DNA of 64,000 bases. It comes from an uncultured Acidimicrobiia bacterium (GTDB taxonomy: Bacteria; Actinomycetota; Acidimicrobiia; Acidimicrobiales; Ilumatobacteraceae). The stretch spans positions 6,156 through 70,155 of the forward strand of contig CAVRCY010000011.1 of the NCBI GenBank assembly GCA_963719775.1, in the 5' to 3' direction. Under the pieces are notes generated by a model. That model worked only from the letters and a program-made list of their open reading frames with translations, had not been told where the DNA came from and ran no database searches. The translations under genes were made by a program, and so were the position numbers. Every line of letters starts with the position of its first letter. Within the stretch, counting starts at the first letter, position 1. Positions 1 to 64,000 of the stretch are shown here, one piece after another.

Positions 1-1713
1 TCCAGACGCGACGGCGGGGTCTGGTGTACCCCTACGAGCTGGTGCCGGTGCTCAGCGGCGGCGGTGGGACGTTCGTCGAGCACGACCTCGACGCATCCAA
101 TGGCGGGCTGGCGCCCGACCGTGCCGACCAGCTGGTGCCGGTCGACCGCCCGCCAGGCCAGAACAAGGCCGGTGTCGTCATCGGCGTCGTCAGCACGCCC
201 ACCGAGCGCTACCCGGAGGGGCTGACCCGCGTCGCCGTGCTCGGCGACCCGACGAAGGCGATGGGATCGATCACGGAGGCCGAGTGCCGGCGCCTGTTGG
301 CGGCGATCGACCTCGCCGCCCGTCTGCAGGTACCGATCGAGTGGTTCGCCCTGTCGGCCGGCGCCAAGATCGCCATGGACTCCGGGAGCGAGAACCTCGA
401 CTGGGTGGCCCGCGTCTTGCGCCGGCTGGTCGAGCACACCCAGCGCGGCGGGGAGATCAACGTCGTCGTGGCCGGCATCAACGTCGGAGCCCAGCCGTAT
501 TGGAACGCCGAGTCGACGATGCTGATGCACACCCGCGGGATCCTGGTGATGACGCCGGAGAGCGCGATGGTTCTCACCGGCAAGCAGGCGATCGACTACT
601 CCGGCGGGGTCTCCGCAGAGGACAACCTCGGCATCGGCGGCTACGCCCGGATCATGGGCCCCAACGGCGAGGCCCAGTACTGGGCGCCGAGCCTCTCTGC
701 GGCGTGCGACGTGCTGTTCGAGCACTACGACTTGACGTATCGGGCGCCGGGCGAGCGGTGGCCGCGGCGGGCGCGGACGAGCGATCCGGTCGATCGGGAC
801 GTCCGCTCGGCCCCGCATCTGGTCGAGGGCGTCGACTTCACGACGGTCGGCGACATCTTCTCCGCCACCGCCAACCCAGACCGCAAGAAGCCGTTCGACA
901 TCCGCACGCTGATCGGGGCGGTGATTGACCAGGACCACGAGCCGCTCGAGCGGTGGCCGGAGATGGCCGAGGCGGAGACAGCCGTCGTGTACGACGCCCG
1001 CCTCGGCGGGTGGGCGGTGACGGTGATCGGGATCGAGTCACGGCCGCTGCCCCGCCACGGCGTCACCCCGGCCGACGGTCCGCCGCAGTGGTCGGCCGGG
1101 ACGCTGTTCCCGTTGTCGTCGAAGAAGGTGGCGCGAGCGATCAACGGCGCCAGCGGTGCCCGACCTGTGGTGGTGCTGGCCAACCTGTCGGGGTTCGACG
1201 GGTCGCCCGAGTCGCTGCGGCGCCTGCAGCTCGAGTACGGCGCCGAGATCGGGCGAGCGATCGTCAACTTCGACGGCGCCTTCATGCTGTGCGTCGTGTC
1301 CCGCTACCACGGCGGTGCGTTCGTGGTGTTCTCGGCGATGCTGAACGACGAGATGGAGGTGCTGGCCGTCGAAGGCTCGTTCGCGTCGGTGATCGGCGGC
1401 GCACCCGCCGCAGCGGTGGTGTTCACCCGCGAGGTCGACGACCGCGCGCGCCGACGAACGGATCCGGGCGCTGGAGGCGGCGATCGCCGAGGCTCCGGAC
1501 GACGAGGTCGGGTTCCGCCAGGCGGATTTCGCCACCATGTGGGAGCAGGTGCGCACCGAGAAGCTCGGCGAGGTCGCCGCCGACTTCGACGCGGTGCACA
1601 GCGTGCAGCGAGCTCAGGAGGTCGGATCGGTCCACCGCATCATCCCCGCCTCCCGGCTGCGCCCGGAGCTGGTCGCCGCCGTCGAGCGCGGCATGGCCCG
1701 CAACGCCGACTGA
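1..1713 (+). pseudogene. acyl-CoA carboxylase carboxyltransferase domain, 3' part (5' end outside window); frame break near 1441-1452
   Basis: ORF 24..1802 is open to the window edge and has carboxyltransferase-like blocks (VVAGINVGAQPYWNAE, ANLSGFDGSPESLRRLQLEYGAEIG, RYHGGAFVVFS). After REVDDRAR it turns Arg/Gly-rich. The +1 frame continues sensibly (ADERIRALEAAIAEAPDDEVGFRQADFATMWEQV...RIIPASRLRPELVAAVERGMARNAD) to TGA 1711-1713. The break lies in a CGCGCGCG run. Confidence 0.8.
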
Positions 1714-1764
1714 ACCCTGCGGTCCCGTCAGCGTCTTCGTTGACCGTCCGACCCTGTTGTTTCA

Positions 1765-1805
1765 GGACATCGCTGACACATGCTGTCCCGGGACATCGCT
1801 GACAC
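1765..1805 (+). repeat. 15-bp direct repeat GGACATCGCTGACAC x2 (1765-1779, 1791-1805) bridged by palindrome TGTCCCGGGACA (1784-1795)
   Basis: Read directly from the sequence. It lies between the convergent carboxyltransferase and relaxase 3' ends. Confidence 0.9.
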
Positions 1806-1894
1806 CTGAGTGGTGGGCCCTCAACGCTGGCGGGATGGCCCGGAGAGAACAAACCCGTCGGCTCCGCCCAGCCCGCCGGTTCCACTGTGCTCCC

Positions 1895-4800
1895 TCATAG
1901 GCCGAGTTCGAGCCCGTTCTGCTCCAGCGTCGGACGATGCGGCAGGGGTGGCTGGTGCCAGAGGTCTGCGGCAGCGCCCCAGGCGAGCATCGCGTCGCCG
2001 AGTGCGCGAAGCCGGTCGTCGACTTGTGGTTTGGTGAGCGTCGTCACGGCGGCTGCAAGCGCAGTGACGGTCATCGTGTCGCCGTTGGCCCAGTGCTCCC
2101 AGGTGTCGAGGGCTGTGACGCGTTCCCGTAGCGCCTGCGGATCCTCGATGTCGCGGTCGAGCTGTCGAGCAAGGTCGTGGTGGTGGAGGTCGGTTCGGGC
2201 ATGTTCGACGTGGTCGCGTGCGAGCGCACAGGCCTCGACCGCTGGAGCGGTCCGACGCTCGGCCTGTTCGAGCCAGTGTTCGGCTCGGTCCAGCTCGTCG
2301 TTGTGCCACGGCATGTTCCTGGCGGGCGTGGCGTCGTCCCCGCAGGCCCACCGCATCCAGGCGGCGCTGGGCTGCATCGAGGTTGAGCCGTGCCTGCTCG
2401 GCAGAGCGTCGACCGTCGGCGAGCGCGTCTCGCTCGGGCTGGGTCTGGTCAGTGACCTGTTGATATCGGTGCTCGGCGACGTCGAGGGCGGCTTGCCGGC
2501 GGGCTCGTTCGGCGGCGTTCTCGGCGATGTCGTCGTTCGGCCTTGTCGAGATCGCGGCGGATTGTCGCAACCAATGGCTCGAACCAGTCCGGAATCGACG
2601 CATCGGGGAGTGACCGGCGCGGCCGGCGCGAGTTCGTGTCGCGCGTTGCTGCTGGGCGAGGATGCGGCGTTGGGTCGACGGCGGGGATGTCGGCTCGGTC
2701 GAGGGCGACGATGGCGTCGAGGACGTCACGAGCTTCGGCGACGTCGTCGGACTCGGTGATGACGCAGATCTCGTTGCCGTCCCGGCCCCGGGTGGCGCCG
2801 ACGTACAGGCCGCGGCTGGTCGTCGTCGGGGAGACGAGGGCGATGGCGGTGGTGACGGTGTCGGACTGGTAGCCGTGCTCGGTGGCCGCGTAACCGAGCC
2901 GGACGTGTTCGCTGACGTAGTCGGAGGGCAGGGTGACGTCGCCGTGTCCGCCTTGGTGGGACACGGTCAGCGATCCGTCGGCACCGATGCCGGTGACGGT
3001 CCACGTGTCCCGGTTGCGGATCGGTTCTCCGGTCGAGGTGAGCAGGCGACGGTCGTTGCGTCGGGTGGCGACGAGGTCACCGATACAGGCGAGCTCGCCG
3101 CCGGCGACGGCGATCACTCCGATTCCGCGCAGATCGCCGCTGGCAAGCCGGGCCGCTTGCACTGCCCGGTTGATCATGTCGACGTGGTCGTTGCTCGACG
3201 CCACCAGCGCGATCGAGTCGCCGCGCTCGTGACTGTCGAGCCACGCCCGTGCCATGCGCTCGAGGTGGCGTGTCGAGCGGTGCCGGCGATGATCCTGCCG
3301 TGCGCCTCGTAGGCGTCGAAGGCGCGGGGATCGCCGGATCGCAACAACAGGGACGCGGCCGCCTCCCAGTCGTGGGTGAACCGGTGCACCCGTTCAAGCT
3401 CGACGACACGGCCGTTGCGGCACAGCTCGGCCAGCAGGCCACCTCGTCCGACGCCCTGCAGCTGCCGGTGGTCACCGACCAAGGCGAGCCGCCAGTCGTG
3501 GGCGTCGGCGAGGCGGACAAGCTGGTGCAGCGCTGGCGTGGTCAACATCCCCGCCTCGTCCACGATGACCGTCGCCCCGGCGCCAAGCTGGAATTCGCGG
3601 AGCGGTGGCCGCTCCGCCGCGCTGCCATTCGTGGAGCAGTTTGGCCACCGTGTCGGATCGCACGCCGGTGTCACGTGCCAGCGTGCGGGCCGCCTTGGCC
3701 GTCGGCGCCACGCCGAAGACGTCTCGACCATGCCGGTGGAGATCGTCGACGGCAGCGGTGAGCGTGCGGGTCTTGCCGGCCCCGGCCGGACCGACCACCA
3801 AGACGAGCCGCTCCTCGCCGGCGACGGCGGCCGCCGCGTGCGCCTGCAACACATCAAGACCGGATCGATTGACCGTCGTCGACGGGGCCGGCGGGTCGGC
3901 CTGGGCGTCCATCGCCCACGACACGATGAACTCCTCTTCGGCCAGCACCGCCTCGGACGTGAAGCGGGGAGCCGTCGGTTCGATCCACACCGAGCGGCCA
4001 TCCGACGCCCGACGATCCGCGGGCTCGGCGGGATCGAGGTCGACGCAGTGGTCGACCACGACGTCGGCGGCCCGCTCGATCGCATCGGCCCAGCGGTGTC
4101 CCGACAGCTGCGACACGGGACGCTGCCGGTCGCAGATCGCCTGCACCACATCGGCCCGGCCCCACGACGACCGCATCGCCGACACCGCCTGCACGACCTC
4201 GTCGACCGTCAGCATGTCGACCTGGCGTGTGGACTGCCGGCGGCGTGCTCGATCGCGTCCTCGAGCCGCTCGACGCTCCAGCCGACCTCGGCGGCCTCGG
4301 TCCGCCACCGTGTCGCCAGATCGGCGGCACCGTGCCCGGACTTGCGTGACCGGGTGTCCGCCGAGGCTTCCCGCTCCAGCGCGGCCCGTTCGAACCGGGA
4401 CGGGTCCCTGCCTTCGCGTTGGCGGAACTCGTCGAGCTTGGCGGCCATGGCGGCACCGATCGCGGCGCTGCGCTTGGAGAACACGTCGAGCAGTTCGTCG
4501 GGGACGCCGGCGATCTCGGCCTGCCCGGTGAGCAGCGGTCCCCACTCGACCCCGAAGCGGTGGGTCAGCTCGGCCCGCAGCACCGACTGGTACAAGCCGC
4601 CGAGCATCCGCTGATGCCGCTTCAAGTAGCGAGCGTCCAGCGCCAGCCAGCGGCCTTCGGCAGTCTGCACCTTGGCCGAGATCACCGCGTGGGTGTGGAT
4701 CTGCGGGTCATCGGCACGCGACGTCGTCTGGCGGAACGTGGCGATCGTCAACCCGTTCGTGTCCGGGATGCAGGCGGCCGCCGTTGGACCGGATGCGGGT

Positions 4801-5196
4801 CGTCGATCCGAACCGCTCCAGATGCTCGAGCGCGGCGGTGACGGCGACGTCGTGGGCTTCGAGAAGTCGGTGGTCGCCGGTGAGCGCCCACCACACCGAT
4901 AGGGACTTCGGCGCCGAGAACGTGGCGTCGAACCCCGACACCGCCCGCACCAACCGGCCGTCGGCCGTGTACCGGTCGAGCAGCTCGCGACCCAACGGTG
5001 TCCCCGAAACCGGGTCACGGCCCGACAACAACAACTCCAACGCCTCGACCTCGACCGTACCCGACAGCCCGAACCCCGCCGCCTGGCGACCCGACCACAC
5101 CCCCGGCACCTCCCCCGGCGCCGCCGTCAGGTACTGCGCGTAGTACGCCGCCGTGGCCGCCGCCGACGACGCGTGGAGGGTCGTCACCCGCAGCAT
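1895..5196 (-). pseudogene. traA: MobF-family conjugative relaxase/helicase (TrwC/TraA-like), at least 6 frameshifts
   Basis: Homology runs through minus-strand ORFs 4708..5253, 4209..5018, 3472..4545, 3174..4151, 2449..3255, 1821..2729 and 1895..2377. These contribute MLRVTTLHASSAAATAAYYAQYL and FDATFSAPKSLS; FRQTTSRADDPQIHTHAVI; the Walker A VVGPAGAGKTRTL; VIVDEAGML and LVGDHRQLQ; YAATEHGYQSDTV; and the C-terminal coiled region. Frames by end coordinate go 0,2,0,2,0,2,1. Confidence 0.85.
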
Positions 5197-5291
5197 CGAC
5201 CCGCCCACGACTCCCGCCCGCTCGCGGGCACCTGTCTGAACGCTCTTCGGCATGCTCGGGGAACGGCTGGCTTCTGGAACACGACGACCCT

Positions 5292-5729
5292 CTAATCCGA
5301 CGGGAGCAGGACGAGCTGCTGACCGGGATGAGCGAGGCCAGCTGCTCGACTGACGGAACGCCTCCGCTGCTTCGGCTGGGGAGAAGCGCTCTGCTCGACA
5401 TCGGCGAGCTGATCGAGCTCGACGTTTGGACGGACGGGTGGCTCATCTTGAACGCGGGTGAGCAGATCAGCGGTGTGCGCGGCGAGCTCGGACAGCGCGA
5501 CAACGCGGCCGGTGCACGCCAGCTCGAGCAGCGCCGCTCGCGGCACACGTAGGCAGTTCCCGAGCCGGATCACCGGAAGGCCGTGGACTCCACCGGACTC
5601 CTCGTAGCGACGAGCCAACGAGTACGCGAGTGTGCGGCCGATCCTCAGCACCGCTGCCGCTTCCTCGACCGTGAACAGCAACGGAAGCTCCGCCGTGATC
5701 TCGAACCGGTCCTCGACCCCCACACTCAT
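5292..5729 (-). CDS. excisionase-family helix-turn-helix DNA-binding protein
   Basis: Internal ATG at 5729 (MSVGVEDRF...). LFTVEEAAAVLRIGRTLAYSLARRYE...GLPVIRLGNCLRVPRAALLEL is a typical Xis/MerR-type HTH, directly upstream of the relaxase. Confidence 0.6.
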   Translation of the reverse strand: MSVGVEDRFEITAELPLLFTVEEAAAVLRIGRTLAYSLARRYEESGGVHGLPVIRLGNCLRVPRAALLELACTGRVVALSELAAHTADLLTRVQDEPPVRPNVELDQLADVEQSASPQPKQRRRSVSRAAGLAHPGQQLVLLPSD

Positions 5730-6070
5730 AAACCGCAACCCAGCCGGCCATCGCGTCCGCGAAAACTTGCGTCGGGCCCGTCGCCACACGTCGCTCGGCC
5801 GGCCAGCCTCACCGACGTGCCCCGTGCACACGACGGTCTAAAGGCACGACGGCGGCGACAGCTGGGACATCGGCCGAGGCCAACCCAGAGGGCTGCGTCG
5901 GTCGATTTCCCGCTGGCTCCCCAGCCTGTTCGGCGCTGCACGTCACCAGGACAAACAGCATCGTTCTCGAGCTCCCCAACGAGGCTCATGCCGCGAGTTA
6001 CGTCGGTGTGATGCGCCCCGTCAAGCCCCTGATCAGCCGGTTGAACCGAAGGAGCGGGACCAATTAGTAC

Positions 6071-6101
6071 GTGGCGGTACACCACGGTCAGTGGCGGTAC
6101 A
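6071..6101 (+). repeat. 11-bp direct repeat GTGGCGGTACA x2, 20-bp period
   Basis: Copies at 6071-6081 and 6091-6101, in a roughly 480-bp stretch with no convincing ORF. Confidence 0.9.
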
Positions 6102-6310
6102 GGACGGACCGCCGGCTGTGACCAAGTTCACACTCTGCCGCAGTTCAACTCAGCAGGCGCCTGCAACCCGGGACGTGTACGAACGTGCCGGCGCTGTCGT
6201 TGTCGACACTCGTCGCTGAAGTCACCGGACCCCGCACACCTCGTCGACCACGACCCTCGCGGAGTACGTCGATGGCCCGCCGCCGGTCATCCACGTCGGG
6301 CACCGACCGG

Positions 6311-6835
6311 TCAGGCTTGGTCGTCTCGCAAGGCGCGTAGCTCGGCGAGCGCGTCGTGATCCTTCGGGCGATTCGCAAACTCCTTGGACTGGATGACGTC
6401 GTCGAGATCGGCCACCCTCACCACAACGCCGACCGGCGTGAGCACTCGCTGCGAGGCGCAAGATCTTCGTAACCCCGCCGAGTACCGCTCCGATCGGGAA
6501 TGTCCATCCGGACGTCCAAGGTGCCGGCCGCGGTCATCCACGTCGTAAACGCGTGTGCGACCGAGCATGTCGCCGTCCAGTTCGAGCGGAATCGCTCGTG
6601 CCTACTCGTCGGTCATCCCTCCCACGCGAAGGTAGGCGCCGAGGGTCACCACCGCTCGGCGAGCCGGTCGAGGTTCTCCCTCGTCGACTTCGGAACGCAG
6701 TCGAGATCGTCCGTGGCGCGTACTGCGCCGCGCGCTCTAGCTGCGATCCCGCCGATGATGATGTACTCCACGCCGTGCGCCCTCGAGCACGGCCAGAATT
6801 CGGGCCGGATCGAACGGACTGGACTCGGCGCTCAA
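6311..6835 (-). pseudogene. nucleotidyltransferase-fold protein (MNT/AbiE-like class), frameshifted with an in-frame stop
   Basis: Hand translation of the minus strand, switching frames, gives FDPARILAVLE.HGVEYIIIGGIAARARGAVRATDDLDCVPKSTRENLDRLAE..VTLGAYLRVGGMTDE(TAG)ARAIPLELDGDMLG. ORF 6311..6568 ends ...VVRVADLDDVIQSKEFANRPKDHDALAELRAL. TTG 6835 overlaps the upstream stop. Confidence 0.5.
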
Positions 6836-7029
6836 TCCTCGGTGGAGAGAGCCCGCTCCGCTCGCTCCCGGTCGAGCTCGTCGAGGAACGCCATCACGGC
6901 TTCGCGCGAGTCGAGCCGCCGTCCGTCCCAGGTGATCGACACGTCGTCCGGTGTCGGAGGACCACATCGCGTGCGCTTCAACGCCTCGAGGTCCCATTCG
7001 CGGCGGGCGGAGTCGCGCCGGGCAGCCAT
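6832..7029 (-). CDS. hypothetical 65-aa protein, possible partner of the downstream nucleotidyltransferase
   Basis: Internal ATG at 7029 of ORF 6832..7488 (MAARRDSARREWDLEAL...ELDRERAERALSTED). Its stop overlaps the next start (TTGA). No family recognised. Confidence 0.3.
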   Translation of the reverse strand: MAARRDSARREWDLEALKRTRCGPPTPDDVSITWDGRRLDSREAVMAFLDELDRERAERALSTED

Positions 7030-7595
7030 CTCCAAAGGATACGAGGACGATCGACGGCCATGGCCCTTGGCGTCGTCGGCCCGGTTCGATGGTTGGACTC
7101 CGTGGCATCGTTCGCCGACGTCGACTCCTTGCTCAGTCGCTTGCAAGGCGGGGCGGGCCTTCTTGTGGGCCGCCGGAGGGATGGTTCCACGCGGACCAGC
7201 TCCGTGTCTGCGAGAGCCGTCCGGCCCTGGCTGCAGGCCGGCGCAGTGGCGGCCCGGCGGCGTCGGATGATTCCCACCGCCAGGCCTGGGTGTCAACACT
7301 GAGCGAGTCGGCGGGCACAGAGTTTCGTGCCGCGTCCCTGTCGCTTTCGTGGTGCAGCCCGAGCTCGACGCCGGCGCGGCGCGCTCTCGACCGTTGGGTC
7401 TGGACGAGTTGCCGTTGCAGTTCGGTATCGCTGGCCTCCGTTGCATGATGGTGACCCTGAGCAGCGGGAACCCTGAGAGACGCTGCACAGCTGTGCGTCG
7501 TTGCGCGTGTGGGCTCGACGCCCGGAACGATCGCCGACAGACCGGCCATCGGCGAACGCCACGGATCGGCTGAAGCCGCGACGTACGCTGACGTC

Positions 7596-7757
7596 ATGTC
7601 GGTCGCAAAACAGCCGGACGATCCTCGCGTCGTCCTGCTCGAGCCGGATGAAGCGCTGGCTCGGGCGCGGCCGGTCCCGTCGAAGGACGAGCTCGACCTC
7701 TCCGATATCACCGATGAGGAGTGGGAAGCGTTCTTCGACGCAATCGAGCACCGGTGA
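7596..7757 (+). CDS. putative type II antitoxin (53 aa) paired with a PIN toxin
   Basis: ATG 7596 gives MSVAKQPDDPRVVLLEPDEALARARPVPSKDELDLSDITDEEWEAFFDAIEHR. Its stop overlaps the GTG of the PIN gene (GTGA at 7754-7757). Confidence 0.5.
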   Translation: MSVAKQPDDPRVVLLEPDEALARARPVPSKDELDLSDITDEEWEAFFDAIEHR

Positions 7758-8192
7758 CAGAAGAGGGCGACAAGCGCGCTTGCATCGTCGACACGATGGT
7801 CCTCAGCGCGTTGCTGGATACCCGTACGCCGAGCCGTGGCGACCCGTACCGACAAGTCCTCGGCGATCGGCGCCATCGTCGCCTCGTTCATTTCGGCCGC
7901 AGAGATCCTGTACGGCGTCGAGAGGGCGGGATGGGGCGACGTCAGACGTCACGCCGTCGAACGAGGATTGTCTCGGATCAGCGTCGAACGCCCGGACGAC
8001 GAAGCGATCGAGATCTATGCATCGCTTCGCGCCGACTCGGAGCGACGCGGCCACGCCCTCGGCCAGAAAGTCCACGAGGCGGACAGGTGGGTCGCCACGG
8101 CGGCGTTGCGCCTTCGACTCCCGCTGCTCAGCGACGACAGCATCTTTCGAGACGTGCCAGGTCTCCTGGTAATGACGTCGGCTGCCCGCTAA
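7754..8192 (+). pseudogene. vapC: PIN-domain toxin VapC, one frameshift near 7866-7873
   Basis: The N-terminal part (ACIVDTMVLSALLD..., frame of ORF 7721) continues in ORF 7836..8192 (ASFISAAEILYGVERAG...EADRWVATAALRLRLPLLSDDSIFRDVPGLLV). This fits the PIN acidic-residue pattern. Confidence 0.7.
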
Positions 8193-8290
8193 CCACGAGG
8201 TCCACGGCCTCGTGGCGCTCGGGCACTGCGCTCCGCGCGCCGCTGTGGATGGTGCGCAGGCCCACAACCACTCGCGGACGTCGACGAGCG

Positions 8291-8475
8291 TTGATACATC
8301 CGTCATCGTTTGATACACGATGCCCGTCGATTCGCATGGTGCGATGCCAACGATCAGGAGGTCCTCGCGGCTCACGACGCACAACCTCGCCGCACCGGCG
8401 CCACGCGTGCCGACCTCGATCGAAGCGACTCGGCCGCGCCAGAGGGCCGCAGAACACGTATCGGAGATGTATCAA
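8291..8475. repeat. octamer TTGATACA x2 direct (8291-8298, 8310-8317) plus one inverted copy TGTATCAA (8468-8475)
   Basis: Read directly. The local patch is AT-richer and non-coding, 120-300 bp left of the tRNA-half. Confidence 0.85.
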
Positions 8476-8592
8476 TCCGCTGAGCACCGGACCGTGTCGC
8501 AGCGTCCGCAACCGTCCGCCTGGTTCGCGTCGTGCCTGCTCAGCGACACTCTGCGTTACGAGCCGGCATCAGCCGGACGGGCTCCAGTCAGA

Positions 8593-8637
8593 TTTGGGAG
8601 CAGGAGGTCGGGGGTTCGAATCCCCCCTCCCCGACCA
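8593..8637 (+). other. 3' half of a tRNA-Pro(UGG)-like sequence (anticodon loop to CCA) with no 5' half; att-type remnant
   Basis: TTTGGGA GCAGG AGGTC GGGGG TTCGAAT CCCCC CTCCCCG A CCA reads as anticodon loop with UGG, 3' anticodon stem, variable loop, T arm, 3' acceptor strand and CCA. The required partners CCTGC and CGGGGAG are absent from the upstream 80 nt. Confidence 0.6.
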
Positions 8638-8688
8638 CATGTGCCCAGGTCTCATCGTGGCGGGCCAGTGGTGCGAGTGGCGCGCGAG

Positions 8689-9651
8689 TCACGTCGCGTG
8701 GAACCGGTCCTGTGCCACCTGGTCGCCCGACGACGGTGTCACCTCCAATTGACGCCACCGGCCGGGTGGGACTCCGTGGTGGCGGCGGAAGGCCGCGGCG
8801 AAGGCGTAGGGGGAGGCGTAGCCGGTGCGCGCCCCGATCTGCGCGAGCGTCAGCTCGCCGGCGCGCAGTTGATCGCGGGCGAGCGTCATACGCCACTCGG
8901 TCAGGTACTGCATCGGTGCTTGACCGAGGGCGTTCTGGAAGATCCGGGCGAACGCTGCGCGTGACAGACCGCTGACGGCGGCCAGATCCGACACCGTCCA
9001 TGTGCGGGCCGGGTCGGTATGCATCGCGCTCAGGGCTGCGCCGAGCCTCGGGTCGGCCGAGGCCCGATACCAGCGAGGCGGATGCTCGCTTTGCTGGAAG
9101 CACGCTCGCATGGCGAGCACCAGCAGGACATCGAGCAGGCGGTCGAGCACGGTCTGTTGACCGGGCGCGGAGGCCGCCAGCTCGGATGACAACAAGCCGA
9201 TGACGTCGTGCAGCGGATCGTCCGCCGCCGCCGACAGGCGCAGCACCGGTGGAAGAGCTTCCAGGAGACCTCGGCCGACGTCGCCCGAGAGCACGTATGC
9301 CCCGCAGAGGAACACGGCTGCCCCGTGGGCGGGGGCCCGTTCGTCACCCGCGTGGCGAGCCTGGAACTGCTCCGGCGCCAGGCAAGCGGCGCCGGGCTCG
9401 TGGGCGACGAAATGGTCGGGGCCGCCACGGACGAGAGCGACGTCGCCTGGCGCCAGCTCCACAGGCGGTCGAGGATCGTCGAGCCAGAGCCACATGCGGC
9501 CCTGGATGACGGCGTGCACGGCCAGTTGGATCGCGCCCGGCAGGCGCAGACCCCAAGGCGGTTGCGCGACTGACCGGGCGAACACGCCGCCCGAGGCGCG
9601 GGCCCTCACAAGCTGACTCTGCAGCACGTCCACTGCATGAGCGTTCCGCAC
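8689..9651 (-). CDS. AraC-family transcriptional regulator (cupin-like N-terminal domain plus AraC HTH)
   Basis: WTVSDLAAVSGLSRAAFARIFQNALGQAPMQYLTEWRMTLARDQL...IGARTGYASPYAFAAAFRRHHGVPPGRWR. Confidence 0.85.
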   Translation of the reverse strand: MRNAHAVDVLQSQLVRARASGGVFARSVAQPPWGLRLPGAIQLAVHAVIQGRMWLWLDDPRPPVELAPGDVALVRGGPDHFVAHEPGAACLAPEQFQARHAGDERAPAHGAAVFLCGAYVLSGDVGRGLLEALPPVLRLSAAADDPLHDVIGLLSSELAASAPGQQTVLDRLLDVLLVLAMRACFQQSEHPPRWYRASADPRLGAALSAMHTDPARTWTVSDLAAVSGLSRAAFARIFQNALGQAPMQYLTEWRMTLARDQLRAGELTLAQIGARTGYASPYAFAAAFRRHHGVPPGRWRQLEVTPSSGDQVAQDRFHAT

Positions 9652-9708
9652 AATGATTTGAGCGTCAAGAGCATTGATTCGCTCGCATCTGCAGGCGACG
9701 CTCGTGAC

Positions 9709-10545
9709 ATGAGGGATCAGAAGTCAGACATCCTCGTGCTCGGCGGGACCGGCAAGACCGGCTCTCGAATCGCCGCCAAACTCGCCAACCTCGGCCTCAG
9801 CGTCCGTACCGCCGCGCGCAACGGTGCAGACGTTCGTTTTGACTGGGACGACGCGACGACCCATCGGCCCGCCGTGCAGGGCGTCGATCGCATCTACTTG
9901 GTCGCGCCGGTGATGCGAATGGACTTCGCCGAGCAGGTCACGGCCTTCCTCGACCTTGCGGAGGCCACCGGCGTCCGGCACGTCACCTACCTGAGCGCCC
10001 ACGGCATCGACGAGGCACCACCCCAGGTCGCCCCGCGAGCCGTCGAGCTCGACCTCATCGGTCGCCGCGCCATCAGCCATTCCATCCTGCGTCCCGCGTG
10101 GTTCATGCAGGACTTCAGCGAAACCTTCCTCAAGCCCGTTGACGGCGTGATCACGGTACCCACCGGTGACGGCGCGGAGGCGTTCGTCGACGCCGACGAC
10201 ATCGCCGCCGTCGCCGCCGAGACCCTGGCCCGCCCAGACGCCCATGCCGGCGCCACATACGCGCTCACCGGCCCCGAGGCGCTCACCGTCACCGAGGCGG
10301 CCAACATCATCGGAGGCGTCACCGGAACCGCGATGAAGCACAACGACATCGACCGCGACGAGTGGATCCAAGCCAGCGTGGCCGCCGGCGTACCGGCCGA
10401 CTACAGCGAGATGCTGCGGGTGCTGACAGAGACCATCGCCTCCGGATTGGGCGCCCGGCCGAACGACAACGTCCAGGAGGTCACCGGGACGGCACCGATC
10501 AAGTTCGCCGAATTCGCCCGACGAACCGCGCCGGCGTGGACGTAG
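9709..10545 (+). CDS. NmrA-like NAD(P)-binding oxidoreductase
   Basis: ATG 9709 gives MRDQKSDILVLGGTGKTGSRIAAKL (Rossmann GxxGxxG). Divergent from the AraC gene. Confidence 0.75.
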   Translation: MRDQKSDILVLGGTGKTGSRIAAKLANLGLSVRTAARNGADVRFDWDDATTHRPAVQGVDRIYLVAPVMRMDFAEQVTAFLDLAEATGVRHVTYLSAHGIDEAPPQVAPRAVELDLIGRRAISHSILRPAWFMQDFSETFLKPVDGVITVPTGDGAEAFVDADDIAAVAAETLARPDAHAGATYALTGPEALTVTEAANIIGGVTGTAMKHNDIDRDEWIQASVAAGVPADYSEMLRVLTETIASGLGARPNDNVQEVTGTAPIKFAEFARRTAPAWT

Positions 10546-10557
10546 ACGGGAGCCAGC

Positions 10558-10998
10558 ATGACGACCACCATCCCCGACCTCGACGACTTCAAGGCACTCG
10601 ACCCGTTCTTTCGCATCATCGAGAAGGGGCTCGACGGCATCGCCGATGGCCCCCACTTCTTCGACCTGCTGGCCGACGACATCATCGTCGACTACATCAT
10701 CACGGTTCCCGGCTACCCCAGACATGTTGAAGGCCGTCACGCCGTCGCCGAGCTCTATCGCCCGTACGGAACCATGATCGTGCTGGACCGATGCCATGAC
10801 CTCGCGGTCCACCACGACACCAAGACCGTCGTCGTCGTGCTCGAGTACGCCTCCGAAGTCAGGGTCGTTTCGACGGGCGCCTCGTACACCAACCGGTACA
10901 TCTCCGTACTCACCATCGCTGACCGCCAGGTCACCCACTGGCGCGACTACCTCGACCCCGTCGCCGTCTTCGACGCGCTCGGATGGCCACAGGCGTAG
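10558..10998 (+). CDS. SnoaL/NTF2-like fold protein
   Basis: 146 aa, ...RYISVLTIADRQVTHWRDYLDPVAV; size and C-terminal pattern fit ketosteroid-isomerase-like proteins. Confidence 0.55.
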   Translation: MTTTIPDLDDFKALDPFFRIIEKGLDGIADGPHFFDLLADDIIVDYIITVPGYPRHVEGRHAVAELYRPYGTMIVLDRCHDLAVHHDTKTVVVVLEYASEVRVVSTGASYTNRYISVLTIADRQVTHWRDYLDPVAVFDALGWPQA

Positions 10999-11034
10999 GG
11001 CCACTGGCCTTCCACAAGAGCGTGGGCGGTGCAG

Positions 11035-11057
11035 TACGCCGAATGACGCTAGCGAGC
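11035..11057 (+). promoter_or_regulatory. Box 1 copy 1 (TACGCCGAATGACGCTAGCGAGC)
   Basis: Invariant 13-mer at 11044-11056. GAGAAT at 11074-11079 lies 18 nt after TAGCGA. The SDR ATG is at 11133. Confidence 0.6.
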
Positions 11058-11132
11058 CGCCGAGAGCCGGCAAGAGAATCGGTGCTTCCTGCGAACAGGC
11101 ACTGTCGACGCCAGACATACGGGAGATGCGCA

Positions 11133-11903
11133 ATGAAAGGACTCAGGGACAGGGTTGCGATCGTTGCCGGTGCGGCACCCGGCAACATCGGCGGCGCAAC
11201 AGCGGTCCGTCTCGCGGAGGAGGGCATGGCGGTTGTGGTCGCCGATCTGGACAAGAGTGCAGCTCAGTCCGTGGTCGACGTGATTCGCGGCTTCGGCGGC
11301 AGCGCCGCTTCTCGACCCTTCGACATCACCGACGAGGCGTCGTACGCGGAGCTCGTCGACTTCACGATCAACGAGTTCGGCGGGCCAGACGGCCTGTTCA
11401 ATGTGGCCGCCGATCTCTCAGCCAACACGGTGGGGCGGGACAGCGACGTCATCTCTGTCCCGCTCGACGTATGGCGGCACACCATCGATGTCACGCTCAC
11501 CGGATACATGTACGGAATCAGGCATTCACTTCCCATCATGATCGAGCAGGGCCATGGTGCGATCGTCAACACGATGTCGAGCGTCCTTTGGATGGGTGGA
11601 GCTCAGAGGGTCGCGTACCAAGCTGCCAAGGCGGGGTTGTACGGGCTGACTCGACACACCGCCAGTTTGGGTGGCAAGCGCGGCGTGCGATGCAACTCGG
11701 TCGCCCCAGGGGTGACGCTCACCCGAGCGGCACTCGAGCACCTCACCGAGGGGTACCGCGCCGAGGTCCTCGCGCAGGTGCAGTCGCCTCGACTTGCAGT
11801 CCCGGAGGACATCGCCGGCGTGGTTGCGTTCCTCCTGTCCGACGACAGCGCGTACATCAACGGCCAGACGATTCTCGTCGACGGCGGTCGCAACTTCACC
11901 TGA
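11133..11903 (+). CDS. short-chain dehydrogenase/reductase (SDR)
   Basis: MKGLRDRVAIVAGAAPGNIGGATA..., YQAAKAGL (YxxxK), VNGQTILVDGG; GGGAG precedes ATG 11133. Confidence 0.85.
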   Translation: MKGLRDRVAIVAGAAPGNIGGATAVRLAEEGMAVVVADLDKSAAQSVVDVIRGFGGSAASRPFDITDEASYAELVDFTINEFGGPDGLFNVAADLSANTVGRDSDVISVPLDVWRHTIDVTLTGYMYGIRHSLPIMIEQGHGAIVNTMSSVLWMGGAQRVAYQAAKAGLYGLTRHTASLGGKRGVRCNSVAPGVTLTRAALEHLTEGYRAEVLAQVQSPRLAVPEDIAGVVAFLLSDDSAYINGQTILVDGGRNFT

Positions 11904-12016
11904 GCGCAGTCACGTCAACAGCATCACGCACCAAACGGGCTCTTCGGATCTGAGCGAGCGCGGTGCGTGTAGCTGGGGCGGCCGCGGATGGTCGACGAGG
12001 TCGGTGCTGTGGCTCA

Positions 12017-12580
12017 TCAGCCGTTGAAGGCGACGTCGAGAGCCGAGCGGATCGACGCCGTGACGTCATCGATCGTGCCCGTCGCGTCGATGCGCACGAG
12101 GATGTCGCGTCCGGTGTAGTAGTCGACGAGCGGGAGCGTCTCGCTCGTGTAGACGTCGATCCGGTGGCGGATGGTATCGATGGCGTCGTCGACGCGCGTC
12201 GACGCCTCGCCGCGGGCGATCAACCGGTCGAGCAACTGTTCGTGTGGCACGTCGAGCAGGATGACCGCCTGCAGCGTGACGCCGTGACGAGACGCCACGT
12301 CGTGCGCGGCGATCGCCTGACGGACCGTCCTCGGGTACCCGTCGAGCACGAACCCCCCGGTGGCGTTCGGTCCGAGAACCTCCGCGCGCACGATCCTGAT
12401 CACGATGTCGTCTGCGACGAGGTCACCGCGGCTCATCGCTTCGCTCGCGGCCAGACCGAGCACGGTCCCGTCGCGGACATGCGCGCGAAGGAGTTCGCCG
12501 CTCGAGAGGTGCGGTACGCCGTAGCGCTCCGCCAGTCGTGCCCCTTGCGTCCCTTTCCCCGATCCGGGCGGCCCGAGCAT
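12017..12580 (-). CDS. adk: adenylate kinase paralogue (short-lid type); an in-frame GTG at 12709 would add 43 aa
   Basis: MLGPPGSGKGTQGARLAERYGVPHLSSGELLR...GFVLDGYPRTVRQA...RVDDAIDTIRHRIDVYTSETLPLVDYY. Confidence 0.75.
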   Translation of the reverse strand: MLGPPGSGKGTQGARLAERYGVPHLSSGELLRAHVRDGTVLGLAASEAMSRGDLVADDIVIRIVRAEVLGPNATGGFVLDGYPRTVRQAIAAHDVASRHGVTLQAVILLDVPHEQLLDRLIARGEASTRVDDAIDTIRHRIDVYTSETLPLVDYYTGRDILVRIDATGTIDDVTASIRSALDVAFNG

Positions 12581-12748
12581 CAGCGCTCGCAGTCGATCGA
12601 TGCGCACGTCGTGACCCCGAACCGTCAGGGAACCAACGTTGAACCGACCAGGGTTGAGGACCGTTCGGCGGGCGGCGTCGAAGTCATCGACGACGTCGAC
12701 ACTGGTCACGCCGGCCCTGCACAGCCACCACCATCGCGGCGCGGTCGA

Positions 12749-12774
12749 ACTGCTCGCTAGCGTCAAATGATGTA
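12749..12774 (-). promoter_or_regulatory. Box 1 copy 2 (minus strand: TTACATCATTTGACGCTAGCGAGCAG)
   Basis: 13-mer at 12752-12764 (reverse complement). GATGGT at 12729-12734 (minus) lies 18 nt after TAGCGA. It faces the adk-like gene. Confidence 0.6.
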
Positions 12775-12908
12775 AGTCACGGCGGCCCGCTCTGGCGAGC
12801 GTGTGGCGGACAAGCGGAGACACCGCGAGGCCCACTCCTCGCGGCCCCGGGCCTGCTTCGCGGGACGCGCCGCCGGTCGAAGAAGGAGCGATGGAGTGCC
12901 TCATGGCA

Positions 12909-12931
12909 TACGGCATGTGACGCTAGCGAGC
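12909..12931 (+). promoter_or_regulatory. Box 1 copy 3 (TACGGCATGTGACGCTAGCGAGC)
   Basis: 13-mer at 12918-12930. GAGACT at 12948-12953 lies 18 nt after TAGCGA. The ligase ATG is at 13013. It sits back-to-back with copy 2. Confidence 0.6.
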
Positions 12932-13012
12932 CGACTTTGGTGACGGAGAGACTGGCTGGCATGACAGTTCGAATCGTCACTGCCGGACGAGTCGGGACAC
13001 GTTGACACCTCG

Positions 13013-14596
13013 ATGTCGTTGCTTCGCCGGCTGACCGCTGGGGCGATCCTGGCCGGCACGAATGTCTCGCCGTTTGAGCGTCCGGACCGGCTGCCGAGGG
13101 CGATGATCGCGATGGCGCCGTGGGGGGCGACACCGATGGGTAGCGTCGCCGCTGCGGCGAAGCGGTATCCCACCCGCGTTGCGGTCGTCGACGACGACGG
13201 TGTCACGACGTACGGTGAACTCTGGCGCGACGCCCGGCACGTCGCCGCCGGACTCGCTGCTCGAGGGATCGGCCCCGGCTCCACCGTGGGCTTGCTGTGC
13301 CGCAACCATCTCGGCTTCGTGGAATGGCTCGTCGCCATCTCGGCAACTGGTGCCGACGTCGTTCTCCTGAACACGGGCTTCGCCGGCCCACAGCTCGCGG
13401 ACGTGGTCCGCAGCGAGGGCATCGGCTACCTGATTCACGACGACGAGTTCACCGGCATCGTCGCCACGTGCGATGTCGACACCTTTGACGAACGCCGCAT
13501 GCAGAAGCTCACGCTCACCAACGGGTCAGCGACGCCTCGATGTCGGCAGGGCCGTATGGTCATCCTGACGTCGGGCACGACCGGGCGACCCAAGGGCGCG
13601 GCGCGGCGCAACCACCCTGCGGCGATCGAGGGCGTGGCGGCGCTGCTCGCGCGGATCCCGTACAGACTTGGCGACACGCAGATCATTGCCGCTCCGATGT
13701 TCCACGGTTGGGGGCTCATCAACCTGCTTCTTGGTCTCGGACGATGCGCGACCAACGTGCTCGCACGTCGGTTCGACGCGGCGGCCACCCTGCGTTCGAT
13801 TTCGGAGCACCACGCCGACGTGGTCATCGTCGTGCCGGTGATGCTGTCGCGCCTTCTCGGTCTGGCTCCCGACGTGCTCGTGTCCGCACCCACCCCGAAC
13901 TTGCGGGTGATTGCGTCGAGTGGAGCGGCGCTCGGAAGCAGGCTCTCCACCCAGGTGCTCGATCGCTTCGGCCCGGTGCTGTACAACGTGTACGGATCGA
14001 CTGAAGTAGCGCTGGCGACGATCGCGACCCCACGCGACCTGCGCAACGCTCCGGCGACTGCCGGACGTCGCGGGTTCGGAGTGCACGTCGAGATCCTTGA
14101 TGATCACGGGGAGCGAGTTCCCGACGGCACAGTTGGCCGTGTGTTCGTTGGTGGATCGATGCGCTTCGACGGCTACACGACTGGCGGCAGCAAGGAGATG
14201 CGGCACGGCCTGCTCTCGTCGGGTGATCACGGCTACTTCGAGCAGGGGCTGCTGTTCGTCGAGGGCCGCGAGGACGACATGATCGTCTCGGGCGGTGAGA
14301 ACGTCTTCCCCGGCGAGGTGGAGGAACTGCTCAGCCACCACCCCGCCGTCACCGACGTTTCGGTGGTCGGCGTAGCTGACTCCGAGTTCGGTCAAGCACT
14401 GGCCGCGTTCGTCGTCGTGCGTGACGAGGCGACGATGACCGTCGACGACGTGCGCGCCCACGTGAGAGAGCATCTCGCCCGCCACAAGGTGCCCAGGCGG
14501 GTGGAGTTCCTCGAGGAGATCCCCCGGAACCCGGCCGGCAAGGTCCTGCGCCGCGCCCTCGTCCAATCGGGCGAAGCGGCGTGGGAGGCACAGTGA
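13013..14596 (+). CDS. AMP-dependent acyl-CoA synthetase/ligase
   Basis: ILTSGTTGRPKGA, YGSTE, GDHGYFEQGLLFVEGREDDMIVSGGENVFPGEVE and PRNPAGKVLRR motifs. Confidence 0.9.
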   Translation: MSLLRRLTAGAILAGTNVSPFERPDRLPRAMIAMAPWGATPMGSVAAAAKRYPTRVAVVDDDGVTTYGELWRDARHVAAGLAARGIGPGSTVGLLCRNHLGFVEWLVAISATGADVVLLNTGFAGPQLADVVRSEGIGYLIHDDEFTGIVATCDVDTFDERRMQKLTLTNGSATPRCRQGRMVILTSGTTGRPKGAARRNHPAAIEGVAALLARIPYRLGDTQIIAAPMFHGWGLINLLLGLGRCATNVLARRFDAAATLRSISEHHADVVIVVPVMLSRLLGLAPDVLVSAPTPNLRVIASSGAALGSRLSTQVLDRFGPVLYNVYGSTEVALATIATPRDLRNAPATAGRRGFGVHVEILDDHGERVPDGTVGRVFVGGSMRFDGYTTGGSKEMRHGLLSSGDHGYFEQGLLFVEGREDDMIVSGGENVFPGEVEELLSHHPAVTDVSVVGVADSEFGQALAAFVVVRDEATMTVDDVRAHVREHLARHKVPRRVEFLEEIPRNPAGKVLRRALVQSGEAAWEAQ

Positions 14597-15612
14597 CCTG
14601 TGGCTTCGCCGACCTCGCGGAGTCGCTCTCGCAGACGGAGGTCGGGGCCGGGGCGCTACGGGCCGGCATCCGTTACGAAGCGCTGCTCCGGGACCAGCAC
14701 CGCTGGTACCAGCGCGCGGTGACGATGGCCACTGGCCTCCGAACGGAGCAACAGCGACGAGAACGCCGCGAGCGGTGGCAACGCCACCGGCTGGCGCCCG
14801 AGCGCCGCGTCGGTGGATCCGACGCGCCGGTGGTGTTCTGGCACGGGCCCGACTGCGTGGATGGCCACGATCGACCGCTGGTCGTTCTCGTCAACGGATG
14901 GACCGCGTCGGGTCTGCTGTGGCCCGCCGACCTCGTCAAGCAGCTCGAGGATCGCTGCGATGTCGTCCGGATCGACAACCGCGGCTCCGGCTACTCGCGC
15001 ACCGCGCCGGCCCCGTTCACGATTGCGCAGCTGGCCAATGACGTCGCCGGGGTGCTGCGAGCGATCGGCGCTCGCTCCGCGACCGTCGTCGGCTTGTCGA
15101 TGGGCGGCATGATCGCCCAGGAGACGGCGATGCGCCACCCCGAGCTGGTCGCGCGGTTGGTGCTCTGCGGCACGCGGCCTCCCGCACCGGTCGGGTTCCT
15201 GCCGGCGAGATCCGTCGTGGCGGCGTCGATGTCGCCACCTCGTCCAGATGAGCCGCTCCGTGAGTACTTCGAGCGCTCCTGGAGCGCCGTGGTCGGCCCG
15301 GGCTACACGGCTCGACGGCCCGACTGGATGCGCGAGCTCGTCGATCGGAGCGTCGAGCGCCCGACCCCTCGCGCCGGCGTCATCGCCCAGTTGCGGGCCA
15401 TCACGAGCTGGTCCGGCGCCGGCCGGCTCACCCAGATCGCCGTACCGACCATCGTCCTCCACGGCGCAGAGGACCCGCTCAGCCCGGTCGGCAACGGGAT
15501 GCGACTCGCCCAGCTGATCCCCGACGCCGAGTACGTCGAGCTGCCCGCCGTCGGTCACCTCGTCCCGTTCGAGGCGCCCGAAGCGCTCCTCGCCGCGGTC
15601 TTTTCGACGTGA
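14581..15612 (+). CDS. alpha/beta hydrolase (start uncertain: GTG 14581 or ATG 14725)
   Basis: VLVNGWTASGLLW, GLSMGGMIAQ (GxSxG), HGAEDPLSP, GHLVPFEAP. Confidence 0.75.
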   Translation: MGGTVTCGFADLAESLSQTEVGAGALRAGIRYEALLRDQHRWYQRAVTMATGLRTEQQRRERRERWQRHRLAPERRVGGSDAPVVFWHGPDCVDGHDRPLVVLVNGWTASGLLWPADLVKQLEDRCDVVRIDNRGSGYSRTAPAPFTIAQLANDVAGVLRAIGARSATVVGLSMGGMIAQETAMRHPELVARLVLCGTRPPAPVGFLPARSVVAASMSPPRPDEPLREYFERSWSAVVGPGYTARRPDWMRELVDRSVERPTPRAGVIAQLRAITSWSGAGRLTQIAVPTIVLHGAEDPLSPVGNGMRLAQLIPDAEYVELPAVGHLVPFEAPEALLAAVFST

Positions 15613-15635
15613 GCTCGAGCTGGAGCCTCCCTGGC

Positions 15636-15660
15636 TACGTCATCTGACGCTAGCGAGCGG
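15636..15660 (+). promoter_or_regulatory. Box 1 copy 4 (TACGTCATCTGACGCTAGCGAGCGG)
   Basis: 13-mer at 15645-15657. GAGAAT at 15674-15679 lies 17 nt after TAGCGA. GGAGAG then precedes GTG 15703. Confidence 0.6.
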
Positions 15661-15702
15661 AGATTGCCACCAAGAGAATCTGTTTTCGACTGGAGAGACA
15701 TC

Positions 15703-16092
15703 GTGGCTCAGCAATCATCTCCGCTGTGGAAGCAGCTGTTCGACGTCCTCGACAGACGGTTGAGCCCGACGATCAACGAGTTGGCGAAGAGCGATGATGT
15801 CGGCACCGTCATTGCCCTCGGACATCGCGCCCGCAGCAAACTCGCGCAGCGGCTCGAAGCAAGCTCTCGTCGAGTTCTCCATCTGTGGAACCTGCCCGCC
15901 GGGAGTGATGTCAACCGACTGCTCGAGCACATCTCGCGCGTAGAGCGCGAGGTCCGCGACCTCCGCAACCAACTGGTCGACAGGGAGAATGCCGACCATC
16001 TGGCGTCGCTGTCGGAGCGGCAGTCGGCGTCGAAGTCCGAGGGACGGCCGAACCCCCCCAGGAAGCGGGTGGCAGCGGCGGACGGTCCGTGA
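15703..16092 (+). CDS. small PHA-synthase partner-like protein (PhaE/PhaR-like, 129 aa)
   Basis: NLPAGSDVNRLLEHISRVEREVRDLRNQL resembles the conserved C-terminal box of class III/IV synthase partner subunits. The gene lies directly upstream of phaC with a 1-nt gap. Confidence 0.45.
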   Translation: MAQQSSPLWKQLFDVLDRRLSPTINELAKSDDVGTVIALGHRARSKLAQRLEASSRRVLHLWNLPAGSDVNRLLEHISRVEREVRDLRNQLVDRENADHLASLSERQSASKSEGRPNPPRKRVAAADGP

Positions 16093-16093
16093 C

Positions 16094-17170
16094 GTGGCGA
16101 CGGTCGAGCGTCCAGCCGCGCTGCTCGAGAGGATGCGGCACGACTTCGAGCGCAGTGCCCTGCGAACACGAAACGGCCTGAAGCATCTCGCCGGGATCGG
16201 GACGCCCGACGTCGGGTGCTCGCCGAAGGATGTGGTGTGGCGGCGCGACAAGGTTCAGCTGAACCGCTACCACAGCGATCGTCGCACCATCGCCCCACCG
16301 ATCCTGCTGGTCATGAGCTTGGTGTCCAAACCGTACGTGCTCGATCTCCGCCCGACCAACAGCTTCGTCGAGGCCCTCACCACGCGTGGCTTCGACGTCT
16401 ACATGCTCGACTGGGGTACCCCGGACGCAGGGGACGCCCACAACACGTTCGAGACCTACTGCGACGAGTACATCCCGTACGCGTGTGCGGTGGCGATGCG
16501 CACGAGCGGCGTCGACGACATCCACGTCTTCGGCTACTGCTTCGGTGGTGTGCTGTCGTTGATCTTCGCCGCCGGTCACCCCGAGATCCCGCTGCGCACT
16601 CTGTCGCTGATGGCAACACCGATCGACTTCGGCGAGGTTGGCGGAACCACGAGGTTGCTTCGAACGGGACGGATCGAAGTCGAGGACTTGCTCGACGAGA
16701 CGGGGAACGTACCTGCTGAGACGGTCCAGCGCGGAATCATGTCCGCTCGGGTCACCGGCTACGCAACACTGTACGCCTCGCTCCTCGAGAACCTCGAGAG
16801 CAGTGACTACATCGCGGCCCATCAAGCCCTGCATGGTTGGGCGTCCGACCACATCCCGTTTCCCGGCGCCTGTTTCCGGCAGACCGCGGAGTGGCTCGTC
16901 CGCGAGAACCGACTGGCGGAGAACCGACTGGTCACCGCACGCGGTGAGCTCGACATCGGCTCGATCTCCTGCCCCGTCATGAATTCCGTGGGCACCGGCG
17001 ACCACCTCGTGCCCATCGAGTCGAACCGGCCCGTGCTCCGCCTCGTCCCCGACGTCGACGACCTCCAGTTCCCCACCGGGCACGTCGGGCTGATCGTCGG
17101 CGGAAAGGCGCACAGCGTGTCGATCCCCGGCATGCTCGACTGGATCGAGCGACGCAGTGATCGTGTGTAG
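16094..17170 (+). CDS. phaC: class III-type poly(3-hydroxyalkanoate) synthase catalytic subunit
   Basis: 358 aa from GTG 16094. Has PILLVMSLVSKPYVLDL, the lipase-box Cys in GYCFGG, later GTGDHLVP and PTGHVGLIV. The size fits class III/IV PhaC. Confidence 0.8.
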   Translation: MATVERPAALLERMRHDFERSALRTRNGLKHLAGIGTPDVGCSPKDVVWRRDKVQLNRYHSDRRTIAPPILLVMSLVSKPYVLDLRPTNSFVEALTTRGFDVYMLDWGTPDAGDAHNTFETYCDEYIPYACAVAMRTSGVDDIHVFGYCFGGVLSLIFAAGHPEIPLRTLSLMATPIDFGEVGGTTRLLRTGRIEVEDLLDETGNVPAETVQRGIMSARVTGYATLYASLLENLESSDYIAAHQALHGWASDHIPFPGACFRQTAEWLVRENRLAENRLVTARGELDIGSISCPVMNSVGTGDHLVPIESNRPVLRLVPDVDDLQFPTGHVGLIVGGKAHSVSIPGMLDWIERRSDRV

Positions 17171-17172
17171 CG

Positions 17173-17712
17173 ATGCCCTCTGAGCTGCTGATCTCAGAGC
17201 TGGCCGGCGCGGACGTCGACGGTGTCTGGGCCTTCTTGCAGCATGTCCCGGAACGCGACCGAACCTTTGTGAAGGAACCGGTCATCGGGCGCGAGACCAT
17301 CCGCGGCTGGGCTGATGGCGACCGAGCGACCCGGTGCGTCGCGCTGCTCGACGAGCGCGTCGTCGGGTACGTTGCCCTGTTCCCCGGCGTGGGTTGGTCG
17401 CGGCATGTCGGCGAGCTGCGACTCGTCGTCGACCCCGCGTTCCGAGGACAAGGGATCGGCCAGCGGCTGGTCCGTCACGCGCTCACCGTCGCCGTCAACA
17501 CTGGACTCACCAAGGTTGTCGTCGAAGTGGTCGCCGAGCAGGAGTCGACGATCGCCGTCTTCAAACGGCTCGGCTTCCGAGTTGAGGCCCTCCTCGAGAA
17601 CCACGTTCAAGACCAAGACGGACGCTTCGGCGACCTCATCGTCCTCGCCAACCACATCGACGTCGACTGGCAGCTCCTCGCCACCGTCGGCCTCGACGAG
17701 CCGCTCGATTGA
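17173..17712 (+). CDS. GNAT-family N-acetyltransferase
   Basis: LVVDPAFRGQGIGQRLV...AVFKRLGF acetyl-CoA binding pattern. Confidence 0.8.
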   Translation: MPSELLISELAGADVDGVWAFLQHVPERDRTFVKEPVIGRETIRGWADGDRATRCVALLDERVVGYVALFPGVGWSRHVGELRLVVDPAFRGQGIGQRLVRHALTVAVNTGLTKVVVEVVAEQESTIAVFKRLGFRVEALLENHVQDQDGRFGDLIVLANHIDVDWQLLATVGLDEPLD

Positions 17713-19184
17713 ACGGCGTGAGCAGCGCGCATCATGTCGCGATCGCCGGGGCGGCACAAGTTGTGCAGCGACCAGACGACGGGAAGGATCTCGCCGACCG
17801 ATCCGGCCCGATCGAGCTGATGATCGACGCTGCCCGCGGCGCAGCACGTGACGCCGGCGCTGTGTCACTGCTCCGCAAGGTCGAGTGGATCGGTGTGGTT
17901 GGAGGATGGTGGCGATACCGCGATCCCGGCCGACTCCTCGCCAACGCCATCGGCGCCAACAGTGCCGCCACCGCGTTGACGTCCATCTCCGGCAGCGCAC
18001 CTCAGGAGCTCGTGGGCGTCGCCGCCGAGCGAATCCAGTCAGGAGGCCTCGACGTCGCGCTCGTTGTCGGAGGCGAGGCACGCTGGACAGCCCGGCGTCT
18101 GAAGCGGGTCGGGCAGGATCCGACATGGATCGCCGACGGCGGAGTTGGCCTACCGGAGATGTTGCCCGGCCTCCCCGACGAGATGATCAGCGAGGCGAGT
18201 GTGATCGGGCAGCCCGCCACTGCGTACGCGCTGTTCGGTGACAGTCGACGTCACGACCGCCATGAGAGCGTCGCTGCGAACCGCGACCGGATCGCGCGCC
18301 TGTGGGCGGTTTTCAGCAACGTGGCCGCGAACAACCGCTCTGCCTGGGATCGCGGGACGCACACGCCCTCCGAGATTCGCGAAGCGTCGCCATCGAACCG
18401 CATGATCGCGTTTCCGTACACGAAGGCGATGGTCGCCAAGAACACCGTGGACATGTCATCCGCTGTGCTCCTGTGCAGTGTCGGGGCCGCCCGTGCTGCG
18501 GGCGTACCGCTCGATCGCCTGGTGTTCCCACAGGTGACCACGGCTGCCCACGAAACGTGGAGGGTCGTCAACCGGAACCGCCTCCATCGACTCCCGGCAC
18601 TGGCGACCGCCGGCCATACCGCCTTCCAGCTGAGCGGACTGTCGCCGGACGAGATCGCGCACTTCGACCTGTACGCCTGCTTCCCAGCCATGGTGCAACT
18701 CGCGGTCGACGAGCTCGGGCTCGACGACGGTCGGCCGCTCACGGTGACCGGAGGTCTCGGGTTCGCCGGGGCTCCCGTCGCGAACTCGTCCGGGCAGGCG
18801 ATCGCCGCGATGGTCCCGCTCGTGCGCTCCGGCGGCGCCGGATTCGTGCACGCCAACGGCGGCATGGCGACGAAGCATGCGATCGGCATCTACACGTCGA
18901 ACCCACCAGCCACGTTTCGCCGCGTCGACGTCAATGACGATGTCGAGCACCACGCCCGCCCCGACGCTCCGAGCGACTGGTCCGGAAGGGCCCACGTCGA
19001 GGCGGCGACCGCCACCTACGACGGCGACGATGCCGCCGCTGCGTTCGTCGCGGTCCAGACGCCCGACGGCCGGCGATGCTTCGGGACGACCCACGACTCC
19101 GACGTCGTGAGCGCTGTCCTCTCGGGTGAGCTCACCGGCCACCAGGTCAACCGCGGCGGCGACGGATCGATCCAAACCGCCTGA
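17709..19184 (+). CDS. thiolase-like protein (SCP-x/acetyl-CoA acetyltransferase superfamily) with a C-terminal extension
   Basis: HVAIAGAAQV..., GGLDVALVVGGEA, FDLYACFPAMV, VTGGLGFAGAP. Its start overlaps the GNAT stop (TTGA). Confidence 0.7.
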   Translation: MNGVSSAHHVAIAGAAQVVQRPDDGKDLADRSGPIELMIDAARGAARDAGAVSLLRKVEWIGVVGGWWRYRDPGRLLANAIGANSAATALTSISGSAPQELVGVAAERIQSGGLDVALVVGGEARWTARRLKRVGQDPTWIADGGVGLPEMLPGLPDEMISEASVIGQPATAYALFGDSRRHDRHESVAANRDRIARLWAVFSNVAANNRSAWDRGTHTPSEIREASPSNRMIAFPYTKAMVAKNTVDMSSAVLLCSVGAARAAGVPLDRLVFPQVTTAAHETWRVVNRNRLHRLPALATAGHTAFQLSGLSPDEIAHFDLYACFPAMVQLAVDELGLDDGRPLTVTGGLGFAGAPVANSSGQAIAAMVPLVRSGGAGFVHANGGMATKHAIGIYTSNPPATFRRVDVNDDVEHHARPDAPSDWSGRAHVEAATATYDGDDAAAAFVAVQTPDGRRCFGTTHDSDVVSAVLSGELTGHQVNRGGDGSIQTA

Positions 19185-19206
19185 GCGCCGTGAGGCAAGC
19201 CCCGAA

Positions 19207-19232
19207 TTACATCATTTGACGCTAGCGAGCAG
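19207..19232 (+). promoter_or_regulatory. Box 1 copy 5 (TTACATCATTTGACGCTAGCGAGCAG)
   Basis: 13-mer at 19217-19229. GAAGGT at 19246-19251 lies 17 nt after TAGCGA. The YceI ATG is at 19314. Confidence 0.6.
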
Positions 19233-19313
19233 TCAGAGCGCGAGCGAAGGTGGGGACGTGAGGCGCCTCGACATCTCGATCGCCATCGACCAAGCACTCG
19301 TCAGGAGGGTGCC

Positions 19314-19874
19314 ATGAGTGCTACTTCCGAGCAAACGATTCCTGGCTACGTCGCCGGTAGCTGGACGATCGACCCGGTGCATTCTGAGATCGGGTTCTCG
19401 GTCCGCCACCTCATGGTGTCCAAGGTGCGCGGCAAGTTCACCAGCTTCAGCGGTGACATCGTCACTGGCGAGTCGCCGGCCGATTCGAGCGTGACCGCGA
19501 CGATCGATCTCAGCTCGATCGACACCGGCAACCCCGACCGGGACAACCACATCCGATCCGCCGACTTCTTCGAGGTCGACCAGCACAAGACGATGAGCTT
19601 TCGGTCGACCAGCGTTCGCCGCGATGGCGAGGACTACATCCTCGACGGCGAACTCACGCTGAAAACGATCACCAAGCCGATCTCGCTGCGTCTTCAACTG
19701 GGGGGCTTCGGCCAGGATCCGTGGGGAGGGACCCGTGCCGGATTCGAGGCGATCGGTCAGCTCAAGCGCAGCGATTTCGGGGTCGACTTCAACATGGTGC
19801 TCGAGGCCGGCGGCGTCGTGATTGGTGACAAGATCGACATCACGCTCGAGATCGAAGCGGTACTGAACGCGTGA
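19314..19874 (+). CDS. YceI-family (polyisoprenoid/lipid-binding) protein
   Basis: WTIDPVHSEIGFSVRHLMVSKVRGKFTSFSG...IDTGNPDRDNHIRSADFF. AGGAGG precedes the ATG. Confidence 0.85.
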   Translation: MSATSEQTIPGYVAGSWTIDPVHSEIGFSVRHLMVSKVRGKFTSFSGDIVTGESPADSSVTATIDLSSIDTGNPDRDNHIRSADFFEVDQHKTMSFRSTSVRRDGEDYILDGELTLKTITKPISLRLQLGGFGQDPWGGTRAGFEAIGQLKRSDFGVDFNMVLEAGGVVIGDKIDITLEIEAVLNA

Positions 19875-19882
19875 CATCGATC

Positions 19883-19898
19883 GTCACCGGCCGGTGAC
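19883..19898 (+). terminator. GC hairpin GTCACC-GGCC-GGTGAC after the YceI gene
   Basis: Perfect 16-bp palindrome 9 nt after the stop codon; no T-tract. Confidence 0.35.
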
Positions 19899-19974
19899 CG
19901 CTCGGGGATGTCTGATCGACCACCTCCAGATCGACGTCATCCAGCTCGACGAGCTCGGCTGAGAGCGCGCCGAG

Positions 19975-21597
19975 GTGAGCACCGCTGTGCAGCCGACGCC
20001 GCCAGGTCCGCGCGCTCCGTTGACGACGATGGGCTCCGGCCGCACGATCGCTTGGCTGCTGGAGGTACGAGCAGCGAATCGATCGGCGCATCCGTTGCTT
20101 GTCTGGGAGCCGTTCACCGGTGTCGGGCGCACTTGGACATATGCCGAGTTCACCCACGACGTCGCGGCGATCGGTGGAGGGCTGCGCCGCCGCGGCGTCG
20201 GCGCCGGCGACCTGGTGCTGCTCCACCTCGACAACTGCCCAGAGTTCGTTCTCACCTGGTTCGCGTGTGCCTGGATCGGGGCGGTCGCCGTCTGCACGAA
20301 CACCCGATCCTCACAGGACGAGATCAGCTACTTCGGCAGCCACTCGGGCGCTTCGGTCGTCGTCACTCAACCCAGCCTGGCTCGGCGCGCGACCAACGCC
20401 ATCCCCGACGCCAGGGCGGTGTTCGTCACCGACCACAACGCCGGCGAAGCGGTGGCGGCCAGCGACCGCCCCGCCCGCTCCGACCGCTTCGCCACCCTGC
20501 TGGACGGCGAGCCGGGACCGGCGCATCGGGTTGGCACCCTCGATCCGGTCCTGGTGCTCTACACCTCGGGGACGACAGGCCGCCCGAAAGCGGCCACGTG
20601 GAGCAACGCCAACACCATGTGGGCAGCCAAGGTCAATGGCGCCCACTCGGGGCTCGGGCCCGGCGACGTCACGCAGGTGTACCTGCCGTTGTTCCACACC
20701 AACGCGCAGTCCTACTCGATCCTGCCCACGCTGTGGGCAGGCGGGACCGCCGTGCTTCAGCCACGGTTCTCCGCGTCGCGCTTCTGGGATGTGGCGCAGA
20801 AGCACGGCTGCACGTTCGCCTCCCAGATCAACTTTGCGCTGCGGGCCCTGGGCACCCGCGACGTCCCCGAACGGCACACCTTCACACGCTGGGGAGCAGC
20901 CATTTCCGGGCATCCGCTGGAGAAGCTCTTCAACGTCCCGACGTTCGGCTGGTACGGGATGACCGAAACCGTCGCCGCCCCGATCGTCGGCGACCTGCTG
21001 CTACCGAGTCGGCCCGGGACGATCGGTCGCGCCGCATCCCAGTACGAGATCGCCGTGCTCGGCTCGGACGGCAGCCCCGTCGGCATCGGTGAGACCGGGG
21101 ATCTCCGGGTGCGAGGCGTCTGCGGGATCTCGCTCTTCTCCGGCTATCTGCATGACGAGGCAGCCACCAGAGCCGCCTTCGACGAGCAGGGCTGGTTGAT
21201 CACCGGCGACCGGGTGACCGTGTACGAGGACGGCTCGATCAGCTACGCCGACCGCAGCAAGGACATGCTCCGAGTGGGCGGCGAGAACGTCGCCGCGTCC
21301 GAGATCGAGCGGGTCATCCTGAGCGTCGCCGGCGTCGCGGAGGCGGCGGTTGTCGGAGCTCCCGACGCCATGCTGGACGAGGTCCCGGTCGCCTTTGTGG
21401 TGGCCCTGCCCGATTGGGCCGGGGGCAGCACGCTCGCCGACGCCGTCCTTGCGGCATGCCGTCGGGAACTGGCGGACTTCAAGATTCCCCGCGAGGTCAG
21501 GATCCTGGAGGAGTTGCCTCGTGCCACATTGGAGAAGGTTGCCAAGCACGAGTTGCGCAAGTTGCTGAGGCCCGTCACGAACTCTCCACCTCGCTGA
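19975..21597 (+). CDS. AMP-dependent acyl-CoA ligase
   Basis: LYTSGTTGRPKAA, GMTE, GDRVTVYEDGSISYADRSKDMLRVGGENVAASEIE, LEKVAKHELRK. Confidence 0.85.
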   Translation: MSTAVQPTPPGPRAPLTTMGSGRTIAWLLEVRAANRSAHPLLVWEPFTGVGRTWTYAEFTHDVAAIGGGLRRRGVGAGDLVLLHLDNCPEFVLTWFACAWIGAVAVCTNTRSSQDEISYFGSHSGASVVVTQPSLARRATNAIPDARAVFVTDHNAGEAVAASDRPARSDRFATLLDGEPGPAHRVGTLDPVLVLYTSGTTGRPKAATWSNANTMWAAKVNGAHSGLGPGDVTQVYLPLFHTNAQSYSILPTLWAGGTAVLQPRFSASRFWDVAQKHGCTFASQINFALRALGTRDVPERHTFTRWGAAISGHPLEKLFNVPTFGWYGMTETVAAPIVGDLLLPSRPGTIGRAASQYEIAVLGSDGSPVGIGETGDLRVRGVCGISLFSGYLHDEAATRAAFDEQGWLITGDRVTVYEDGSISYADRSKDMLRVGGENVAASEIERVILSVAGVAEAAVVGAPDAMLDEVPVAFVVALPDWAGGSTLADAVLAACRRELADFKIPREVRILEELPRATLEKVAKHELRKLLRPVTNSPPR

Positions 21598-21603
21598 CCA
21601 CGC

Positions 21604-23605
21604 TCACCGCTGCCTGTCAGCCATTCCTACGAGGACGTCGCCGGCGTCGATCCGGTCGCCCACGTGGACGAAGACCTCCGAGACGGTGCCGTCCGAGGTG
21701 GCCGCCACCCGGTGCTCCATCTTCATCGCCTCGATGACGATGAGGAGCTGACCTTCGACGACGTCATCTCCTGGGACCACATGGACAGCGACGACCATGC
21801 CTGGCAACGGCGCGGTCGCTTCGCCCACGGCCCGGGCCGCGTTCGCGGAGGGGAAACGGTGAGACCAGCCGGAAGGCGGCCCGACCGACGATGCTCGACG
21901 TCGAAGCCCGTTCGCCGTTCATCTCGACGCCCACGCGACGGCGCACTCCGTCGATCTCGACCGCGGTCAGCGCGTCGGAGCCCCATCGCCGGACCGTCAT
22001 CGATCGACGTTCGTCGCGAGACAGCGCGCCGTCCGTGCCGGGTACGGGCCACCGTCCAACGTCGACGACGACGACGTCCGGCGCGCGGGCATGCAGCTCC
22101 AGGTGGATCTCCTCGCCGGTCGTCTCGTCGAGCCAGGTCTGGCGTTGGCCACATGTCGGCACGTTCCGCCACCCCGAAGGCGCGAAGCCCCAGTGGCTGT
22201 CCGCTTCGCGATCCCTCTGCTCGAGCGCCAGCGAGGCGGCGACCACCAGGCACAGTCGGTCATCTCCCGTCGGCCCGATCGCCTCGGCAACCCGGGGATG
22301 CTCTGCCAGGTAGGTGGTCGGCGTGGCCGCGGACAGGAAGTCGGGGTCGGCGAGGATGGCGGCGAGTGCGTCGGCGTTGGTTTGGCACCCGTCGATGCGT
22401 GCCGATCGCAGCGCTCGCGCCAGCCGTCGTGCTGCCTCGAGACGCGTCGGCGCATGCGCGATGACCTTGGCCAGGAGGGAGTCGTAGTGGGAGCTGACGA
22501 CGCTGCCGACTCCAACGCCGGCATCGGTGCGAACGGTTTCGTCGACAACGAACGCAGTGACGATCCCGGTGCCAGGCAGCCAGCCTTCTGCTGGGCTCTC
22601 CGCGACCAGGCGCACCTCGATGGCGTGCCCGCGGATCGTCACGTCGGTCTGATCGATCGGCAACGGCTCCCCCGCCGCCACCCGCAGCTGGAGCTCGACG
22701 AGATCCAGGCCCGTGACGGCTTCCGTGACTGGATGCTCGACCTGGAGCCTGGTGTTGACCTCGAGGAAGTTGACGACCCCGTCGTCGGCCACCAGGAACT
22801 CGACAGTCCCGGCACTCTGGTAGCCAACGTGGGAGGCGAGGGCGAGTGCGCCGTCGCACAGCGCAGACCTTGTCTCGGAGTCGAGGAACGCCGAAGGTGC
22901 CTCCTCGACGACCTTCTGGTTGCGTCGCTGGATCGAGCACTCGCGCTCGCCCAGGTGCACCACCCGGCCGTAGGCGTCGCCGACGATCTGGATCTCGATG
23001 TGACGGCCCCGTTCGATGAACGGCTCGATGAACACCGTGGCGTCGTCGAAGGCCGCCTCGGCTTCGCGCGCCGCAGCCTCGATCGAGGCCGGGAGCTGAT
23101 GATGCTCGCGCACGATGCGCATCCCCCGTCCACCGCCTCCGGCGGCAGCCTTCACCAGCACGGGCAGCTCGAGGTCTGTGGGAACGTTGCCGCGTCGGAC
23201 CTCGCGCATCGGTGCGGTGGGCACTCCCGCCGCGACCGCGGCATGCTTGGCCTTGACCTTGTTGCCCAACAGGGCGATCTGGTCTGGGGTGGGGCCGACC
23301 CAGATCAGGCCGGCGTCGATCACCGCTCTGGCGAAGGTCGCGCTCTCGGAGAGGAAGCCGTAGCCAGGGTGCACGGCGTCGCATCCGGTCGCCAGCGCAG
23401 CCTGGAGGACGGCCTCGCGGTGCAGGTACGACTCGCTCGCGGTCGTCCCTCCGAGGGCGACGGCGATGTCGACGGCGTCAACATGGAGCGCGGCGACGTC
23501 GGGCTCGGAGTAGACGCCGACGGTCTCGACGCCGAGGCGGCGCGCTGTGCGGGCGATCCGGATGGCGATCTCGCCTCGGTTGGCGATGAGCATCCGGCTC
23601 AGCAT
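21604..23605 (-). pseudogene. biotin carboxylase plus BCCP subunit of an MCC/GCC-like acyl-CoA carboxylase; frame break at the GGGG/CCCC run 21850-21853
   Basis: ATG 23605 (MLSRMLIANRGEIAIRIART...) overlaps the stop of the upstream subunit. The biotinyl domain with EAMKMEH is a separate ORF (21604..21828). Removing one C in TTTCCCC joins ...RLVSPFP to SANAARAVGEATAPLPGMVVAV. Confidence 0.85.
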
Positions 23606-25212
23606 CAGTGCCTCCACACCCCGTACTCGCGTGTGCCGCGGACGTCGGCTCCGTGGACGACGGAGAGGGCGATGCCCAGCACCGTGCGCGTGTCCCGCGG
23701 ATCGATGATCCCGTCGTCCCAGACGCGTCCGGTTGCGTAGAGGGCGGTCGATTCCTTGTCGATCTGCTGCTCGAGGGCGAGCGTCCGCGCCTCCAGCGCG
23801 TCCTCGTCGACCGCGACGCCGCGTCCGGCGGCGGCGTTCCTGGCGACGATGTCCATGACGCCTGCGAGTTGCCGGGGGCCCATCACGGCGAGGCGGTGAT
23901 TCGGCCACGTGAAGATGAAGCGCGGGTCGTAGGCCCGGCCCGACATGCCGTAGTTGCCTGCGCCGTAGCTTGCGCCCACCATCAGCACCAGATGCGGGAC
24001 CGCCGAGTTGGAGACGGCATTGATGAGCTTCGCCCCGTTCTTGATGATCCCGCCTCGCTCCGCCTGCGTGCCGACCATGAACCCTGTGATGTTCTGCAGG
24101 AAGACGAGCGGGGTGTCGGCCCGGTTGCAGAGCTGGATGAACTGCGCCCCCTTGGCCGCCTCTTCTGAGAAGAGGATGCCGTTGTTCGCCAGCACGCCGA
24201 CGGGGAAGCCGCAGATCGACCCCCATCCACACACCAGCTTGTCGCCATAGAGCGGCTTGAACTCCTCGCAGCGACTGCCGTCGAGGACCCGTGCGAGGAT
24301 CTCCCTCACCTCGAAGGGGATTCGCACATCGGCAGATGCGCACCCGAGCAGGTCGGCTGGGTCGTAGAGGGCGTCGTCGGCGGGCTCGGAGGCACCCGGT
24401 CCGCGCTTGGTCCAGCGGAGGTGGCGGACGATGTCCCGTCCGATGCGCACTGCGTCGAGATCGTCGGCTGCAAGCTGATCGGAGAGGCCGCTGACGCGTG
24501 AGTGCATTTCCGCGCCACCCAACGTCTCCTCGTCGACCTCCTCGTCGATGGCCATCTTCACGAGCGGGGGACCGCCGAGGTAGGCGGTCGACCGCTTCTG
24601 GACCATGACGACGTAGTCGCTCATCCCGGGAAGGTAGGCGCCTCCCGCAGTGGCCGGTCCGAAGCCCAGAGTGATGCTCGGGATTCCCGTGCGGGAGAGT
24701 CGGGTGAGGTTCCGGAACTGCTCACCTCCCGGAATGAAGATGTCAGCCTGCTGAGGGAGGTCGGCGCCAGCGGACTCGTTCAACATGATCAGCGGCAGGC
24801 GGTTGCGCTCGACGATCTCATGGAGTCGGGCCACCTTCTTGACGGTGGTCGGGCTGGACGAGCCGCCCCGTACGGTCATGTCGGAGGCGCTCACCGCCAC
24901 CTCCGCGCCCTCGACGATGCCGATCCCCGTGACGATCCCGGCCCCGACGGGATCCGCTGATCCCCACCCGGCCAGCGGGCTCAGCTCCAAGAACGGTGTG
25001 TGCCGATCGACGAGCGCCTCGATCCGCTCGCGGACGAGCAGCTTGCCGCGGGATCGGTGCCGGTCGATGTAGCGCTGGCCCCCGACCGCCGGCACGGCCG
25101 CCATCTCGGCCTGCACGGCGGTCCACAGGGCCGTCATCGCCGCGAGGTTGGTCTGATACTCGGCCGATCGGGTGTCCAACCGGCTCGTCAGAACAACGTG
25201 CCGGCTGCTCAC
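23605..25212 (-). CDS. acyl-CoA carboxylase carboxyltransferase (beta) subunit, methylcrotonyl/geranyl-CoA carboxylase type
   Basis: 535 aa, with GKLLVRERIEALVD, MTVRGGSSSPTTVKK, GPATAGGAYLPGMSD, FLQNITGFMVG, GASYGAGNYGMSGRAY. Confidence 0.9.
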   Translation of the reverse strand: MSSRHVVLTSRLDTRSAEYQTNLAAMTALWTAVQAEMAAVPAVGGQRYIDRHRSRGKLLVRERIEALVDRHTPFLELSPLAGWGSADPVGAGIVTGIGIVEGAEVAVSASDMTVRGGSSSPTTVKKVARLHEIVERNRLPLIMLNESAGADLPQQADIFIPGGEQFRNLTRLSRTGIPSITLGFGPATAGGAYLPGMSDYVVMVQKRSTAYLGGPPLVKMAIDEEVDEETLGGAEMHSRVSGLSDQLAADDLDAVRIGRDIVRHLRWTKRGPGASEPADDALYDPADLLGCASADVRIPFEVREILARVLDGSRCEEFKPLYGDKLVCGWGSICGFPVGVLANNGILFSEEAAKGAQFIQLCNRADTPLVFLQNITGFMVGTQAERGGIIKNGAKLINAVSNSAVPHLVLMVGASYGAGNYGMSGRAYDPRFIFTWPNHRLAVMGPRQLAGVMDIVARNAAAGRGVAVDEDALEARTLALEQQIDKESTALYATGRVWDDGIIDPRDTRTVLGIALSVVHGADVRGTREYGVWRH

Positions 25213-25224
25213 GTCGTTCGGGCT

Positions 25225-26067
25225 TCAGGTCGAAACGAATCGCTGCCGAAGCTCGCCGATGCCCTCGACGGTGGTGACGAGCTCGTCACCGACTGTGAGG
25301 TAGACAGGTGGCTTGCGGGCCGCTCCGACCCCGGCGGGGGTGCCGGTGAAGATGACGTCTCCGGGGAGGAGCGGGAGCTTCGCGGACAGTTCAGCGATCA
25401 GGGCGGGCACCGAGAACACAAGGCTCGAGGTGCGGCCCTTCTGCATCTGCTGGCCGTTGACGGTGCAGCCGACCTCCAGGTCGTCTCGGTCGGCGAGCTC
25501 GTCGACGGTGACCAACCAAGGGCCGGTCGGACCAAAGCCTGGGAACGACTTGCCCAAGCTCCACTGTGGCCACTGGTTCTTCATCTGCTCAGTGCGGTCG
25601 GTGAGGTCCTGCCCGGCGGTCAGGCCGGCCACGTGGTCCCAGGCCTGTGCGGCCGGGACGTGGCGGGCCCGCTTGCCGAGCACGACGACAAGCTCGGCCT
25701 CCCAGTCCACGGTCGGTCCGGTGAGCACGACGTCGCCGACGGGTCCGGTCATCGAGGTGGGGAACTTCGTGAAGACGACCGGGAACTCGGGGAGTTCGAG
25801 CTTGGCCTCGGCGCTGTGCGCCTCGTAGTTGGCGCCGATCCCGAAGACCTGAGCGGGCCGGGGGCTGGGAGCGCCGAGCTCCCTCATCTCGAACGGGACC
25901 GTGTCGGCAGAGATGTTCGCCTGCGCCGCCCATTCACGGAAGTGGTCCCATCGTTCGTAGACCGCTTGCGGGTCGGCGTCGAATCGTCCGCCGCTCGCCG
26001 TCGCGACGTCGACGGCTCCTGCGTCCGTGAACAGGGTGAGCCTGCCAGCGAGGTTTCCGATGCGCAC
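25225..26067 (-). CDS. fumarylacetoacetate hydrolase (FAH) family protein
   Basis: GTG 26067 lies 8 nt after the hydroxylase stop. VFGIGANYEAH, WEAELVVVLGK, GQDLTDR, PGDVIFTGTPAGVG. Confidence 0.8.
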   Translation of the reverse strand: MRIGNLAGRLTLFTDAGAVDVATASGGRFDADPQAVYERWDHFREWAAQANISADTVPFEMRELGAPSPRPAQVFGIGANYEAHSAEAKLELPEFPVVFTKFPTSMTGPVGDVVLTGPTVDWEAELVVVLGKRARHVPAAQAWDHVAGLTAGQDLTDRTEQMKNQWPQWSLGKSFPGFGPTGPWLVTVDELADRDDLEVGCTVNGQQMQKGRTSSLVFSVPALIAELSAKLPLLPGDVIFTGTPAGVGAARKPPVYLTVGDELVTTVEGIGELRQRFVST

Positions 26068-26075
26068 GGGTCCGC

Positions 26076-27872
26076 CTACGCGATGCTCAGGTCGAGGATC
26101 TGGCTGAAGGCGGACGAGAGGACCGCCAAGGGGTCGTCGACTGCGGCGACCGCGCGGAAGCCGATGTACCCGTCGGGGCGGACCAGCACTGCTCCTTCCG
26201 GTGAGATCTCGCGGATTTTCCGCCACGCCAAACGCACGTCGACGAGGTCGACATCTCCGAGCCCGACCCGGGCCGTTCGCAGCGGGATGCCATATTGCTC
26301 GGCGATCTTCGTGCCGGCCGCCACCCATGCCTGGCCGTCTTCGCCGGCGATGAGGGCGAAGTGGCCGCCGTGCACCAAGGATCGCAGCGCCAGCCGCTCG
26401 CCCGAGCGTTCGACCCAGGCGTGGGGCAGTGGGTGTCCCGGCCTGCTGCTCGGTTGGTAGAGCCGCACCTCATCCAGCGGGACGGGGGCGAGCGAGTCGT
26501 CACCGACGATCGCGGCGGATTCGTAGGTGTACCCGAAGTCGATGTTGTGCTGGTGGTACTCGACGGTGCGGTCGCCCAGCCACTGGTTGAACTCGTGCCG
26601 TCGCTCGGCCGCGCCGGGAACGTCCTCCCAGAACATGCGCAGCGCAGCCCAGTTCTCTTCGACGCTGCTTTCGGGTGAGACTCCGAGTGCGTCGGCGGTC
26701 TCGACCTGGCTGACGGCACCGTGAGTCGCCGCATGGATGTTGCGCTGGTTGACCGGTCGACGCTCGGCGGTGTACGTGTCGAGGAGGCCGTCACCGGCTC
26801 TGCCGGCGAGGACTGCGGCGATCTTCCAGCAGAGGTTGTAGGCGTCCTGAACGGCGCTGTTGAGGCCCAGTCCGCCGGAGGGTGGGACGCGGTGCGCGGC
26901 GTCGCCGAGCAGGAACACGCGGTCGGCGCGGAAGTCGTCGGCAAGGACGGTCTCCAGATGCCATTCGCTGACGCCGAGAACCTTCGGATCGAACTCCGGG
27001 ATCCCCAGTGCCTCACGGCCCCACTGCACCATCTTGTCGGGCTGCGAGGCGTCGACATCGGGGCGAGACACCGCGAGCAGCCACTCCTCTGAGTCACGGC
27101 CCCATCGGCCCGGACCCTGTGGAACGAGAACGGCGCCATAGTCCAGGTGCTCTGGGTACTCAGGGTTGAAGACCCAGATGAGGATCGCGTCGTCGGCTTC
27201 CCGAAGGTAGTGCGAGAGATCGACGGCGAGATAGAGGCTGACCAGCTTCCGGAACTTCTGGACGCTACCCATGCTGATGCCGGCGAGCTCGCCCACTGTT
27301 CGTCCTGCGTCAGCGCCGAGCACGTAGGCGGAGCGCACGGTGTAGGTCTCGTGGGTGTCGCGGTTCAACACGGTCGAGGTCACACCTTCAGCGTCCTGCT
27401 CGAGGTCGATCAGCTCGTGGTGGAACCGGATGGTCGCCTCGGGGAGCTGCTCCGCGTGCGCCCTCAGGATCGGCTCGCTGCGCAGCAGCGAGAGGTTGGC
27501 GGAGGCGCACGGGCTGGCGGCGACGTAATCCGGGTCGGTGTAGCCGCCGCCCCATGCCTCGATGAACCCGAGACGGCGGCCATGGCCGTCCTCTGGTCCC
27601 CCGCCGGCGAGTCCTGAATACCAGCCGACTCCCCTCATGTTCGCCGGGGGTGTGCCGACGGCTTGGATCGCCGCGGCGACGCCCATGTCGGTGAAGATCT
27701 CCATGGTGCGCTGGTTGAGGATGTGACCTCTCGGCAGTCTCGTCGTCTCCGCGTAGCGCGTGACGAGCAGCGAGCTGACGCCGAGGTTGGACAGGAGGAT
27801 CGACGCGGTGAGGCCGGCGCCACCCCCGCCCACGATCAAGACGGGAACCTCGATGTCGATCCTTCTGGTCAT
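26076..27872 (-). CDS. FAD-dependent aromatic-ring monooxygenase (PheA/TfdB-like, about 600 aa)
   Basis: VLIVGGGGAGLTASILL (GxGxxG), LLGDAAHRVPPSGGLGLNSAVQDAYNLCWKIA, and a long C-terminal domain as in phenol/chlorophenol hydroxylases. Confidence 0.85.
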   Translation of the reverse strand: MTRRIDIEVPVLIVGGGGAGLTASILLSNLGVSSLLVTRYAETTRLPRGHILNQRTMEIFTDMGVAAAIQAVGTPPANMRGVGWYSGLAGGGPEDGHGRRLGFIEAWGGGYTDPDYVAASPCASANLSLLRSEPILRAHAEQLPEATIRFHHELIDLEQDAEGVTSTVLNRDTHETYTVRSAYVLGADAGRTVGELAGISMGSVQKFRKLVSLYLAVDLSHYLREADDAILIWVFNPEYPEHLDYGAVLVPQGPGRWGRDSEEWLLAVSRPDVDASQPDKMVQWGREALGIPEFDPKVLGVSEWHLETVLADDFRADRVFLLGDAAHRVPPSGGLGLNSAVQDAYNLCWKIAAVLAGRAGDGLLDTYTAERRPVNQRNIHAATHGAVSQVETADALGVSPESSVEENWAALRMFWEDVPGAAERRHEFNQWLGDRTVEYHQHNIDFGYTYESAAIVGDDSLAPVPLDEVRLYQPSSRPGHPLPHAWVERSGERLALRSLVHGGHFALIAGEDGQAWVAAGTKIAEQYGIPLRTARVGLGDVDLVDVRLAWRKIREISPEGAVLVRPDGYIGFRAVAAVDDPLAVLSSAFSQILDLSIA

Positions 27873-27908
27873 TCTCGTTGACTCCTTCGTTGACGGCGCC
27901 TCGGCGAT

Positions 27909-28670
27909 CTAGCTCGCGGTGGCATCGGCCTCTTCGGGCAGCACGGTGTCGCCGAGGTAGCTCGCCTCCAAGAGGTCTCGCCGGTCGGCGAGTTCGGCGC
28001 CGGAGCCGTGCAAGACGATCTCACCGTGGTTCATGACGTAGGCGCGGTCGGCGACAGTGAGTGCCATGTGAATGTGCTGCTCGACGATGAGCACGCCGAT
28101 GCCGGTCTGGTCGGCGACGTCGCGCACGATGGGCAGCAGGCGTTCGACGATGATCGGCGCCAGGCCCAGGCTCATCTCGTCGACCATCAGCACCTTGGGG
28201 TCCGAGACCAAGGCGCGCGCCAGAGCGAGCATCTGTTGTTCGCCACCCGACAGCAGCCCGGCGCGCCGTTCCGTGAGGGCGCGCAGGTCTGGCAGCAGCT
28301 CGAGGGCGCGGGCGTAGCGCGCCCGCTGGTCGGCGCGGGTGCCGCGCAGGCCCAACTTCAGGTTCTCCGCCACGGTGAGGCCGAAGAAGAGCGATCGATC
28401 CTCCGGCACGTGCCCGAGGCCCCGCTGGGCCATCTTGTGTGGTGCGCCGAAGGTGACCGGCTGGTCGAGCACCTTCACCGAGCCGCCGAGCACCTTGACG
28501 AGGCCCGAGATGGTGAGCAGTGTCGTGGTCTTGCCGGCGCCGTTCGGACCGAGCAGCGCGACCACTTCTCCGGGTGCCACGTGGACGGTGATGTCGCGTA
28601 TGACCGGCACTCCGGCGTAGCCCGATGCCAGGTCGTTGACGTCGATGAGGGTGCCGTTGGCATTCATCAC
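27909..28670 (-). CDS. livF: branched-chain-amino-acid-type ABC transporter ATPase (LivF-like)
   Basis: GPNGAGKTTTL, LSGGEQQMLALARAL, LMVDEMSLGLAP. Confidence 0.85.
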   Translation of the reverse strand: MMNANGTLIDVNDLASGYAGVPVIRDITVHVAPGEVVALLGPNGAGKTTTLLTISGLVKVLGGSVKVLDQPVTFGAPHKMAQRGLGHVPEDRSLFFGLTVAENLKLGLRGTRADQRARYARALELLPDLRALTERRAGLLSGGEQQMLALARALVSDPKVLMVDEMSLGLAPIIVERLLPIVRDVADQTGIGVLIVEQHIHMALTVADRAYVMNHGEIVLHGSGAELADRRDLLEASYLGDTVLPEEADATAS

Positions 28671-29470
28671 GTCGCCTTGTCGGTCTGGGCCACCTCGGCC
28701 GCGAGGGCACCGGCATCACCGCCCGTCTCGCCGAGGTAGGCCGAGATGACCGTCGGGTTCCTGCGGATCTCCGTCGGCGTGCCTTCGGCGATGATGCGCC
28801 CGAAGTCGAGGACGTAGATGTAGTCGCACACGCCCAACACCAAGCCCATGTCATGGTCGATGAGGAACACGGTGATGCCCTCGCCAAGCAGGCCGCGGAG
28901 GTGGACGCCGAGCAACTCGCTCTCGGTCGTGTCGAGTCCGGCGGCTGGCTCGTCCAACAACAACAGCTTCGGCCGGGCAGTCAGTGCCCGGGCGACGCCG
29001 ATGAGCTTTCGTTGCCCATGGGCGAGATCGGTCGGCAGACGGTCGCGGACATGGGGCAGCCCGACCGTCTCCAGCGCCCAGTCCACGTCGCTGCGTGCGT
29101 CGGCCGACGCACGGTGCACATGCACCATGTCGAGCAGCGGCGTGTACCACCGCGTCTTCTCCGCGGCCACGAGGAGGTTGTCCTCGATGGTGAGGTCCTC
29201 GAACAGTTCGAGCGACTGGAACGTCCGCACGAGTCCCCGGCTGGCTCGCTGATGAGGGGCTCGGCCACTGATGCGCTCGCCGTCGAAGATGACTTCTCCA
29301 GTGGACTCGACGTACCCGGTGATGGCATCGATGAAGGTCGTCTTGCCGGCACCGTTGGGGCCGATCAGCCCGACGAACGAGCCGGGCTCGATGACGATGC
29401 CGACGTCGTCGTTGGCTCGCAGGCCGCCGAAGGTGACCCTGAGGTCACGGGTCTCGAGCAGCGCGGTCAT
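28667..29470 (-). CDS. livG: ABC transporter ATPase (LivG-like)
   Basis: ATG 29470 overlaps the permease stop (ATGA). GPNGAGKTTFIDAITG, LAHGQRKLIGVARAL, LLLDEPAAGL. Confidence 0.85.
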   Translation of the reverse strand: MTALLETRDLRVTFGGLRANDDVGIVIEPGSFVGLIGPNGAGKTTFIDAITGYVESTGEVIFDGERISGRAPHQRASRGLVRTFQSLELFEDLTIEDNLLVAAEKTRWYTPLLDMVHVHRASADARSDVDWALETVGLPHVRDRLPTDLAHGQRKLIGVARALTARPKLLLLDEPAAGLDTTESELLGVHLRGLLGEGITVFLIDHDMGLVLGVCDYIYVLDFGRIIAEGTPTEIRRNPTVISAYLGETGGDAGALAAEVAQTDKAT

Positions 29471-31584
29471 CAGCGGCCTCCCACGGGTGCGGAGTCGAGC
29501 GTCGACTGCGTCTCCGCGGGCCGGGTCGCCTGCACGCCTCGCGCCCTGTTCCAGAGTTTCTTGCCCATCTGCGCGTTGGCCAGGGCGATGCCCTCGGGGT
29601 GCACGATCGCCGTGACGATCAAGCCGATGGCGCCGACGATCGGGACGTACTGCTCGAAGCCGCCGTCGGCGTGGGTGTCGATGGTGTGGGCGATCAGTCC
29701 GCCGCTGACCAGGAGACCGCCGATGACGGCGCCGTACACGCTCGTGATGCCGCCCAAGTACACGAAGGCGAAGAGGGCCAGACCGATGAACAGGCCGTAG
29801 CTGTCCGTGCGGATGCTGCCGAGCCGGTAGCTCTGGAGCACGCCGGCGAGACCGGCGATGCCCGCGGCGATGGCGAAGCCGGTCAGCTTCGTGCGCGCCA
29901 CGTTGATGCCCGCTGCGGCGGCCGCTCGCTCGTTGGCCCGCACGGCGAGGAAGCGGCGGCCGGTGGGGCCTCGCCGGAGGCCGGCGACTGCCACCGCCAC
30001 GGCCGCCGTGACGATGACGGCAAAGACGGTGAACCGCCAATAGTCGGTGCGTGCCGTGTCCGGATCAGCAGCGCCGACGTACGCACCGAACCACTCCGGT
30101 CGCGGCACCGGATAGTCCGACTCGACGGCGGCGCCGAAGATGACGTCGTTGCGCAACAGCAGCAGACCGATCGGTGCCGACGCGGCGAGGGTCACGACCG
30201 CGAGTTGGACGCCGCGGATGCGTACCGCCGGCAGTCCGATCAGCACCCCGAGGCCAACGGCGGCGGCAACACCGAGGAGGGCGGCGAGCGGGTCGGGCAG
30301 GTTCGGGCCGGTGACGCTGAAGGCGCCGAGCTCGCTGACCTTCTCGACGTTGGCCGACAGGCGGGCGGCGGTGTACGCGGCCACGCCGGCGAGGCTGAGC
30401 TGGACCAGCGAGATCTGGCCGAGGTACCCGGTGATGACCACCCACGACAGCATGAGCAGGGCGGCGAGGATGCTGCTGGTGAGGGCCACCTCCCATCCGG
30501 TGGTGAACACCCACGAGAGCACCAAGGCGAGGACGACTGGCACCAGCGCGCCGAGGAGCACGTTCCTGGGCTCGGGCGCCCGCGGGAGGCGACGCTCGGT
30601 GACGGTGCCCCGCACGGGAAGTCCTGCTCCTTTCAGATAGAGATAGCCGCCGATCACGAGGAGGGGGATCGTCTCCCGCACGCCGGCCGGAGGCAGGACA
30701 CCAGGCCACCAGCTGCGCTGCGTCAGCTCGACCATCCCTGCCTGGAACATCCCAAGTGCCAGACCGCCGGCGACGGCGAGGGGGATCGACGTCAATCCAC
30801 CCAGCAGCGCCGCACCCAGGGCGGGGACGACGAGCACCGTGTAGCCGGTCGTGTTGAGCGAGCCGCTCCCGACGAAGAGAACGCCGACGATGCCGGCCAG
30901 CAGCGCGGCGAGCACCCAGTTGAGTCCGGCCAGCCGCTGCGGTGAATATCCCAGCAGCGACGCGCCCTTCTCGTTCTCGTCGGCCGCCCGGGTCGCCAAT
31001 CCGAAGCGACTGAACCTGAGCAGCGCCCACACGGCGACGCCCATGAGCACCGCTGAGCCTGCGAGGTACAGGTTCAGTCGCGGCATGCTTCCGTCCAGAC
31101 CAAGGAAGTTGTTGATCGGCTCCTTGGGTACGAATCCCTCCGGCGCCCGCGATCCGCTGCCGTAGTTCAAGAGGGCGACGGCTTGGAGGTAGATCGTCAG
31201 CCCGACCGCCCCGATCACCTTGCTCAGCGCCGGCGCCGCCCGCAACGGGCGGAACACGAGCAGATGGGCCAGCAGCCCGATCATCGCGGCGACGGCCAGG
31301 GCGATCGCGACGGCCACCCATTGGCTCGTACCGCCGCCCTCGTTGACGGTGATGTCGACAGGCAGATTGAGGCTCTCGGTCGGCAAGATGTCGATCCACG
31401 GCAGCGAGAAGCTCCCCTTGGTGCGCAGTTCGTCATAGACGAACGCCGCGTACATGGCGAAGGCACCCTGAGCGAAGTTGATGACGCCGGAGCCCTTGTA
31501 GGCGGTCACAATGCCGGCGCCGAGCATGGCGTACACGGCGCCTCCACCGATGCCCAGCAGCGCCGCCAGGATCAGTTCGTTCAT
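29470..31584 (-). CDS. fused LivH-LivM type ABC permease (704 aa)
   Basis: Hydrophobic throughout; the two halves resemble the two Liv permease components. Confidence 0.8.
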   Translation of the reverse strand: MNELILAALLGIGGGAVYAMLGAGIVTAYKGSGVINFAQGAFAMYAAFVYDELRTKGSFSLPWIDILPTESLNLPVDITVNEGGGTSQWVAVAIALAVAAMIGLLAHLLVFRPLRAAPALSKVIGAVGLTIYLQAVALLNYGSGSRAPEGFVPKEPINNFLGLDGSMPRLNLYLAGSAVLMGVAVWALLRFSRFGLATRAADENEKGASLLGYSPQRLAGLNWVLAALLAGIVGVLFVGSGSLNTTGYTVLVVPALGAALLGGLTSIPLAVAGGLALGMFQAGMVELTQRSWWPGVLPPAGVRETIPLLVIGGYLYLKGAGLPVRGTVTERRLPRAPEPRNVLLGALVPVVLALVLSWVFTTGWEVALTSSILAALLMLSWVVITGYLGQISLVQLSLAGVAAYTAARLSANVEKVSELGAFSVTGPNLPDPLAALLGVAAAVGLGVLIGLPAVRIRGVQLAVVTLAASAPIGLLLLRNDVIFGAAVESDYPVPRPEWFGAYVGAADPDTARTDYWRFTVFAVIVTAAVAVAVAGLRRGPTGRRFLAVRANERAAAAAGINVARTKLTGFAIAAGIAGLAGVLQSYRLGSIRTDSYGLFIGLALFAFVYLGGITSVYGAVIGGLLVSGGLIAHTIDTHADGGFEQYVPIVGAIGLIVTAIVHPEGIALANAQMGKKLWNRARGVQATRPAETQSTLDSAPVGGR

Positions 31585-31650
31585 CGTGTCCCCTTCGCCG
31601 TCGGCGACTGGGGGCGCGGCGGATGGTCGGGGCAGTTCATCGTGTCGCGC

Positions 31651-33168
31651 TCACTGCTGGCGGGGATTGGCTTCTTCGACGGCGACGAGCAGTTCTGTCG
31701 TGTCGATGTACCCGTCGGGGAGGTCCGGGTCGGGCGTGTAGCTCTCGCCGTCCCACAGGGCGTAGGACGTGCGGCGGTTGCAGATCGACTCGTACTCGGC
31801 GGTGTTGTTGGCGCACGAGATCGGCCGGTAGCCCACGACGTGGTAGTTGTCGACGGCTGCCACGGCCTCCCGGAACGCAGCGCGGTCGTCGAGATCGCCG
31901 CCCTCGGCGGCCACGTCATTGGCGACCTGGTAGGCGAACATGACGGTCGAGAACATCTGGCGCATCAGCGACGACACCGGAGTCTCCGGTCCATGAGCTT
32001 CGATCGCTGCTGCGAGCTCGGCCAGTTCGAACTGGATGAATTCGCTGTACAGCTCGGGCTGATCCACGATGTAGCCGGGTGTCTCGATGGCGACGCCTTC
32101 TGCCTCGGGCAAGCCGAGTACGGCTTCGTCGTCGCACCCGTAGGCGGTGTAGATCTGGGCGTCCACGGCCGCGCCTCTGAGCGCCTGGATGAAAGCCGCG
32201 CAGTCCGCCGCCTGGACGGGGAGGTACACGGCCGGGTTCTCGGCGCCGTCGAGGTACTCGATCGCCTGCTGCACGATGGCCGGGTAGCCGGCGACCTCGC
32301 CGGGGTTGAACTGGAAGCCCTGGAACTCGAAGTTGTCGATGGTGTCGGCGTAGTACTGGTAGAAGCGCTCCCCGGAGTCCTGCCAGCATTCGGCAGCGGT
32401 CTGCCCCGTGATGACGGCGAGGCGGTCGTGGCCCTTGATCTCGGCGGCGAGCTGCGCACTCCCGATCCAGGCGGTGGCGCAGCTTCCGACGGGTGCGAAC
32501 ACGCCCGGCTGGTCGGAGCTGGCGGCGCCGAGCGCGAGCATCTCGAGAATGGGGTACTCGGTGAACAGCGGGTACATCATCGGCGTGAAGAAGTTGACGC
32601 CGGGGATGATGACGTTGGGGTTGGCGTCGGCGACCTCGTTGGCGCAGGTCTGGGCCTCGTTCTGGTTGACGAGGTGACCGCAGTAGGCCAGCTCGACGGG
32701 CCGGCCACCCACTCCGGCCTCGATGTCGGCCCCGATCCCGCCCAACCGTTCATTGATCAACTGCACGGCCGCCTCGGCTCCCTCCCGCACGTCGGGGAAC
32801 GAGCCCGCCGGGTCGCCCTCGAGGTTGGGCATGCCGATGACGAACGGCGCCAGGCTGTCGTCGGCGGCCAGCGGCGCGTCGGCCGTCGCCCGCAGCGCCC
32901 GCTCGAACGCCGCCGCCCCCTGGCCCTCCACCGCATCGTCGGCCCCACCCGACGCGGCGGCAGCGTCGTCGGTCTCCGTCGTGGTCGCACTTGATGTCGC
33001 GGTGGAGCCTGCCGTTGTCACGTCGACCACGCTGGTGGAATCGGCGGCAGCGGTCGTGGCGCTGGCCGGGTCCGCCCCACCGCCAGCGTCGTCGTCATCG
33101 CCGCACGCCGCGGCGACGACGATCGCGCACGACAGCAACCCGAGCAGACGCGTCCGATGGCGTCCCAT
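31651..33168 (-). CDS. Liv-type periplasmic/lipoprotein substrate-binding protein, copy 1
   Basis: ATG 33168 follows GGGGG. MGRHRTRLLGLLSCAIVVAAAC is a lipobox, followed by a Thr/Ala/Asp-rich linker and a type I SBP body. Confidence 0.8.
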   Translation of the reverse strand: MGRHRTRLLGLLSCAIVVAAACGDDDDAGGGADPASATTAAADSTSVVDVTTAGSTATSSATTTETDDAAAASGGADDAVEGQGAAAFERALRATADAPLAADDSLAPFVIGMPNLEGDPAGSFPDVREGAEAAVQLINERLGGIGADIEAGVGGRPVELAYCGHLVNQNEAQTCANEVADANPNVIIPGVNFFTPMMYPLFTEYPILEMLALGAASSDQPGVFAPVGSCATAWIGSAQLAAEIKGHDRLAVITGQTAAECWQDSGERFYQYYADTIDNFEFQGFQFNPGEVAGYPAIVQQAIEYLDGAENPAVYLPVQAADCAAFIQALRGAAVDAQIYTAYGCDDEAVLGLPEAEGVAIETPGYIVDQPELYSEFIQFELAELAAAIEAHGPETPVSSLMRQMFSTVMFAYQVANDVAAEGGDLDDRAAFREAVAAVDNYHVVGYRPISCANNTAEYESICNRRTSYALWDGESYTPDPDLPDGYIDTTELLVAVEEANPRQQ

Positions 33169-33304
33169 GAACAACCCCCTACGTGATCCCTGAGCCGTCT
33201 TGGTTGCGGCTCGAGGCTGAAGACCATGACGTGTCACGGCACCCTGACATCGACCCATGGTTCTGACGCCCCGGGTGAGCCGTCGTCACCTCATTCGAAT
33301 GATT
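32611..33304. repeat. near-identical block, copy 1 (SBP 5' third plus upstream leader)
   Basis: Matches 34322-35016 at an offset of 1711-1712 nt with only a few substitutions and one 1-nt indel. The rest of the two SBP genes is only about 80 percent identical at protein level. Confidence 0.9.
33242..33304 (-). promoter_or_regulatory. Box 2 copy C
   Basis: Minus strand reads AATCATTCGAATGAGGTGACGACGGCTCACCC-N10-AACCAT-GGG-TCGATGTCAGGG, about 75-135 nt upstream of ATG 33168. Confidence 0.55.
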
Positions 33305-33361
33305 CCGCTCGATGGCGAAAGGCTCGAGCCGGAGCTGCTCAGCGCCGTCCGTCGTGAGCGC

Positions 33362-34879
33362 TCACGGCTGGCGGGGGTTGGCTTCTTCGACGGCGACGAG
33401 CAGTTCTGTCGTGTCGACGTAGCCGTCGGTAAGGGCCGGGTCGAGCGTGAAGCTTTCGCCGTCCCAAATCGCGAACGACGTCCGGCGGTTGCAGATCGAT
33501 TCGTACTCTGCGGTGTTGTCGACACAGGAGATCGGCCGGTAGCCCACGACGTGGTAGTTGTCGACGGCTGCCACGGCTGCCCGGAGCGCAGTGCGGTCGT
33601 CGAGATCGCCGCCATCGGCGGCCACGTCGTTGGCGACCTGGTAGGCGAACATGACGGCCGAGAACATCTGGCGCATCAGCGACGACACCGGAGTCTCCGG
33701 TCCGTAGGCTTCGATCGCCCGCTCACGCTCGTCCAGCTCGAACTGGATGAATTCGCTGTACAGCTCAGGCTGATCCACGATGTAGCCCGCCCACTCGATG
33801 GCGACGCCTTCTGCCTCGGGCAAGCCGAGTACGGCCTCGTCGTTGCACCCGGTCGCCGTGTAGATCTGGCCTTCGACGCCGGCGCCTCGGAGCGCTTGGA
33901 TGAAGGCCGCGCAGTCCGCCGCCTGGGCCGGCAGGTACAGAGCGGCGTTCTCGGCGCCCTCGAGGTAGTCGATCGCCTGCTGGACAACCGCCGGGTAGCC
34001 GGCAATCTCGCCGGGGTTGAACGGGAAGCCCTGAGCCTCGAAGTTGTCGATGGTGTCGGCGTAGTACTCGTAGAAGCGCTCCCCCACGTCCCGCCAGCAT
34101 TCGGCAGCGGTCTGCCCCCAGATGACGGCCAGGCGGTCGTGGCCCTTGTTCTCGGCGATGTGTCGTGCAGCCGCCGGCCACGAGGTGGCGCAACCGCCGA
34201 ATGGTGCGTACACGCCAGGCTGGTCGGCGTCGGCGACGCTGGCCGGCAGCATTTCGACGATCGGGTACTCGGCGAACAGTGGGTACATCATCGGTGTGAA
34301 GATCTCGAGCCCGGTGACGATGACGTTGGGGTTGGCGTCGGCGACCTCGTTGGCGCAGGTCTGGGCCTCGTTCTGGTTGACGAGGTGACCGCAGTAGGCC
34401 AGCTCGACGGGCCGGCCACCCACTCCGGCCTCGATGTCGGCCCCGATCCCGCCCAACCGTTCATTGATCAACTGCACGGCCGCCTCGGCTCCCTCCCGCA
34501 CGTCGGGGAACGAGCCCGCCGGGTCGCCCTCGAGGTTGGGCATGCCGATGACGAACGGCGCCAGGCTGTCGTCGGCGGCCAGCGGCGCGTCGGCCGTCGC
34601 CCGCAGCGCCCGCTCGAACGCCGCCGCCCCCTGGCCCTCCACCGCATCGTCGGCCCCACCCGACGCGGCGGCAGCGTCGTCGGTCTCCGTCGTGGTCGCA
34701 CTTGATGTCGCGGTGGAGCCTGCCGTTGTCACGTCGACCGCGCTGGTGGAATCGGCGGCCGCGGTCGTGGCGCTGGCCGGGTCCGCCCCACCGCCAACGT
34801 CGTCGTCATCGCCGCACGCCGCTGCGACGACGATCGCGCACGACAGCAACCCGAGCAGACGCGTCCGATGGCGTCCCAT
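33362..34879 (-). CDS. Liv-type substrate-binding lipoprotein, copy 2
   Basis: ATG 34879. Its N-terminal roughly 195 aa are almost identical to copy 1; the remainder has diverged. Confidence 0.8.
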   Translation of the reverse strand: MGRHRTRLLGLLSCAIVVAAACGDDDDVGGGADPASATTAAADSTSAVDVTTAGSTATSSATTTETDDAAAASGGADDAVEGQGAAAFERALRATADAPLAADDSLAPFVIGMPNLEGDPAGSFPDVREGAEAAVQLINERLGGIGADIEAGVGGRPVELAYCGHLVNQNEAQTCANEVADANPNVIVTGLEIFTPMMYPLFAEYPIVEMLPASVADADQPGVYAPFGGCATSWPAAARHIAENKGHDRLAVIWGQTAAECWRDVGERFYEYYADTIDNFEAQGFPFNPGEIAGYPAVVQQAIDYLEGAENAALYLPAQAADCAAFIQALRGAGVEGQIYTATGCNDEAVLGLPEAEGVAIEWAGYIVDQPELYSEFIQFELDERERAIEAYGPETPVSSLMRQMFSAVMFAYQVANDVAADGGDLDDRTALRAAVAAVDNYHVVGYRPISCVDNTAEYESICNRRTSFAIWDGESFTLDPALTDGYVDTTELLVAVEEANPRQP

Positions 34880-35016
34880 GAACAACCCCCTACGTGATCC
34901 CTGAGCCGTCTTGGTTGCGGCTCGAGGCTGAAGACCATGACGTGGTCACGGCACCCTGACATCGACCCATGGTTCTGACGCCCCGGGTGAGCCGTCGTCA
35001 CCTCATTCGAATGAAT
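34322..35016. repeat. near-identical block, copy 2
   Basis: See 32611-33304. Confidence 0.9.
34954..35016 (-). promoter_or_regulatory. Box 2 copy D
   Basis: Same sequence as copy C apart from the outermost upstream bases. It starts 4 nt after the stop of the 68-aa ORF. Confidence 0.55.
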
Positions 35017-35019
35017 GCG

Positions 35020-35226
35020 TCAGGCGCTCTGGCGGACCTCGAGCAGCTCGAGCCCGAGGGCATCGATCTCGGCGAGCACAGCGTGCAGGGCCGCCCGATC
35101 GGTCACCGCACCAACCAGCACCGTCTCAGCGTGACGCCGCTCGGCGCGGAAGTCCGGGAACACGACGAGGATGGTCTCGCCCAGCGTGCCTCGGATCCGG
35201 ATCTCGTATCGGAGGGCGCCGGTCAC
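35020..35226 (-). CDS. small conserved-looking hypothetical protein (68 aa)
   Basis: MTGALRYEIRIRGTLGETILVVFPDF...DRAALHAVLAEIDALGLELLEVRQSA. The beta-alpha pattern resembles small uncharacterised actinobacterial proteins; no function known to me. Confidence 0.4.
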   Translation of the reverse strand: MTGALRYEIRIRGTLGETILVVFPDFRAERRHAETVLVGAVTDRAALHAVLAEIDALGLELLEVRQSA

Positions 35227-35467
35227 CGTGCGACCTGCGCCTTCACGAGACGGTCACAGCGGCCAGCCGGCTCATGCCGCAGTCGCGGTCCGGCCGGCTG
35301 TCGATCGGCGCCAACATCGGACCGCGACGGGTCGCGGTCGATGGCGGGCGTCGGCTGGCCGTCGCCCCGAACGCACTCGACCCACCTCCATCGCATCGCC
35401 ACCTCCGTTTCGTCGAGTGTCAACGACCCGTGCGCTCGACGGTCGCCGCCAGCAGCGTGATCTGTCG

Positions 35468-38138
35468 TCACCCGGTTCGTGTGATTCGCGGCCCGAGAAG
35501 ACCGAGTTGGCGTGCTCGCTCGACCGCGCCGGCGCGGTCGTGCGTGTCCAGCTTGGTGTAGATGTGCCGCATGTGGGTCTTGACCGTGTTGGTCGACACG
35601 CTCAGCTCGGCGGCGATCGCGGGTGCGGTCAGGTTGCTGGGCAGGTACCTGAGGACGCGCAGCTCGGCGTCGCTGAGTGCTTCCATCGGCGGTGCCGGCG
35701 CGCCACGCGGCGACGGCGTCAGTCCGCCGAGCACGGCAAGAATCTCCGTCTGCAGCGTGGCGTGCGCTGTGCGGTGCCTGGGGTGGCGCTCCAGCAGTTC
35801 CTGTACCGGAGCGGTGGTGAACGGCAGGACGATCCCGTCCGGTTCCGCCAGCTCGAGCGCCCGCTCGACCGCCTGCTCCGCGCCGCGCCGATCACCGAGC
35901 TGGTCGTGGGCGACGGCGTCGAGAAGGAGCGCCTGGATGACATCCACCGGATGGAGGACCGATGCCGAGACCTGGATGGCGGGCGCCAGCACGTCGACCG
36001 CCTGCTGGGGGTTGCCCTCGGCGAGGTGGACGGCCGCCAGGACCGTGCGCAGTTCGCTCGGGCAATGCTCATCTTCGATGCCGCCGACGGCTGCACGGAC
36101 GGCATCGGTTTCGCCCATCCGCACCCGGGTCAGCAGCGAGAACGAGCGGAGCTGAGCGGTCAGCAAGTGCTCACCGACGAGTCGCGCCCGCATACGCTCC
36201 GCCTCGCGGAATGCCTCCAACGCCTGCTCGAGACGGCCCTGCCCAGCGTGCAGCAGCCCGCGCGTGTGGTGCAGCATCAACGCGGTAGCGGGTTCCGCGT
36301 CGGCACGCAGCACGCGGACCGCACGGTCGAGCCAGCGGTCGGCGCTCGGCGAAGCGACCCGTCCACACCAGCCCGCTGCCGTGGGCGACCAGCGCCTGAC
36401 CCACGGCCGGACCGGATTCCCAGCCATGCCGCTCGGCGATCTCGATCGCTTGTGCGCTGAAGTGAAGTCCGCGCGTGACGGAACACGCGGCGATTGCCAG
36501 ATGGCCGAGGCAACCGATCTCCACGTAAGGGCGGCCAATCCGGCGCGCCAACGTCAGGCCCGCTTCAAGGTCCCGGCGGGCCTCATCGAACCGGGATGAC
36601 CAGACCTCGACCGCGCCGCGAATCATCAGCGCCAGAGCTCGCAGGTCGTTGCCGACCGCGACCGGGCTCGAATCCTGCGCGTCCAAGGCGGCTTCGAGCG
36701 ACCGCGATCGTTCAAGGGCGGCGGTGAAATCGCCGCGGCGGGAGACAACGCCGAGCCTGCCCAGTCCCAGCGCCACATCGAAGCGCCGCCGCCGCTCGGC
36801 GGGCACCGTCGCCGCAAGCTGTTCGGCAAGCGTGAAGTACGTCGCTGCCTCCTCGAGCGACCCGCGTTCGATCTGCACGCCGGCGCAAACTCTGGCCAGT
36901 TCCGCATCCGTCGAGGGGGCATCGGCCGGAAACCCGGCCGTCAGGCTGCGGACGGTCGCCCCCCGACCGTCGAGGGCGAGCCTGATGTCGTTGTCGGCCA
37001 GCAGCTGGACCGCCTGCCGCCAGTCGCTCGCCGCCTGCGCGTGCTCGATCGCGTCCACGACGAGTCCCTGCTCGGCAAACCACTGGGCCGCGGCACCGTG
37101 CAGTGGTTTGACCTCGTCAGGTGCAGTTCGTCGCAGCTCGAGACGTAGCAGGTCGGCGAAGAGATGGTGGTAGCGAAACCACGAACGCCCCACGTCGAGC
37201 GACACGACGAACGCGTTGGCCTCCTCGAGCCCTTGCAGGATCCGCTCGGAACCCGAGCCGCCGGTGAGAAAGTCGGCCAGCGGACCGCTCACCCGCTCCA
37301 AGATCGAGGTGCGCAGCAGCAGCTGCCGCACCTCGTCCGGTTGCCGATCCAGCACCTCGGCCAGCAGGTACTCGGCGACGGTGCGCTCGCTCCCGGAGAA
37401 CTCGTCGACGAATCGCTGCGGCTCGGCGTGCCCTGCAAGCGAGATCGCCGCCAGCCGGAGCCCCGCCACCCAACCCTCGGTCCGCTCGTGCAGCATCGCC
37501 ACACCGTCCTCCGACAACGCGATCCCGTCGAGCTCCAGCAGCTCGCGCACCTCCTCGGGCTCGAAACGCAAGTCCGCGGCCCGAAGCTCGATGAGATCGC
37601 CGGCCAGACGCAGGCGATGCAGACCAAGTGGCCGATCGCGGCGGGTCGCCAGCACGACTCGCAACGCAGGTGGCACCCGGGCCAGCAGGAACTCGAGCTG
37701 CGAGACAGCCTCCGCCGAGATGAGCTCGTGCAGATCATCGATCACCAGCACGACCGGTTGGTCGAGCACGGCGAGGTCCGACAGAAGGCGGCTCACCACC
37801 GCGTCACCGTCGAAGCGCGGCCTGGGGCTGACTTCCTGCACGCCGCCCACGTCGCCAACCGCATCACTCAGCTCGCCGATGACCGACAGCCAGAAGCGCT
37901 GGGCATCTCGCTCGCCACGCTCGACCGAGACCCAGGCAACGCGATCGCTCAGCCCCGCGTCATCGACCCACGACCGCAGCAACGTCGTCTTGCCACTCCC
38001 CGCAGGTGCGGAGACCAGCGCCACCCCGCCCGGGCCGCCTGCGGACAGCCTGTCGAACAGCCGCCGGCGCGGTACGAGACGGTACCCCGCGGGCCGAATC
38101 GCTCGCCCTACTCGACGTGCGCCGACCGTCACGCCCAC
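35468..38138 (-). pseudogene. large ATP-binding LuxR-family regulator (LAL/MalT-like), one frame break near 36340-36350
   Basis: ORF 36171..38138 carries a P-loop (SAPAGSGKTTLL) and helical repeats. ORF 35468..36538 continues with repeats and a LuxR HTH (LSDAELRVLRYLPSNLTAPAIAAELSVSTNTVKTHMRHIYTKLD). The join is ...LVWTGRFAE / ADRWLDRAVRVL. Confidence 0.8.
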
Positions 38139-38194
38139 CGTGCTTCCATGTCAGCACTCGTGGCGCCGAAGACCGCTCCCAATTGGACGCGACA

Positions 38195-38259
38195 AATCAC
38201 TCGAACCAGGTGACGCCGGCTCACCCTCCCAGCCACCAGCCTTGTCGTCGATGAACAGG
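38195..38259 (+). promoter_or_regulatory. Box 2 copy A
   Basis: AATCACTCGAACCAGGTGACGCCGGCTCACCC-N10-CAGCCT-N5-TCGATGAACAGG, in the divergent region between the LAL gene (start 38138) and the SnoaL-like gene (38410). Confidence 0.55.
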
Positions 38260-38409
38260 TGCCCCCAGGGATCGATCCGATCGCGGCGATCAACGAGATG
38301 TTACAGGAGCATCCGGACGCAGAGCGCCGAGTGACGCTGCCGGCACGCTCCACCGTGCGGGACGTCACCGCAGGCTGGGGTACAGCGAGAAGGGACGGAG
38401 ACGATCGCG

Positions 38410-38928
38410 ATGGCGTTGACGCGAGAGACGATGACTGACGAGCAGCGCAAGTCAGTGGTCCTCGAGTTCCTCAAGGCGGGCGACGACGGTGGGACGACCT
38501 CGACCGGCGGCGGAATTCTCGATCTGTTCGCAGATGACGCCGAGTTCTACGTCCCGAAATGGGGTCTTGCCCACGGGAAGGACGAGATTGGTCGTTGTTT
38601 CGGCGACGTCGGATCGACGATTGTTTCGATCCGCCACGACTACGCCAGTCTCAACTGGGTCTTCTCCGGTTCGGACATGGTCGTCGTGGAGGGAACCAGC
38701 CACGGAGAGCACCGCGACGGTCCGTGGAGGGCTGGAGTTCCGGAATGGGCGGCAGGCCGGTGGTGCGACGTGTTCGAAATCCGCGACTGGAAGATCCAGC
38801 GCTGCTTTGTCTACCTCGATCCCGACTACGCGGCGAAGGACACCGGTCGGTACCCCTGGTTGGCATCAAGCGATCGGGCCCGAGAACTCGCCGGGGGACC
38901 CGAATCGAGGAACGAGGAACCGGCATGA
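38410..38928 (+). CDS. SnoaL/NTF2-like protein
   Basis: 172 aa; ...WCDVFEIRDWKIQRCFVYLDPDY is a typical NTF2-like C-terminal strand pattern. Confidence 0.55.
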   Translation: MALTRETMTDEQRKSVVLEFLKAGDDGGTTSTGGGILDLFADDAEFYVPKWGLAHGKDEIGRCFGDVGSTIVSIRHDYASLNWVFSGSDMVVVEGTSHGEHRDGPWRAGVPEWAAGRWCDVFEIRDWKIQRCFVYLDPDYAAKDTGRYPWLASSDRARELAGGPESRNEEPA

Positions 38929-39485
38929 CGAGGATCGGGATCATCCTCGGCAGCACTCGTCCCGGGCGCAAGGGCGAGGCGGTCGCCCGCTGGGTGTACG
39001 AGGTCGCCGCGCAACGTACGGACGCCGAGTTCGAGCTCGTCGACCTCCTCGACTACAAGCTGCCTCACCTCGACGAGGAGGTCCCGCCGTCCTTGGGCCA
39101 GTACGCGCAGCCCCATACGCTGGAATGGGCGAACAAGATCGCGTCGTTCGATGGCTTCGTGATGGTGACACCGGAGTACAACCACTCGACGTCGGGTGCG
39201 CTGAAGAATGCCATCGATTTCCTGTATGCCGAGTGGAACAACAAGGCCGTCGGCTTCGTCGGCTACGGATCGGTCGGCGGTACTCGGGCCGTTGAGCATC
39301 TGCGCCTGGTTGCCGCCGAGCTGCAAATGGCGGACGTGCGGTCGCAGGTGGCGCTGTCGCTGTTCACGGACTTCGAAAACTTCAGCGTGTTCAGGCCTCA
39401 GGACTTCCAGCTCGAGCCGCTCCACACCACACTCAACCAGGTCGTGGCCTGGAGCATGGCGCTCGCACCCCTGCGCGCCCTCTGA
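38925..39485 (+). CDS. NAD(P)H-dependent FMN reductase
   Basis: MTRIGIILGSTRPGRKGEAVARWV, VTPEYNHSTSGALKNAIDFL. Its ATG overlaps the upstream stop. Confidence 0.8.
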   Translation: MTRIGIILGSTRPGRKGEAVARWVYEVAAQRTDAEFELVDLLDYKLPHLDEEVPPSLGQYAQPHTLEWANKIASFDGFVMVTPEYNHSTSGALKNAIDFLYAEWNNKAVGFVGYGSVGGTRAVEHLRLVAAELQMADVRSQVALSLFTDFENFSVFRPQDFQLEPLHTTLNQVVAWSMALAPLRAL

Positions 39486-39566
39486 CCGGTCGCCCGCGTG
39501 GATCCTTTCGCGTCGGATTTGCGGCGCCAGCCACGTCCCCAAAGCACCAACGACTGGAGTTCTGAT

Positions 39567-41913
39567 GTGAGCGACGGGACCCGGACTGCCTTTCGAACCT
39601 GCCCTCTGTGCGAGGCCGGCTGCGGGCTCGAGATCACACTCCGGACGGGAGCCGACGGCCGGGAGGCAGTCACCCGCATCCGGGGCGACAGGGCCGACGT
39701 CTTCAGCCGCGGGTTCATCTGCCCGAAGGGGTCGGCGCTCAAGCCACTGCAGGAAGACCCCGATCGGCTGCGCCGGCCCCTCGTCAAGCGTGACGGCACC
39801 TTCGTCGAAGTCGATTGGGACGAGGCCTGGGCCGAGGTCGACCGCCGCCTGCGTCGCCTGATCGACGCCCACGGCCGCAAGGCCATCGGGGTGTACGTCG
39901 GCAACCCGACGGCCCACAGCGTCGGGGCGATGCTGTACCTGAGCACGCTCCTGAGGGCGCTCGGCACCAAGTCCGTGTACACGGCGAGCACCGCCGACCA
40001 GCGCCCGAAGGAGGTGTCGGCGGGGCTGATGTTCGGGACCACCAATTCCGTGCCGGTGCCCGATGTCGACCGAACCGACTTCCTGCTCATGCTCGGGGCG
40101 AATCCGTGGGCGTCGAACGGGAGCCTCGCCACCGCACCCGACTGGCCGGGGCGCATCGAGGCGTTGCGGGCGCGGGGCGGCACGCTCGTCGTCGTGGACC
40201 CACGCCGTAGCCGCACCGCGCAAGCGGCATCGCAGTGGGTGCCGATCCGCCCGGGCACCGACGCCCACCTGCTGGCGGCGATGGCGAACGTATTGATCAC
40301 CGAAGGGCTGGTCGACCTCGGCACCGTGGCCGACTCTGTCGAGGGCGTCGACATCGTGGCGTCCGTCGTGGCGCCATTCACGCCCGATGCCGTCGCCCCG
40401 ATCACCGGGATCAGCGCCGGCGCCACGCCGCGATCTGGCTCGCCGGCTGGCCGCCGCACCCAGTGCCGCGGTGTACGGGCGGATCGGCACGACCACTCAG
40501 GCGTACGGCACACTCGCCAGCTGGCTGGTGGACGTGCTCAACGTGTGCACTGGCAACCTGGACCGGCCCGGCGGGGCCATGTTCAGCACCGGCGCGGCAG
40601 GCGCCGCCAACACGAGGGGCACGCCAGGCAAGGGTCGAGGGGTCACGATCCACCGACGTCGCAGCCGGGTGCGCGGGCTGCCGGAGACGAACGGTGAGTT
40701 GCCAGTGGCCGCCCTCGCCGAGGAGATCGACACGCCCGGCGACGGGCAGCTGAAGGCGATGGTGACGATCGCCGGGAACCCGGTGCTTTCGACCCCGAAC
40801 GCCGGTCGCCTCGACGCCGCCCTCGACCAGCTCGAGTTCATGGTGTCCGTCGACATCTACGTCAACGAGACGACCCACCACGCCGACGTCATCCTCCCCG
40901 TGCCGTCGCCGCTCCAACGCCCCCACTACGACATCGCGCTGATGCAGATGGCGGTGCACAACGTGGCCCACTGGTCCGAACCGGTGCTGCCGCTCGACGA
41001 CGGTCAGCCCGACGAGTGGGAGGTGCTGGCCAAGTTGGCGCTGATCGCCGAGGGACTCGGACCTGACGCCGATCCAACCCGGGTCGACGACCGAAGGATC
41101 GGCTCCCTCGTGCAGGCCGCGGTGAGCGATGACTACAGCCCGTTCGCCGGGCACGATCCGGCCGACGTGCTGGCCGCGCTGGAGCCCCGCACCGGCCCAG
41201 CCCGCCTTGTCGACTTCATGTTGCGCAGCGGGCCCTACCAACTCACCCTCGACGACCTGCTCGAGCACCCGCACGGCATCGACCTCGGTCCGCTCGTTCC
41301 CCGCATCCCCGAACTGCTGCGAACGCCGAGCGGCAAGATCGAATTGGCGCCAGCGCTGATCGTCGCCGATGTGGCCCGGTTGCAGGCCAGCCTCACCGAT
41401 GGGACCGCCACGGGGACCGCCGAGCGCCCGTTCCTGCTCGTCGGGCGGCGGGACCTGCGCTCGAACAATTCGTGGATGCACAACATCAACGCACTCGTCA
41501 AGGGCAAACCCCGGTGCACCGTGCACATGCATCCCGACGACGCCGCCAGGCTCGCGCTCAACGACGGCGACCCGGCGATCGTTGCCAGCCGGGTTGGCGC
41601 GGTGACCATCCCGGTGGAGGTCACCGACAGCATCATGCCCGGCGTCGTGAGCATCCCACACGGCTGGGGGCACTCGGCGCCGGGCATCCAGCTCCGCGTC
41701 GCCAGCGAGCATGCCGGCGTGAACTCCAACTTGCTCGCCGACGAGGAGCTGTACGAACCGGTGAGCGGCACGGTCGTGCTGAACGGGATCCCGGTGTCGG
41801 TCGCCCCGCCGGCGCTGGTCGAACCAGGACCGCTGCTCGAAGATGCCGGGCTCAGGGACCCGGACGGCGTCGAGGAGCAACGGTTCAGTCTCGGGCGAAA
41901 AGGACCCCCATGA
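39567..41913 (+). pseudogene. molybdopterin (bis-MGD) oxidoreductase with an N-terminal 4Fe-4S Cys motif; frame break near 40425-40432
   Basis: CPLCEAGCGLEI...GFICPKG, then the MGD-binding body. ORFs 39498..40697 and 40387..41913 overlap. The join is ...APITGISAGAT / RDLARRLAAAPSAAVYGRIGTTTQ. Confidence 0.8.
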
Positions 41914-43544
41914 GCGACGAGACCCAGGGGCGCAGCAACGGGACCGAATGGAACCTGGCCGATGTGTGGGAGGCGGTGGCGGCGCGGTTCCCGGCGGAAC
42001 CGGCGCTGCGTCACGGGGATCGGGTCATCTCGTGGCGGGAGTTCGACGAGCGGGCGAACGGAGTGGCCGCCGCGCTCCTCGCGGCGGGGCTGTCGCATCA
42101 GGACAAGGTGGCCCAGTACATGCGCAACCGGCCCGAGTACCTGGAGTCCTTTTTCGCCACGGTCAAGGCTGGGCTCGTTGCGGTCAACACCAACTACCGC
42201 TACGTCGACGACGAGCTCATCTACCTGTGGGGGAACAGCGATACGACCGCCGTCGTGTTCGACGCCGAGTTCACCGACGTGTGCGCCCGGCTCAGGCCGA
42301 GCCTGCCCGACGTCCGGTGCTGGCTCCGGGTCGGGGACGAAACCGGCGCCCCGAGCTGGGCGACGCCGTACGAGCAGGCGGCGCACGCCCATCGGGACCG
42401 GGTGGTCGGGGACTGGGGACGATCGGGCGACGATCTCTATCTGCTCTACACCGGTGGCACGACGGGCATGCCCAAGGGTGTGATGTGGCGCCAAGACGAC
42501 CTGTTCCGGATGATGGAGTCCACCTTTGGCGACTGGGCGGATGGCCCCGCCGACGCCGCGGGTTGGGCGGCGCGACTGCCCAGACCGGCCCCGCCGGCGT
42601 TGCCTGCGCCACCACTGATGCACGGCACGGCGTGCTGGTTCGCCTTCCCCGTGCTCGCCAGGGGCGGCACCGTGGTGACCTTGACCGGCACCTCATTCGA
42701 TCCACTGGAGCTGCTCGACACGGTTGTCGCCACGGGCGTCCGCCGGCTGTGCATCGTTGGTGACGCCTTCGCCAAGCCGCTGCTGCGACAACTTGACGCC
42801 GACCCGACCCGCTGGGACCTGTCGAAGCTGCAGGTCATCGTGTCGTCGGGCGCGATGCTCAGCGAGGACAGCAAGCAGCGCCTGCTGGGGTACGCCCCGC
42901 GGCTGCAGATCTTCGACGGGCTCGGCACGTCGGAGTCGGGGAACGTGGCGACCACCACGACCTCGCGGGGAGACGAGACGGGGACCGCCCGTTTCAAACT
43001 CTCGCCGAACACCCGAGTGGTCGACGACGCCGGCCGCGACGTGGTGCCGGGGTCGGGGCAGTCGGGCAGGCTGGCCGTCGGGGGGTACATCCCCCTCGGC
43101 TACTACCGCGACCCGGAGAAGACGGCGGCCACGTTCATCTTGCTCGATGGCCGGCGTTACGTCATCGCCGGCGACTGGGCGACCGTCGACGTCGATGGGG
43201 GGATCACCCTGCTCGGCCGCGGCTCGTCGAGCATCAACACCGCCGGCGAGAAGGTGTATCCCGAGGAGGTCGAGGAAGTGCTCAAGCAGTCCGCCGGGGT
43301 GCGCGACGCAGCGGTGGTCGGCGTGCCTGACGAGCGCTTCGGCGAGGCTGTGGTGGCGCTGGTCGAGCCCGACGCCGGCCACGACCTCGACGAGGCGGCA
43401 CTCATCACCCACGTCAAGCAGCGCCTCGCTGCGTACAAGGCGCCGCGGCGCGTCTTCATCGTCGAGTCGGTGGGCCGGGGGCCGAACGGCAAACTCGACC
43501 ACAACCGGCTCAAGCATCTCGCCCGGGATCTGGCAGGGCGATGA
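41910..43544 (+). CDS. AMP-dependent acyl-CoA synthetase (FadD-like)
   Basis: ATG 41910 overlaps the upstream stop (ATGA). YTGGTTGMPKGVMW, GLGTSE, GDWATVDVDGGITLLGRGSSSINTAGEKVYPEEVE, GPNGKLD. Confidence 0.85.
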   Translation: MSDETQGRSNGTEWNLADVWEAVAARFPAEPALRHGDRVISWREFDERANGVAAALLAAGLSHQDKVAQYMRNRPEYLESFFATVKAGLVAVNTNYRYVDDELIYLWGNSDTTAVVFDAEFTDVCARLRPSLPDVRCWLRVGDETGAPSWATPYEQAAHAHRDRVVGDWGRSGDDLYLLYTGGTTGMPKGVMWRQDDLFRMMESTFGDWADGPADAAGWAARLPRPAPPALPAPPLMHGTACWFAFPVLARGGTVVTLTGTSFDPLELLDTVVATGVRRLCIVGDAFAKPLLRQLDADPTRWDLSKLQVIVSSGAMLSEDSKQRLLGYAPRLQIFDGLGTSESGNVATTTTSRGDETGTARFKLSPNTRVVDDAGRDVVPGSGQSGRLAVGGYIPLGYYRDPEKTAATFILLDGRRYVIAGDWATVDVDGGITLLGRGSSSINTAGEKVYPEEVEEVLKQSAGVRDAAVVGVPDERFGEAVVALVEPDAGHDLDEAALITHVKQRLAAYKAPRRVFIVESVGRGPNGKLDHNRLKHLARDLAGR

Positions 43545-43570
43545 GACGCGACAGCGGGGTGTCCGCGACG

Positions 43571-43635
43571 AATCATTCGAACCAGGTGACGCTGGCTCAC
43601 CCTCCCAGCCATCAGCCTTGGCATCGATGGACAGG
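43571..43635 (+). promoter_or_regulatory. Box 2 copy B
   Basis: AATCATTCGAACCAGGTGACGCTGGCTCACCC-N10-CAGCCT-N5-TCGATGGACAGG, between the ligase stop (43544) and the dioxygenase ATG (43787). Confidence 0.55.
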
Positions 43636-43786
43636 CTTCGCCAGAGCGGCCCGGATCGATCGGGACGATCGGTAGCGACAGCCAACACCGTTGACGTACA
43701 ACCCGTCCACGCGCAGAGGTGGCCGAGCGCGGTAGCGAGCGGGTGCGGAGGCCGCCCATTCTGCTCACTCGTCGGGAGAAACCTCC

Positions 43787-44686
43787 ATGTCACTGCACCG
43801 CCTCACTGACATCACTCTCGGCGTCCCGAACGTCGAGGCGGCAGCCGAGTACTACACCCAGTTCGGACTCATCCCCCAGCCCTTGGTCGATCCTGCCGAG
43901 CACTGGTTCGGCACCGTTGACGGCGGCCCACGGCAATTGCGCATCGTCGAAGCCCCGATCCGCAGGCTCCTGTCTCTTGGCATCGGTGCCGACGACCACG
44001 ACGACCTCGGTCGCGTCGACGCGTCGCTGCAGCGCTTCGGCGCGACCAGTGGCGTCGCAGGCGACCAGCTCAAGACGAAGGAACCGGTGACCGGTCTCGA
44101 CGTCACCGTTTCGATAGCGCCCCGCGTCAAGCCGAAGCCTGCGACCGAACCGCGGCATCCCAACGTGCGCGCCGCTTCTCTGCTGCGGACGGAACCGGCG
44201 CGCCCGCGCAAGCTTGGGCACGTCTTCGTCGGATCCACCGACGCGCCCACCTCGCAGCGCTTCTTCACCGAGGGTCTCGGGTTCAAGATCAGTGACGAGG
44301 TCAGGGACACCGCCACGTTCATGCGCTGTTCCACGGATCACCACAACGTGGTCGTCGGAACCGCGCCGGTCAACTACCTGCACCACACGTCATGGGAGGT
44401 CGCCGACATCGACGAGATCGGCCGGGCCGCGAAGGCCGCTCTGGAGGGCCACCCCGAACGTCACGTCTGGGGTGCGGGGCGCCTCTGGGTCGGTGCGAAC
44501 TACTTCTACTACCTGCGCGACCCGGCCGGGAACATGACTGAGTACTACGCCGACATGGACGAGATCACCGACGATCAGCTGTGGAAGCCGGGCGTCTTCG
44601 AGGTCGCCACCTTGTGGGGTCCACCGCTTCCGCCTTCGCTGATCCAGCCCGATGACCTCGCCGAGCTGATGGCCAGTTCTCACTGA
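43787..44686 (+). CDS. two-domain VOC-family extradiol ring-cleavage dioxygenase
   Basis: LGHVFVGSTD, HHTSWEVADIDEIG, HVWGAGRLWVGANYFYYLRDPAGNMTEYYAD. Confidence 0.8.
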   Translation: MSLHRLTDITLGVPNVEAAAEYYTQFGLIPQPLVDPAEHWFGTVDGGPRQLRIVEAPIRRLLSLGIGADDHDDLGRVDASLQRFGATSGVAGDQLKTKEPVTGLDVTVSIAPRVKPKPATEPRHPNVRAASLLRTEPARPRKLGHVFVGSTDAPTSQRFFTEGLGFKISDEVRDTATFMRCSTDHHNVVVGTAPVNYLHHTSWEVADIDEIGRAAKAALEGHPERHVWGAGRLWVGANYFYYLRDPAGNMTEYYADMDEITDDQLWKPGVFEVATLWGPPLPPSLIQPDDLAELMASSH

Positions 44687-44708
44687 GCCGGTGAGGAGGC
44701 AAGTGCTG

Positions 44709-45410
44709 ATGACGAGCGACACGACCCAGCTGCTCCACCCGTACCCCGACCTGCCCTTGAGAGTGAGAACTGTCGGTGCCGGTCGGCCCGTCCTCGTGTT
44801 GCACGGCGGACACGGCCCAACCAACACCGCGGCCGTCGTCGATCACTTCGCGCCCTCCTCCACGGTGTTGGCGCCGACCCATCCCGGCTGGGATGGCACG
44901 CCTCGACCCGACTGGTTCGCCGGCATCGACGACCTCGCCGTTACCTACCTGAATCTGCTCGAAGACCGTGAACTGGGCGACGTGTTGGTTGTCGCGACGT
45001 CGTTCGGCGGCTGGATCGCGTCCGAGATGGCCGTCCGTGACCGCGGTCACAGCATCAGCCGGTTGATCTTGATCGACGCAATCGGGCCCGAGGTCCCCGG
45101 GCATCAGGTGCAGGTGCAGGAGCCCGGCGACGACAGCCCCGTGCCCAAGATCATGGAGGTGGTCTACGCCTATGCCGGTCGGTCCTTGCGCGACCCCAAG
45201 CTGTTGCGTCGGCTCGGCCGAGTCGGGATACCCACCCTGGTGCTCTGGGGTGAGAATGACAGCGCCGTCACACCCGAATTCGGCCAGGCCTACGCCGACG
45301 CGTTCGCCAAAGCCCGTTTCGAGATCATCCCCGGCGCCGCCCACATGCCCGTGGTCGAGGCGCCGGACGCCACCTTTGCCGCCATCGAGGCCTTCCTCGC
45401 GGAGTCATGA
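44709..45410 (+). CDS. alpha/beta hydrolase (meta-cleavage-product hydrolase-like context)
   Basis: GAGGAGG lies 9 nt before ATG 44709. VLVLHGG, ATSFGGWIASE (GxSxG variant), LWGENDSAV, AAHMPVVEAP. Confidence 0.7.
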   Translation: MTSDTTQLLHPYPDLPLRVRTVGAGRPVLVLHGGHGPTNTAAVVDHFAPSSTVLAPTHPGWDGTPRPDWFAGIDDLAVTYLNLLEDRELGDVLVVATSFGGWIASEMAVRDRGHSISRLILIDAIGPEVPGHQVQVQEPGDDSPVPKIMEVVYAYAGRSLRDPKLLRRLGRVGIPTLVLWGENDSAVTPEFGQAYADAFAKARFEIIPGAAHMPVVEAPDATFAAIEAFLAES

Positions 45411-45431
45411 CGTGGTGAGGAGTGACGCAAA

Positions 45432-46184
45432 ATGACGCTGCAGGGCAAGGTCGCGTTGGTGACCGGGGCGTCCCGGGGCATCGGTCGTGCCATCGCCGAA
45501 CGTCTCGGTGGTGACGGCGCCGACGTCGTGGTCAATTTCTACTCGAACCGGCCGGACGACGAGCGCGTGCGAGCGGACCAGGTCGTGCGCGCTCTCGAGA
45601 AGCGCGGTGTCGCCGCAGTGGCCGCCGAAGCCGACGTCGCTGACGCCACGCAGCTGCGCAGGCTGTTCGACATCGCCGAGAAGCAGTTCGGCGGGCTGGA
45701 CATCGTCGTGAACAACGCGGCGGCATGGCGGTTCGCTCCCATCGCGAACGCCACCGACGATGACTTCGACCTTGTCTTCACCACCAACGTCCGTGCCGCA
45801 TTCATCGCGATGCACGAGGCCGCCAACCGAGTCCGCGACGGGGGCCGGGTGGTGACGATCGGTGCGGGACTGGCCCTCATGCCCCGTCCCGGCACCGCGC
45901 TGTACGGGGCCAGCAAGGCTGCCGTCGATCACATGGTCCGCGTACTGGCTCACGAGCTCGGCCCTCGGCAGATCACTGTCAATAGCGTGCTGCCCGGCGC
46001 CGTCAACACGGATGCGCTGAGAGAGAACATGGACAGTGCGGCGGTTGAGGGCGAGATCGCCGTGACTCCGCTCCGCCGTATCGGCGAACCGGAGGACATC
46101 GCCAGCATCGTTGCGTTCCTGGCCTCCGATGAGGGCCGCTGGGTTACCGGCCAACGCATCGGCGCTGGCGGTGGGATGTTCTGA
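45432..46184 (+). CDS. SDR-family oxidoreductase (FabG-like)
   Basis: ALVTGASRGIGRAIA, NNAA, YGASKAAV, TGQRIGAGGG. Confidence 0.85.
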   Translation: MTLQGKVALVTGASRGIGRAIAERLGGDGADVVVNFYSNRPDDERVRADQVVRALEKRGVAAVAAEADVADATQLRRLFDIAEKQFGGLDIVVNNAAAWRFAPIANATDDDFDLVFTTNVRAAFIAMHEAANRVRDGGRVVTIGAGLALMPRPGTALYGASKAAVDHMVRVLAHELGPRQITVNSVLPGAVNTDALRENMDSAAVEGEIAVTPLRRIGEPEDIASIVAFLASDEGRWVTGQRIGAGGGMF

Positions 46185-46252
46185 CGGGCAGTTCGTCGGT
46201 TGAAGGATCGTTCGGGAGTCGCGGGGGATTTCCCGTCGCGGAGGGGTCCGCC

Positions 46253-49039
46253 GTGGTGATGCTTGCAGATCGTTCGTCGGACCAGAACGGTGACGGTTTG
46301 GTCGGGCGGGCCGAAGAACTCGAGCTGATCACATCGTTCCTCGAGCGGGCGGTGATCGCCGGCGGTGTGTTGCTCGTCGCGGGGGAACCCGGCATCGGCA
46401 AGACTGCGTTGCTGAACAGCGCAGCCGAGGATGCGAGGGGGTCCGGCTCTCGCGTGTTGCGGGTGGAGGGGGTGGAGTTCGAAGCGAGTTTGGCGTTCTC
46501 CGGTCTGAACCAGTTGTTGATGCCGCTCGTCGGTGAGTTCGATGAGCTCGCCGAGTTGCATCGCGATGCGTTGACGTCGGCGCTTGGGCTGGGCAATGGC
46601 TCGACGCCTGACCGGTTGGTGGTGTCAACCGCCGCGCTGGCGTTGCTGCGGCAGACGGCGGAGTCGCGTCCCCTTCTGCTTGTTGCGGATGACGTGCACT
46701 GGCTTGATCGCTCCAGTGGTCAGGTGTTGAGTTTCGTGGCTCGCCGCCTCGCCGGTAGCCGGGTGGGGTTGTTGGTGGCGGCTCGCGCGGGGATCGGGAG
46801 CTTCTTCGATGGTGGAGGCCTTCCGATCCTCGAGTTGGGACCGTTGGATGAAATGGCGGCGAGCGTGTTGTTGCAGTCACGATTTCCGATGCTTGCGCCG
46901 CGGGCGCGTGCTCGTGTGTTGGATGACTCGCAAGGAAACCCACTCGCGCTGTTGGAGTTGCCGGGTGCGCTGGGCGGGCGGCAAGGAATTGCCCGTCTGA
47001 CGGTGCCAGCGGTGCTGCCCCTCACCAAGCGCCTTCAGGCCTTGTTCGCGTCTCGCGTCGGGGAGCAATCGGCGGCCACGCGGAGGTTGTTGCTACTTGC
47101 AGTGCTGGACGGCACGGGCGAGCTCGACGTGCTGCGATCCGCTTCCGGGGATCTCCATCTCGAAGGGCTTGTCGCTGCGCACCGAGCCGGACTCATAGAG
47201 GTCGAGGAAGGTAGCTGTCGGATCGTGTTCCGGCACCCGCTCACCCGCTCTGGCGTGGTGGCACTCTCGACGCCGGATGAGCGACGGTCGGCGCACCTGA
47301 CGCTGGCTGACGCGCTTCTCGAGCAGCCGGAACGTCGGGCCTGGCACCTCGCCGAGGCGACCGGCGAGCCCGACGAGGAGGTCGCCGGTTTGATCGAGAC
47401 GGTGGCCCAGCGGATCCTGCGACGTGGTGATCGGGTCGGTGCGGTTGCCGCCCTCATACGGGCGGCTGAGCTGAGCCCGCGTCCGGCCGACCGCGGCCGT
47501 CGACTGACCCGGGCCGCCAATGTCGGACGGGTGAACGGCGACCTACGCGATGTGTCGCGGCTGCTCGAGGAGGCGCAGCGGGCCGACCCGCAGTGCAGCG
47601 AGTCGCTCGAGGCCGCCGTGGCCGCGTCGCATGTTCTCCTCACCGACCAGGGTGACGTCGACACTGCCCACCGCCTTCTGGTCGGGGCAATCAAGCTGCG
47701 AACCGACCGCTCGGACACCGTCGACAGTGTGCTTGCCGACGCGCTCCAGATGCTCCTCTATCTGTGCTGGTTCGGGGGACGTGATGAGTTGTGGAAGCCG
47801 CTCGAGGATGCGATCTCCCGCCTCGAGCCCAACATTCCCGAGGTGCTCCGCCTGTGCAGCGCGTTCTATGCGGATCCGGCGCGGGTCTCGCTGCCGGCGC
47901 TCGCTCGGCTCGACGTGGCTATCGGCGCCCTGCACGAGTTGGTCGACCCGGCGGATGTCGCGAGGATCGTCGACGCGGCGATCTTCGTCGACCGGCTGGG
48001 CGGCTGCCGGGAGACCCTCTGGCGAGTCCTGAAAGACGGTCGTGCGGGTATCGGCAACATTTCGCTACACACCGCGCTGATCGCCCTCGCGATCGACGAC
48101 TACATGATCGGTCAATGGGAGGAAGCCGACGAACTGCTCGACGAACTGCTGCAACTGTTTCAGGACCTCGGCTATCACATGGTGTGGCCGGTCCATCACG
48201 TCAAGGCCCTCCTCGCGGCGGCCCGCGGTGACGTCGAGGCGACGTGGACGTTGACCCAAGAGATGTCGCGATGGGCCGAGCCGCGAGGGATGCACGCGGT
48301 CCGCTGGTACTGCTGTCACGCCCGAACACTCGCCGCGCTGGCCCAGGGTGATTTCGAGTACGCATACCTGCAGGCCGCTGCCATCAGCCCGCCCGGCACG
48401 TTCGCGCCGCACGTCCCGCACGCAGTCTGGGTTGCCATGGATCTCGTCGAGGCAGCGGTACACACCAACCGCCATGCCGAAGCGGCGGCGCACGCGAACG
48501 CCATGCGCGAGCAAGGGATCGCCGCGTTGTCCCCGCGACTGGCACTGCTAGCAGGCGCATCTGCCGCTCTCACCGCTGCCGATGATCAGACCGCCCAGTC
48601 GTTCGAGGAAGCGTTGGCCCTCCCCGGGATCGACCGTTGGCCGTTCGACCGGGCGCGAGTGCAACTCGCCTACGGCGCCCGTCTCCGACGGACCGGCGCC
48701 AGGATCGAAGCACGCAAATACCTGTCGGCGGCGCTCGACACCTTCCAGTGGCTCGGGGCACGCCCATGGGCGGCGCGAACCGCTGATGAGCTGCGTGCGA
48801 CGGGCAGGACCAGTAACCGCGGTAGGGCTTGGCACCCCGCTCAGCTCACCCCGCAGCAACACCAGATCGCGATGCTTGCCGCGGCCGGCATGACCAACAA
48901 GGAGATCGGCGAGCGGCTGGCTCTCTCCCACCGCACCGTCGCCACACATCTCCACCGCATTTTCCCGAAACTCGGCATCGCCACCCGCTCGGCACTGCGC
49001 GACGCGCTCGGACCCGGCCGCAGTACCGGCATCGATTGA
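46253..49039 (+). CDS. large ATP-binding LuxR-family regulator (LAL), intact, 928 aa
   Basis: GEPGIGKTALL P-loop, helical repeats, and C-terminal LTPQQHQIAMLAAAGMTNKEIGERLALSHRTVATHLHRIFPKLG. Confidence 0.85.
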   Translation: MVMLADRSSDQNGDGLVGRAEELELITSFLERAVIAGGVLLVAGEPGIGKTALLNSAAEDARGSGSRVLRVEGVEFEASLAFSGLNQLLMPLVGEFDELAELHRDALTSALGLGNGSTPDRLVVSTAALALLRQTAESRPLLLVADDVHWLDRSSGQVLSFVARRLAGSRVGLLVAARAGIGSFFDGGGLPILELGPLDEMAASVLLQSRFPMLAPRARARVLDDSQGNPLALLELPGALGGRQGIARLTVPAVLPLTKRLQALFASRVGEQSAATRRLLLLAVLDGTGELDVLRSASGDLHLEGLVAAHRAGLIEVEEGSCRIVFRHPLTRSGVVALSTPDERRSAHLTLADALLEQPERRAWHLAEATGEPDEEVAGLIETVAQRILRRGDRVGAVAALIRAAELSPRPADRGRRLTRAANVGRVNGDLRDVSRLLEEAQRADPQCSESLEAAVAASHVLLTDQGDVDTAHRLLVGAIKLRTDRSDTVDSVLADALQMLLYLCWFGGRDELWKPLEDAISRLEPNIPEVLRLCSAFYADPARVSLPALARLDVAIGALHELVDPADVARIVDAAIFVDRLGGCRETLWRVLKDGRAGIGNISLHTALIALAIDDYMIGQWEEADELLDELLQLFQDLGYHMVWPVHHVKALLAAARGDVEATWTLTQEMSRWAEPRGMHAVRWYCCHARTLAALAQGDFEYAYLQAAAISPPGTFAPHVPHAVWVAMDLVEAAVHTNRHAEAAAHANAMREQGIAALSPRLALLAGASAALTAADDQTAQSFEEALALPGIDRWPFDRARVQLAYGARLRRTGARIEARKYLSAALDTFQWLGARPWAARTADELRATGRTSNRGRAWHPAQLTPQQHQIAMLAAAGMTNKEIGERLALSHRTVATHLHRIFPKLGIATRSALRDALGPGRSTGID

Positions 49040-49092
49040 CAAGCGCCGCCGGACACTGCCTCCTGGCAGGGCGACAGCCGATCGGCGGGCCG

Positions 49093-49118
49093 TTACGTCA
49101 TTTGACGCTAGCGAGAGC
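49093..49118 (+). promoter_or_regulatory. Box 1 copy 6 (TTACGTCATTTGACGCTAGCGAGAGC)
   Basis: 13-mer at 49103-49115. CACGCT at 49134-49139 lies 19 nt after TAGCGA. The hydrolase ATG 49220 follows GGAAAGGAG. Confidence 0.55.
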
Positions 49119-49219
49119 ACCTACCGAGACACTCACGCTAGAGGAACTCCCATGACAGACGATCCGAACGATCTGGGCCGCGGGGTGATCAGGACACTCG
49201 TCCCGGAAAGGAGTGCCCG

Positions 49220-50068
49220 ATGTCTTCACCAGTGAAATCTGCCATCCGGACACAGTTCCGCACGATCGACGGGCTGCAGATCCGCTGCGCCGAGAGCGAG
49301 CAGCGCGACGACCATGCGCTCTTGTTGAGCCCGTGGCCGGAGAGCCTCTTCGCCTTCGACCAGATCTGGGAGCGGCTCGCCAAGCACACGCATCTGGTCG
49401 CCGTCGACCTGCCGGGGTTCGGACACTCCGAGCGGCGGGATTCGCTTCTCGCGCCGCGGGCGATGGGTGAGTTCGTCATCCAGGTGGCGGACGAGTTCGG
49501 GCTCGACAACCCACACACAGTCGGCCCTGACGTCGGGACGAGTGCGTTGCTGTTCGCCGCGGCCGACAACCCGGACCGCCTCCGCAGCATCGTGGTCGGC
49601 AGCGGCGGCGCGTCGTTCCCCCTGGAGCTGGGCGGCATGCTCAACGACTGGGTCGTCGCGCCCAACCTCGACGCCCTGCGCGGCGTCGACTCCCGGGTGA
49701 TCGTCTCGGGTGCGCTCAGTGGTCTCCAGCGCTACGAGCTCCCCGAGTCGGTGCGCGAGGATTATCTCTCCGCCTACGACGGCGACCGGTTCGTCGTGGC
49801 CGCGAACTACGTCCGCGCCTACCCGACCGAGCTCCCGGTCCTCGGCGAGCTGCTCTCTCAGATCGAGACGCCGGTCCAGATCATCGGCGGGATGTGGGAC
49901 TGGGCGGTGCCGCCGAGCAACCACCGTTACCTCCACCAACGGCTGCCCAACAGCAAGCTCGACCTCATCGACGCCGCGCATTTCACGTGGGAGGACGCGC
50001 CAGACACGTACGCCGAACTCGTCACGAGCTGGTGGGCGGACGGCTACGCCAACACCGGCACGCGATAA
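49220..50068 (+). CDS. alpha/beta hydrolase (paralogue of 54269..55120)
   Basis: LLLSPWPESLFAF, VAVDLPGFGHSE, HTVGPDVGTSALL, AAHFTWEDAP. Confidence 0.8.
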   Translation: MSSPVKSAIRTQFRTIDGLQIRCAESEQRDDHALLLSPWPESLFAFDQIWERLAKHTHLVAVDLPGFGHSERRDSLLAPRAMGEFVIQVADEFGLDNPHTVGPDVGTSALLFAAADNPDRLRSIVVGSGGASFPLELGGMLNDWVVAPNLDALRGVDSRVIVSGALSGLQRYELPESVREDYLSAYDGDRFVVAANYVRAYPTELPVLGELLSQIETPVQIIGGMWDWAVPPSNHRYLHQRLPNSKLDLIDAAHFTWEDAPDTYAELVTSWWADGYANTGTR

Positions 50069-50138
50069 GACGCACGTCCCCGCACCGACCTTGGAACCAA
50101 TACGCGGACGCCTCCTCCCGACGGTGTGCTGTGGGCTT

Positions 50139-50157
50139 CCCCCCGTTTCGTGGGGGG
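50139..50157. terminator. hairpin CCCCCC-GTTTCGT-GGGGGG between convergent genes
   Basis: Read directly; it lies between the ends of 49220..50068 (+) and 50222..50509 (-). Confidence 0.4.
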
Positions 50158-50221
50158 CCCAGGTCGCGCACACGACCAGGGAACGTGGTGGTTCGAGTGC
50201 AGGGTGGGGTGGTGGTACAGC

Positions 50222-50509
50222 TCACCGTCTGGGCAACGCGGGCTCGGCCGGCATCGCCCTAGCGAGAGCGTCCGGAAGGGCGACGAGTCCGGCTTCCACC
50301 TGCGCCATGATGTAGTCGATCTGGAGGGCGTAGCTTCCGCCCCGCTGAACCGCGATGTCGGTGACGACCTGGCGCTCGGGCCGCGTGTAGTCCGGGGCCC
50401 ACTCGGCCGTGACCGCCAGCCAGCTGACGGGCCGAGCACCTGCCTGAATCATGCGAGCCTTCGCGTCCTCGTGCGCCTCGACCGCCAACCCACCCGAGGA
50501 GTCACTCAA
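50222..50509 (-). pseudogene. C-terminal fragment of a YcaC-like isochorismatase-family hydrolase
   Basis: ...HEDAKARMIQAGARPVSWLAVTAEWAPDYTRPE... matches only the last roughly 90 aa of such roughly 200-aa proteins. The open frame starts 5 nt after the degenerate Box 1 copy. Confidence 0.45.
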
Positions 50510-50513
50510 TCCC

Positions 50514-50540
50514 TTTCTCTAGCGTCATTCGACGTCATCG
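50514..50540 (-). promoter_or_regulatory. Box 1 copy 8, degenerate (minus strand: GACGTCGAATGACGCTAGAGAAAG)
   Basis: 11 of 13 core positions match. Its left arm resembles copy 1 (CGAATGACGCTAG). Confidence 0.4.
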
Positions 50541-50931
50541 GGTGCTGAGATCCCACCGCCCCCGTCCGTCGTTGACGCCGCACCAAGTGACAGCCATGAG
50601 CTGCCGCACCACCGGACGTCCATGCGAAGGGGCCGAGAATCCGATGCGCGAAGACGGTCAGCCCCAACGTGTGGGCGGCCACGAGGATCTGCCCACAGGC
50701 GGCCAACAGCGGGTGCCCACTGGCGGCCCACGAGCATCGCCAACGATCCCTCCCCGAGATGGGTGGGCCGAGGAGCGATCCGTGTAACGGCACTTCGATG
50801 ATGCCCTGGATGGCCGCCTGATGCGACCCTCGTGGCGCGCGTTTCCGGACTGTGAGTGTGGCGACGGCCGTCGTGGGACGTTCCGGCCTGCATCACGGAG
50901 GAGGAGGATTCGGTCGTGCCGGCGGGCGTCG

Positions 50932-51748
50932 TCAGCGGGTGAAGTAGCCCGACTGCAAATCGGCGAGCAAGGTGGTGAGCGGCGCCTTGGACACGATGAA
51001 GCCGCCGCGAAACGGCGCGCTCGAAATCGAGCGCGACCGTTAGCGCCAGCACCACCACGACGACGAGACCGGCGGGTAGCAGCAACATCGACCGAGTACG
51101 TCTGCTCGTCACGAACACCGCGTTCGCCACCAACGCGGCGCTGGTGATGACCAGGATCGCCAGATAGAGGTCCTCCAGCCCGCGCTCGGCGATGGCGATG
51201 CGGGTACGCCGTAGGCGGCTGAGGTCGTTGACGCCGGCGAGGAGTTCCGAGGCGCCGGCGGACTCGAGCCCCGGATCCTCCGCTCGGGCACGCACCGCCC
51301 GCTGCAGGTCGGCCAGCCGGGCTCGGGCTTCGGGGCTGCCGGACTGGCCGCGGCCGAGAGCGCGCCATCCGTCCGTGGTCGTGGCCGCGATGTAAGCCGC
51401 AAGAGGGTGCTGCACGACTGTCGGGTCGGTACCGCTCGTGATCGATGCCCAGGCGAGGCGGGCGCCGGTGGCGGCCTCGTCGACCACCGTCTCGGTGGCC
51501 GCTCGGAAATCAGCCACCTCGTTGGCAATGGTGAGCGCCAGCAGCACCCCGAAGGCCGCTCCCAAGCCGGACATCATGGCCGACGCCACCGGCTGAAGGT
51601 CCTCCGCGGCAAACCTTCTCGCCACGACCGCGGCAGCGACCACCACCAACGCGAAGAATCCAGCAAAGATCAGCGCGACGAGGATCGGGTGAAGCCCGAC
51701 GAGCCAGGTTGCCACGGAACGCAAGGTTTGCACGCCGCGGAACGCCAT
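50932..51748 (-). pseudogene. DUF4239-like membrane protein; frame break near 51015-51020
   Basis: MAFRGVQTLRSVATWLVGLHPILVALIF..., two N-terminal and two C-terminal TM stretches. After ...ALDFER the alternative frame gives PFRGGFIVSKAPLTTLLADLQSGYFTR ending at TGA 50932-50934. Confidence 0.6.
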
Positions 51749-52001
51749 CGGGCCCACCTCCACGTCGTGTTGGAAGCTGCACATGTGGAAACGGCGCGCC
51801 GGGGAAGCATCGCTGGGCCATCAGGACCGCCGCCGCCACAGTGCCCTCGAACGCCCAAGAGCGGGCGGCGAGCTTCACCGATGGAAGTGCCGGTAAGCGC
51901 GGTCATGACGTGAGCGGAGTCCTCGTCCGACGTTGCTGCGGCTGCAGCTCGTGAAGCGCTTGTTCGGTTCGGCCACCCAGATCGCCGCCACGCAGGTCTC
52001 C

Positions 52002-52166
52002 TCAGTTGGAGTGACCGTCGTAGGCAGTGCGATCGCCGTCCAGCGACTCGCCCATCCAGCCGGTGCCGTCGATGTCGGGGTGGGCCGACGGGTCGGCAAG
52101 CACCGCGAACACCGCCTCCGGGGCGGCCTCGATCGTCGTGGACGCGGTAACGCGCTCGGCTTCCAT
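52002..52166 (-). pseudogene. SRPBCC/START-like fragment
   Basis: MEAERVTASTTIEAAPEAVFAVLADPSAHPDIDGTGWM is a typical SRPBCC N-terminus. The frame ends early, and weak continuation (…WVAEPNKRF…) appears in another frame. Confidence 0.3.
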
Positions 52167-52350
52167 ACCAGTGCGACGGCTCGCCGGGCCCGAACTCATC
52201 GCCGCCCGGAACACCGGCCGGTCGAGGATCGAACGCGTGGCGCCATCCGGGTTACCCGGTCCAAACACCGCTCGCGCCGGGGAGAACGCCGGGACCCGGC
52301 CGTCGGCCGTGCCGCTCATCTGTTGAGTGCCGCCACGGCACACACAGGGG

Positions 52351-52674
52351 TCACCCGATGGCTTGCTCCTCGGCCCCGGGCGGAGCGGTGCCAGTGGCGA
52401 CTTCCCAGCCGATGGCGGCGACGCGGGCGCTCACGATCTTGGCGATGCCGAGGCCGAGGCCACCCGCGACCGCCCACACCAAAGCGTCGGGCCACGAGAA
52501 CCGGCTACTGGCGGGGTCGAAAACCGCAGCCGGGGCCTTGTCCTTGTCCTTGCGGAACAACCGGTACATGGCCCTGATGAGCACTTGGGCGACGAATGCG
52601 CCCAGCAAGCCGGTGACCCAGGACTCCAGCTTCCAGATGCGCTCCCGGCCGATCATCCCGGCCACCCGTCGCAT
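52351..52674 (-). CDS. DUF4235-like small membrane protein
   Basis: IWKLESWVTGLLGAFVAQVLIRAMYRLF...WPDALVWAVAGGLGLGIAKIVSARVAA. Confidence 0.55.
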   Translation of the reverse strand: MRRVAGMIGRERIWKLESWVTGLLGAFVAQVLIRAMYRLFRKDKDKAPAAVFDPASSRFSWPDALVWAVAGGLGLGIAKIVSARVAAIGWEVATGTAPPGAEEQAIG

Positions 52675-52851
52675 GCTCACGTCGAGAACGTACACCGGCG
52701 GCCTATCGGACGAGCGATGAGGTGGCGCGTGCGGTCCTCGGAGATCACTCGTGCGGTGAGGAGGGTTCCCGCCGACGGGTTCCTCCGGGGGCGACAGACT
52801 CGCTTCCGATGATCGCGAGATGGATCTGCTGTTCATCCGTGGGCGGGCGTC

Positions 52852-53817
52852 CTACCGAAACGGCTCCAGTTCCGTGATGTCGAAGGCCGGCAGGGCGGTG
52901 GTGTGGGTGTCGGCACGGATCGGCGCCTCGAGGTGCCGTTTGACCTTGTCGGAGAGGACGCCCTCGACCTCGAGCTGCTCGAGCCTCCCCGGTTGCCCGA
53001 TGTCGAAGCGGCGCCACAGCGCATCGACCAGACAGGCGACCACGCAGCCGACCGGCTCGACCAGCTTGTCGTAGATGATCAGTGGATCGGCGGGCAACTT
53101 GCCGTCGGCGTTGGCGATGTTGATGGACGGCGAGACGGCGACGATGCCGCCGGCATCGACCTCCTCGGTCACATGGTGGATCGTCCACACGGTGCTGGTC
53201 ATGCCGCGCGCCGCGAGATCCTCGGCCGGGGTGGGGCCGGCGCCGAAGCCGTGGGCCAAGTCGGTGGGATGGAGGTTGTAGATGCCAAAGACCGGCCGCT
53301 CGATGATCGCCGTGTCGATGATCTGGCCGAACACGCAGCTGATGATCGTGTCGGGCTGCCAGTCGTCGAGCAGACTGCGGAAGCCGCTGGTCTTGATCTC
53401 GCCGGTGAAGACGGGTGTGCCGCCAGCGACGGCCGCCTCGACGACAGCCGTCTCGATGGCGACGGTCTCGTCCCGCCCAATGTGCTTCCACACCCGCTTC
53501 TTGAGGCCGATGCGTGCCTCCGGGTTCATCGGATCGTCGGTGACCAGCCCGACGAGCTGCGCCCGCCCGGCGAAGCGCCGGGCATACGCCTGGACGGCTT
53601 CGATCGCCGCGTACCCGAACTCAAAGCTGGCCAACAGCACGACCCGCAACCCGCCGGCCTCGGCGCCCGACACCTCGTCGGGCGCCGGCACAATCAGCTC
53701 GCCCCACCGTGAGCCAGCGACCGACACGAACCGCCGACCGGGGCAATCGAGCGTGACACGATGATTGAGCTCGGCTTCGCGAATCAACGGATCGACCTGG
53801 GGCATCTCGTTGCTCAT
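52852..53817 (-). CDS. formyltransferase-domain protein (Fmt/PurN-like N-domain) with an N-terminal extension
   Basis: LRVVLLASFEFG..., DTIISCVFGQII, GIYNLHPTDL (cf. the HPSLLP motif), IHHVTEEVDAGGIV. Confidence 0.6.
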   Translation of the reverse strand: MSNEMPQVDPLIREAELNHRVTLDCPGRRFVSVAGSRWGELIVPAPDEVSGAEAGGLRVVLLASFEFGYAAIEAVQAYARRFAGRAQLVGLVTDDPMNPEARIGLKKRVWKHIGRDETVAIETAVVEAAVAGGTPVFTGEIKTSGFRSLLDDWQPDTIISCVFGQIIDTAIIERPVFGIYNLHPTDLAHGFGAGPTPAEDLAARGMTSTVWTIHHVTEEVDAGGIVAVSPSINIANADGKLPADPLIIYDKLVEPVGCVVACLVDALWRRFDIGQPGRLEQLEVEGVLSDKVKRHLEAPIRADTHTTALPAFDITELEPFR

Positions 53818-54188
53818 GTCGGCTTCCGCCTCATGGCGCGAACTGGGGAGCAGAGGATCGTCTCGTTGACGGTGGCGGTGATGGCACACATCACGGCAAC
53901 CGCCCCCGGCACCGCACGAACGCCGTCCACGATCCCGAGGAGGTTGCCCGTCACAGCATGGCAATGCGGGCCAAGGATTCGCCTGTGCAGCGTCGTGGTC
54001 GCGGATGATATTCGATCACTCGGCGATCAGCATCGATGCACGAAACCTGCCGACGAATTGAGCGGCGAGGCGTTCACCACAGACGCCAAGAGGCAGGCGC
54101 ACAGATCCGCCAGCCGGGCGTCCGAGAACGACGGACATCGTGCCCGGCCCACGCATCCTCGAACGCTTCGGGGCTTCGGGACTCCGCC

Positions 54189-54221
54189 GCTGCCGAACGC
54201 CGCCGGACGACGTTCGGCAGC
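54189..54221 (-). terminator. 11-bp perfect stem GCTGCCGAACG / CGTTCGGCAGC with an 11-nt loop
   Basis: Lies about 50 nt downstream (minus direction) of the hydrolase stop at 54269. Confidence 0.5.
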
Positions 54222-54268
54222 CGGCGCACGTCGACCGCCGACTGACGAGCAGTTCTGGCGCGGCCCAG

Positions 54269-55120
54269 CTAGCCCGCTACGACGCGTCGATAGCCGCCTC
54301 TGATCCAGTTGTCGATCAAGCGGCCGTACTCGTCGGCTGCTTCTTCCCATGCGAAGTGACCGGCGTCGAGAGGATGGATTTCGCTGTAAGGGAGGAGGTC
54401 GTCGAGGTACTCGTTGTTCGACCACGGCACGAGGTCGTCGTGGCGTCCCGCCACGATTTGGGTCGGCGTCGTCATCGATGGCAGGAGATCGCGCAGCACC
54501 GGGTTCTGCTCGGGGTAGTGCCGCACGAACCGCGCCGACTCTGCGAAGCGCCCGAGGTCGTAGGCGCTGACGTAGTCCTCATGGACCTCGGGCTCGGTAG
54601 CGCTCGGAGCAGCAGACTCGACCGCGTAGCCAATATTCGTTCGGGCGTCGAGCGAGCGCACCACGTCCAGACTCGGCGCTTCGATGATGTCCTTGAGCGC
54701 GCCGCCCGCTTCGATCGGGAAGCGAACCGCGCCGCCGCCGATCGTCAAGCTCGTGACGCGTTCCGGAGCCTTCGCCGCGAGGAAGAGCGCCGCGGCCGTG
54801 CCGACGTCCGGGCCGACCAGGTGTGGTGCGCCGAGGTCCCATTCATCGATCATGCGGGCCAGGAACGCTCCGGAGCTGTCCGGGGCGATCAGCTCCGGGC
54901 GACCATCGGAGTGACCAAATCCAGGCAGGTCGACGGCGACGACGCGCCCGACTGCCGCGACTCGGTCCCAGATACGTCGGAAGGCCCAAAGGCTCTCGGG
55001 CCACGGTGCCAGCAGCAGCACCGTGATGTCCGAATCTGCTTGGTTGTCTGCGTACCTGATCCGCACCCCGTCGCAGACTCGGAAGTACGTGCTGATCTTC
55101 GTCACCGCCGCGGCAGCCAT
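54269..55120 (-). CDS. alpha/beta hydrolase (paralogue of 49220..50068)
   Basis: LLLAPWPESLWAF, VAVDLPGFGHSD, HLVGPDVGTAAAL, AGHFAWEEAA. Confidence 0.8.
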   Translation of the reverse strand: MAAAAVTKISTYFRVCDGVRIRYADNQADSDITVLLLAPWPESLWAFRRIWDRVAAVGRVVAVDLPGFGHSDGRPELIAPDSSGAFLARMIDEWDLGAPHLVGPDVGTAAALFLAAKAPERVTSLTIGGGAVRFPIEAGGALKDIIEAPSLDVVRSLDARTNIGYAVESAAPSATEPEVHEDYVSAYDLGRFAESARFVRHYPEQNPVLRDLLPSMTTPTQIVAGRHDDLVPWSNNEYLDDLLPYSEIHPLDAGHFAWEEAADEYGRLIDNWIRGGYRRVVAG

Positions 55121-55235
55121 CTGACATGTCTCCTTCGTCGATTCTGTACGGCTCCGTCCACAACGCAGGTCACGATGTTCGACTGGAGCGATCGGTCTAG
55201 AGTTCTAGAGCATTCGGTCTACTAATGTCAAGAGA

Positions 55236-55838
55236 GTGGCGCGCGATCGTGACTCCCGCGCGGAACTCGTGCAGACGATGGCGCGGCTTCTCCGAGCGCA
55301 GGGCTACACGGCGACGGGCCGTGCGCAACTGTTGGCAGAGAGTGGTGTCTCCAACGGATCGCTGTATCACCACTTCCCAGGCGGCATGGAAGCGCTAGCC
55401 GAAGCTGCCCTTGATGCGTCCGGCGCGTTCGTCGCCGAAGCGCTCCGCGAAGCACTGCACGCTGCTCCGAGCGCTGGAGAAGGCATCGTGCGATTCCTCG
55501 ACGTCGTCGGAGGGCAGACGCGCGAGGAACAGTGCGCCGGTTGTCCGATCGCGCCGACCGCGCTCGAATCGCCCATCATCAGCCCGCACCTACGGGCCGC
55601 TGCAGCGCGGTGTTTTGACGAACAGGAGGGCCTGATTGCTTCGCGGCTACGCGCCGACGGCTGGCCCGACCACTCTGCTCAAGAGGCGGCATCGGCGACG
55701 CTCGCCCTGATCGAAGGCTCACTGCTGCTCGCTCGCGTGAGCGGGCAACCGAGTCACCTCGCTCACGCCAAACGCGCTGCGCTCGCGCTACTCGCCGCGC
55801 CACCCATGGACCGAGACACTCGAACGCAGACGTTCTGA
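55236..55838 (+). CDS. TetR-family transcriptional regulator
   Basis: LVQTMARLLRAQGYTATGRAQLLAESGVSNGSLYHHFPGG. Divergent from the hydrolase gene. Confidence 0.8.
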   Translation: MARDRDSRAELVQTMARLLRAQGYTATGRAQLLAESGVSNGSLYHHFPGGMEALAEAALDASGAFVAEALREALHAAPSAGEGIVRFLDVVGGQTREEQCAGCPIAPTALESPIISPHLRAAAARCFDEQEGLIASRLRADGWPDHSAQEAASATLALIEGSLLLARVSGQPSHLAHAKRAALALLAAPPMDRDTRTQTF

Positions 55839-55936
55839 CCCGCGCCGCACAGAAGACGCAGGTACCACTCACGGCAGGCATCCTCGAACGCCGTTCAACG
55901 GGTAACGGTTGCGATGTCGACGCTCGATCGGCGGCG

Positions 55937-56044
55937 TCACAACGTCACGACGATCTTGCCGTGCACGTGGAGACCGGCCTGAAGTGAGACGGCCTCACGA
56001 ATCTGTTCGACCGGGAACGTCGCGGCGATTGGCACCGTGATCCG
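55937..56044 (-). pseudogene. C-terminal roughly 35-aa remnant of a zinc-type/quinone oxidoreductase (MDR family)
   Basis: GRITVPIAATFPVEQIREAVSLQAGLHVHGKIVVTL plus stop is the characteristic MDR C-terminus. Homology ends within a few nt of Box 1 copy 7. Confidence 0.5.
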
Positions 56045-56046
56045 AC

Positions 56047-56072
56047 CTACGCCATTTGACGCTAGCGAGCAG
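56047..56072 (+). promoter_or_regulatory. Box 1 copy 7 (CTACGCCATTTGACGCTAGCGAGCAG)
   Basis: 13-mer at 56057-56069. CAGTGT at 56086-56091 lies 17 nt after TAGCGA. Confidence 0.55.
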
Positions 56073-56183
56073 TCCGCGCGCCGAGCAGTGTCGTGGCTGG
56101 AGCGCCACGACCGCCGAGCCCGGGGGTGCGCCGGGCACGACGAGCGCACGGCCGAGGTCCAGAGCATTCGTGAGGAGAGTGCC

Positions 56184-56465
56184 ATGAGCGCCATCACTGA
56201 TCAGCCCATTCCGGGCTACGTCGCTGGCGGCTTGACGATCGACCCGGTCTATTCGCAGACTGGTTTCTCGATCCGCCACCTGATGGTGTCCATGGCGCGG
56301 GGCAAGCTCACCACTGTCAGCGCTGTGCGCGGCGAGAACGAACCTGTGTGCGCGCCCAGGGCCGTCGAGTTCGTCGGCGGCCCCCATCTCCAGGTGGTTT
56401 GCACGGCGCACAAGCAGGCGCGGCGGCGCTCGCCTAGGGGCGATGAGCGACGGATGGTGCACTGA
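56184..56465 (+). pseudogene. YceI-family N-terminal fragment (about 45 aa of homology, then unrelated sequence)
   Basis: MSAITDQPIPGYVAGGLTIDPVYSQTGFSIRHLMVSMARGKLTT parallels 19314..19874, and the RBS region is conserved too. The remainder has no YceI similarity. Confidence 0.6.
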
Positions 56466-57248
56466 TGGACACGACGACCGGGCAGCTCCTCGATCCGCGG
56501 GGGCTGTTCCGGCTCGACGACAAGGTGGCCGTCGTCACCGGCGCCTCGTCAGGGCTAGGCGAACGCTTCGCCCGGGTGCTCGACGCCGCCGGTGCCCGAG
56601 TCGTCGTCGCCGCTCGACGTGCTGACCGCCTCGACAAACTCGCCGCCGGCCTCGACGGCGCCGTCGCCGTGCCCGCCGACCTCTCCCTCGCCGGGGACCG
56701 GGAACGCCTCGTCGCCACCACCCTCGACCAGGCCGGACGCCTCGACGTGCTCGTCAACAACGCCGGCATCGGCCGACCCGCCGCGCTCGAGGAGGAGGCC
56801 CTCGACGATTTCCGCGACGTGATCGAAGTCAACCTCACCGCCGTCTGGCACCTCTGCAAACTGGCTCGCCAGGCACTGATCGCCGACGGCGGCGGCAGCA
56901 TCATCAACGTCGCATCGATCCTCGGCCACGTCGGCGCGACGCCCATCAAACAGGCCAGCTACTGCGCCAGCAAGGGGGCCGTCGTCAACCTGACCCGAGA
57001 GCTCGCCCTGCAGTTCGCCCGCAGAGGGGTCACCGTCAACGCCCTCTGCCCGGGCTGGTTCCCCTCCGAGCTCACCGCCGGGACGGAGGACGACGCCACC
57101 CAAGCCTTCATTGCTCGCAACACACCGATCGCCCGGATGGGCCGGGCCCACGAGCTCGACGGCGCCCTGCTGCTGCTCGAGCGCGCCAGCCGGCTCGTTC
57201 ATCACCGGGCAGAGCCTCATCGTCGACGGCGGATGGACCGCCCGATGA
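56465..57248 (+). pseudogene. SDR-family oxidoreductase; frame break near 57188-57197
   Basis: VAVVTGASSGLGERFA, NNAG, YCASKGAV. After ...GALLLL the alternative frame gives APAGSFITGQSLIVDGGWTAR ending at TGA 57246-57248. Confidence 0.8.
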
Positions 57249-57650
57249 GCATGCCAGCACCGGCCGCCACGCCGGTGTGGCGCAGCGCCCACGCCACCCA
57301 CGAGGCGATTTTCGGGCTCCTCATGGAGCAGTCCATCCGCAGCGACCAGTCATCGACTGCGCGCCAGTCCGCGCGAGTACGTCGGATGAGCAGGATCTCT
57401 GGCTCAGGATCGGGGAACCGCGCCGGGGCACACCGCCTACCGCATCATCCGGGAGGCCACCACAGGCGCTTTCAATCCGGAAACCGGCGCAGAGCAGCAG
57501 ACGGCACGTTGCGTCGCACGAATGGCCAAGCGCGACAGGAGGTGCAGCCATGAATCAGGAGTTCAGGGGCATCTGGGACGCGGCCGGTTGGGCGCTGATC
57601 CCGATCGACTGCCAGGAGAACACTCATCTGGACCCTGCAGGAGCCTCGCG

Positions 57651-58889
57651 ATGAATCATGCGTTCGTTCTTGGTGGTGTGCGCACGCCGGTGGGGCGCTA
57701 CGGCGGCTCGCTCTCGCATCTGCGCGTCGACGATCTGCTCGGTCAGACGATGGTCGACGCTTGTGAGCGGGTGGGAGTACCTGTCGACCGCATACAGGAA
57801 ATCGTCGCGGGATGCGTCAATCCCGCGCACGAGGGAATGGGCAACGTCGCACGCTGGGCTGCGTTGGCTGCAGGTTTTCCGGAGTCGGTCCCTGCGATGA
57901 CAGTGAACCGCTTCTGCGCTTCGTCGCTCTCCGCGACGATCTCGGTCGCCCAGTCGATCCGCAGCGAGGAGCTCTCGGTCGGTGTCGCCGCTGGAGTGGA
58001 ATCGACGTCGCGGTCGGGGTGGGCGCTGATGAAGGGGGACGCGCCGTTCATGCCTCGTGGGCAGGTGGTGATGCGCGACACGATGTGGGCTGGCGCGGGC
58101 GGCCCACCTCACCCTGCGCTACTCGCCCGCGGCGTGCACATGTCGATGATGCAGACCGCGCAGAACGTCGCCGACCGATACGAGTTGACACGCGAGGAGA
58201 TCGACGCATTCGCACTGCGCTCGCACCAGCACGCTGCAGCCGCCCGCGACTCCGGGCGCCTGGCCGTCGAGATCCGCGCCGTCGAGATCGAGGTCACGCG
58301 CACCCACCCGGCGCGTACATTCGAGCACGACGAGAGCATCCGCGGCGACACCACCATGGAACGCCTCGCAGCCCTTCCACCGCAGCCGGACACAACACAG
58401 ATGACAGCGGGCAACTCTTCGCCGCTGAGCGACGGCGCGAGCGCCGTCGTCCTTTCCGACGCGACAGCGGCCGAGGAACTCGGAGTCGAACCGCTGGCAC
58501 GAGTGGTGGCGTCGGCGACCCACGCGCTCGACCCGCAGATCATGGGCATCGCGCCGGCGTTCGCGATCCCCAAGGCACTCGCGCGGGCCGGCTTGGCTCC
58601 TGCCGACATCGACGTGTGGGAGATCCACGAGGCGTACGCGTCGGTCGCCCTCGCGATCCAGCGTGAGCTTTCGCGTCAACTGGATGGATTCATGGTTCCC
58701 GACGAGCGCCTCAACCCGAACGGTGGCGCGGTCGCCATCGGCCACCCCTTCGGGTCATCCGGCACCCGCTACGTTCTCACGCTCACGACCGAGCTGCGCC
58801 TGCGCGGGGCGCGGTACGGCGTCCTCGGCGTCTGCGTCGGCTCGGGCCAGGGTGTCGCGCTCGTGTTGGAGAACTGCGACGAGCGATGA
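57651..58889 (+). CDS. acetyl-CoA C-acyltransferase (thiolase II/I family)
   Basis: MNHAFVLGGVRTPVGRYGG, NRFCASSL (active Cys), NPNGGAVAIGHPFGSSG, CVGSGQG. Confidence 0.9.
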   Translation: MNHAFVLGGVRTPVGRYGGSLSHLRVDDLLGQTMVDACERVGVPVDRIQEIVAGCVNPAHEGMGNVARWAALAAGFPESVPAMTVNRFCASSLSATISVAQSIRSEELSVGVAAGVESTSRSGWALMKGDAPFMPRGQVVMRDTMWAGAGGPPHPALLARGVHMSMMQTAQNVADRYELTREEIDAFALRSHQHAAAARDSGRLAVEIRAVEIEVTRTHPARTFEHDESIRGDTTMERLAALPPQPDTTQMTAGNSSPLSDGASAVVLSDATAAEELGVEPLARVVASATHALDPQIMGIAPAFAIPKALARAGLAPADIDVWEIHEAYASVALAIQRELSRQLDGFMVPDERLNPNGGAVAIGHPFGSSGTRYVLTLTTELRLRGARYGVLGVCVGSGQGVALVLENCDER

Positions 58890-59121
58890 GCGCCGCTACG
58901 CCGCCGATCTCTCATCACGCCGTTTGCCCGCCCGATGCCGGATTTGTGTCACCGTTTCCGCCATCGACCGCGGTATCGGTGACGCAGATCGCCAACGCCC
59001 CGACGCGGCGATCGGTCGCCCGGAGGGCATGGAATAACCCTACTCGTTCTTTGTTGACATGTCTACAACCACGGTCATGTGGATGTGTCGACAAAGCCGT
59101 TGGGCTGGAGAGGAGTTCGCG

Positions 59122-60090
59122 ATGCCGGCTATCACCGTCGAAGACACCTTGGCACTGCCTCGCATCCCGCGACCGGAAGTCACGGCGTCGAGGGCACGCC
59201 CCGTCGTCAAGGTGGTCGACTCCCACGCCGGCACTGAGGGCGCCGGTGTGCCGATCCGCCGGGTGTTCCCCGGCGAGCTGGCCATGTCCGCCGCGGATCC
59301 GTTCCTGCTGCTCGACCACGCCGGCCCGACCATCAACGGCCCGGGCGAGGCGAAGGGCGCGCAGTGGCACCCACACCGCGGCTTCGAGACCGTCACCTAC
59401 ATGCTCGACGGCGAGCTCGTCCACCGCGACACCACCGGCGGTGGCGGCGTCATCGGCGAGGGCGAGACCCAGTGGATGACCGCCGGCGGCGGCATCCAGC
59501 ACGAAGAGCTCCCCACTGAGCAGCTCTACAAGCAGGGCGGCCTGTTCCAGGCCGTCCAGCTGTGGGTCAACCTCCCACCAGCGCTGAAGATGACGACGCC
59601 GCGCTACCAGTCGATCACCAAGGACTCGCTACGGCTGCTGACCTCCGACGACGGCGGCGCGCTGATCCGGCTGATCGCCGGCAACATCGCCGGCTTCGAA
59701 GGGTCCGGCGTCACACACACCCCCATCACCTACGCCCACGTCACACTCGCGCCCGGCGCGCAGCTCTCGGTGCCGTGGAGCCCGGACTTCAGCGCCTTCG
59801 CCTACGTCCTCGCCGGGCACGGCACCGTCGGCGCCGAAGGACGCCCCCTCGAAGGCGGCCAGCTGGCCGCTTTCGCTCAGGGTGACCACCTCGTGGTCAC
59901 CGCCGCCGACCGCAGCACCCCGCTCGAAGTGCTCCTACTCGGTGGCCTCCCGATCCGGGCGCCGATCTCCCACTACGGGCCGTTCGTGATGAACACCCAC
60001 GACGAGATCCTGCAGACCATCGATGACTACCAGACCGGCCGCCTCGGGATCATCCCCGCCGACCAGCTGGCCCCTCGCAACTTCGCGTAG
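59122..60090 (+). CDS. pirin-family protein
   Basis: PFLLLDHAGP...WHPHRGFETVTYMLDGELVHRD..., bicupin length. GGAGAGGAG precedes the ATG. Confidence 0.85.
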   Translation: MPAITVEDTLALPRIPRPEVTASRARPVVKVVDSHAGTEGAGVPIRRVFPGELAMSAADPFLLLDHAGPTINGPGEAKGAQWHPHRGFETVTYMLDGELVHRDTTGGGGVIGEGETQWMTAGGGIQHEELPTEQLYKQGGLFQAVQLWVNLPPALKMTTPRYQSITKDSLRLLTSDDGGALIRLIAGNIAGFEGSGVTHTPITYAHVTLAPGAQLSVPWSPDFSAFAYVLAGHGTVGAEGRPLEGGQLAAFAQGDHLVVTAADRSTPLEVLLLGGLPIRAPISHYGPFVMNTHDEILQTIDDYQTGRLGIIPADQLAPRNFA

Positions 60091-60151
60091 CCGCGCCGCG
60101 GAACGCGCCGTCATCCATGCCACACAACGGCAAGAGACAAGGAGTCCCACT

Positions 60152-60370
60152 ATGCGCACCCTCCGCGTTGTTCGCACCGACGACGACCGCGACATCCCCG
60201 GCCCCGGCGTCCACACCGTCGACCCCGCCCACACCTCAGCCGAGTTCGTCGGCCGGCACCTCATGAAGCAGCCCGTCCCGCGTCCTGCGAGTTCACTTCC
60301 CGAGAGGCACAACGGTCATGCCGTCGATCAACGACCACAACGGCGACGTCATCGCCAGCTTCAGGCGTGA
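60152..60370 (+). pseudogene. decayed YceI-like remnant
   Basis: HTVDPAHTSAEFVGRHLM matches the YceI N-terminal motif. A shifted frame gives ...CEFTS... (cf. RGKFTSF). The frame then overlaps the next gene. Confidence 0.3.
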
Positions 60371-60743
60371 CGGAGGCAAGGTCGGCGGCCCCTACGCCGG
60401 ACTCGACCTGCTTCTGCTCCACCACACCGGCTCCAAGTCCGGCACACAACGAGTGGTGCCTCTGCTGTACTGGTCAGCAACGACCGCCAGCGTCGCCGTC
60501 CTTGCGTCGAACTTTGGCGCCGATCGCCATCCCGCCTGGTACACCAACCTGCTGGCGCACCCGCTCACCACCGTGGAGATCGGCCGGGAAACCTGGAAGG
60601 TGCACGCACGAGTCGCGACCCCACACGAACGAGTCGAGCTGCTCGACCGCATGAAGAACACCACGCCAGGTGTGGCTCACGCCCTGCACCGCACCTCACG
60701 GAGCATCCCGGTGGTGATCCTCGAGCGACTGGCCGTGATCTGA
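60318..60743 (+). CDS. deazaflavin (F420)-dependent nitroreductase family protein (Ddn-like)
   Basis: LLLHHTGSKSGTQRVVPL..., NFGADRHPAWYTNLLAHP, about 140 aa. Confidence 0.75.
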   Translation: MPSINDHNGDVIASFRRDGGKVGGPYAGLDLLLLHHTGSKSGTQRVVPLLYWSATTASVAVLASNFGADRHPAWYTNLLAHPLTTVEIGRETWKVHARVATPHERVELLDRMKNTTPGVAHALHRTSRSIPVVILERLAVI

Positions 60744-60878
60744 GCTCGTCAGCGTTTCGCCGAGCTTCGCCCGGCTCGACCCCTCGGCCTGGGCGGGGCG
60801 CAAATCACTGACGTGTGACGGGAGCGACAGCAGGCCTCGTTGACTTCAAGTTCGGTAGAGGTCGTACCGTCGCCCACG

Positions 60879-62477
60879 ATGCGCGAAGTGCTCGACGAAC
60901 CTGTCATCGATCCGAGCTCGCACGCCCGCCGCTGGTGGACCCTTGGGGTCCTCTGCCTCAGCCTGTCGATCGTCATGGTCGCCAATGCGAGCCTCAACGT
61001 CGCCCTGCCGGCGATGGCTCGTGACCTCGACGCGTCGAGCAGCTCCCTGCAGTGGATCGTCGACTCGTACGCGCTCGTGTTCGCCGGCATGCTGTTCACT
61101 GCCGGGGCACTCGGCGACCGTTTCGGACGCAAGGGAGCGCTCCAGGGCGGGCTCGTGCTGTTCCTCGTCGCCGGCCTTGCCGGGCTGCTCGCCGACAACG
61201 CTGAGCAGGTGATCGCTGCACGTGCCGTGATGGGGTTGGCGGCAGCGTTCGTCATGCCGTCGACACTGTCGATCCTGACGAACGTCTTCTCGCCCGCCGA
61301 GCGACCCCGTGCGATCGCGCTCTGGGCCGGGATCGCCGCCGGAGGCGCAGCGCTCGGACCGCCAACGTCGGGACTTCTCCTCGAGCACTTCTGGTGGGGA
61401 TCGGTGTTCCTCGTGAACGTGCCGCTGGTCGTCGTCGCGCTGCTCGCCGGCCGGCGGCTCGTGCCGCGCTCGAAGGACCCGGACCGGCACCGGCTCGACC
61501 TCCCCGGAGTCGCGCTCTCGATCTTGGGCATCGGTGCACTCGTCTACGCCATCATCGAGGCTCCGCACGTCGGTTGGCTCTCGCTCGACACCGCCTCCGC
61601 GTTCGCCCTGGCGGCGCTGGCGCTGGCGTTGTTCGCGGTGCGCGAGTTGACGGCGGAGGTGCCAATGCTCGACCTGCGCCTGTTCCGCGACCGGCGCTTC
61701 AGCGTGGCGTCGGCGGGCATCGCGCTGACGTTCTTCACGATGTTCGGGATGTTCTTCGTGCTGACCCAGTACCTGCAGCTCGTGCTCGGCTACTCCCCGC
61801 TACGGGCCGGGCTGATGTTCCTGCCGGTCTCGCTGACGATGATGCTCGTGGCACCGCAGGCACCGAAGCTGGTCTCCAGGTACGGCGTCGCGAGGGTCGT
61901 CCCCGCGGGCCTGTCGCTGGTCGCCGTCGGACTGCTCGCCGTGACCACGCTCGACTCCGGCAGCCCGCTGTGGCGCATCTACCTGGCGTGGATCCCGATG
62001 ATCATCGGGATGGCCAGCACGATGAGCCCATTGACCTCACTGATCATGTCGTCCGTACCACTGGGTCGCGCCGGTGTCGGCTCGGCGATGAACGACACGA
62101 CGCGCGAGCTGGGTGGGGCGCTCGGCGTCGCCGTGCTCGGCTCGGTCGTCACGTCGATCTTCGCATCGTCGCTCGATAGCGACCTCGGCGGGTTGTCGCC
62201 CGCGGCCCGGGACGAGGCGCACTCGGGTCTGGCCGGAGCACTCGACGTCGCCGGTGGACTGGGCGACCCCGGACCGGCACTGGCCGGCGCGGCGCGCTCG
62301 GCGTTCGTCGACGGTCTCACGATGGCAGCAGTCATCGCCGCCGTCGTGGTGGCCGTGACCGCCGTGATCGCCCGGCGCCTGCTCCCCCGTGATGGGAACG
62401 AATCACCGCTGCCCGGCCGCCTCGTGACCCCACAGTCCGGCGACCCCGAGGCGATGGTGCTGGAGGGCGTCGATTGA
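60879..62477 (+). CDS. MFS transporter, 14-TMS DHA2 (EmrB/QacA-like) type
   Basis: SLNVALPAMARDL, WIVDSYALVFAGMLFTAGALGDRFGRK; the length and hydrophobic pattern fit. Confidence 0.85.
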   Translation: MREVLDEPVIDPSSHARRWWTLGVLCLSLSIVMVANASLNVALPAMARDLDASSSSLQWIVDSYALVFAGMLFTAGALGDRFGRKGALQGGLVLFLVAGLAGLLADNAEQVIAARAVMGLAAAFVMPSTLSILTNVFSPAERPRAIALWAGIAAGGAALGPPTSGLLLEHFWWGSVFLVNVPLVVVALLAGRRLVPRSKDPDRHRLDLPGVALSILGIGALVYAIIEAPHVGWLSLDTASAFALAALALALFAVRELTAEVPMLDLRLFRDRRFSVASAGIALTFFTMFGMFFVLTQYLQLVLGYSPLRAGLMFLPVSLTMMLVAPQAPKLVSRYGVARVVPAGLSLVAVGLLAVTTLDSGSPLWRIYLAWIPMIIGMASTMSPLTSLIMSSVPLGRAGVGSAMNDTTRELGGALGVAVLGSVVTSIFASSLDSDLGGLSPAARDEAHSGLAGALDVAGGLGDPGPALAGAARSAFVDGLTMAAVIAAVVVAVTAVIARRLLPRDGNESPLPGRLVTPQSGDPEAMVLEGVD

Positions 62478-62568
62478 GCTCGCAGGGCTCCGTGTCACCA
62501 CGAATGTCACCGGTGGCGCCTGTGCGGTGACACAGAATGGGTGACGCCTCGACCGCCGTCGGGGCTGT

Positions 62569-63042
62569 TCAGACCCGCTTGCGCTTGAGGCTGCGATATC
62601 GGATGTTGGACGCCGCGACCCGGGCGTTGAAGCGGTCGACAGCGGAGTTCTGCAGGCGCTTCATCTCGTCTGCTGTCAACTCACCGGCCACGAACCGCCG
62701 GTCGGCAGCGTCGAGCTGGCGGTCGAGCCGCGCCTCCGCCTCGCGCAGCGTCTGCAACTCGCTCGGGATGCGCTTCTTCGCCGTCGAGGCCTTCGGCGCG
62801 GACGCCTGCCCGACCACGGGAGTCGACCGATCAGCGAACGCCCCTGCGCTGTAGGACCGCTCGGTGCTCGATGGAGATTCGGCGCGGACGAACTGGTCGG
62901 CCGCCTTGTTCACCGTCACTCGCACGAGCGGGACCCGCTCCACACAGGCTCGTTGACAGGCCTCACGGGTGCAGTAGTCATATCCCAGCTCGACTCGTCG
63001 CGGATCGACCGATTCACCGCAATTCCGACATCTCATCGCCAC
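62569..63042 (-). CDS. hypothetical protein with an N-terminal Cys4 zinc-ribbon-like motif and a C-terminal coiled region
   Basis: CRNCGE...YCTREAC, then a low-complexity linker and a helical tail. No family recognised. Confidence 0.4.
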   Translation of the reverse strand: MAMRCRNCGESVDPRRVELGYDYCTREACQRACVERVPLVRVTVNKAADQFVRAESPSSTERSYSAGAFADRSTPVVGQASAPKASTAKKRIPSELQTLREAEARLDRQLDAADRRFVAGELTADEMKRLQNSAVDRFNARVAASNIRYRSLKRKRV

Positions 63043-63089
63043 TCAATTGTACCGTGACGACGGTCGAGGAGACCGGCGGGCGACGTCCG

Positions 63090-63866
63090 TCAGGTCGCCT
63101 GGGCCTGCAGCTCCGCCGAGAAGAACTCCAGCGCCGTCTTGGTCTTCGTGTGCTGTTCACCGCTCACGTCGATCCCCTTCTCCTTGAAGAAGGCGAAGAG
63201 CTCGGCGGCCGTGTCGAGCCCTTCCCCGGGCAGGCACTTGGTCGACATCTCGACGACGCGAGCTCCGTCCGGGTACATCCAGAGCTCGGCGACGAGGCGG
63301 CGAGAGAAGGTGCGCGGGGACAGCTTCAGCTTGAGGACGAAGATCGGACCGAGAACCGACAGGTCGTCGATCGAGGCACCGTCCGGCGCATACCTGTCGA
63401 AGAACGCCCGCTGCTCCTTCGAGAACAGCTTGCGCAGCGGCTGCTCCCCGGCGACGGAGCTGCGGACGGCGGTCGTCGGCAGCGTTCCCTTCATCGACGC
63501 CGAGCAGACGTAGCCACCTGGCATGGCGTCGACCTCGACGACCAGGTTCGGCGACTTCCGGATCCCGGAGGGAAGCTCGTCCGGGACGACCGGGCGGAGC
63601 TTGACCACCGAGTCGTGCTCACGGCCTTGGACCCGTCGGGCGCGGGCGACGACGCCGGCCCGGTTGAGGGCGAGATCAGGCGTGTCGAAGAAGAACACCT
63701 GGCGGATCTGCGCCTCGAGCGGATCGACTCCGAGCGCCGCGGCAGCCGACCGATACGACCTGTCGGGCAGCGTCAGCTTCAGCTCGATGCTGTCTGATCC
63801 TTTGACGAGCTTGCGCAGCTGTACCGCCTCGTCGAAGCTGATCTGCGCCCCTAAATCGTTGGCCAT
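63090..63866 (-). CDS. hypothetical protein, possibly CYTH/triphosphate-tunnel-like fold
   Basis: Alternating charged beta-strand pattern: SIELKLTL, VARARRV, VVKLRP, VVEVDA, VLKLKL, VVEMSTK. Confidence 0.35.
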   Translation of the reverse strand: MANDLGAQISFDEAVQLRKLVKGSDSIELKLTLPDRSYRSAAAALGVDPLEAQIRQVFFFDTPDLALNRAGVVARARRVQGREHDSVVKLRPVVPDELPSGIRKSPNLVVEVDAMPGGYVCSASMKGTLPTTAVRSSVAGEQPLRKLFSKEQRAFFDRYAPDGASIDDLSVLGPIFVLKLKLSPRTFSRRLVAELWMYPDGARVVEMSTKCLPGEGLDTAAELFAFFKEKGIDVSGEQHTKTKTALEFFSAELQAQAT

Positions 63867-63927
63867 GTTGCTCCCTCCACATCGTGTCGTGGACGGAGCG
63901 TACGCTCAACGGCGAGGAGGTCACCAC

Positions 63928-64000
63928 ATGCCCTTCAGTGGCTTCAGCCGCGAGGAACGGGCGTGGCTCGCCAGCCAGCGCCTCGGCCGACTGGCAACCG
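63928..64000 (+). CDS. PPOX-class (F420/FMN-binding split-barrel) protein, 5' end only
   Basis: GAGGAGG precedes ATG 63928. MPFSGFSREERAWLASQRLGRLAT is a typical N-terminus. The gene runs off the window. Confidence 0.45.
   Translation, partial: MPFSGFSREERAWLASQRLGRLAT

Follow-up and report, generated by a model that had tools for sequence, protein, structure and literature searches.

The window analysed here, a stretch of 64 kb that is about 89% coding, contains seven exact copies of the 13-mer TGACGCTAGCGAG, none of which lies within a gene, and an eighth, degenerate copy matching at 11 of 13 core positions (Table 1). The exact copies are all co-oriented with the following gene, with 45-145 nt between the end of the box and the start codon. 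The original prediction had described these eight copies, which were re-found, and its statement that the seven exact ones are intergenic and point at the next gene holds; six of its coordinates stand, while the second copy lies at 12753-12765 on the minus strand and not at 12752-12764, an offset of 1. Pfam agrees with the downstream gene identities that had been proposed.

Table 1. Boxes, predicted target genes and other features of the window. Predicted starts are approximate.
Feature	Position	Strand	Spacer, hexamer	Predicted start	Remarks
Box 1	11035-11056 (13-mer 11044-11056)	+	17 nt, GAGAAT 11074-11079	11086	TACGCCGAATGACGCTAGCGAG
SDR (box 1)	11133 (ATG)-11903	+			Pfam
Box 2	12753-12774 (13-mer 12753-12765)	-	17 nt, GATGGT 12730-12735	12723 (minus)	TACATCATTTGACGCTAGCGAG
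Adenylate kinase paralogue (box 2)	12607 (probable GTG start), end 12017	-			ADK domain
Box 3	12909-12930 (13-mer 12918-12930)	+	17 nt, GAGACT 12948-12953	12960	Divergent from box 2
Acyl-CoA ligase (box 3)	13013-14596	+			Pfam
Alpha/beta hydrolase (box 3)	14581-15612	+			Pfam
Box 4	15636-15657 (13-mer 15645-15657)	+	16 nt, GAGAAT 15674-15679	15686	
PhaE-like (box 4)	15703 (GTG)	+			
PhaC (box 4)	about 16094-17170	+			Matches P0001
GNAT (box 4)	17173-17712	+			
Thiolase-like (box 4)	17709-19184	+			
Box 5	19208-19229 (13-mer 19217-19229)	+	16 nt, GAAGGT 19246-19251	19258	
YceI (box 5)	19314-19874	+			Pfam
Box 6	49094-49115 (13-mer 49103-49115)	+	18 nt, CACGCT 49134-49139	49146	
Alpha/beta hydrolase (box 6)	49220-50068	+			
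Box 7	56048-56069 (13-mer 56057-56069)	+	16 nt, CAGTGT 56086-56091	56098	
Truncated YceI remnant (box 7)	56184 (ATG)	+			
SDR (box 7)	56465-57553	+			
Thiolase (box 7)	57522-58889	+			
Degenerate box	50515-50536 (core 50515-50527)	-			GACGTCGAATGACGCTAGAGAA
Isochorismatase-family remnant	50222-50509				C-terminal part
Bestrophin-like gene	50525-51784				
LAL2	46253-49039	+			928 aa; AAA_16 NTPase, C-terminal GerE/LuxR HTH (Pfam)
TetR	55236-55838				
AraC	8689-9651				

With up to two mismatches allowed, TGACGCTAGCGAG gave 11 matches in the window against 2.75 expected, a number not attained in any of 100 shuffles. The conserved stretch begins 9 nt before the 13-mer, resulting in a 22-nt element, TACrySAtnTGACGCTAGCGAG, and all seven copies share the form TAC(G/A)(T/C/G)C(A/G)(T/A)n-TGACGCTAGCGAG. 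A PWM of this element, trained on 20 independent sites and used with a separation level of 12 bits, exceeded that level at only eight places in the window (scores 24-41, with a gap below; box 6 scored highest) and gave no match in 10 shuffles. The palindrome CGTCA-TT-TGACG had been taken as part of the consensus, but the dyad CGTCA-N2-TGACG is exact in only two of the seven copies, namely box 4 (CGTCA-TC-TGACG) and box 6 (CGTCA-TT-TGACG). Neither is a second proposed palindrome, CGCTAGCG, conserved; the Streptosporangiales read CGCTAGTG. An invariant proximal 13 nt next to a degenerate distal half-dyad is not what a simple dimer site usually shows, and suggests that something else also reads the box DNA, be it sigma region 4, a third HTH or a different protein. 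Seven of the eight units originally counted are boxed. At the eighth, the TGA of the degenerate box also terminates the bestrophin-like gene, the box abuts the C-terminal remnant of the isochorismatase-family gene, and a hexamer at the proper distance from it was not found; we read it as a decayed relic beside an isochorismatase pseudogene and not as a working unit.

All 19 independent sites, drawn from 11 sequence sources, have a hexamer of the form nAnnnT 16-18 nt after the box; at a background rate of 0.07 this corresponds to a binomial P of ~1e-22. The offset profile of the hexamer shows a sharp peak at 16-17 nt. The seven hexamers first listed for the window were confirmed within this range, and the fixed distance, kept in other genomes as well, supports the proposal that the boxes are promoter elements of one regulon. 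GAGAAT is the commonest hexamer and the form GAnnnT occurs in 14 of the 19 sites; a G at the first position is atypical of housekeeping promoters. A sigma-70-consensus promoter was sought between 10.9 and 19.4 kb and not found, and none of the box promoters has a -35-like hexamer at 16-18 bp. A TAT-signal multicopper oxidase gene in L019 has its ATG 7 nt after GAGACT, a leaderless mRNA geometry that fits a -10 element; in L028 an ATG lies 11 nt after GAGAAT.

The original prediction held that the regulator could not be identified from the sequence, yet comparative genomics points to LAL2, since a box adjoins its gene or that of an orthologue in all eight fetched genomes. LAL2 has a Walker A motif (GEPGIGKT), a TPR-like middle region and the recognition helix LSHRTVATHLHRIFPKLG; its orthologues are 57-72% identical, with the helix ...SHRTVxxHLHR(I/L)(F/Y)PKLG. 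The box begins 54 nt past the stop of LAL2 in the window and lies 33 nt (Actinomadura, L031), 86 nt (L045) and 206 nt (Microtetraspora, L029) past the stop of the orthologue, and in L027 the 13-mer starts 123 nt past it. The TGA of the box doubles as the LAL stop codon in L022, the box overlaps that stop in L028, and in Nonomuraea (L030) it precedes the operon holding the orthologue. L045 keeps the whole LAL-box-hydrolase module, its hydrolase being 61% identical to the one behind box 6. This count leaves out the box-positive L003, L004, L010 and L019, whose loci are too short to judge the presence of a LAL orthologue in those genomes. Among the candidates named earlier, the LAL gene that ends before the sixth copy is the best. 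The TetRs beside boxes in two genomes lack orthology to each other, and a linked sigma gene was not found in the loci scanned. Linkage of this kind is guilt by association, and a LAL gene that merely neighbours a regulon member could explain it equally well. No box was found upstream of LAL2 itself in the window.

As had been suggested, related genomes were searched for the box, and the same box with its hexamer was found before YceI genes orthologous to that behind box 5 (L003, L004, L007, L022, L027), an SDR gene (L010), luciferase-like genes (L022, L028), an F420-type oxidoreductase gene (L027), isochorismatase genes (L030, L031) and the multicopper oxidase gene of L019. The acyl-CoA/PHA/lipid theme proposed for the regulon is peculiar to this genome; taken over all genomes, the genes met repeatedly behind the box encode YceI, isochorismatase, luciferase-like and F420-type oxidoreductases, SDRs and alpha/beta hydrolases. 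In Microtetraspora, Nonomuraea and Actinomadura the box takes the form TGACGCTAGTGAG; across the two actinobacterial classes the CGTCA-N2-TGACG dyad is kept, with a C-to-T difference at position 10 of the 13-mer. Paralogous LALs (39-50% identity, helix HLY(R/Q/H)) are encoded on Streptomyces and Rhodococcus plasmids, and five of 12 such loci carry a related box with an exact GTCA-N2-TGAC core 38-70 nt past the LAL stop, the background of this core being at most 0.046 per kb. In these boxes nAnnnT follows the 13-mer-equivalent position at 15-17 nt (16-17 in four, 15 in L039).

Considering the observed motif, its geometry, its conservation elsewhere and its linkage to LAL orthologues, the 22-base box is most likely the docking site of LAL2 itself, a large activator of the LuxR type (LAL), which we regard as a well-supported regulon prediction from sequence for an uncultured actinobacterium. 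We assign a probability of roughly 0.68 to class II promoters at which the GerE-type HTH of LAL2 sits on the dyad and activates from the -35 slot; predicted in this model are the binding of LAL2, its positive mode of control as opposed to a repressing one, where transcription starts, and the signal. Each box would form the upstream half of an activator-dependent promoter, in which the imperfect dyad nACGTCA-N2-TGACGCT would be bound by an HTH dimer of LAL2, or by the DNA-proximal pair of an oligomer, the AGCGAG remainder would occupy the position of the -35 hexamer, and a weak -10 (nAnnnT, mostly GAGAAT) would follow 16-18 bp beyond the box. If transcription starts 7 nt past the hexamer, the dyad centre would lie at about -42.5 to -44.5, depending on the spacer, and at -42.5 or -43.5 in 18 of the 19 sites. 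If LAL2 works like MalT and other STAND/LAL proteins, ligand and ATP would convert it into an oligomeric DNA-binding form, which would recruit RNA polymerase to promoters without a usable -35. The regulon in this genome would comprise an SDR, the adenylate kinase paralogue, acyl-CoA ligase with hydrolase, PhaE-like/PhaC/GNAT/thiolase-like, YceI, an alpha/beta hydrolase, and SDR with thiolase.

Of the two regulator types originally offered, the class II-type activator fits and a sigma factor is disfavoured. We consider it improbable that box and hexamer are the -35 and -10 elements of a dedicated alternative (ECF or group 3) sigma factor, with the LAL gene as just a frequent neighbour. Two conserved elements at fixed spacing, an invariant block in the -35 slot, the absence of a sigma-70-like promoter and the G at hexamer position 1 (14/19) would agree with such a factor, but a 22-bp element with a dyad core far exceeds the reading capacity of one sigma region 4, and in the hexamer only A2 and T6, both typical of a housekeeping -10, are kept, without resemblance to ECF -10 motifs, which are of the CGTC or GTT types. 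Neither a sigma nor an anti-sigma gene was found among the scanned ORFs of the window or in L004, L022, L027-L032 and L045 (L003, L007, L010, L015 and L019 were scanned in part), and the Sigma70_r4 matches in the scanned loci were to the LAL HTH only. Furthermore, within the one genus Streptomyces, LAL subfamilies have different 8-9 bp in the -35 slot (L034/L039 versus L040), a variation that follows the LAL instead of the host RNA polymerase.

Just as doubtful is a repressor operator, where LAL2 or another HTH protein would cover the -35 and block RNA polymerase. The site does overlap the -35 position, but repressed promoters normally retain good core elements, whereas those found here have no -35-like hexamer and a weak -10 (GAGAAT, GATGGT, CAGTGT etc.). 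The phase between box and hexamer is strictly fixed (16-18 bp, 19/19 sites), which contact activation requires and simple occlusion would not. Characterised LALs such as MalT and TpdR are activators; at least one LAL-type protein, SCO6993, is reported to be a negative regulator (PMC9628970).

Somewhat less probable still is that the dyad is bound by a different regulator, such as the TetR or AraC protein of the window or one with its gene elsewhere, and has nothing to do with LAL2. A TetR gene adjoins the box in both the window and L022, and an AraC/NmrA pair lies near the LAL gene in the window and in L029; the two TetRs, however, share only 24% identity over 37 aa and are not orthologous, most box loci (L027, L028, L045, L004) are without TetR or AraC genes, the LAL is the sole regulator common to all eight orthologue loci, and paralogous LALs bear related boxes of their own. 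A REP/MITE-like dispersed repeat or structured RNA element would match the unusually high invariance between copies and the short palindromes inside the box, but is very improbable given that likeness stops at the 22-mer and hexamer, that copies are intergenic and oriented with the downstream gene, that a dyad with a spacer of only 2 nt cannot form a hairpin loop, that an Rfam search of the window gave no match, and that the position before orthologous genes is kept in distant genomes.

The predicted LAL-box regulon is not a new kind of system. MalT of E. coli, the STAND/LAL prototype, is like LAL2 a large protein with an N-terminal NTPase, a helical/TPR sensor and a C-terminal LuxR/GerE HTH; its promoters also lack a functional -35, with regulator boxes reaching into this region, and it controls several dispersed units, as proposed for LAL2. 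The decameric MalT boxes (GGGGA(T/G)GAGG), however, are asymmetric and form direct or mixed repeats, at -37.5/-38.5 and at further, distal sites, whereas here a GTCA-N2-TGAC dyad near -42.5 carries an invariant extension of 8-9 bp, and LAL2 matches the MalT model in the HTH only (21 bits versus a cutoff of 537). LuxR/TraR class II promoters share the dyad site for a GerE-type HTH at about -42.5, at or over the -35, and the weak core promoter. The lux box is a 20-bp symmetric site centred at -42.5 and read by a small AHL-binding protein, in contrast to the strongly asymmetric box described here (proximal half invariant, distal half degenerate) and a 928-aa STAND ATPase as candidate regulator. 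The NarL 7-2-7 arrangement is similar in its inverted heptamers 2 bp apart (here nACGTCA-NN-TGACGCT, symmetric at 5-6 of 7 positions), in the GerE-family HTH and in the TAC with which the heptamer begins, as in the NarL consensus TACYYMT; the sequence differs, and NarL is a phosphorylated response regulator with variably placed sites, whereas here the distance to the -10 is fixed. A precedent is the actinobacterial LAL activator TpdR of Rhodococcus jostii TMP1, whose gene likewise adjoins its target operon and whose target promoter PTTMP depends on repeats that overlap the -35 (box B, -51 to -37; boxes C/D, -45 to -28) (PMC6099782). For TpdR a 15-nt direct repeat, TnnAAnnGCGGAnTC, has been proposed as the site, at one operon (PMC6099782), compared with a dyad plus extension at no fewer than seven units, kept across two actinobacterial classes. 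In mycobacteria, DosR/DevR also combines a GerE-family HTH with a palindromic site, placed before stress and lipid-storage genes, and the few PDB matches of the LAL2 HTH include the DosR DNA-binding domain; DosR is, however, a two-component response regulator, and its consensus, TTSGGGACTWWAGTCCCSAA, is unrelated in sequence.

Seven copies of the 13-mer TGACGCTAGCGAG without a single mismatch are present in the window, as the original prediction had it, and the predicted coordinates hold for all copies but the second, which had been placed one base off (table). When up to two mismatches were allowed, 11 matches were observed against 2.75 expected, a number that was reached by none of 100 dinucleotide-preserving shuffles. 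Alignment of the flanks revealed that conservation extends 9 nt upstream of the 13-mer, giving in all seven copies a 22-mer, TAC(G/A)(T/C/G)C(A/G)(T/A)n-TGACGCTAGCGAG, which is referred to here as the box. A position weight matrix trained on 20 independent sites, from both the window and other genomes, gave 24-41 bits at just eight places of the window, with everything else at 12 bits or below and no matches in 10 shuffles. Because the matrix separates these eight places from all else, the sites form a discrete class that does not grade into the background.

Each of the seven exact copies lies between genes, in a window of which about 89% is coding, and all are co-oriented with the next gene, whose start lies 45-145 nt beyond the end of the box. 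Placement and orientation are as originally predicted, and Pfam agreed with the predicted downstream gene content for every unit. The G+C content of the window is 66-70%, the closest named relatives of its PhaC and YceI proteins come from Acidimicrobiia, Acidimicrobiales or Acidimicrobiaceae MAGs, so that Acidimicrobiia is the probable class of the source, and a megablast search of the 11-20 kb region against plasmids gave no match. Box 7 is intact, the YceI gene downstream of it is truncated after about 54 residues, and the box now probably serves the SDR and thiolase genes. The eighth, degenerate copy matches the 13-mer at 11 of 13 positions, and the TGA within it is the stop codon of a bestrophin-like gene; a -10-like hexamer was sought at the proper distance from this copy and is absent. 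Directly adjoining it is what remains of an isochorismatase-family protein, 78 C-terminal residues with 46% identity to the isochorismatase behind the box in Actinomadura, and the copy is read as a decayed box beside a putatively deleted target.

Features of the window and of compared loci (L003-L045, from other genomes, plasmids and metagenomes); window boxes and the eighth copy are given by the lowest coordinate of their 13-mer, and distances are counted past the LAL stop codon
Locus	Feature	Position (strand) or distance	Sequence	Context
Window	Box 1	11044 (+)	TGACGCTAGCGAG	SDR
Window	Box 2	12753 (-)	TGACGCTAGCGAG	Adenylate kinase paralogue
Window	Box 3	12918 (+)	TGACGCTAGCGAG	Acyl-CoA ligase, alpha/beta hydrolase
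Window	Box 4	15645 (+)	TGACGCTAGCGAG	PhaE-like, PhaC, GNAT, thiolase-like
Window	Box 5	19217 (+)	TGACGCTAGCGAG	YceI
Window	Box 6	49103 (+)	TGACGCTAGCGAG	Alpha/beta hydrolase
Window	Box 7	56057 (+)	TGACGCTAGCGAG	YceI remnant, then SDR and thiolase
Window	Eighth copy	50515 (-)		Isochorismatase-family remnant
Window	LAL2	46253-49039 (+)		Candidate regulator
Window	Short ORF, 14 codons	12961-13005 (+)	MTVRIVTAGRVGTR	Starts 7 nt past box 3 hexamer
Window	Short ORF, 26 codons	49152-49232 (+)		Starts 12 nt past box 6 hexamer
Window	AraC/NmrA-like pair	8689-10545
Window	Second LAL-type gene	35468-38138 (-)	LSVSTNTVKTHMRHIYTKLD (HTH)	AAA_16/NB-ARC 36171-38138; TPR_MalT and GerE 35468-36538
Window	Tandem paralogues	31651-33258 (-), 33362-34885 (-)	…LLSCAIVVAAACGDDDD	Lipoprotein-type signal sequence in both
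Window	Molybdopterin oxidoreductase	39498-41913 (+)		ORFs 39498-40697 and 40387-41913
L022	NTPase part of LAL orthologue	11826-12333		Frame change near 12180
L027	Box	13-mer starts at 123 nt		Second box before YceI-like gene
L028	Box	Overlaps stop codon
L045	Box	86 nt		Then alpha/beta hydrolase, 61% identical to window 49220-50068
L029, Microtetraspora malaysiensis	Box	206 nt	TGACGCTAGTGAG
L029	AraC/NmrA-like pair	4428-6288
L031/L032, Actinomadura oligospora	Box	33 nt	TGACGCTAGTGAG variant	Before isochorismatase, FAA hydrolase, glyoxalase
L030, Nonomuraea insulae	Box		TGACGCTAGTGAA	Ahead of isochorismatase-inhibitor-LAL operon
L034, Streptomyces	Paralogue site		CAAGTCATTTGACCTATGTCGGG	Before SRPBCC gene
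L039, Streptomyces	Paralogue site		CTCAGTCATTTGACGTATGCCGGG	Before SRPBCC gene
L036, Rhodococcus	Paralogue site		CAGTCAGCTGACGGAGGCTGT
L037, Rhodococcus	Paralogue site		CAGTCAACTGACGGAGGCTGC
L040, Streptomyces	Paralogue site		CAGTCAGCTGACGGACGCTGG
L036, Rhodococcus qingshengii plasmid	LAL-adjacent promoter	5780-5850	ATGTCAGTCAGCTGACGGA(G/C)GCTG…GGTGGCCGAGTCATTCT	Nearly identical to L040
L040, Streptomyces albogriseolus plasmid	LAL-adjacent promoter	5295-5360	ATGTCAGTCAGCTGACGGA(G/C)GCTG…GGTGGCCGAGTCATTCT	Nearly identical to L036
L020, L023	MarR-YceI intergenic regions	9804-10000, 9829-10000	GTTGAT(G/A)(C/T)(A/G)TCA(A/C)C type	Two or three palindromes
L028	Other repeat	89-125, 1277-1313	TGACGCGACCGA(G/C)TGGACCAGTCTGGGTCCGTCTCC	Before zf-UBP and hexapeptide-repeat genes

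Hexamers with A at position 2 and T at position 6 (nAnnnT) had been proposed downstream of the intact copies and are indeed found there, 16-18 nt past the box. Among 19 independent sites from the window and other genomes every one has nAnnnT at this distance, against a background of 0.07 (binomial P ~1e-22); 14 of the 19 read GAnnnT, with GAGAAT more frequent than any other form. The offset profile has a sharp peak, with 16 nt in 11 sites, 17 nt in seven, 18 nt in two and almost none elsewhere, site 15645 being counted twice as it matches at both 16 and 18 nt. A gene for a multicopper oxidase with a TAT signal in L019 has its ATG 7 nt past GAGACT, as in a leaderless mRNA, an ATG lies 11 nt past GAGAAT in L028, and a search for sigma-70-consensus promoters across 10.9-19.4 kb of the window gave no match; these observations tie the hexamer to transcription initiation. 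With the hexamer taken as -12 to -7, as implied by the leaderless L019 case, and with start sites predicted accordingly, the 13-mer would span -41 to -29 and the centre of the dyad would move with the spacer, from -42.5 (16 bp) through -43.5 (17 bp) to -44.5 at the two sites with an 18-bp match. If the hexamer is a -10, the -35 slot is occupied by AGCGAG, leaving no usable -35 and a weak core promoter, and the arrangement would fit the geometry of class II activator sites (near -41.5/-42.5, fixed helical phase). The class II sites of LuxR, FNR and CRP have such a geometry. TTGACG within the box was also considered as a -35 and rejected, as it lies 24-26 bp from the hexamer and no -10-like hexamer is found 17 bp after it. 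Two short ORFs begin just past hexamers, at box 3 in front of the acyl-CoA ligase gene and at box 6 in front of the alpha/beta hydrolase gene, and could be leaderless upstream ORFs.

The dyad, CGTCA-N2-TGACG, is kept across two actinobacterial classes as (T/A)(A/C)CGTCA-NN-TGACGCT, in a 7-2-7 layout that is symmetric at 5-6 of 7 positions. The layout fits that of NarL-type 7-2-7 sites, and the distal heptamer begins with TAC, but the heptamer is (T/A)(A/C)CGTCA and not TACYYMT. A second palindrome, CGCTAGCG, that had been predicted within the box is broken in Streptosporangiales, where it reads CGCTAGTG, and was rejected as a functional element because it is not conserved there. The proximal 13 bp are invariant, whereas the distal half is degenerate, being exact in just two of the seven window copies. 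A simple dimer site would not predict this asymmetry, which suggests a second constraint on the proximal half, imposed by sigma region 4, by one more HTH of an oligomer, or by the two together. That 13 bp are almost perfectly invariant in genomes with 30-40% protein divergence is unusual for a site bound by a transcription factor, and suggests composite recognition. A third heptamer in AGCGAG, following direct-repeat logic, was sought and found unconvincing. Directly 5′ of the 22-mer, a heptamer-like T(T/C)ACGT(C/G)C is seen in the YceI promoters of L003, L004, L007 and L027, divergent from thiolase and acyl-CoA ligase genes, and a further dyad, AGCGTCATATGACCGA, lies 50 nt upstream of the L045 box; both may be auxiliary sites for an oligomeric regulator.

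The regulator had been considered not identifiable from the sequence, but it can now be named, since a box adjoins an orthologue of the window gene LAL2 in eight of eight genomes from two actinobacterial classes, and we propose LAL2 as the likely regulator with reasonable confidence. Its 928-aa product appears, by those family features that a sequence can reveal, to be a LAL: it encodes a P-loop NTPase domain (AAA_16, 73 bits versus a cutoff of 32.6, with the Walker A/B motifs GEPGIGKT and LLLVADDVHWLD seen in the alignment) and a GerE HTH at residues 864-915 (46.7 bits versus a cutoff of 23.5), and it is larger than the roughly 800 aa expected of LALs. PDB matches were to GerE-type DNA-binding (HTH) domains only, the middle region reached 22.9 bits with TPR_MalT, below the cutoff of 45, and comparison with NCBIfam gave no equivalog membership. 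Box 6 begins 54 nt past the LAL2 stop codon. For the comparison every retrievable locus with a close LAL2 homologue was taken, these being 57-72% identical with the helix SHRTVxxHLHR(I/L)(F/Y)PKLG in common. L022 has two exact boxes, one before YceI and another whose TGA doubles as the stop of a large gene with a GerE domain, the product of which is 70% identical to LAL2 over 772 residues and has the same recognition helix. The N-terminal NTPase part of this orthologue is encoded in another frame, and the called 798-aa product is without the Walker A region because of the frame change, which is either a sequencing error or the mark of an inactivated regulator.

We regard the observation as real and its interpretation as promoters as well supported. 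The analysis shows the motif, its geometry, its conservation and its linkage to LAL genes; from these we infer, at a rough probability of 0.68, LAL2-dependent class II promoter elements, with LAL2 binding, activation as opposed to repression, the start sites and the signal as inferred parts. LAL2 is a STAND-type NTPase with a GerE HTH in which ligand and ATP would trigger oligomerisation, as in MalT; the oligomer would occupy the dyad at about -42.5 and thereby bring RNA polymerase to promoters with only a weak -10. MalT-dependent promoters are likewise without a -35, and the predicted working is similar to that of MalT and LuxR promoters and to that of TpdR promoters (PMC6099782), although the box sequence is unlike any of them. 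So read, this is a LAL-dependent class II promoter set and not a new kind of regulatory system, and its unusual feature is the 13 invariant base pairs.

More distant LALs show a related design. A tblastn search of LAL2 against plasmids yielded 27 paralogues with 39-50% identity and HLY(R/Q/H) helices, and five of the 12 paralogue loci inspected have an exact GTCA-N2-TGAC core 38-70 nt past the LAL stop codon; the rate of this core over all fetched DNA, paralogue sites included, is 0.046 per kb. All five sites have nAnnnT 15-17 nt past the position equivalent to the 13-mer (16-17 nt in four, 15 nt in L039). The 8-9 bp that follow TGAC(G/C) are conserved within a LAL subfamily and different between subfamilies, even inside Streptomyces, which argues for the regulator, and against the host sigma factor, as what determines these bases, and makes LAL binding the most economical explanation. 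The near-identity of the LAL-adjacent promoters in L036 and L040 suggests that a LAL-plus-target module may have been transferred horizontally between orders.

That a dedicated sigma factor reads box and hexamer is unlikely, since the upstream element is 22 bp long with a dyad core where two short elements of at most about 8 bp each would be expected, and the hexamer retains only A2 and T6, less than a family-type -10. Furthermore, no sigma gene was found in the scanned ORFs of the window or among the called genes and Pfam scans of L004, L022, L027-L032 and L045 (L003, L007, L010, L015 and L019 were partly scanned). The box as operator of a repressor is held equally unlikely. Binding by another transcription factor is less probable still, since no regulator other than the LAL is common to the LAL-orthologue loci; TetR, one of the originally predicted candidates, was rejected because the window and L022 have TetRs beside their boxes that are not related to each other. 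A REP/MITE-like repeat or an RNA element is very improbable, given that each copy has its intergenic, co-oriented position, that there is no likeness outside the 22-mer and hexamer, that the dyad spacer is 2 nt, and that an Rfam scan of the window gave no match.

A strict 22-nt pattern (TACNNCNNN plus the 13-mer) was scanned against 185,579 species genomes and JGI metagenomes. The scans gave chance matches in low-GC DNA and real-looking sites in high-GC DNA, the latter in L003, L004 (Acidimicrobiales), L007, L010/L015 and L019, all with GAGAAT, GAGACT or GAGGCT 16-17 nt downstream. The pattern was too narrow, and because it missed the distal halves TTG, TAA, TAG and ACC as well as the Streptosporangiales T variant, the phyletic distribution is underestimated. 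Behind the box lie, in L003, L004 and L007, a YceI orthologue and then zf-UBP and DUF5996 genes, with thiolase and acyl-CoA ligase genes divergent from it; the gene behind the box encodes an SDR in L010 and a multicopper oxidase in L019. L005, with the closest PhaC relative (79% identity), is without a box and its adjacent LAL is not an orthologue, which shows that PHA genes did not belong to the regulon ancestrally. A box is also absent from the YceI loci L020/L021 and L023-L026, which have instead a divergent MarR gene with GTTGATnnATCAAC-type palindromes, so that orthologous YceI genes are wired to a different regulator in these lineages. The box therefore follows a lineage-variable regulatory system and not a particular target gene. 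A literature search for the 13-mer, its reverse complement, sub-strings and GTCAnnTGAC variants returned only unrelated primers and eukaryotic sequences. The other repeat in L028 includes a dyad, GGACC-N6-GGTCC, and probably serves as operator for a different regulator, one that acts on LAL-regulon neighbours.

In the predicted regulon a single switch, responding to a signal, would control PHA synthase, acyl-CoA ligases, thiolases, a second adenylate kinase and YceI, which is a lead on the coordination of carbon or lipid storage and stress genes in Acidimicrobiia, the probable class of this uncultured organism and to our knowledge one with almost no genetics. We likewise know of LAL operator sequences for only a handful of these regulators. 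LALs are numerous in actinobacteria, with 14 in S. coelicolor, and have been called poorly studied (PMC3282765). The present analysis offers a concrete operator and promoter architecture for one widespread LAL subfamily, with its likely regulator and targets named, and as a by-product a likely operator architecture for a very large, so far barely characterised family of orphan regulators: AAA_16-TPR-GerE regulators of about 920 aa have more than 7,600 homologues in Actinomycetota at E<1e-50. A family-wide rule is conceivable, and is put forward tentatively, by which such LALs typically lie directly upstream of a target promoter composed of a GTCA-N2-TGAC dyad at about -42.5, a subfamily-specific block of 8-9 bp in the -35 slot, a 16-17 bp spacer and nAnnnT. 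With asymmetric contacts over about 22 bp, the LAL oligomer would effectively take over from sigma the recognition of the -35. If this is true, sequence alone would suffice to predict the operators of thousands of orphan LALs, those of antibiotic producers included, and their first targets.

Some further genes deserve mention. A divergent pair of AraC (Cupin_6 and HTH_18) and NmrA-like genes occurs near the LAL in both the window and the Microtetraspora locus. The second LAL-type gene of the window is divided between two ORFs that differ in frame and overlap, with a MalT-like HTH unlike that of LAL2, and is either a frameshifted pseudogene or an assembly error. The molybdopterin oxidoreductase gene likewise consists of two overlapping ORFs, owing to a frameshift, an assembly error or pseudogene formation. 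Finally, two tandem paralogues, 87% identical over about 506 aa and without a match in Pfam or NCBIfam, are located upstream of genes for a branched-chain-type ABC permease and ATPase and may represent a new family of substrate-binding lipoproteins.
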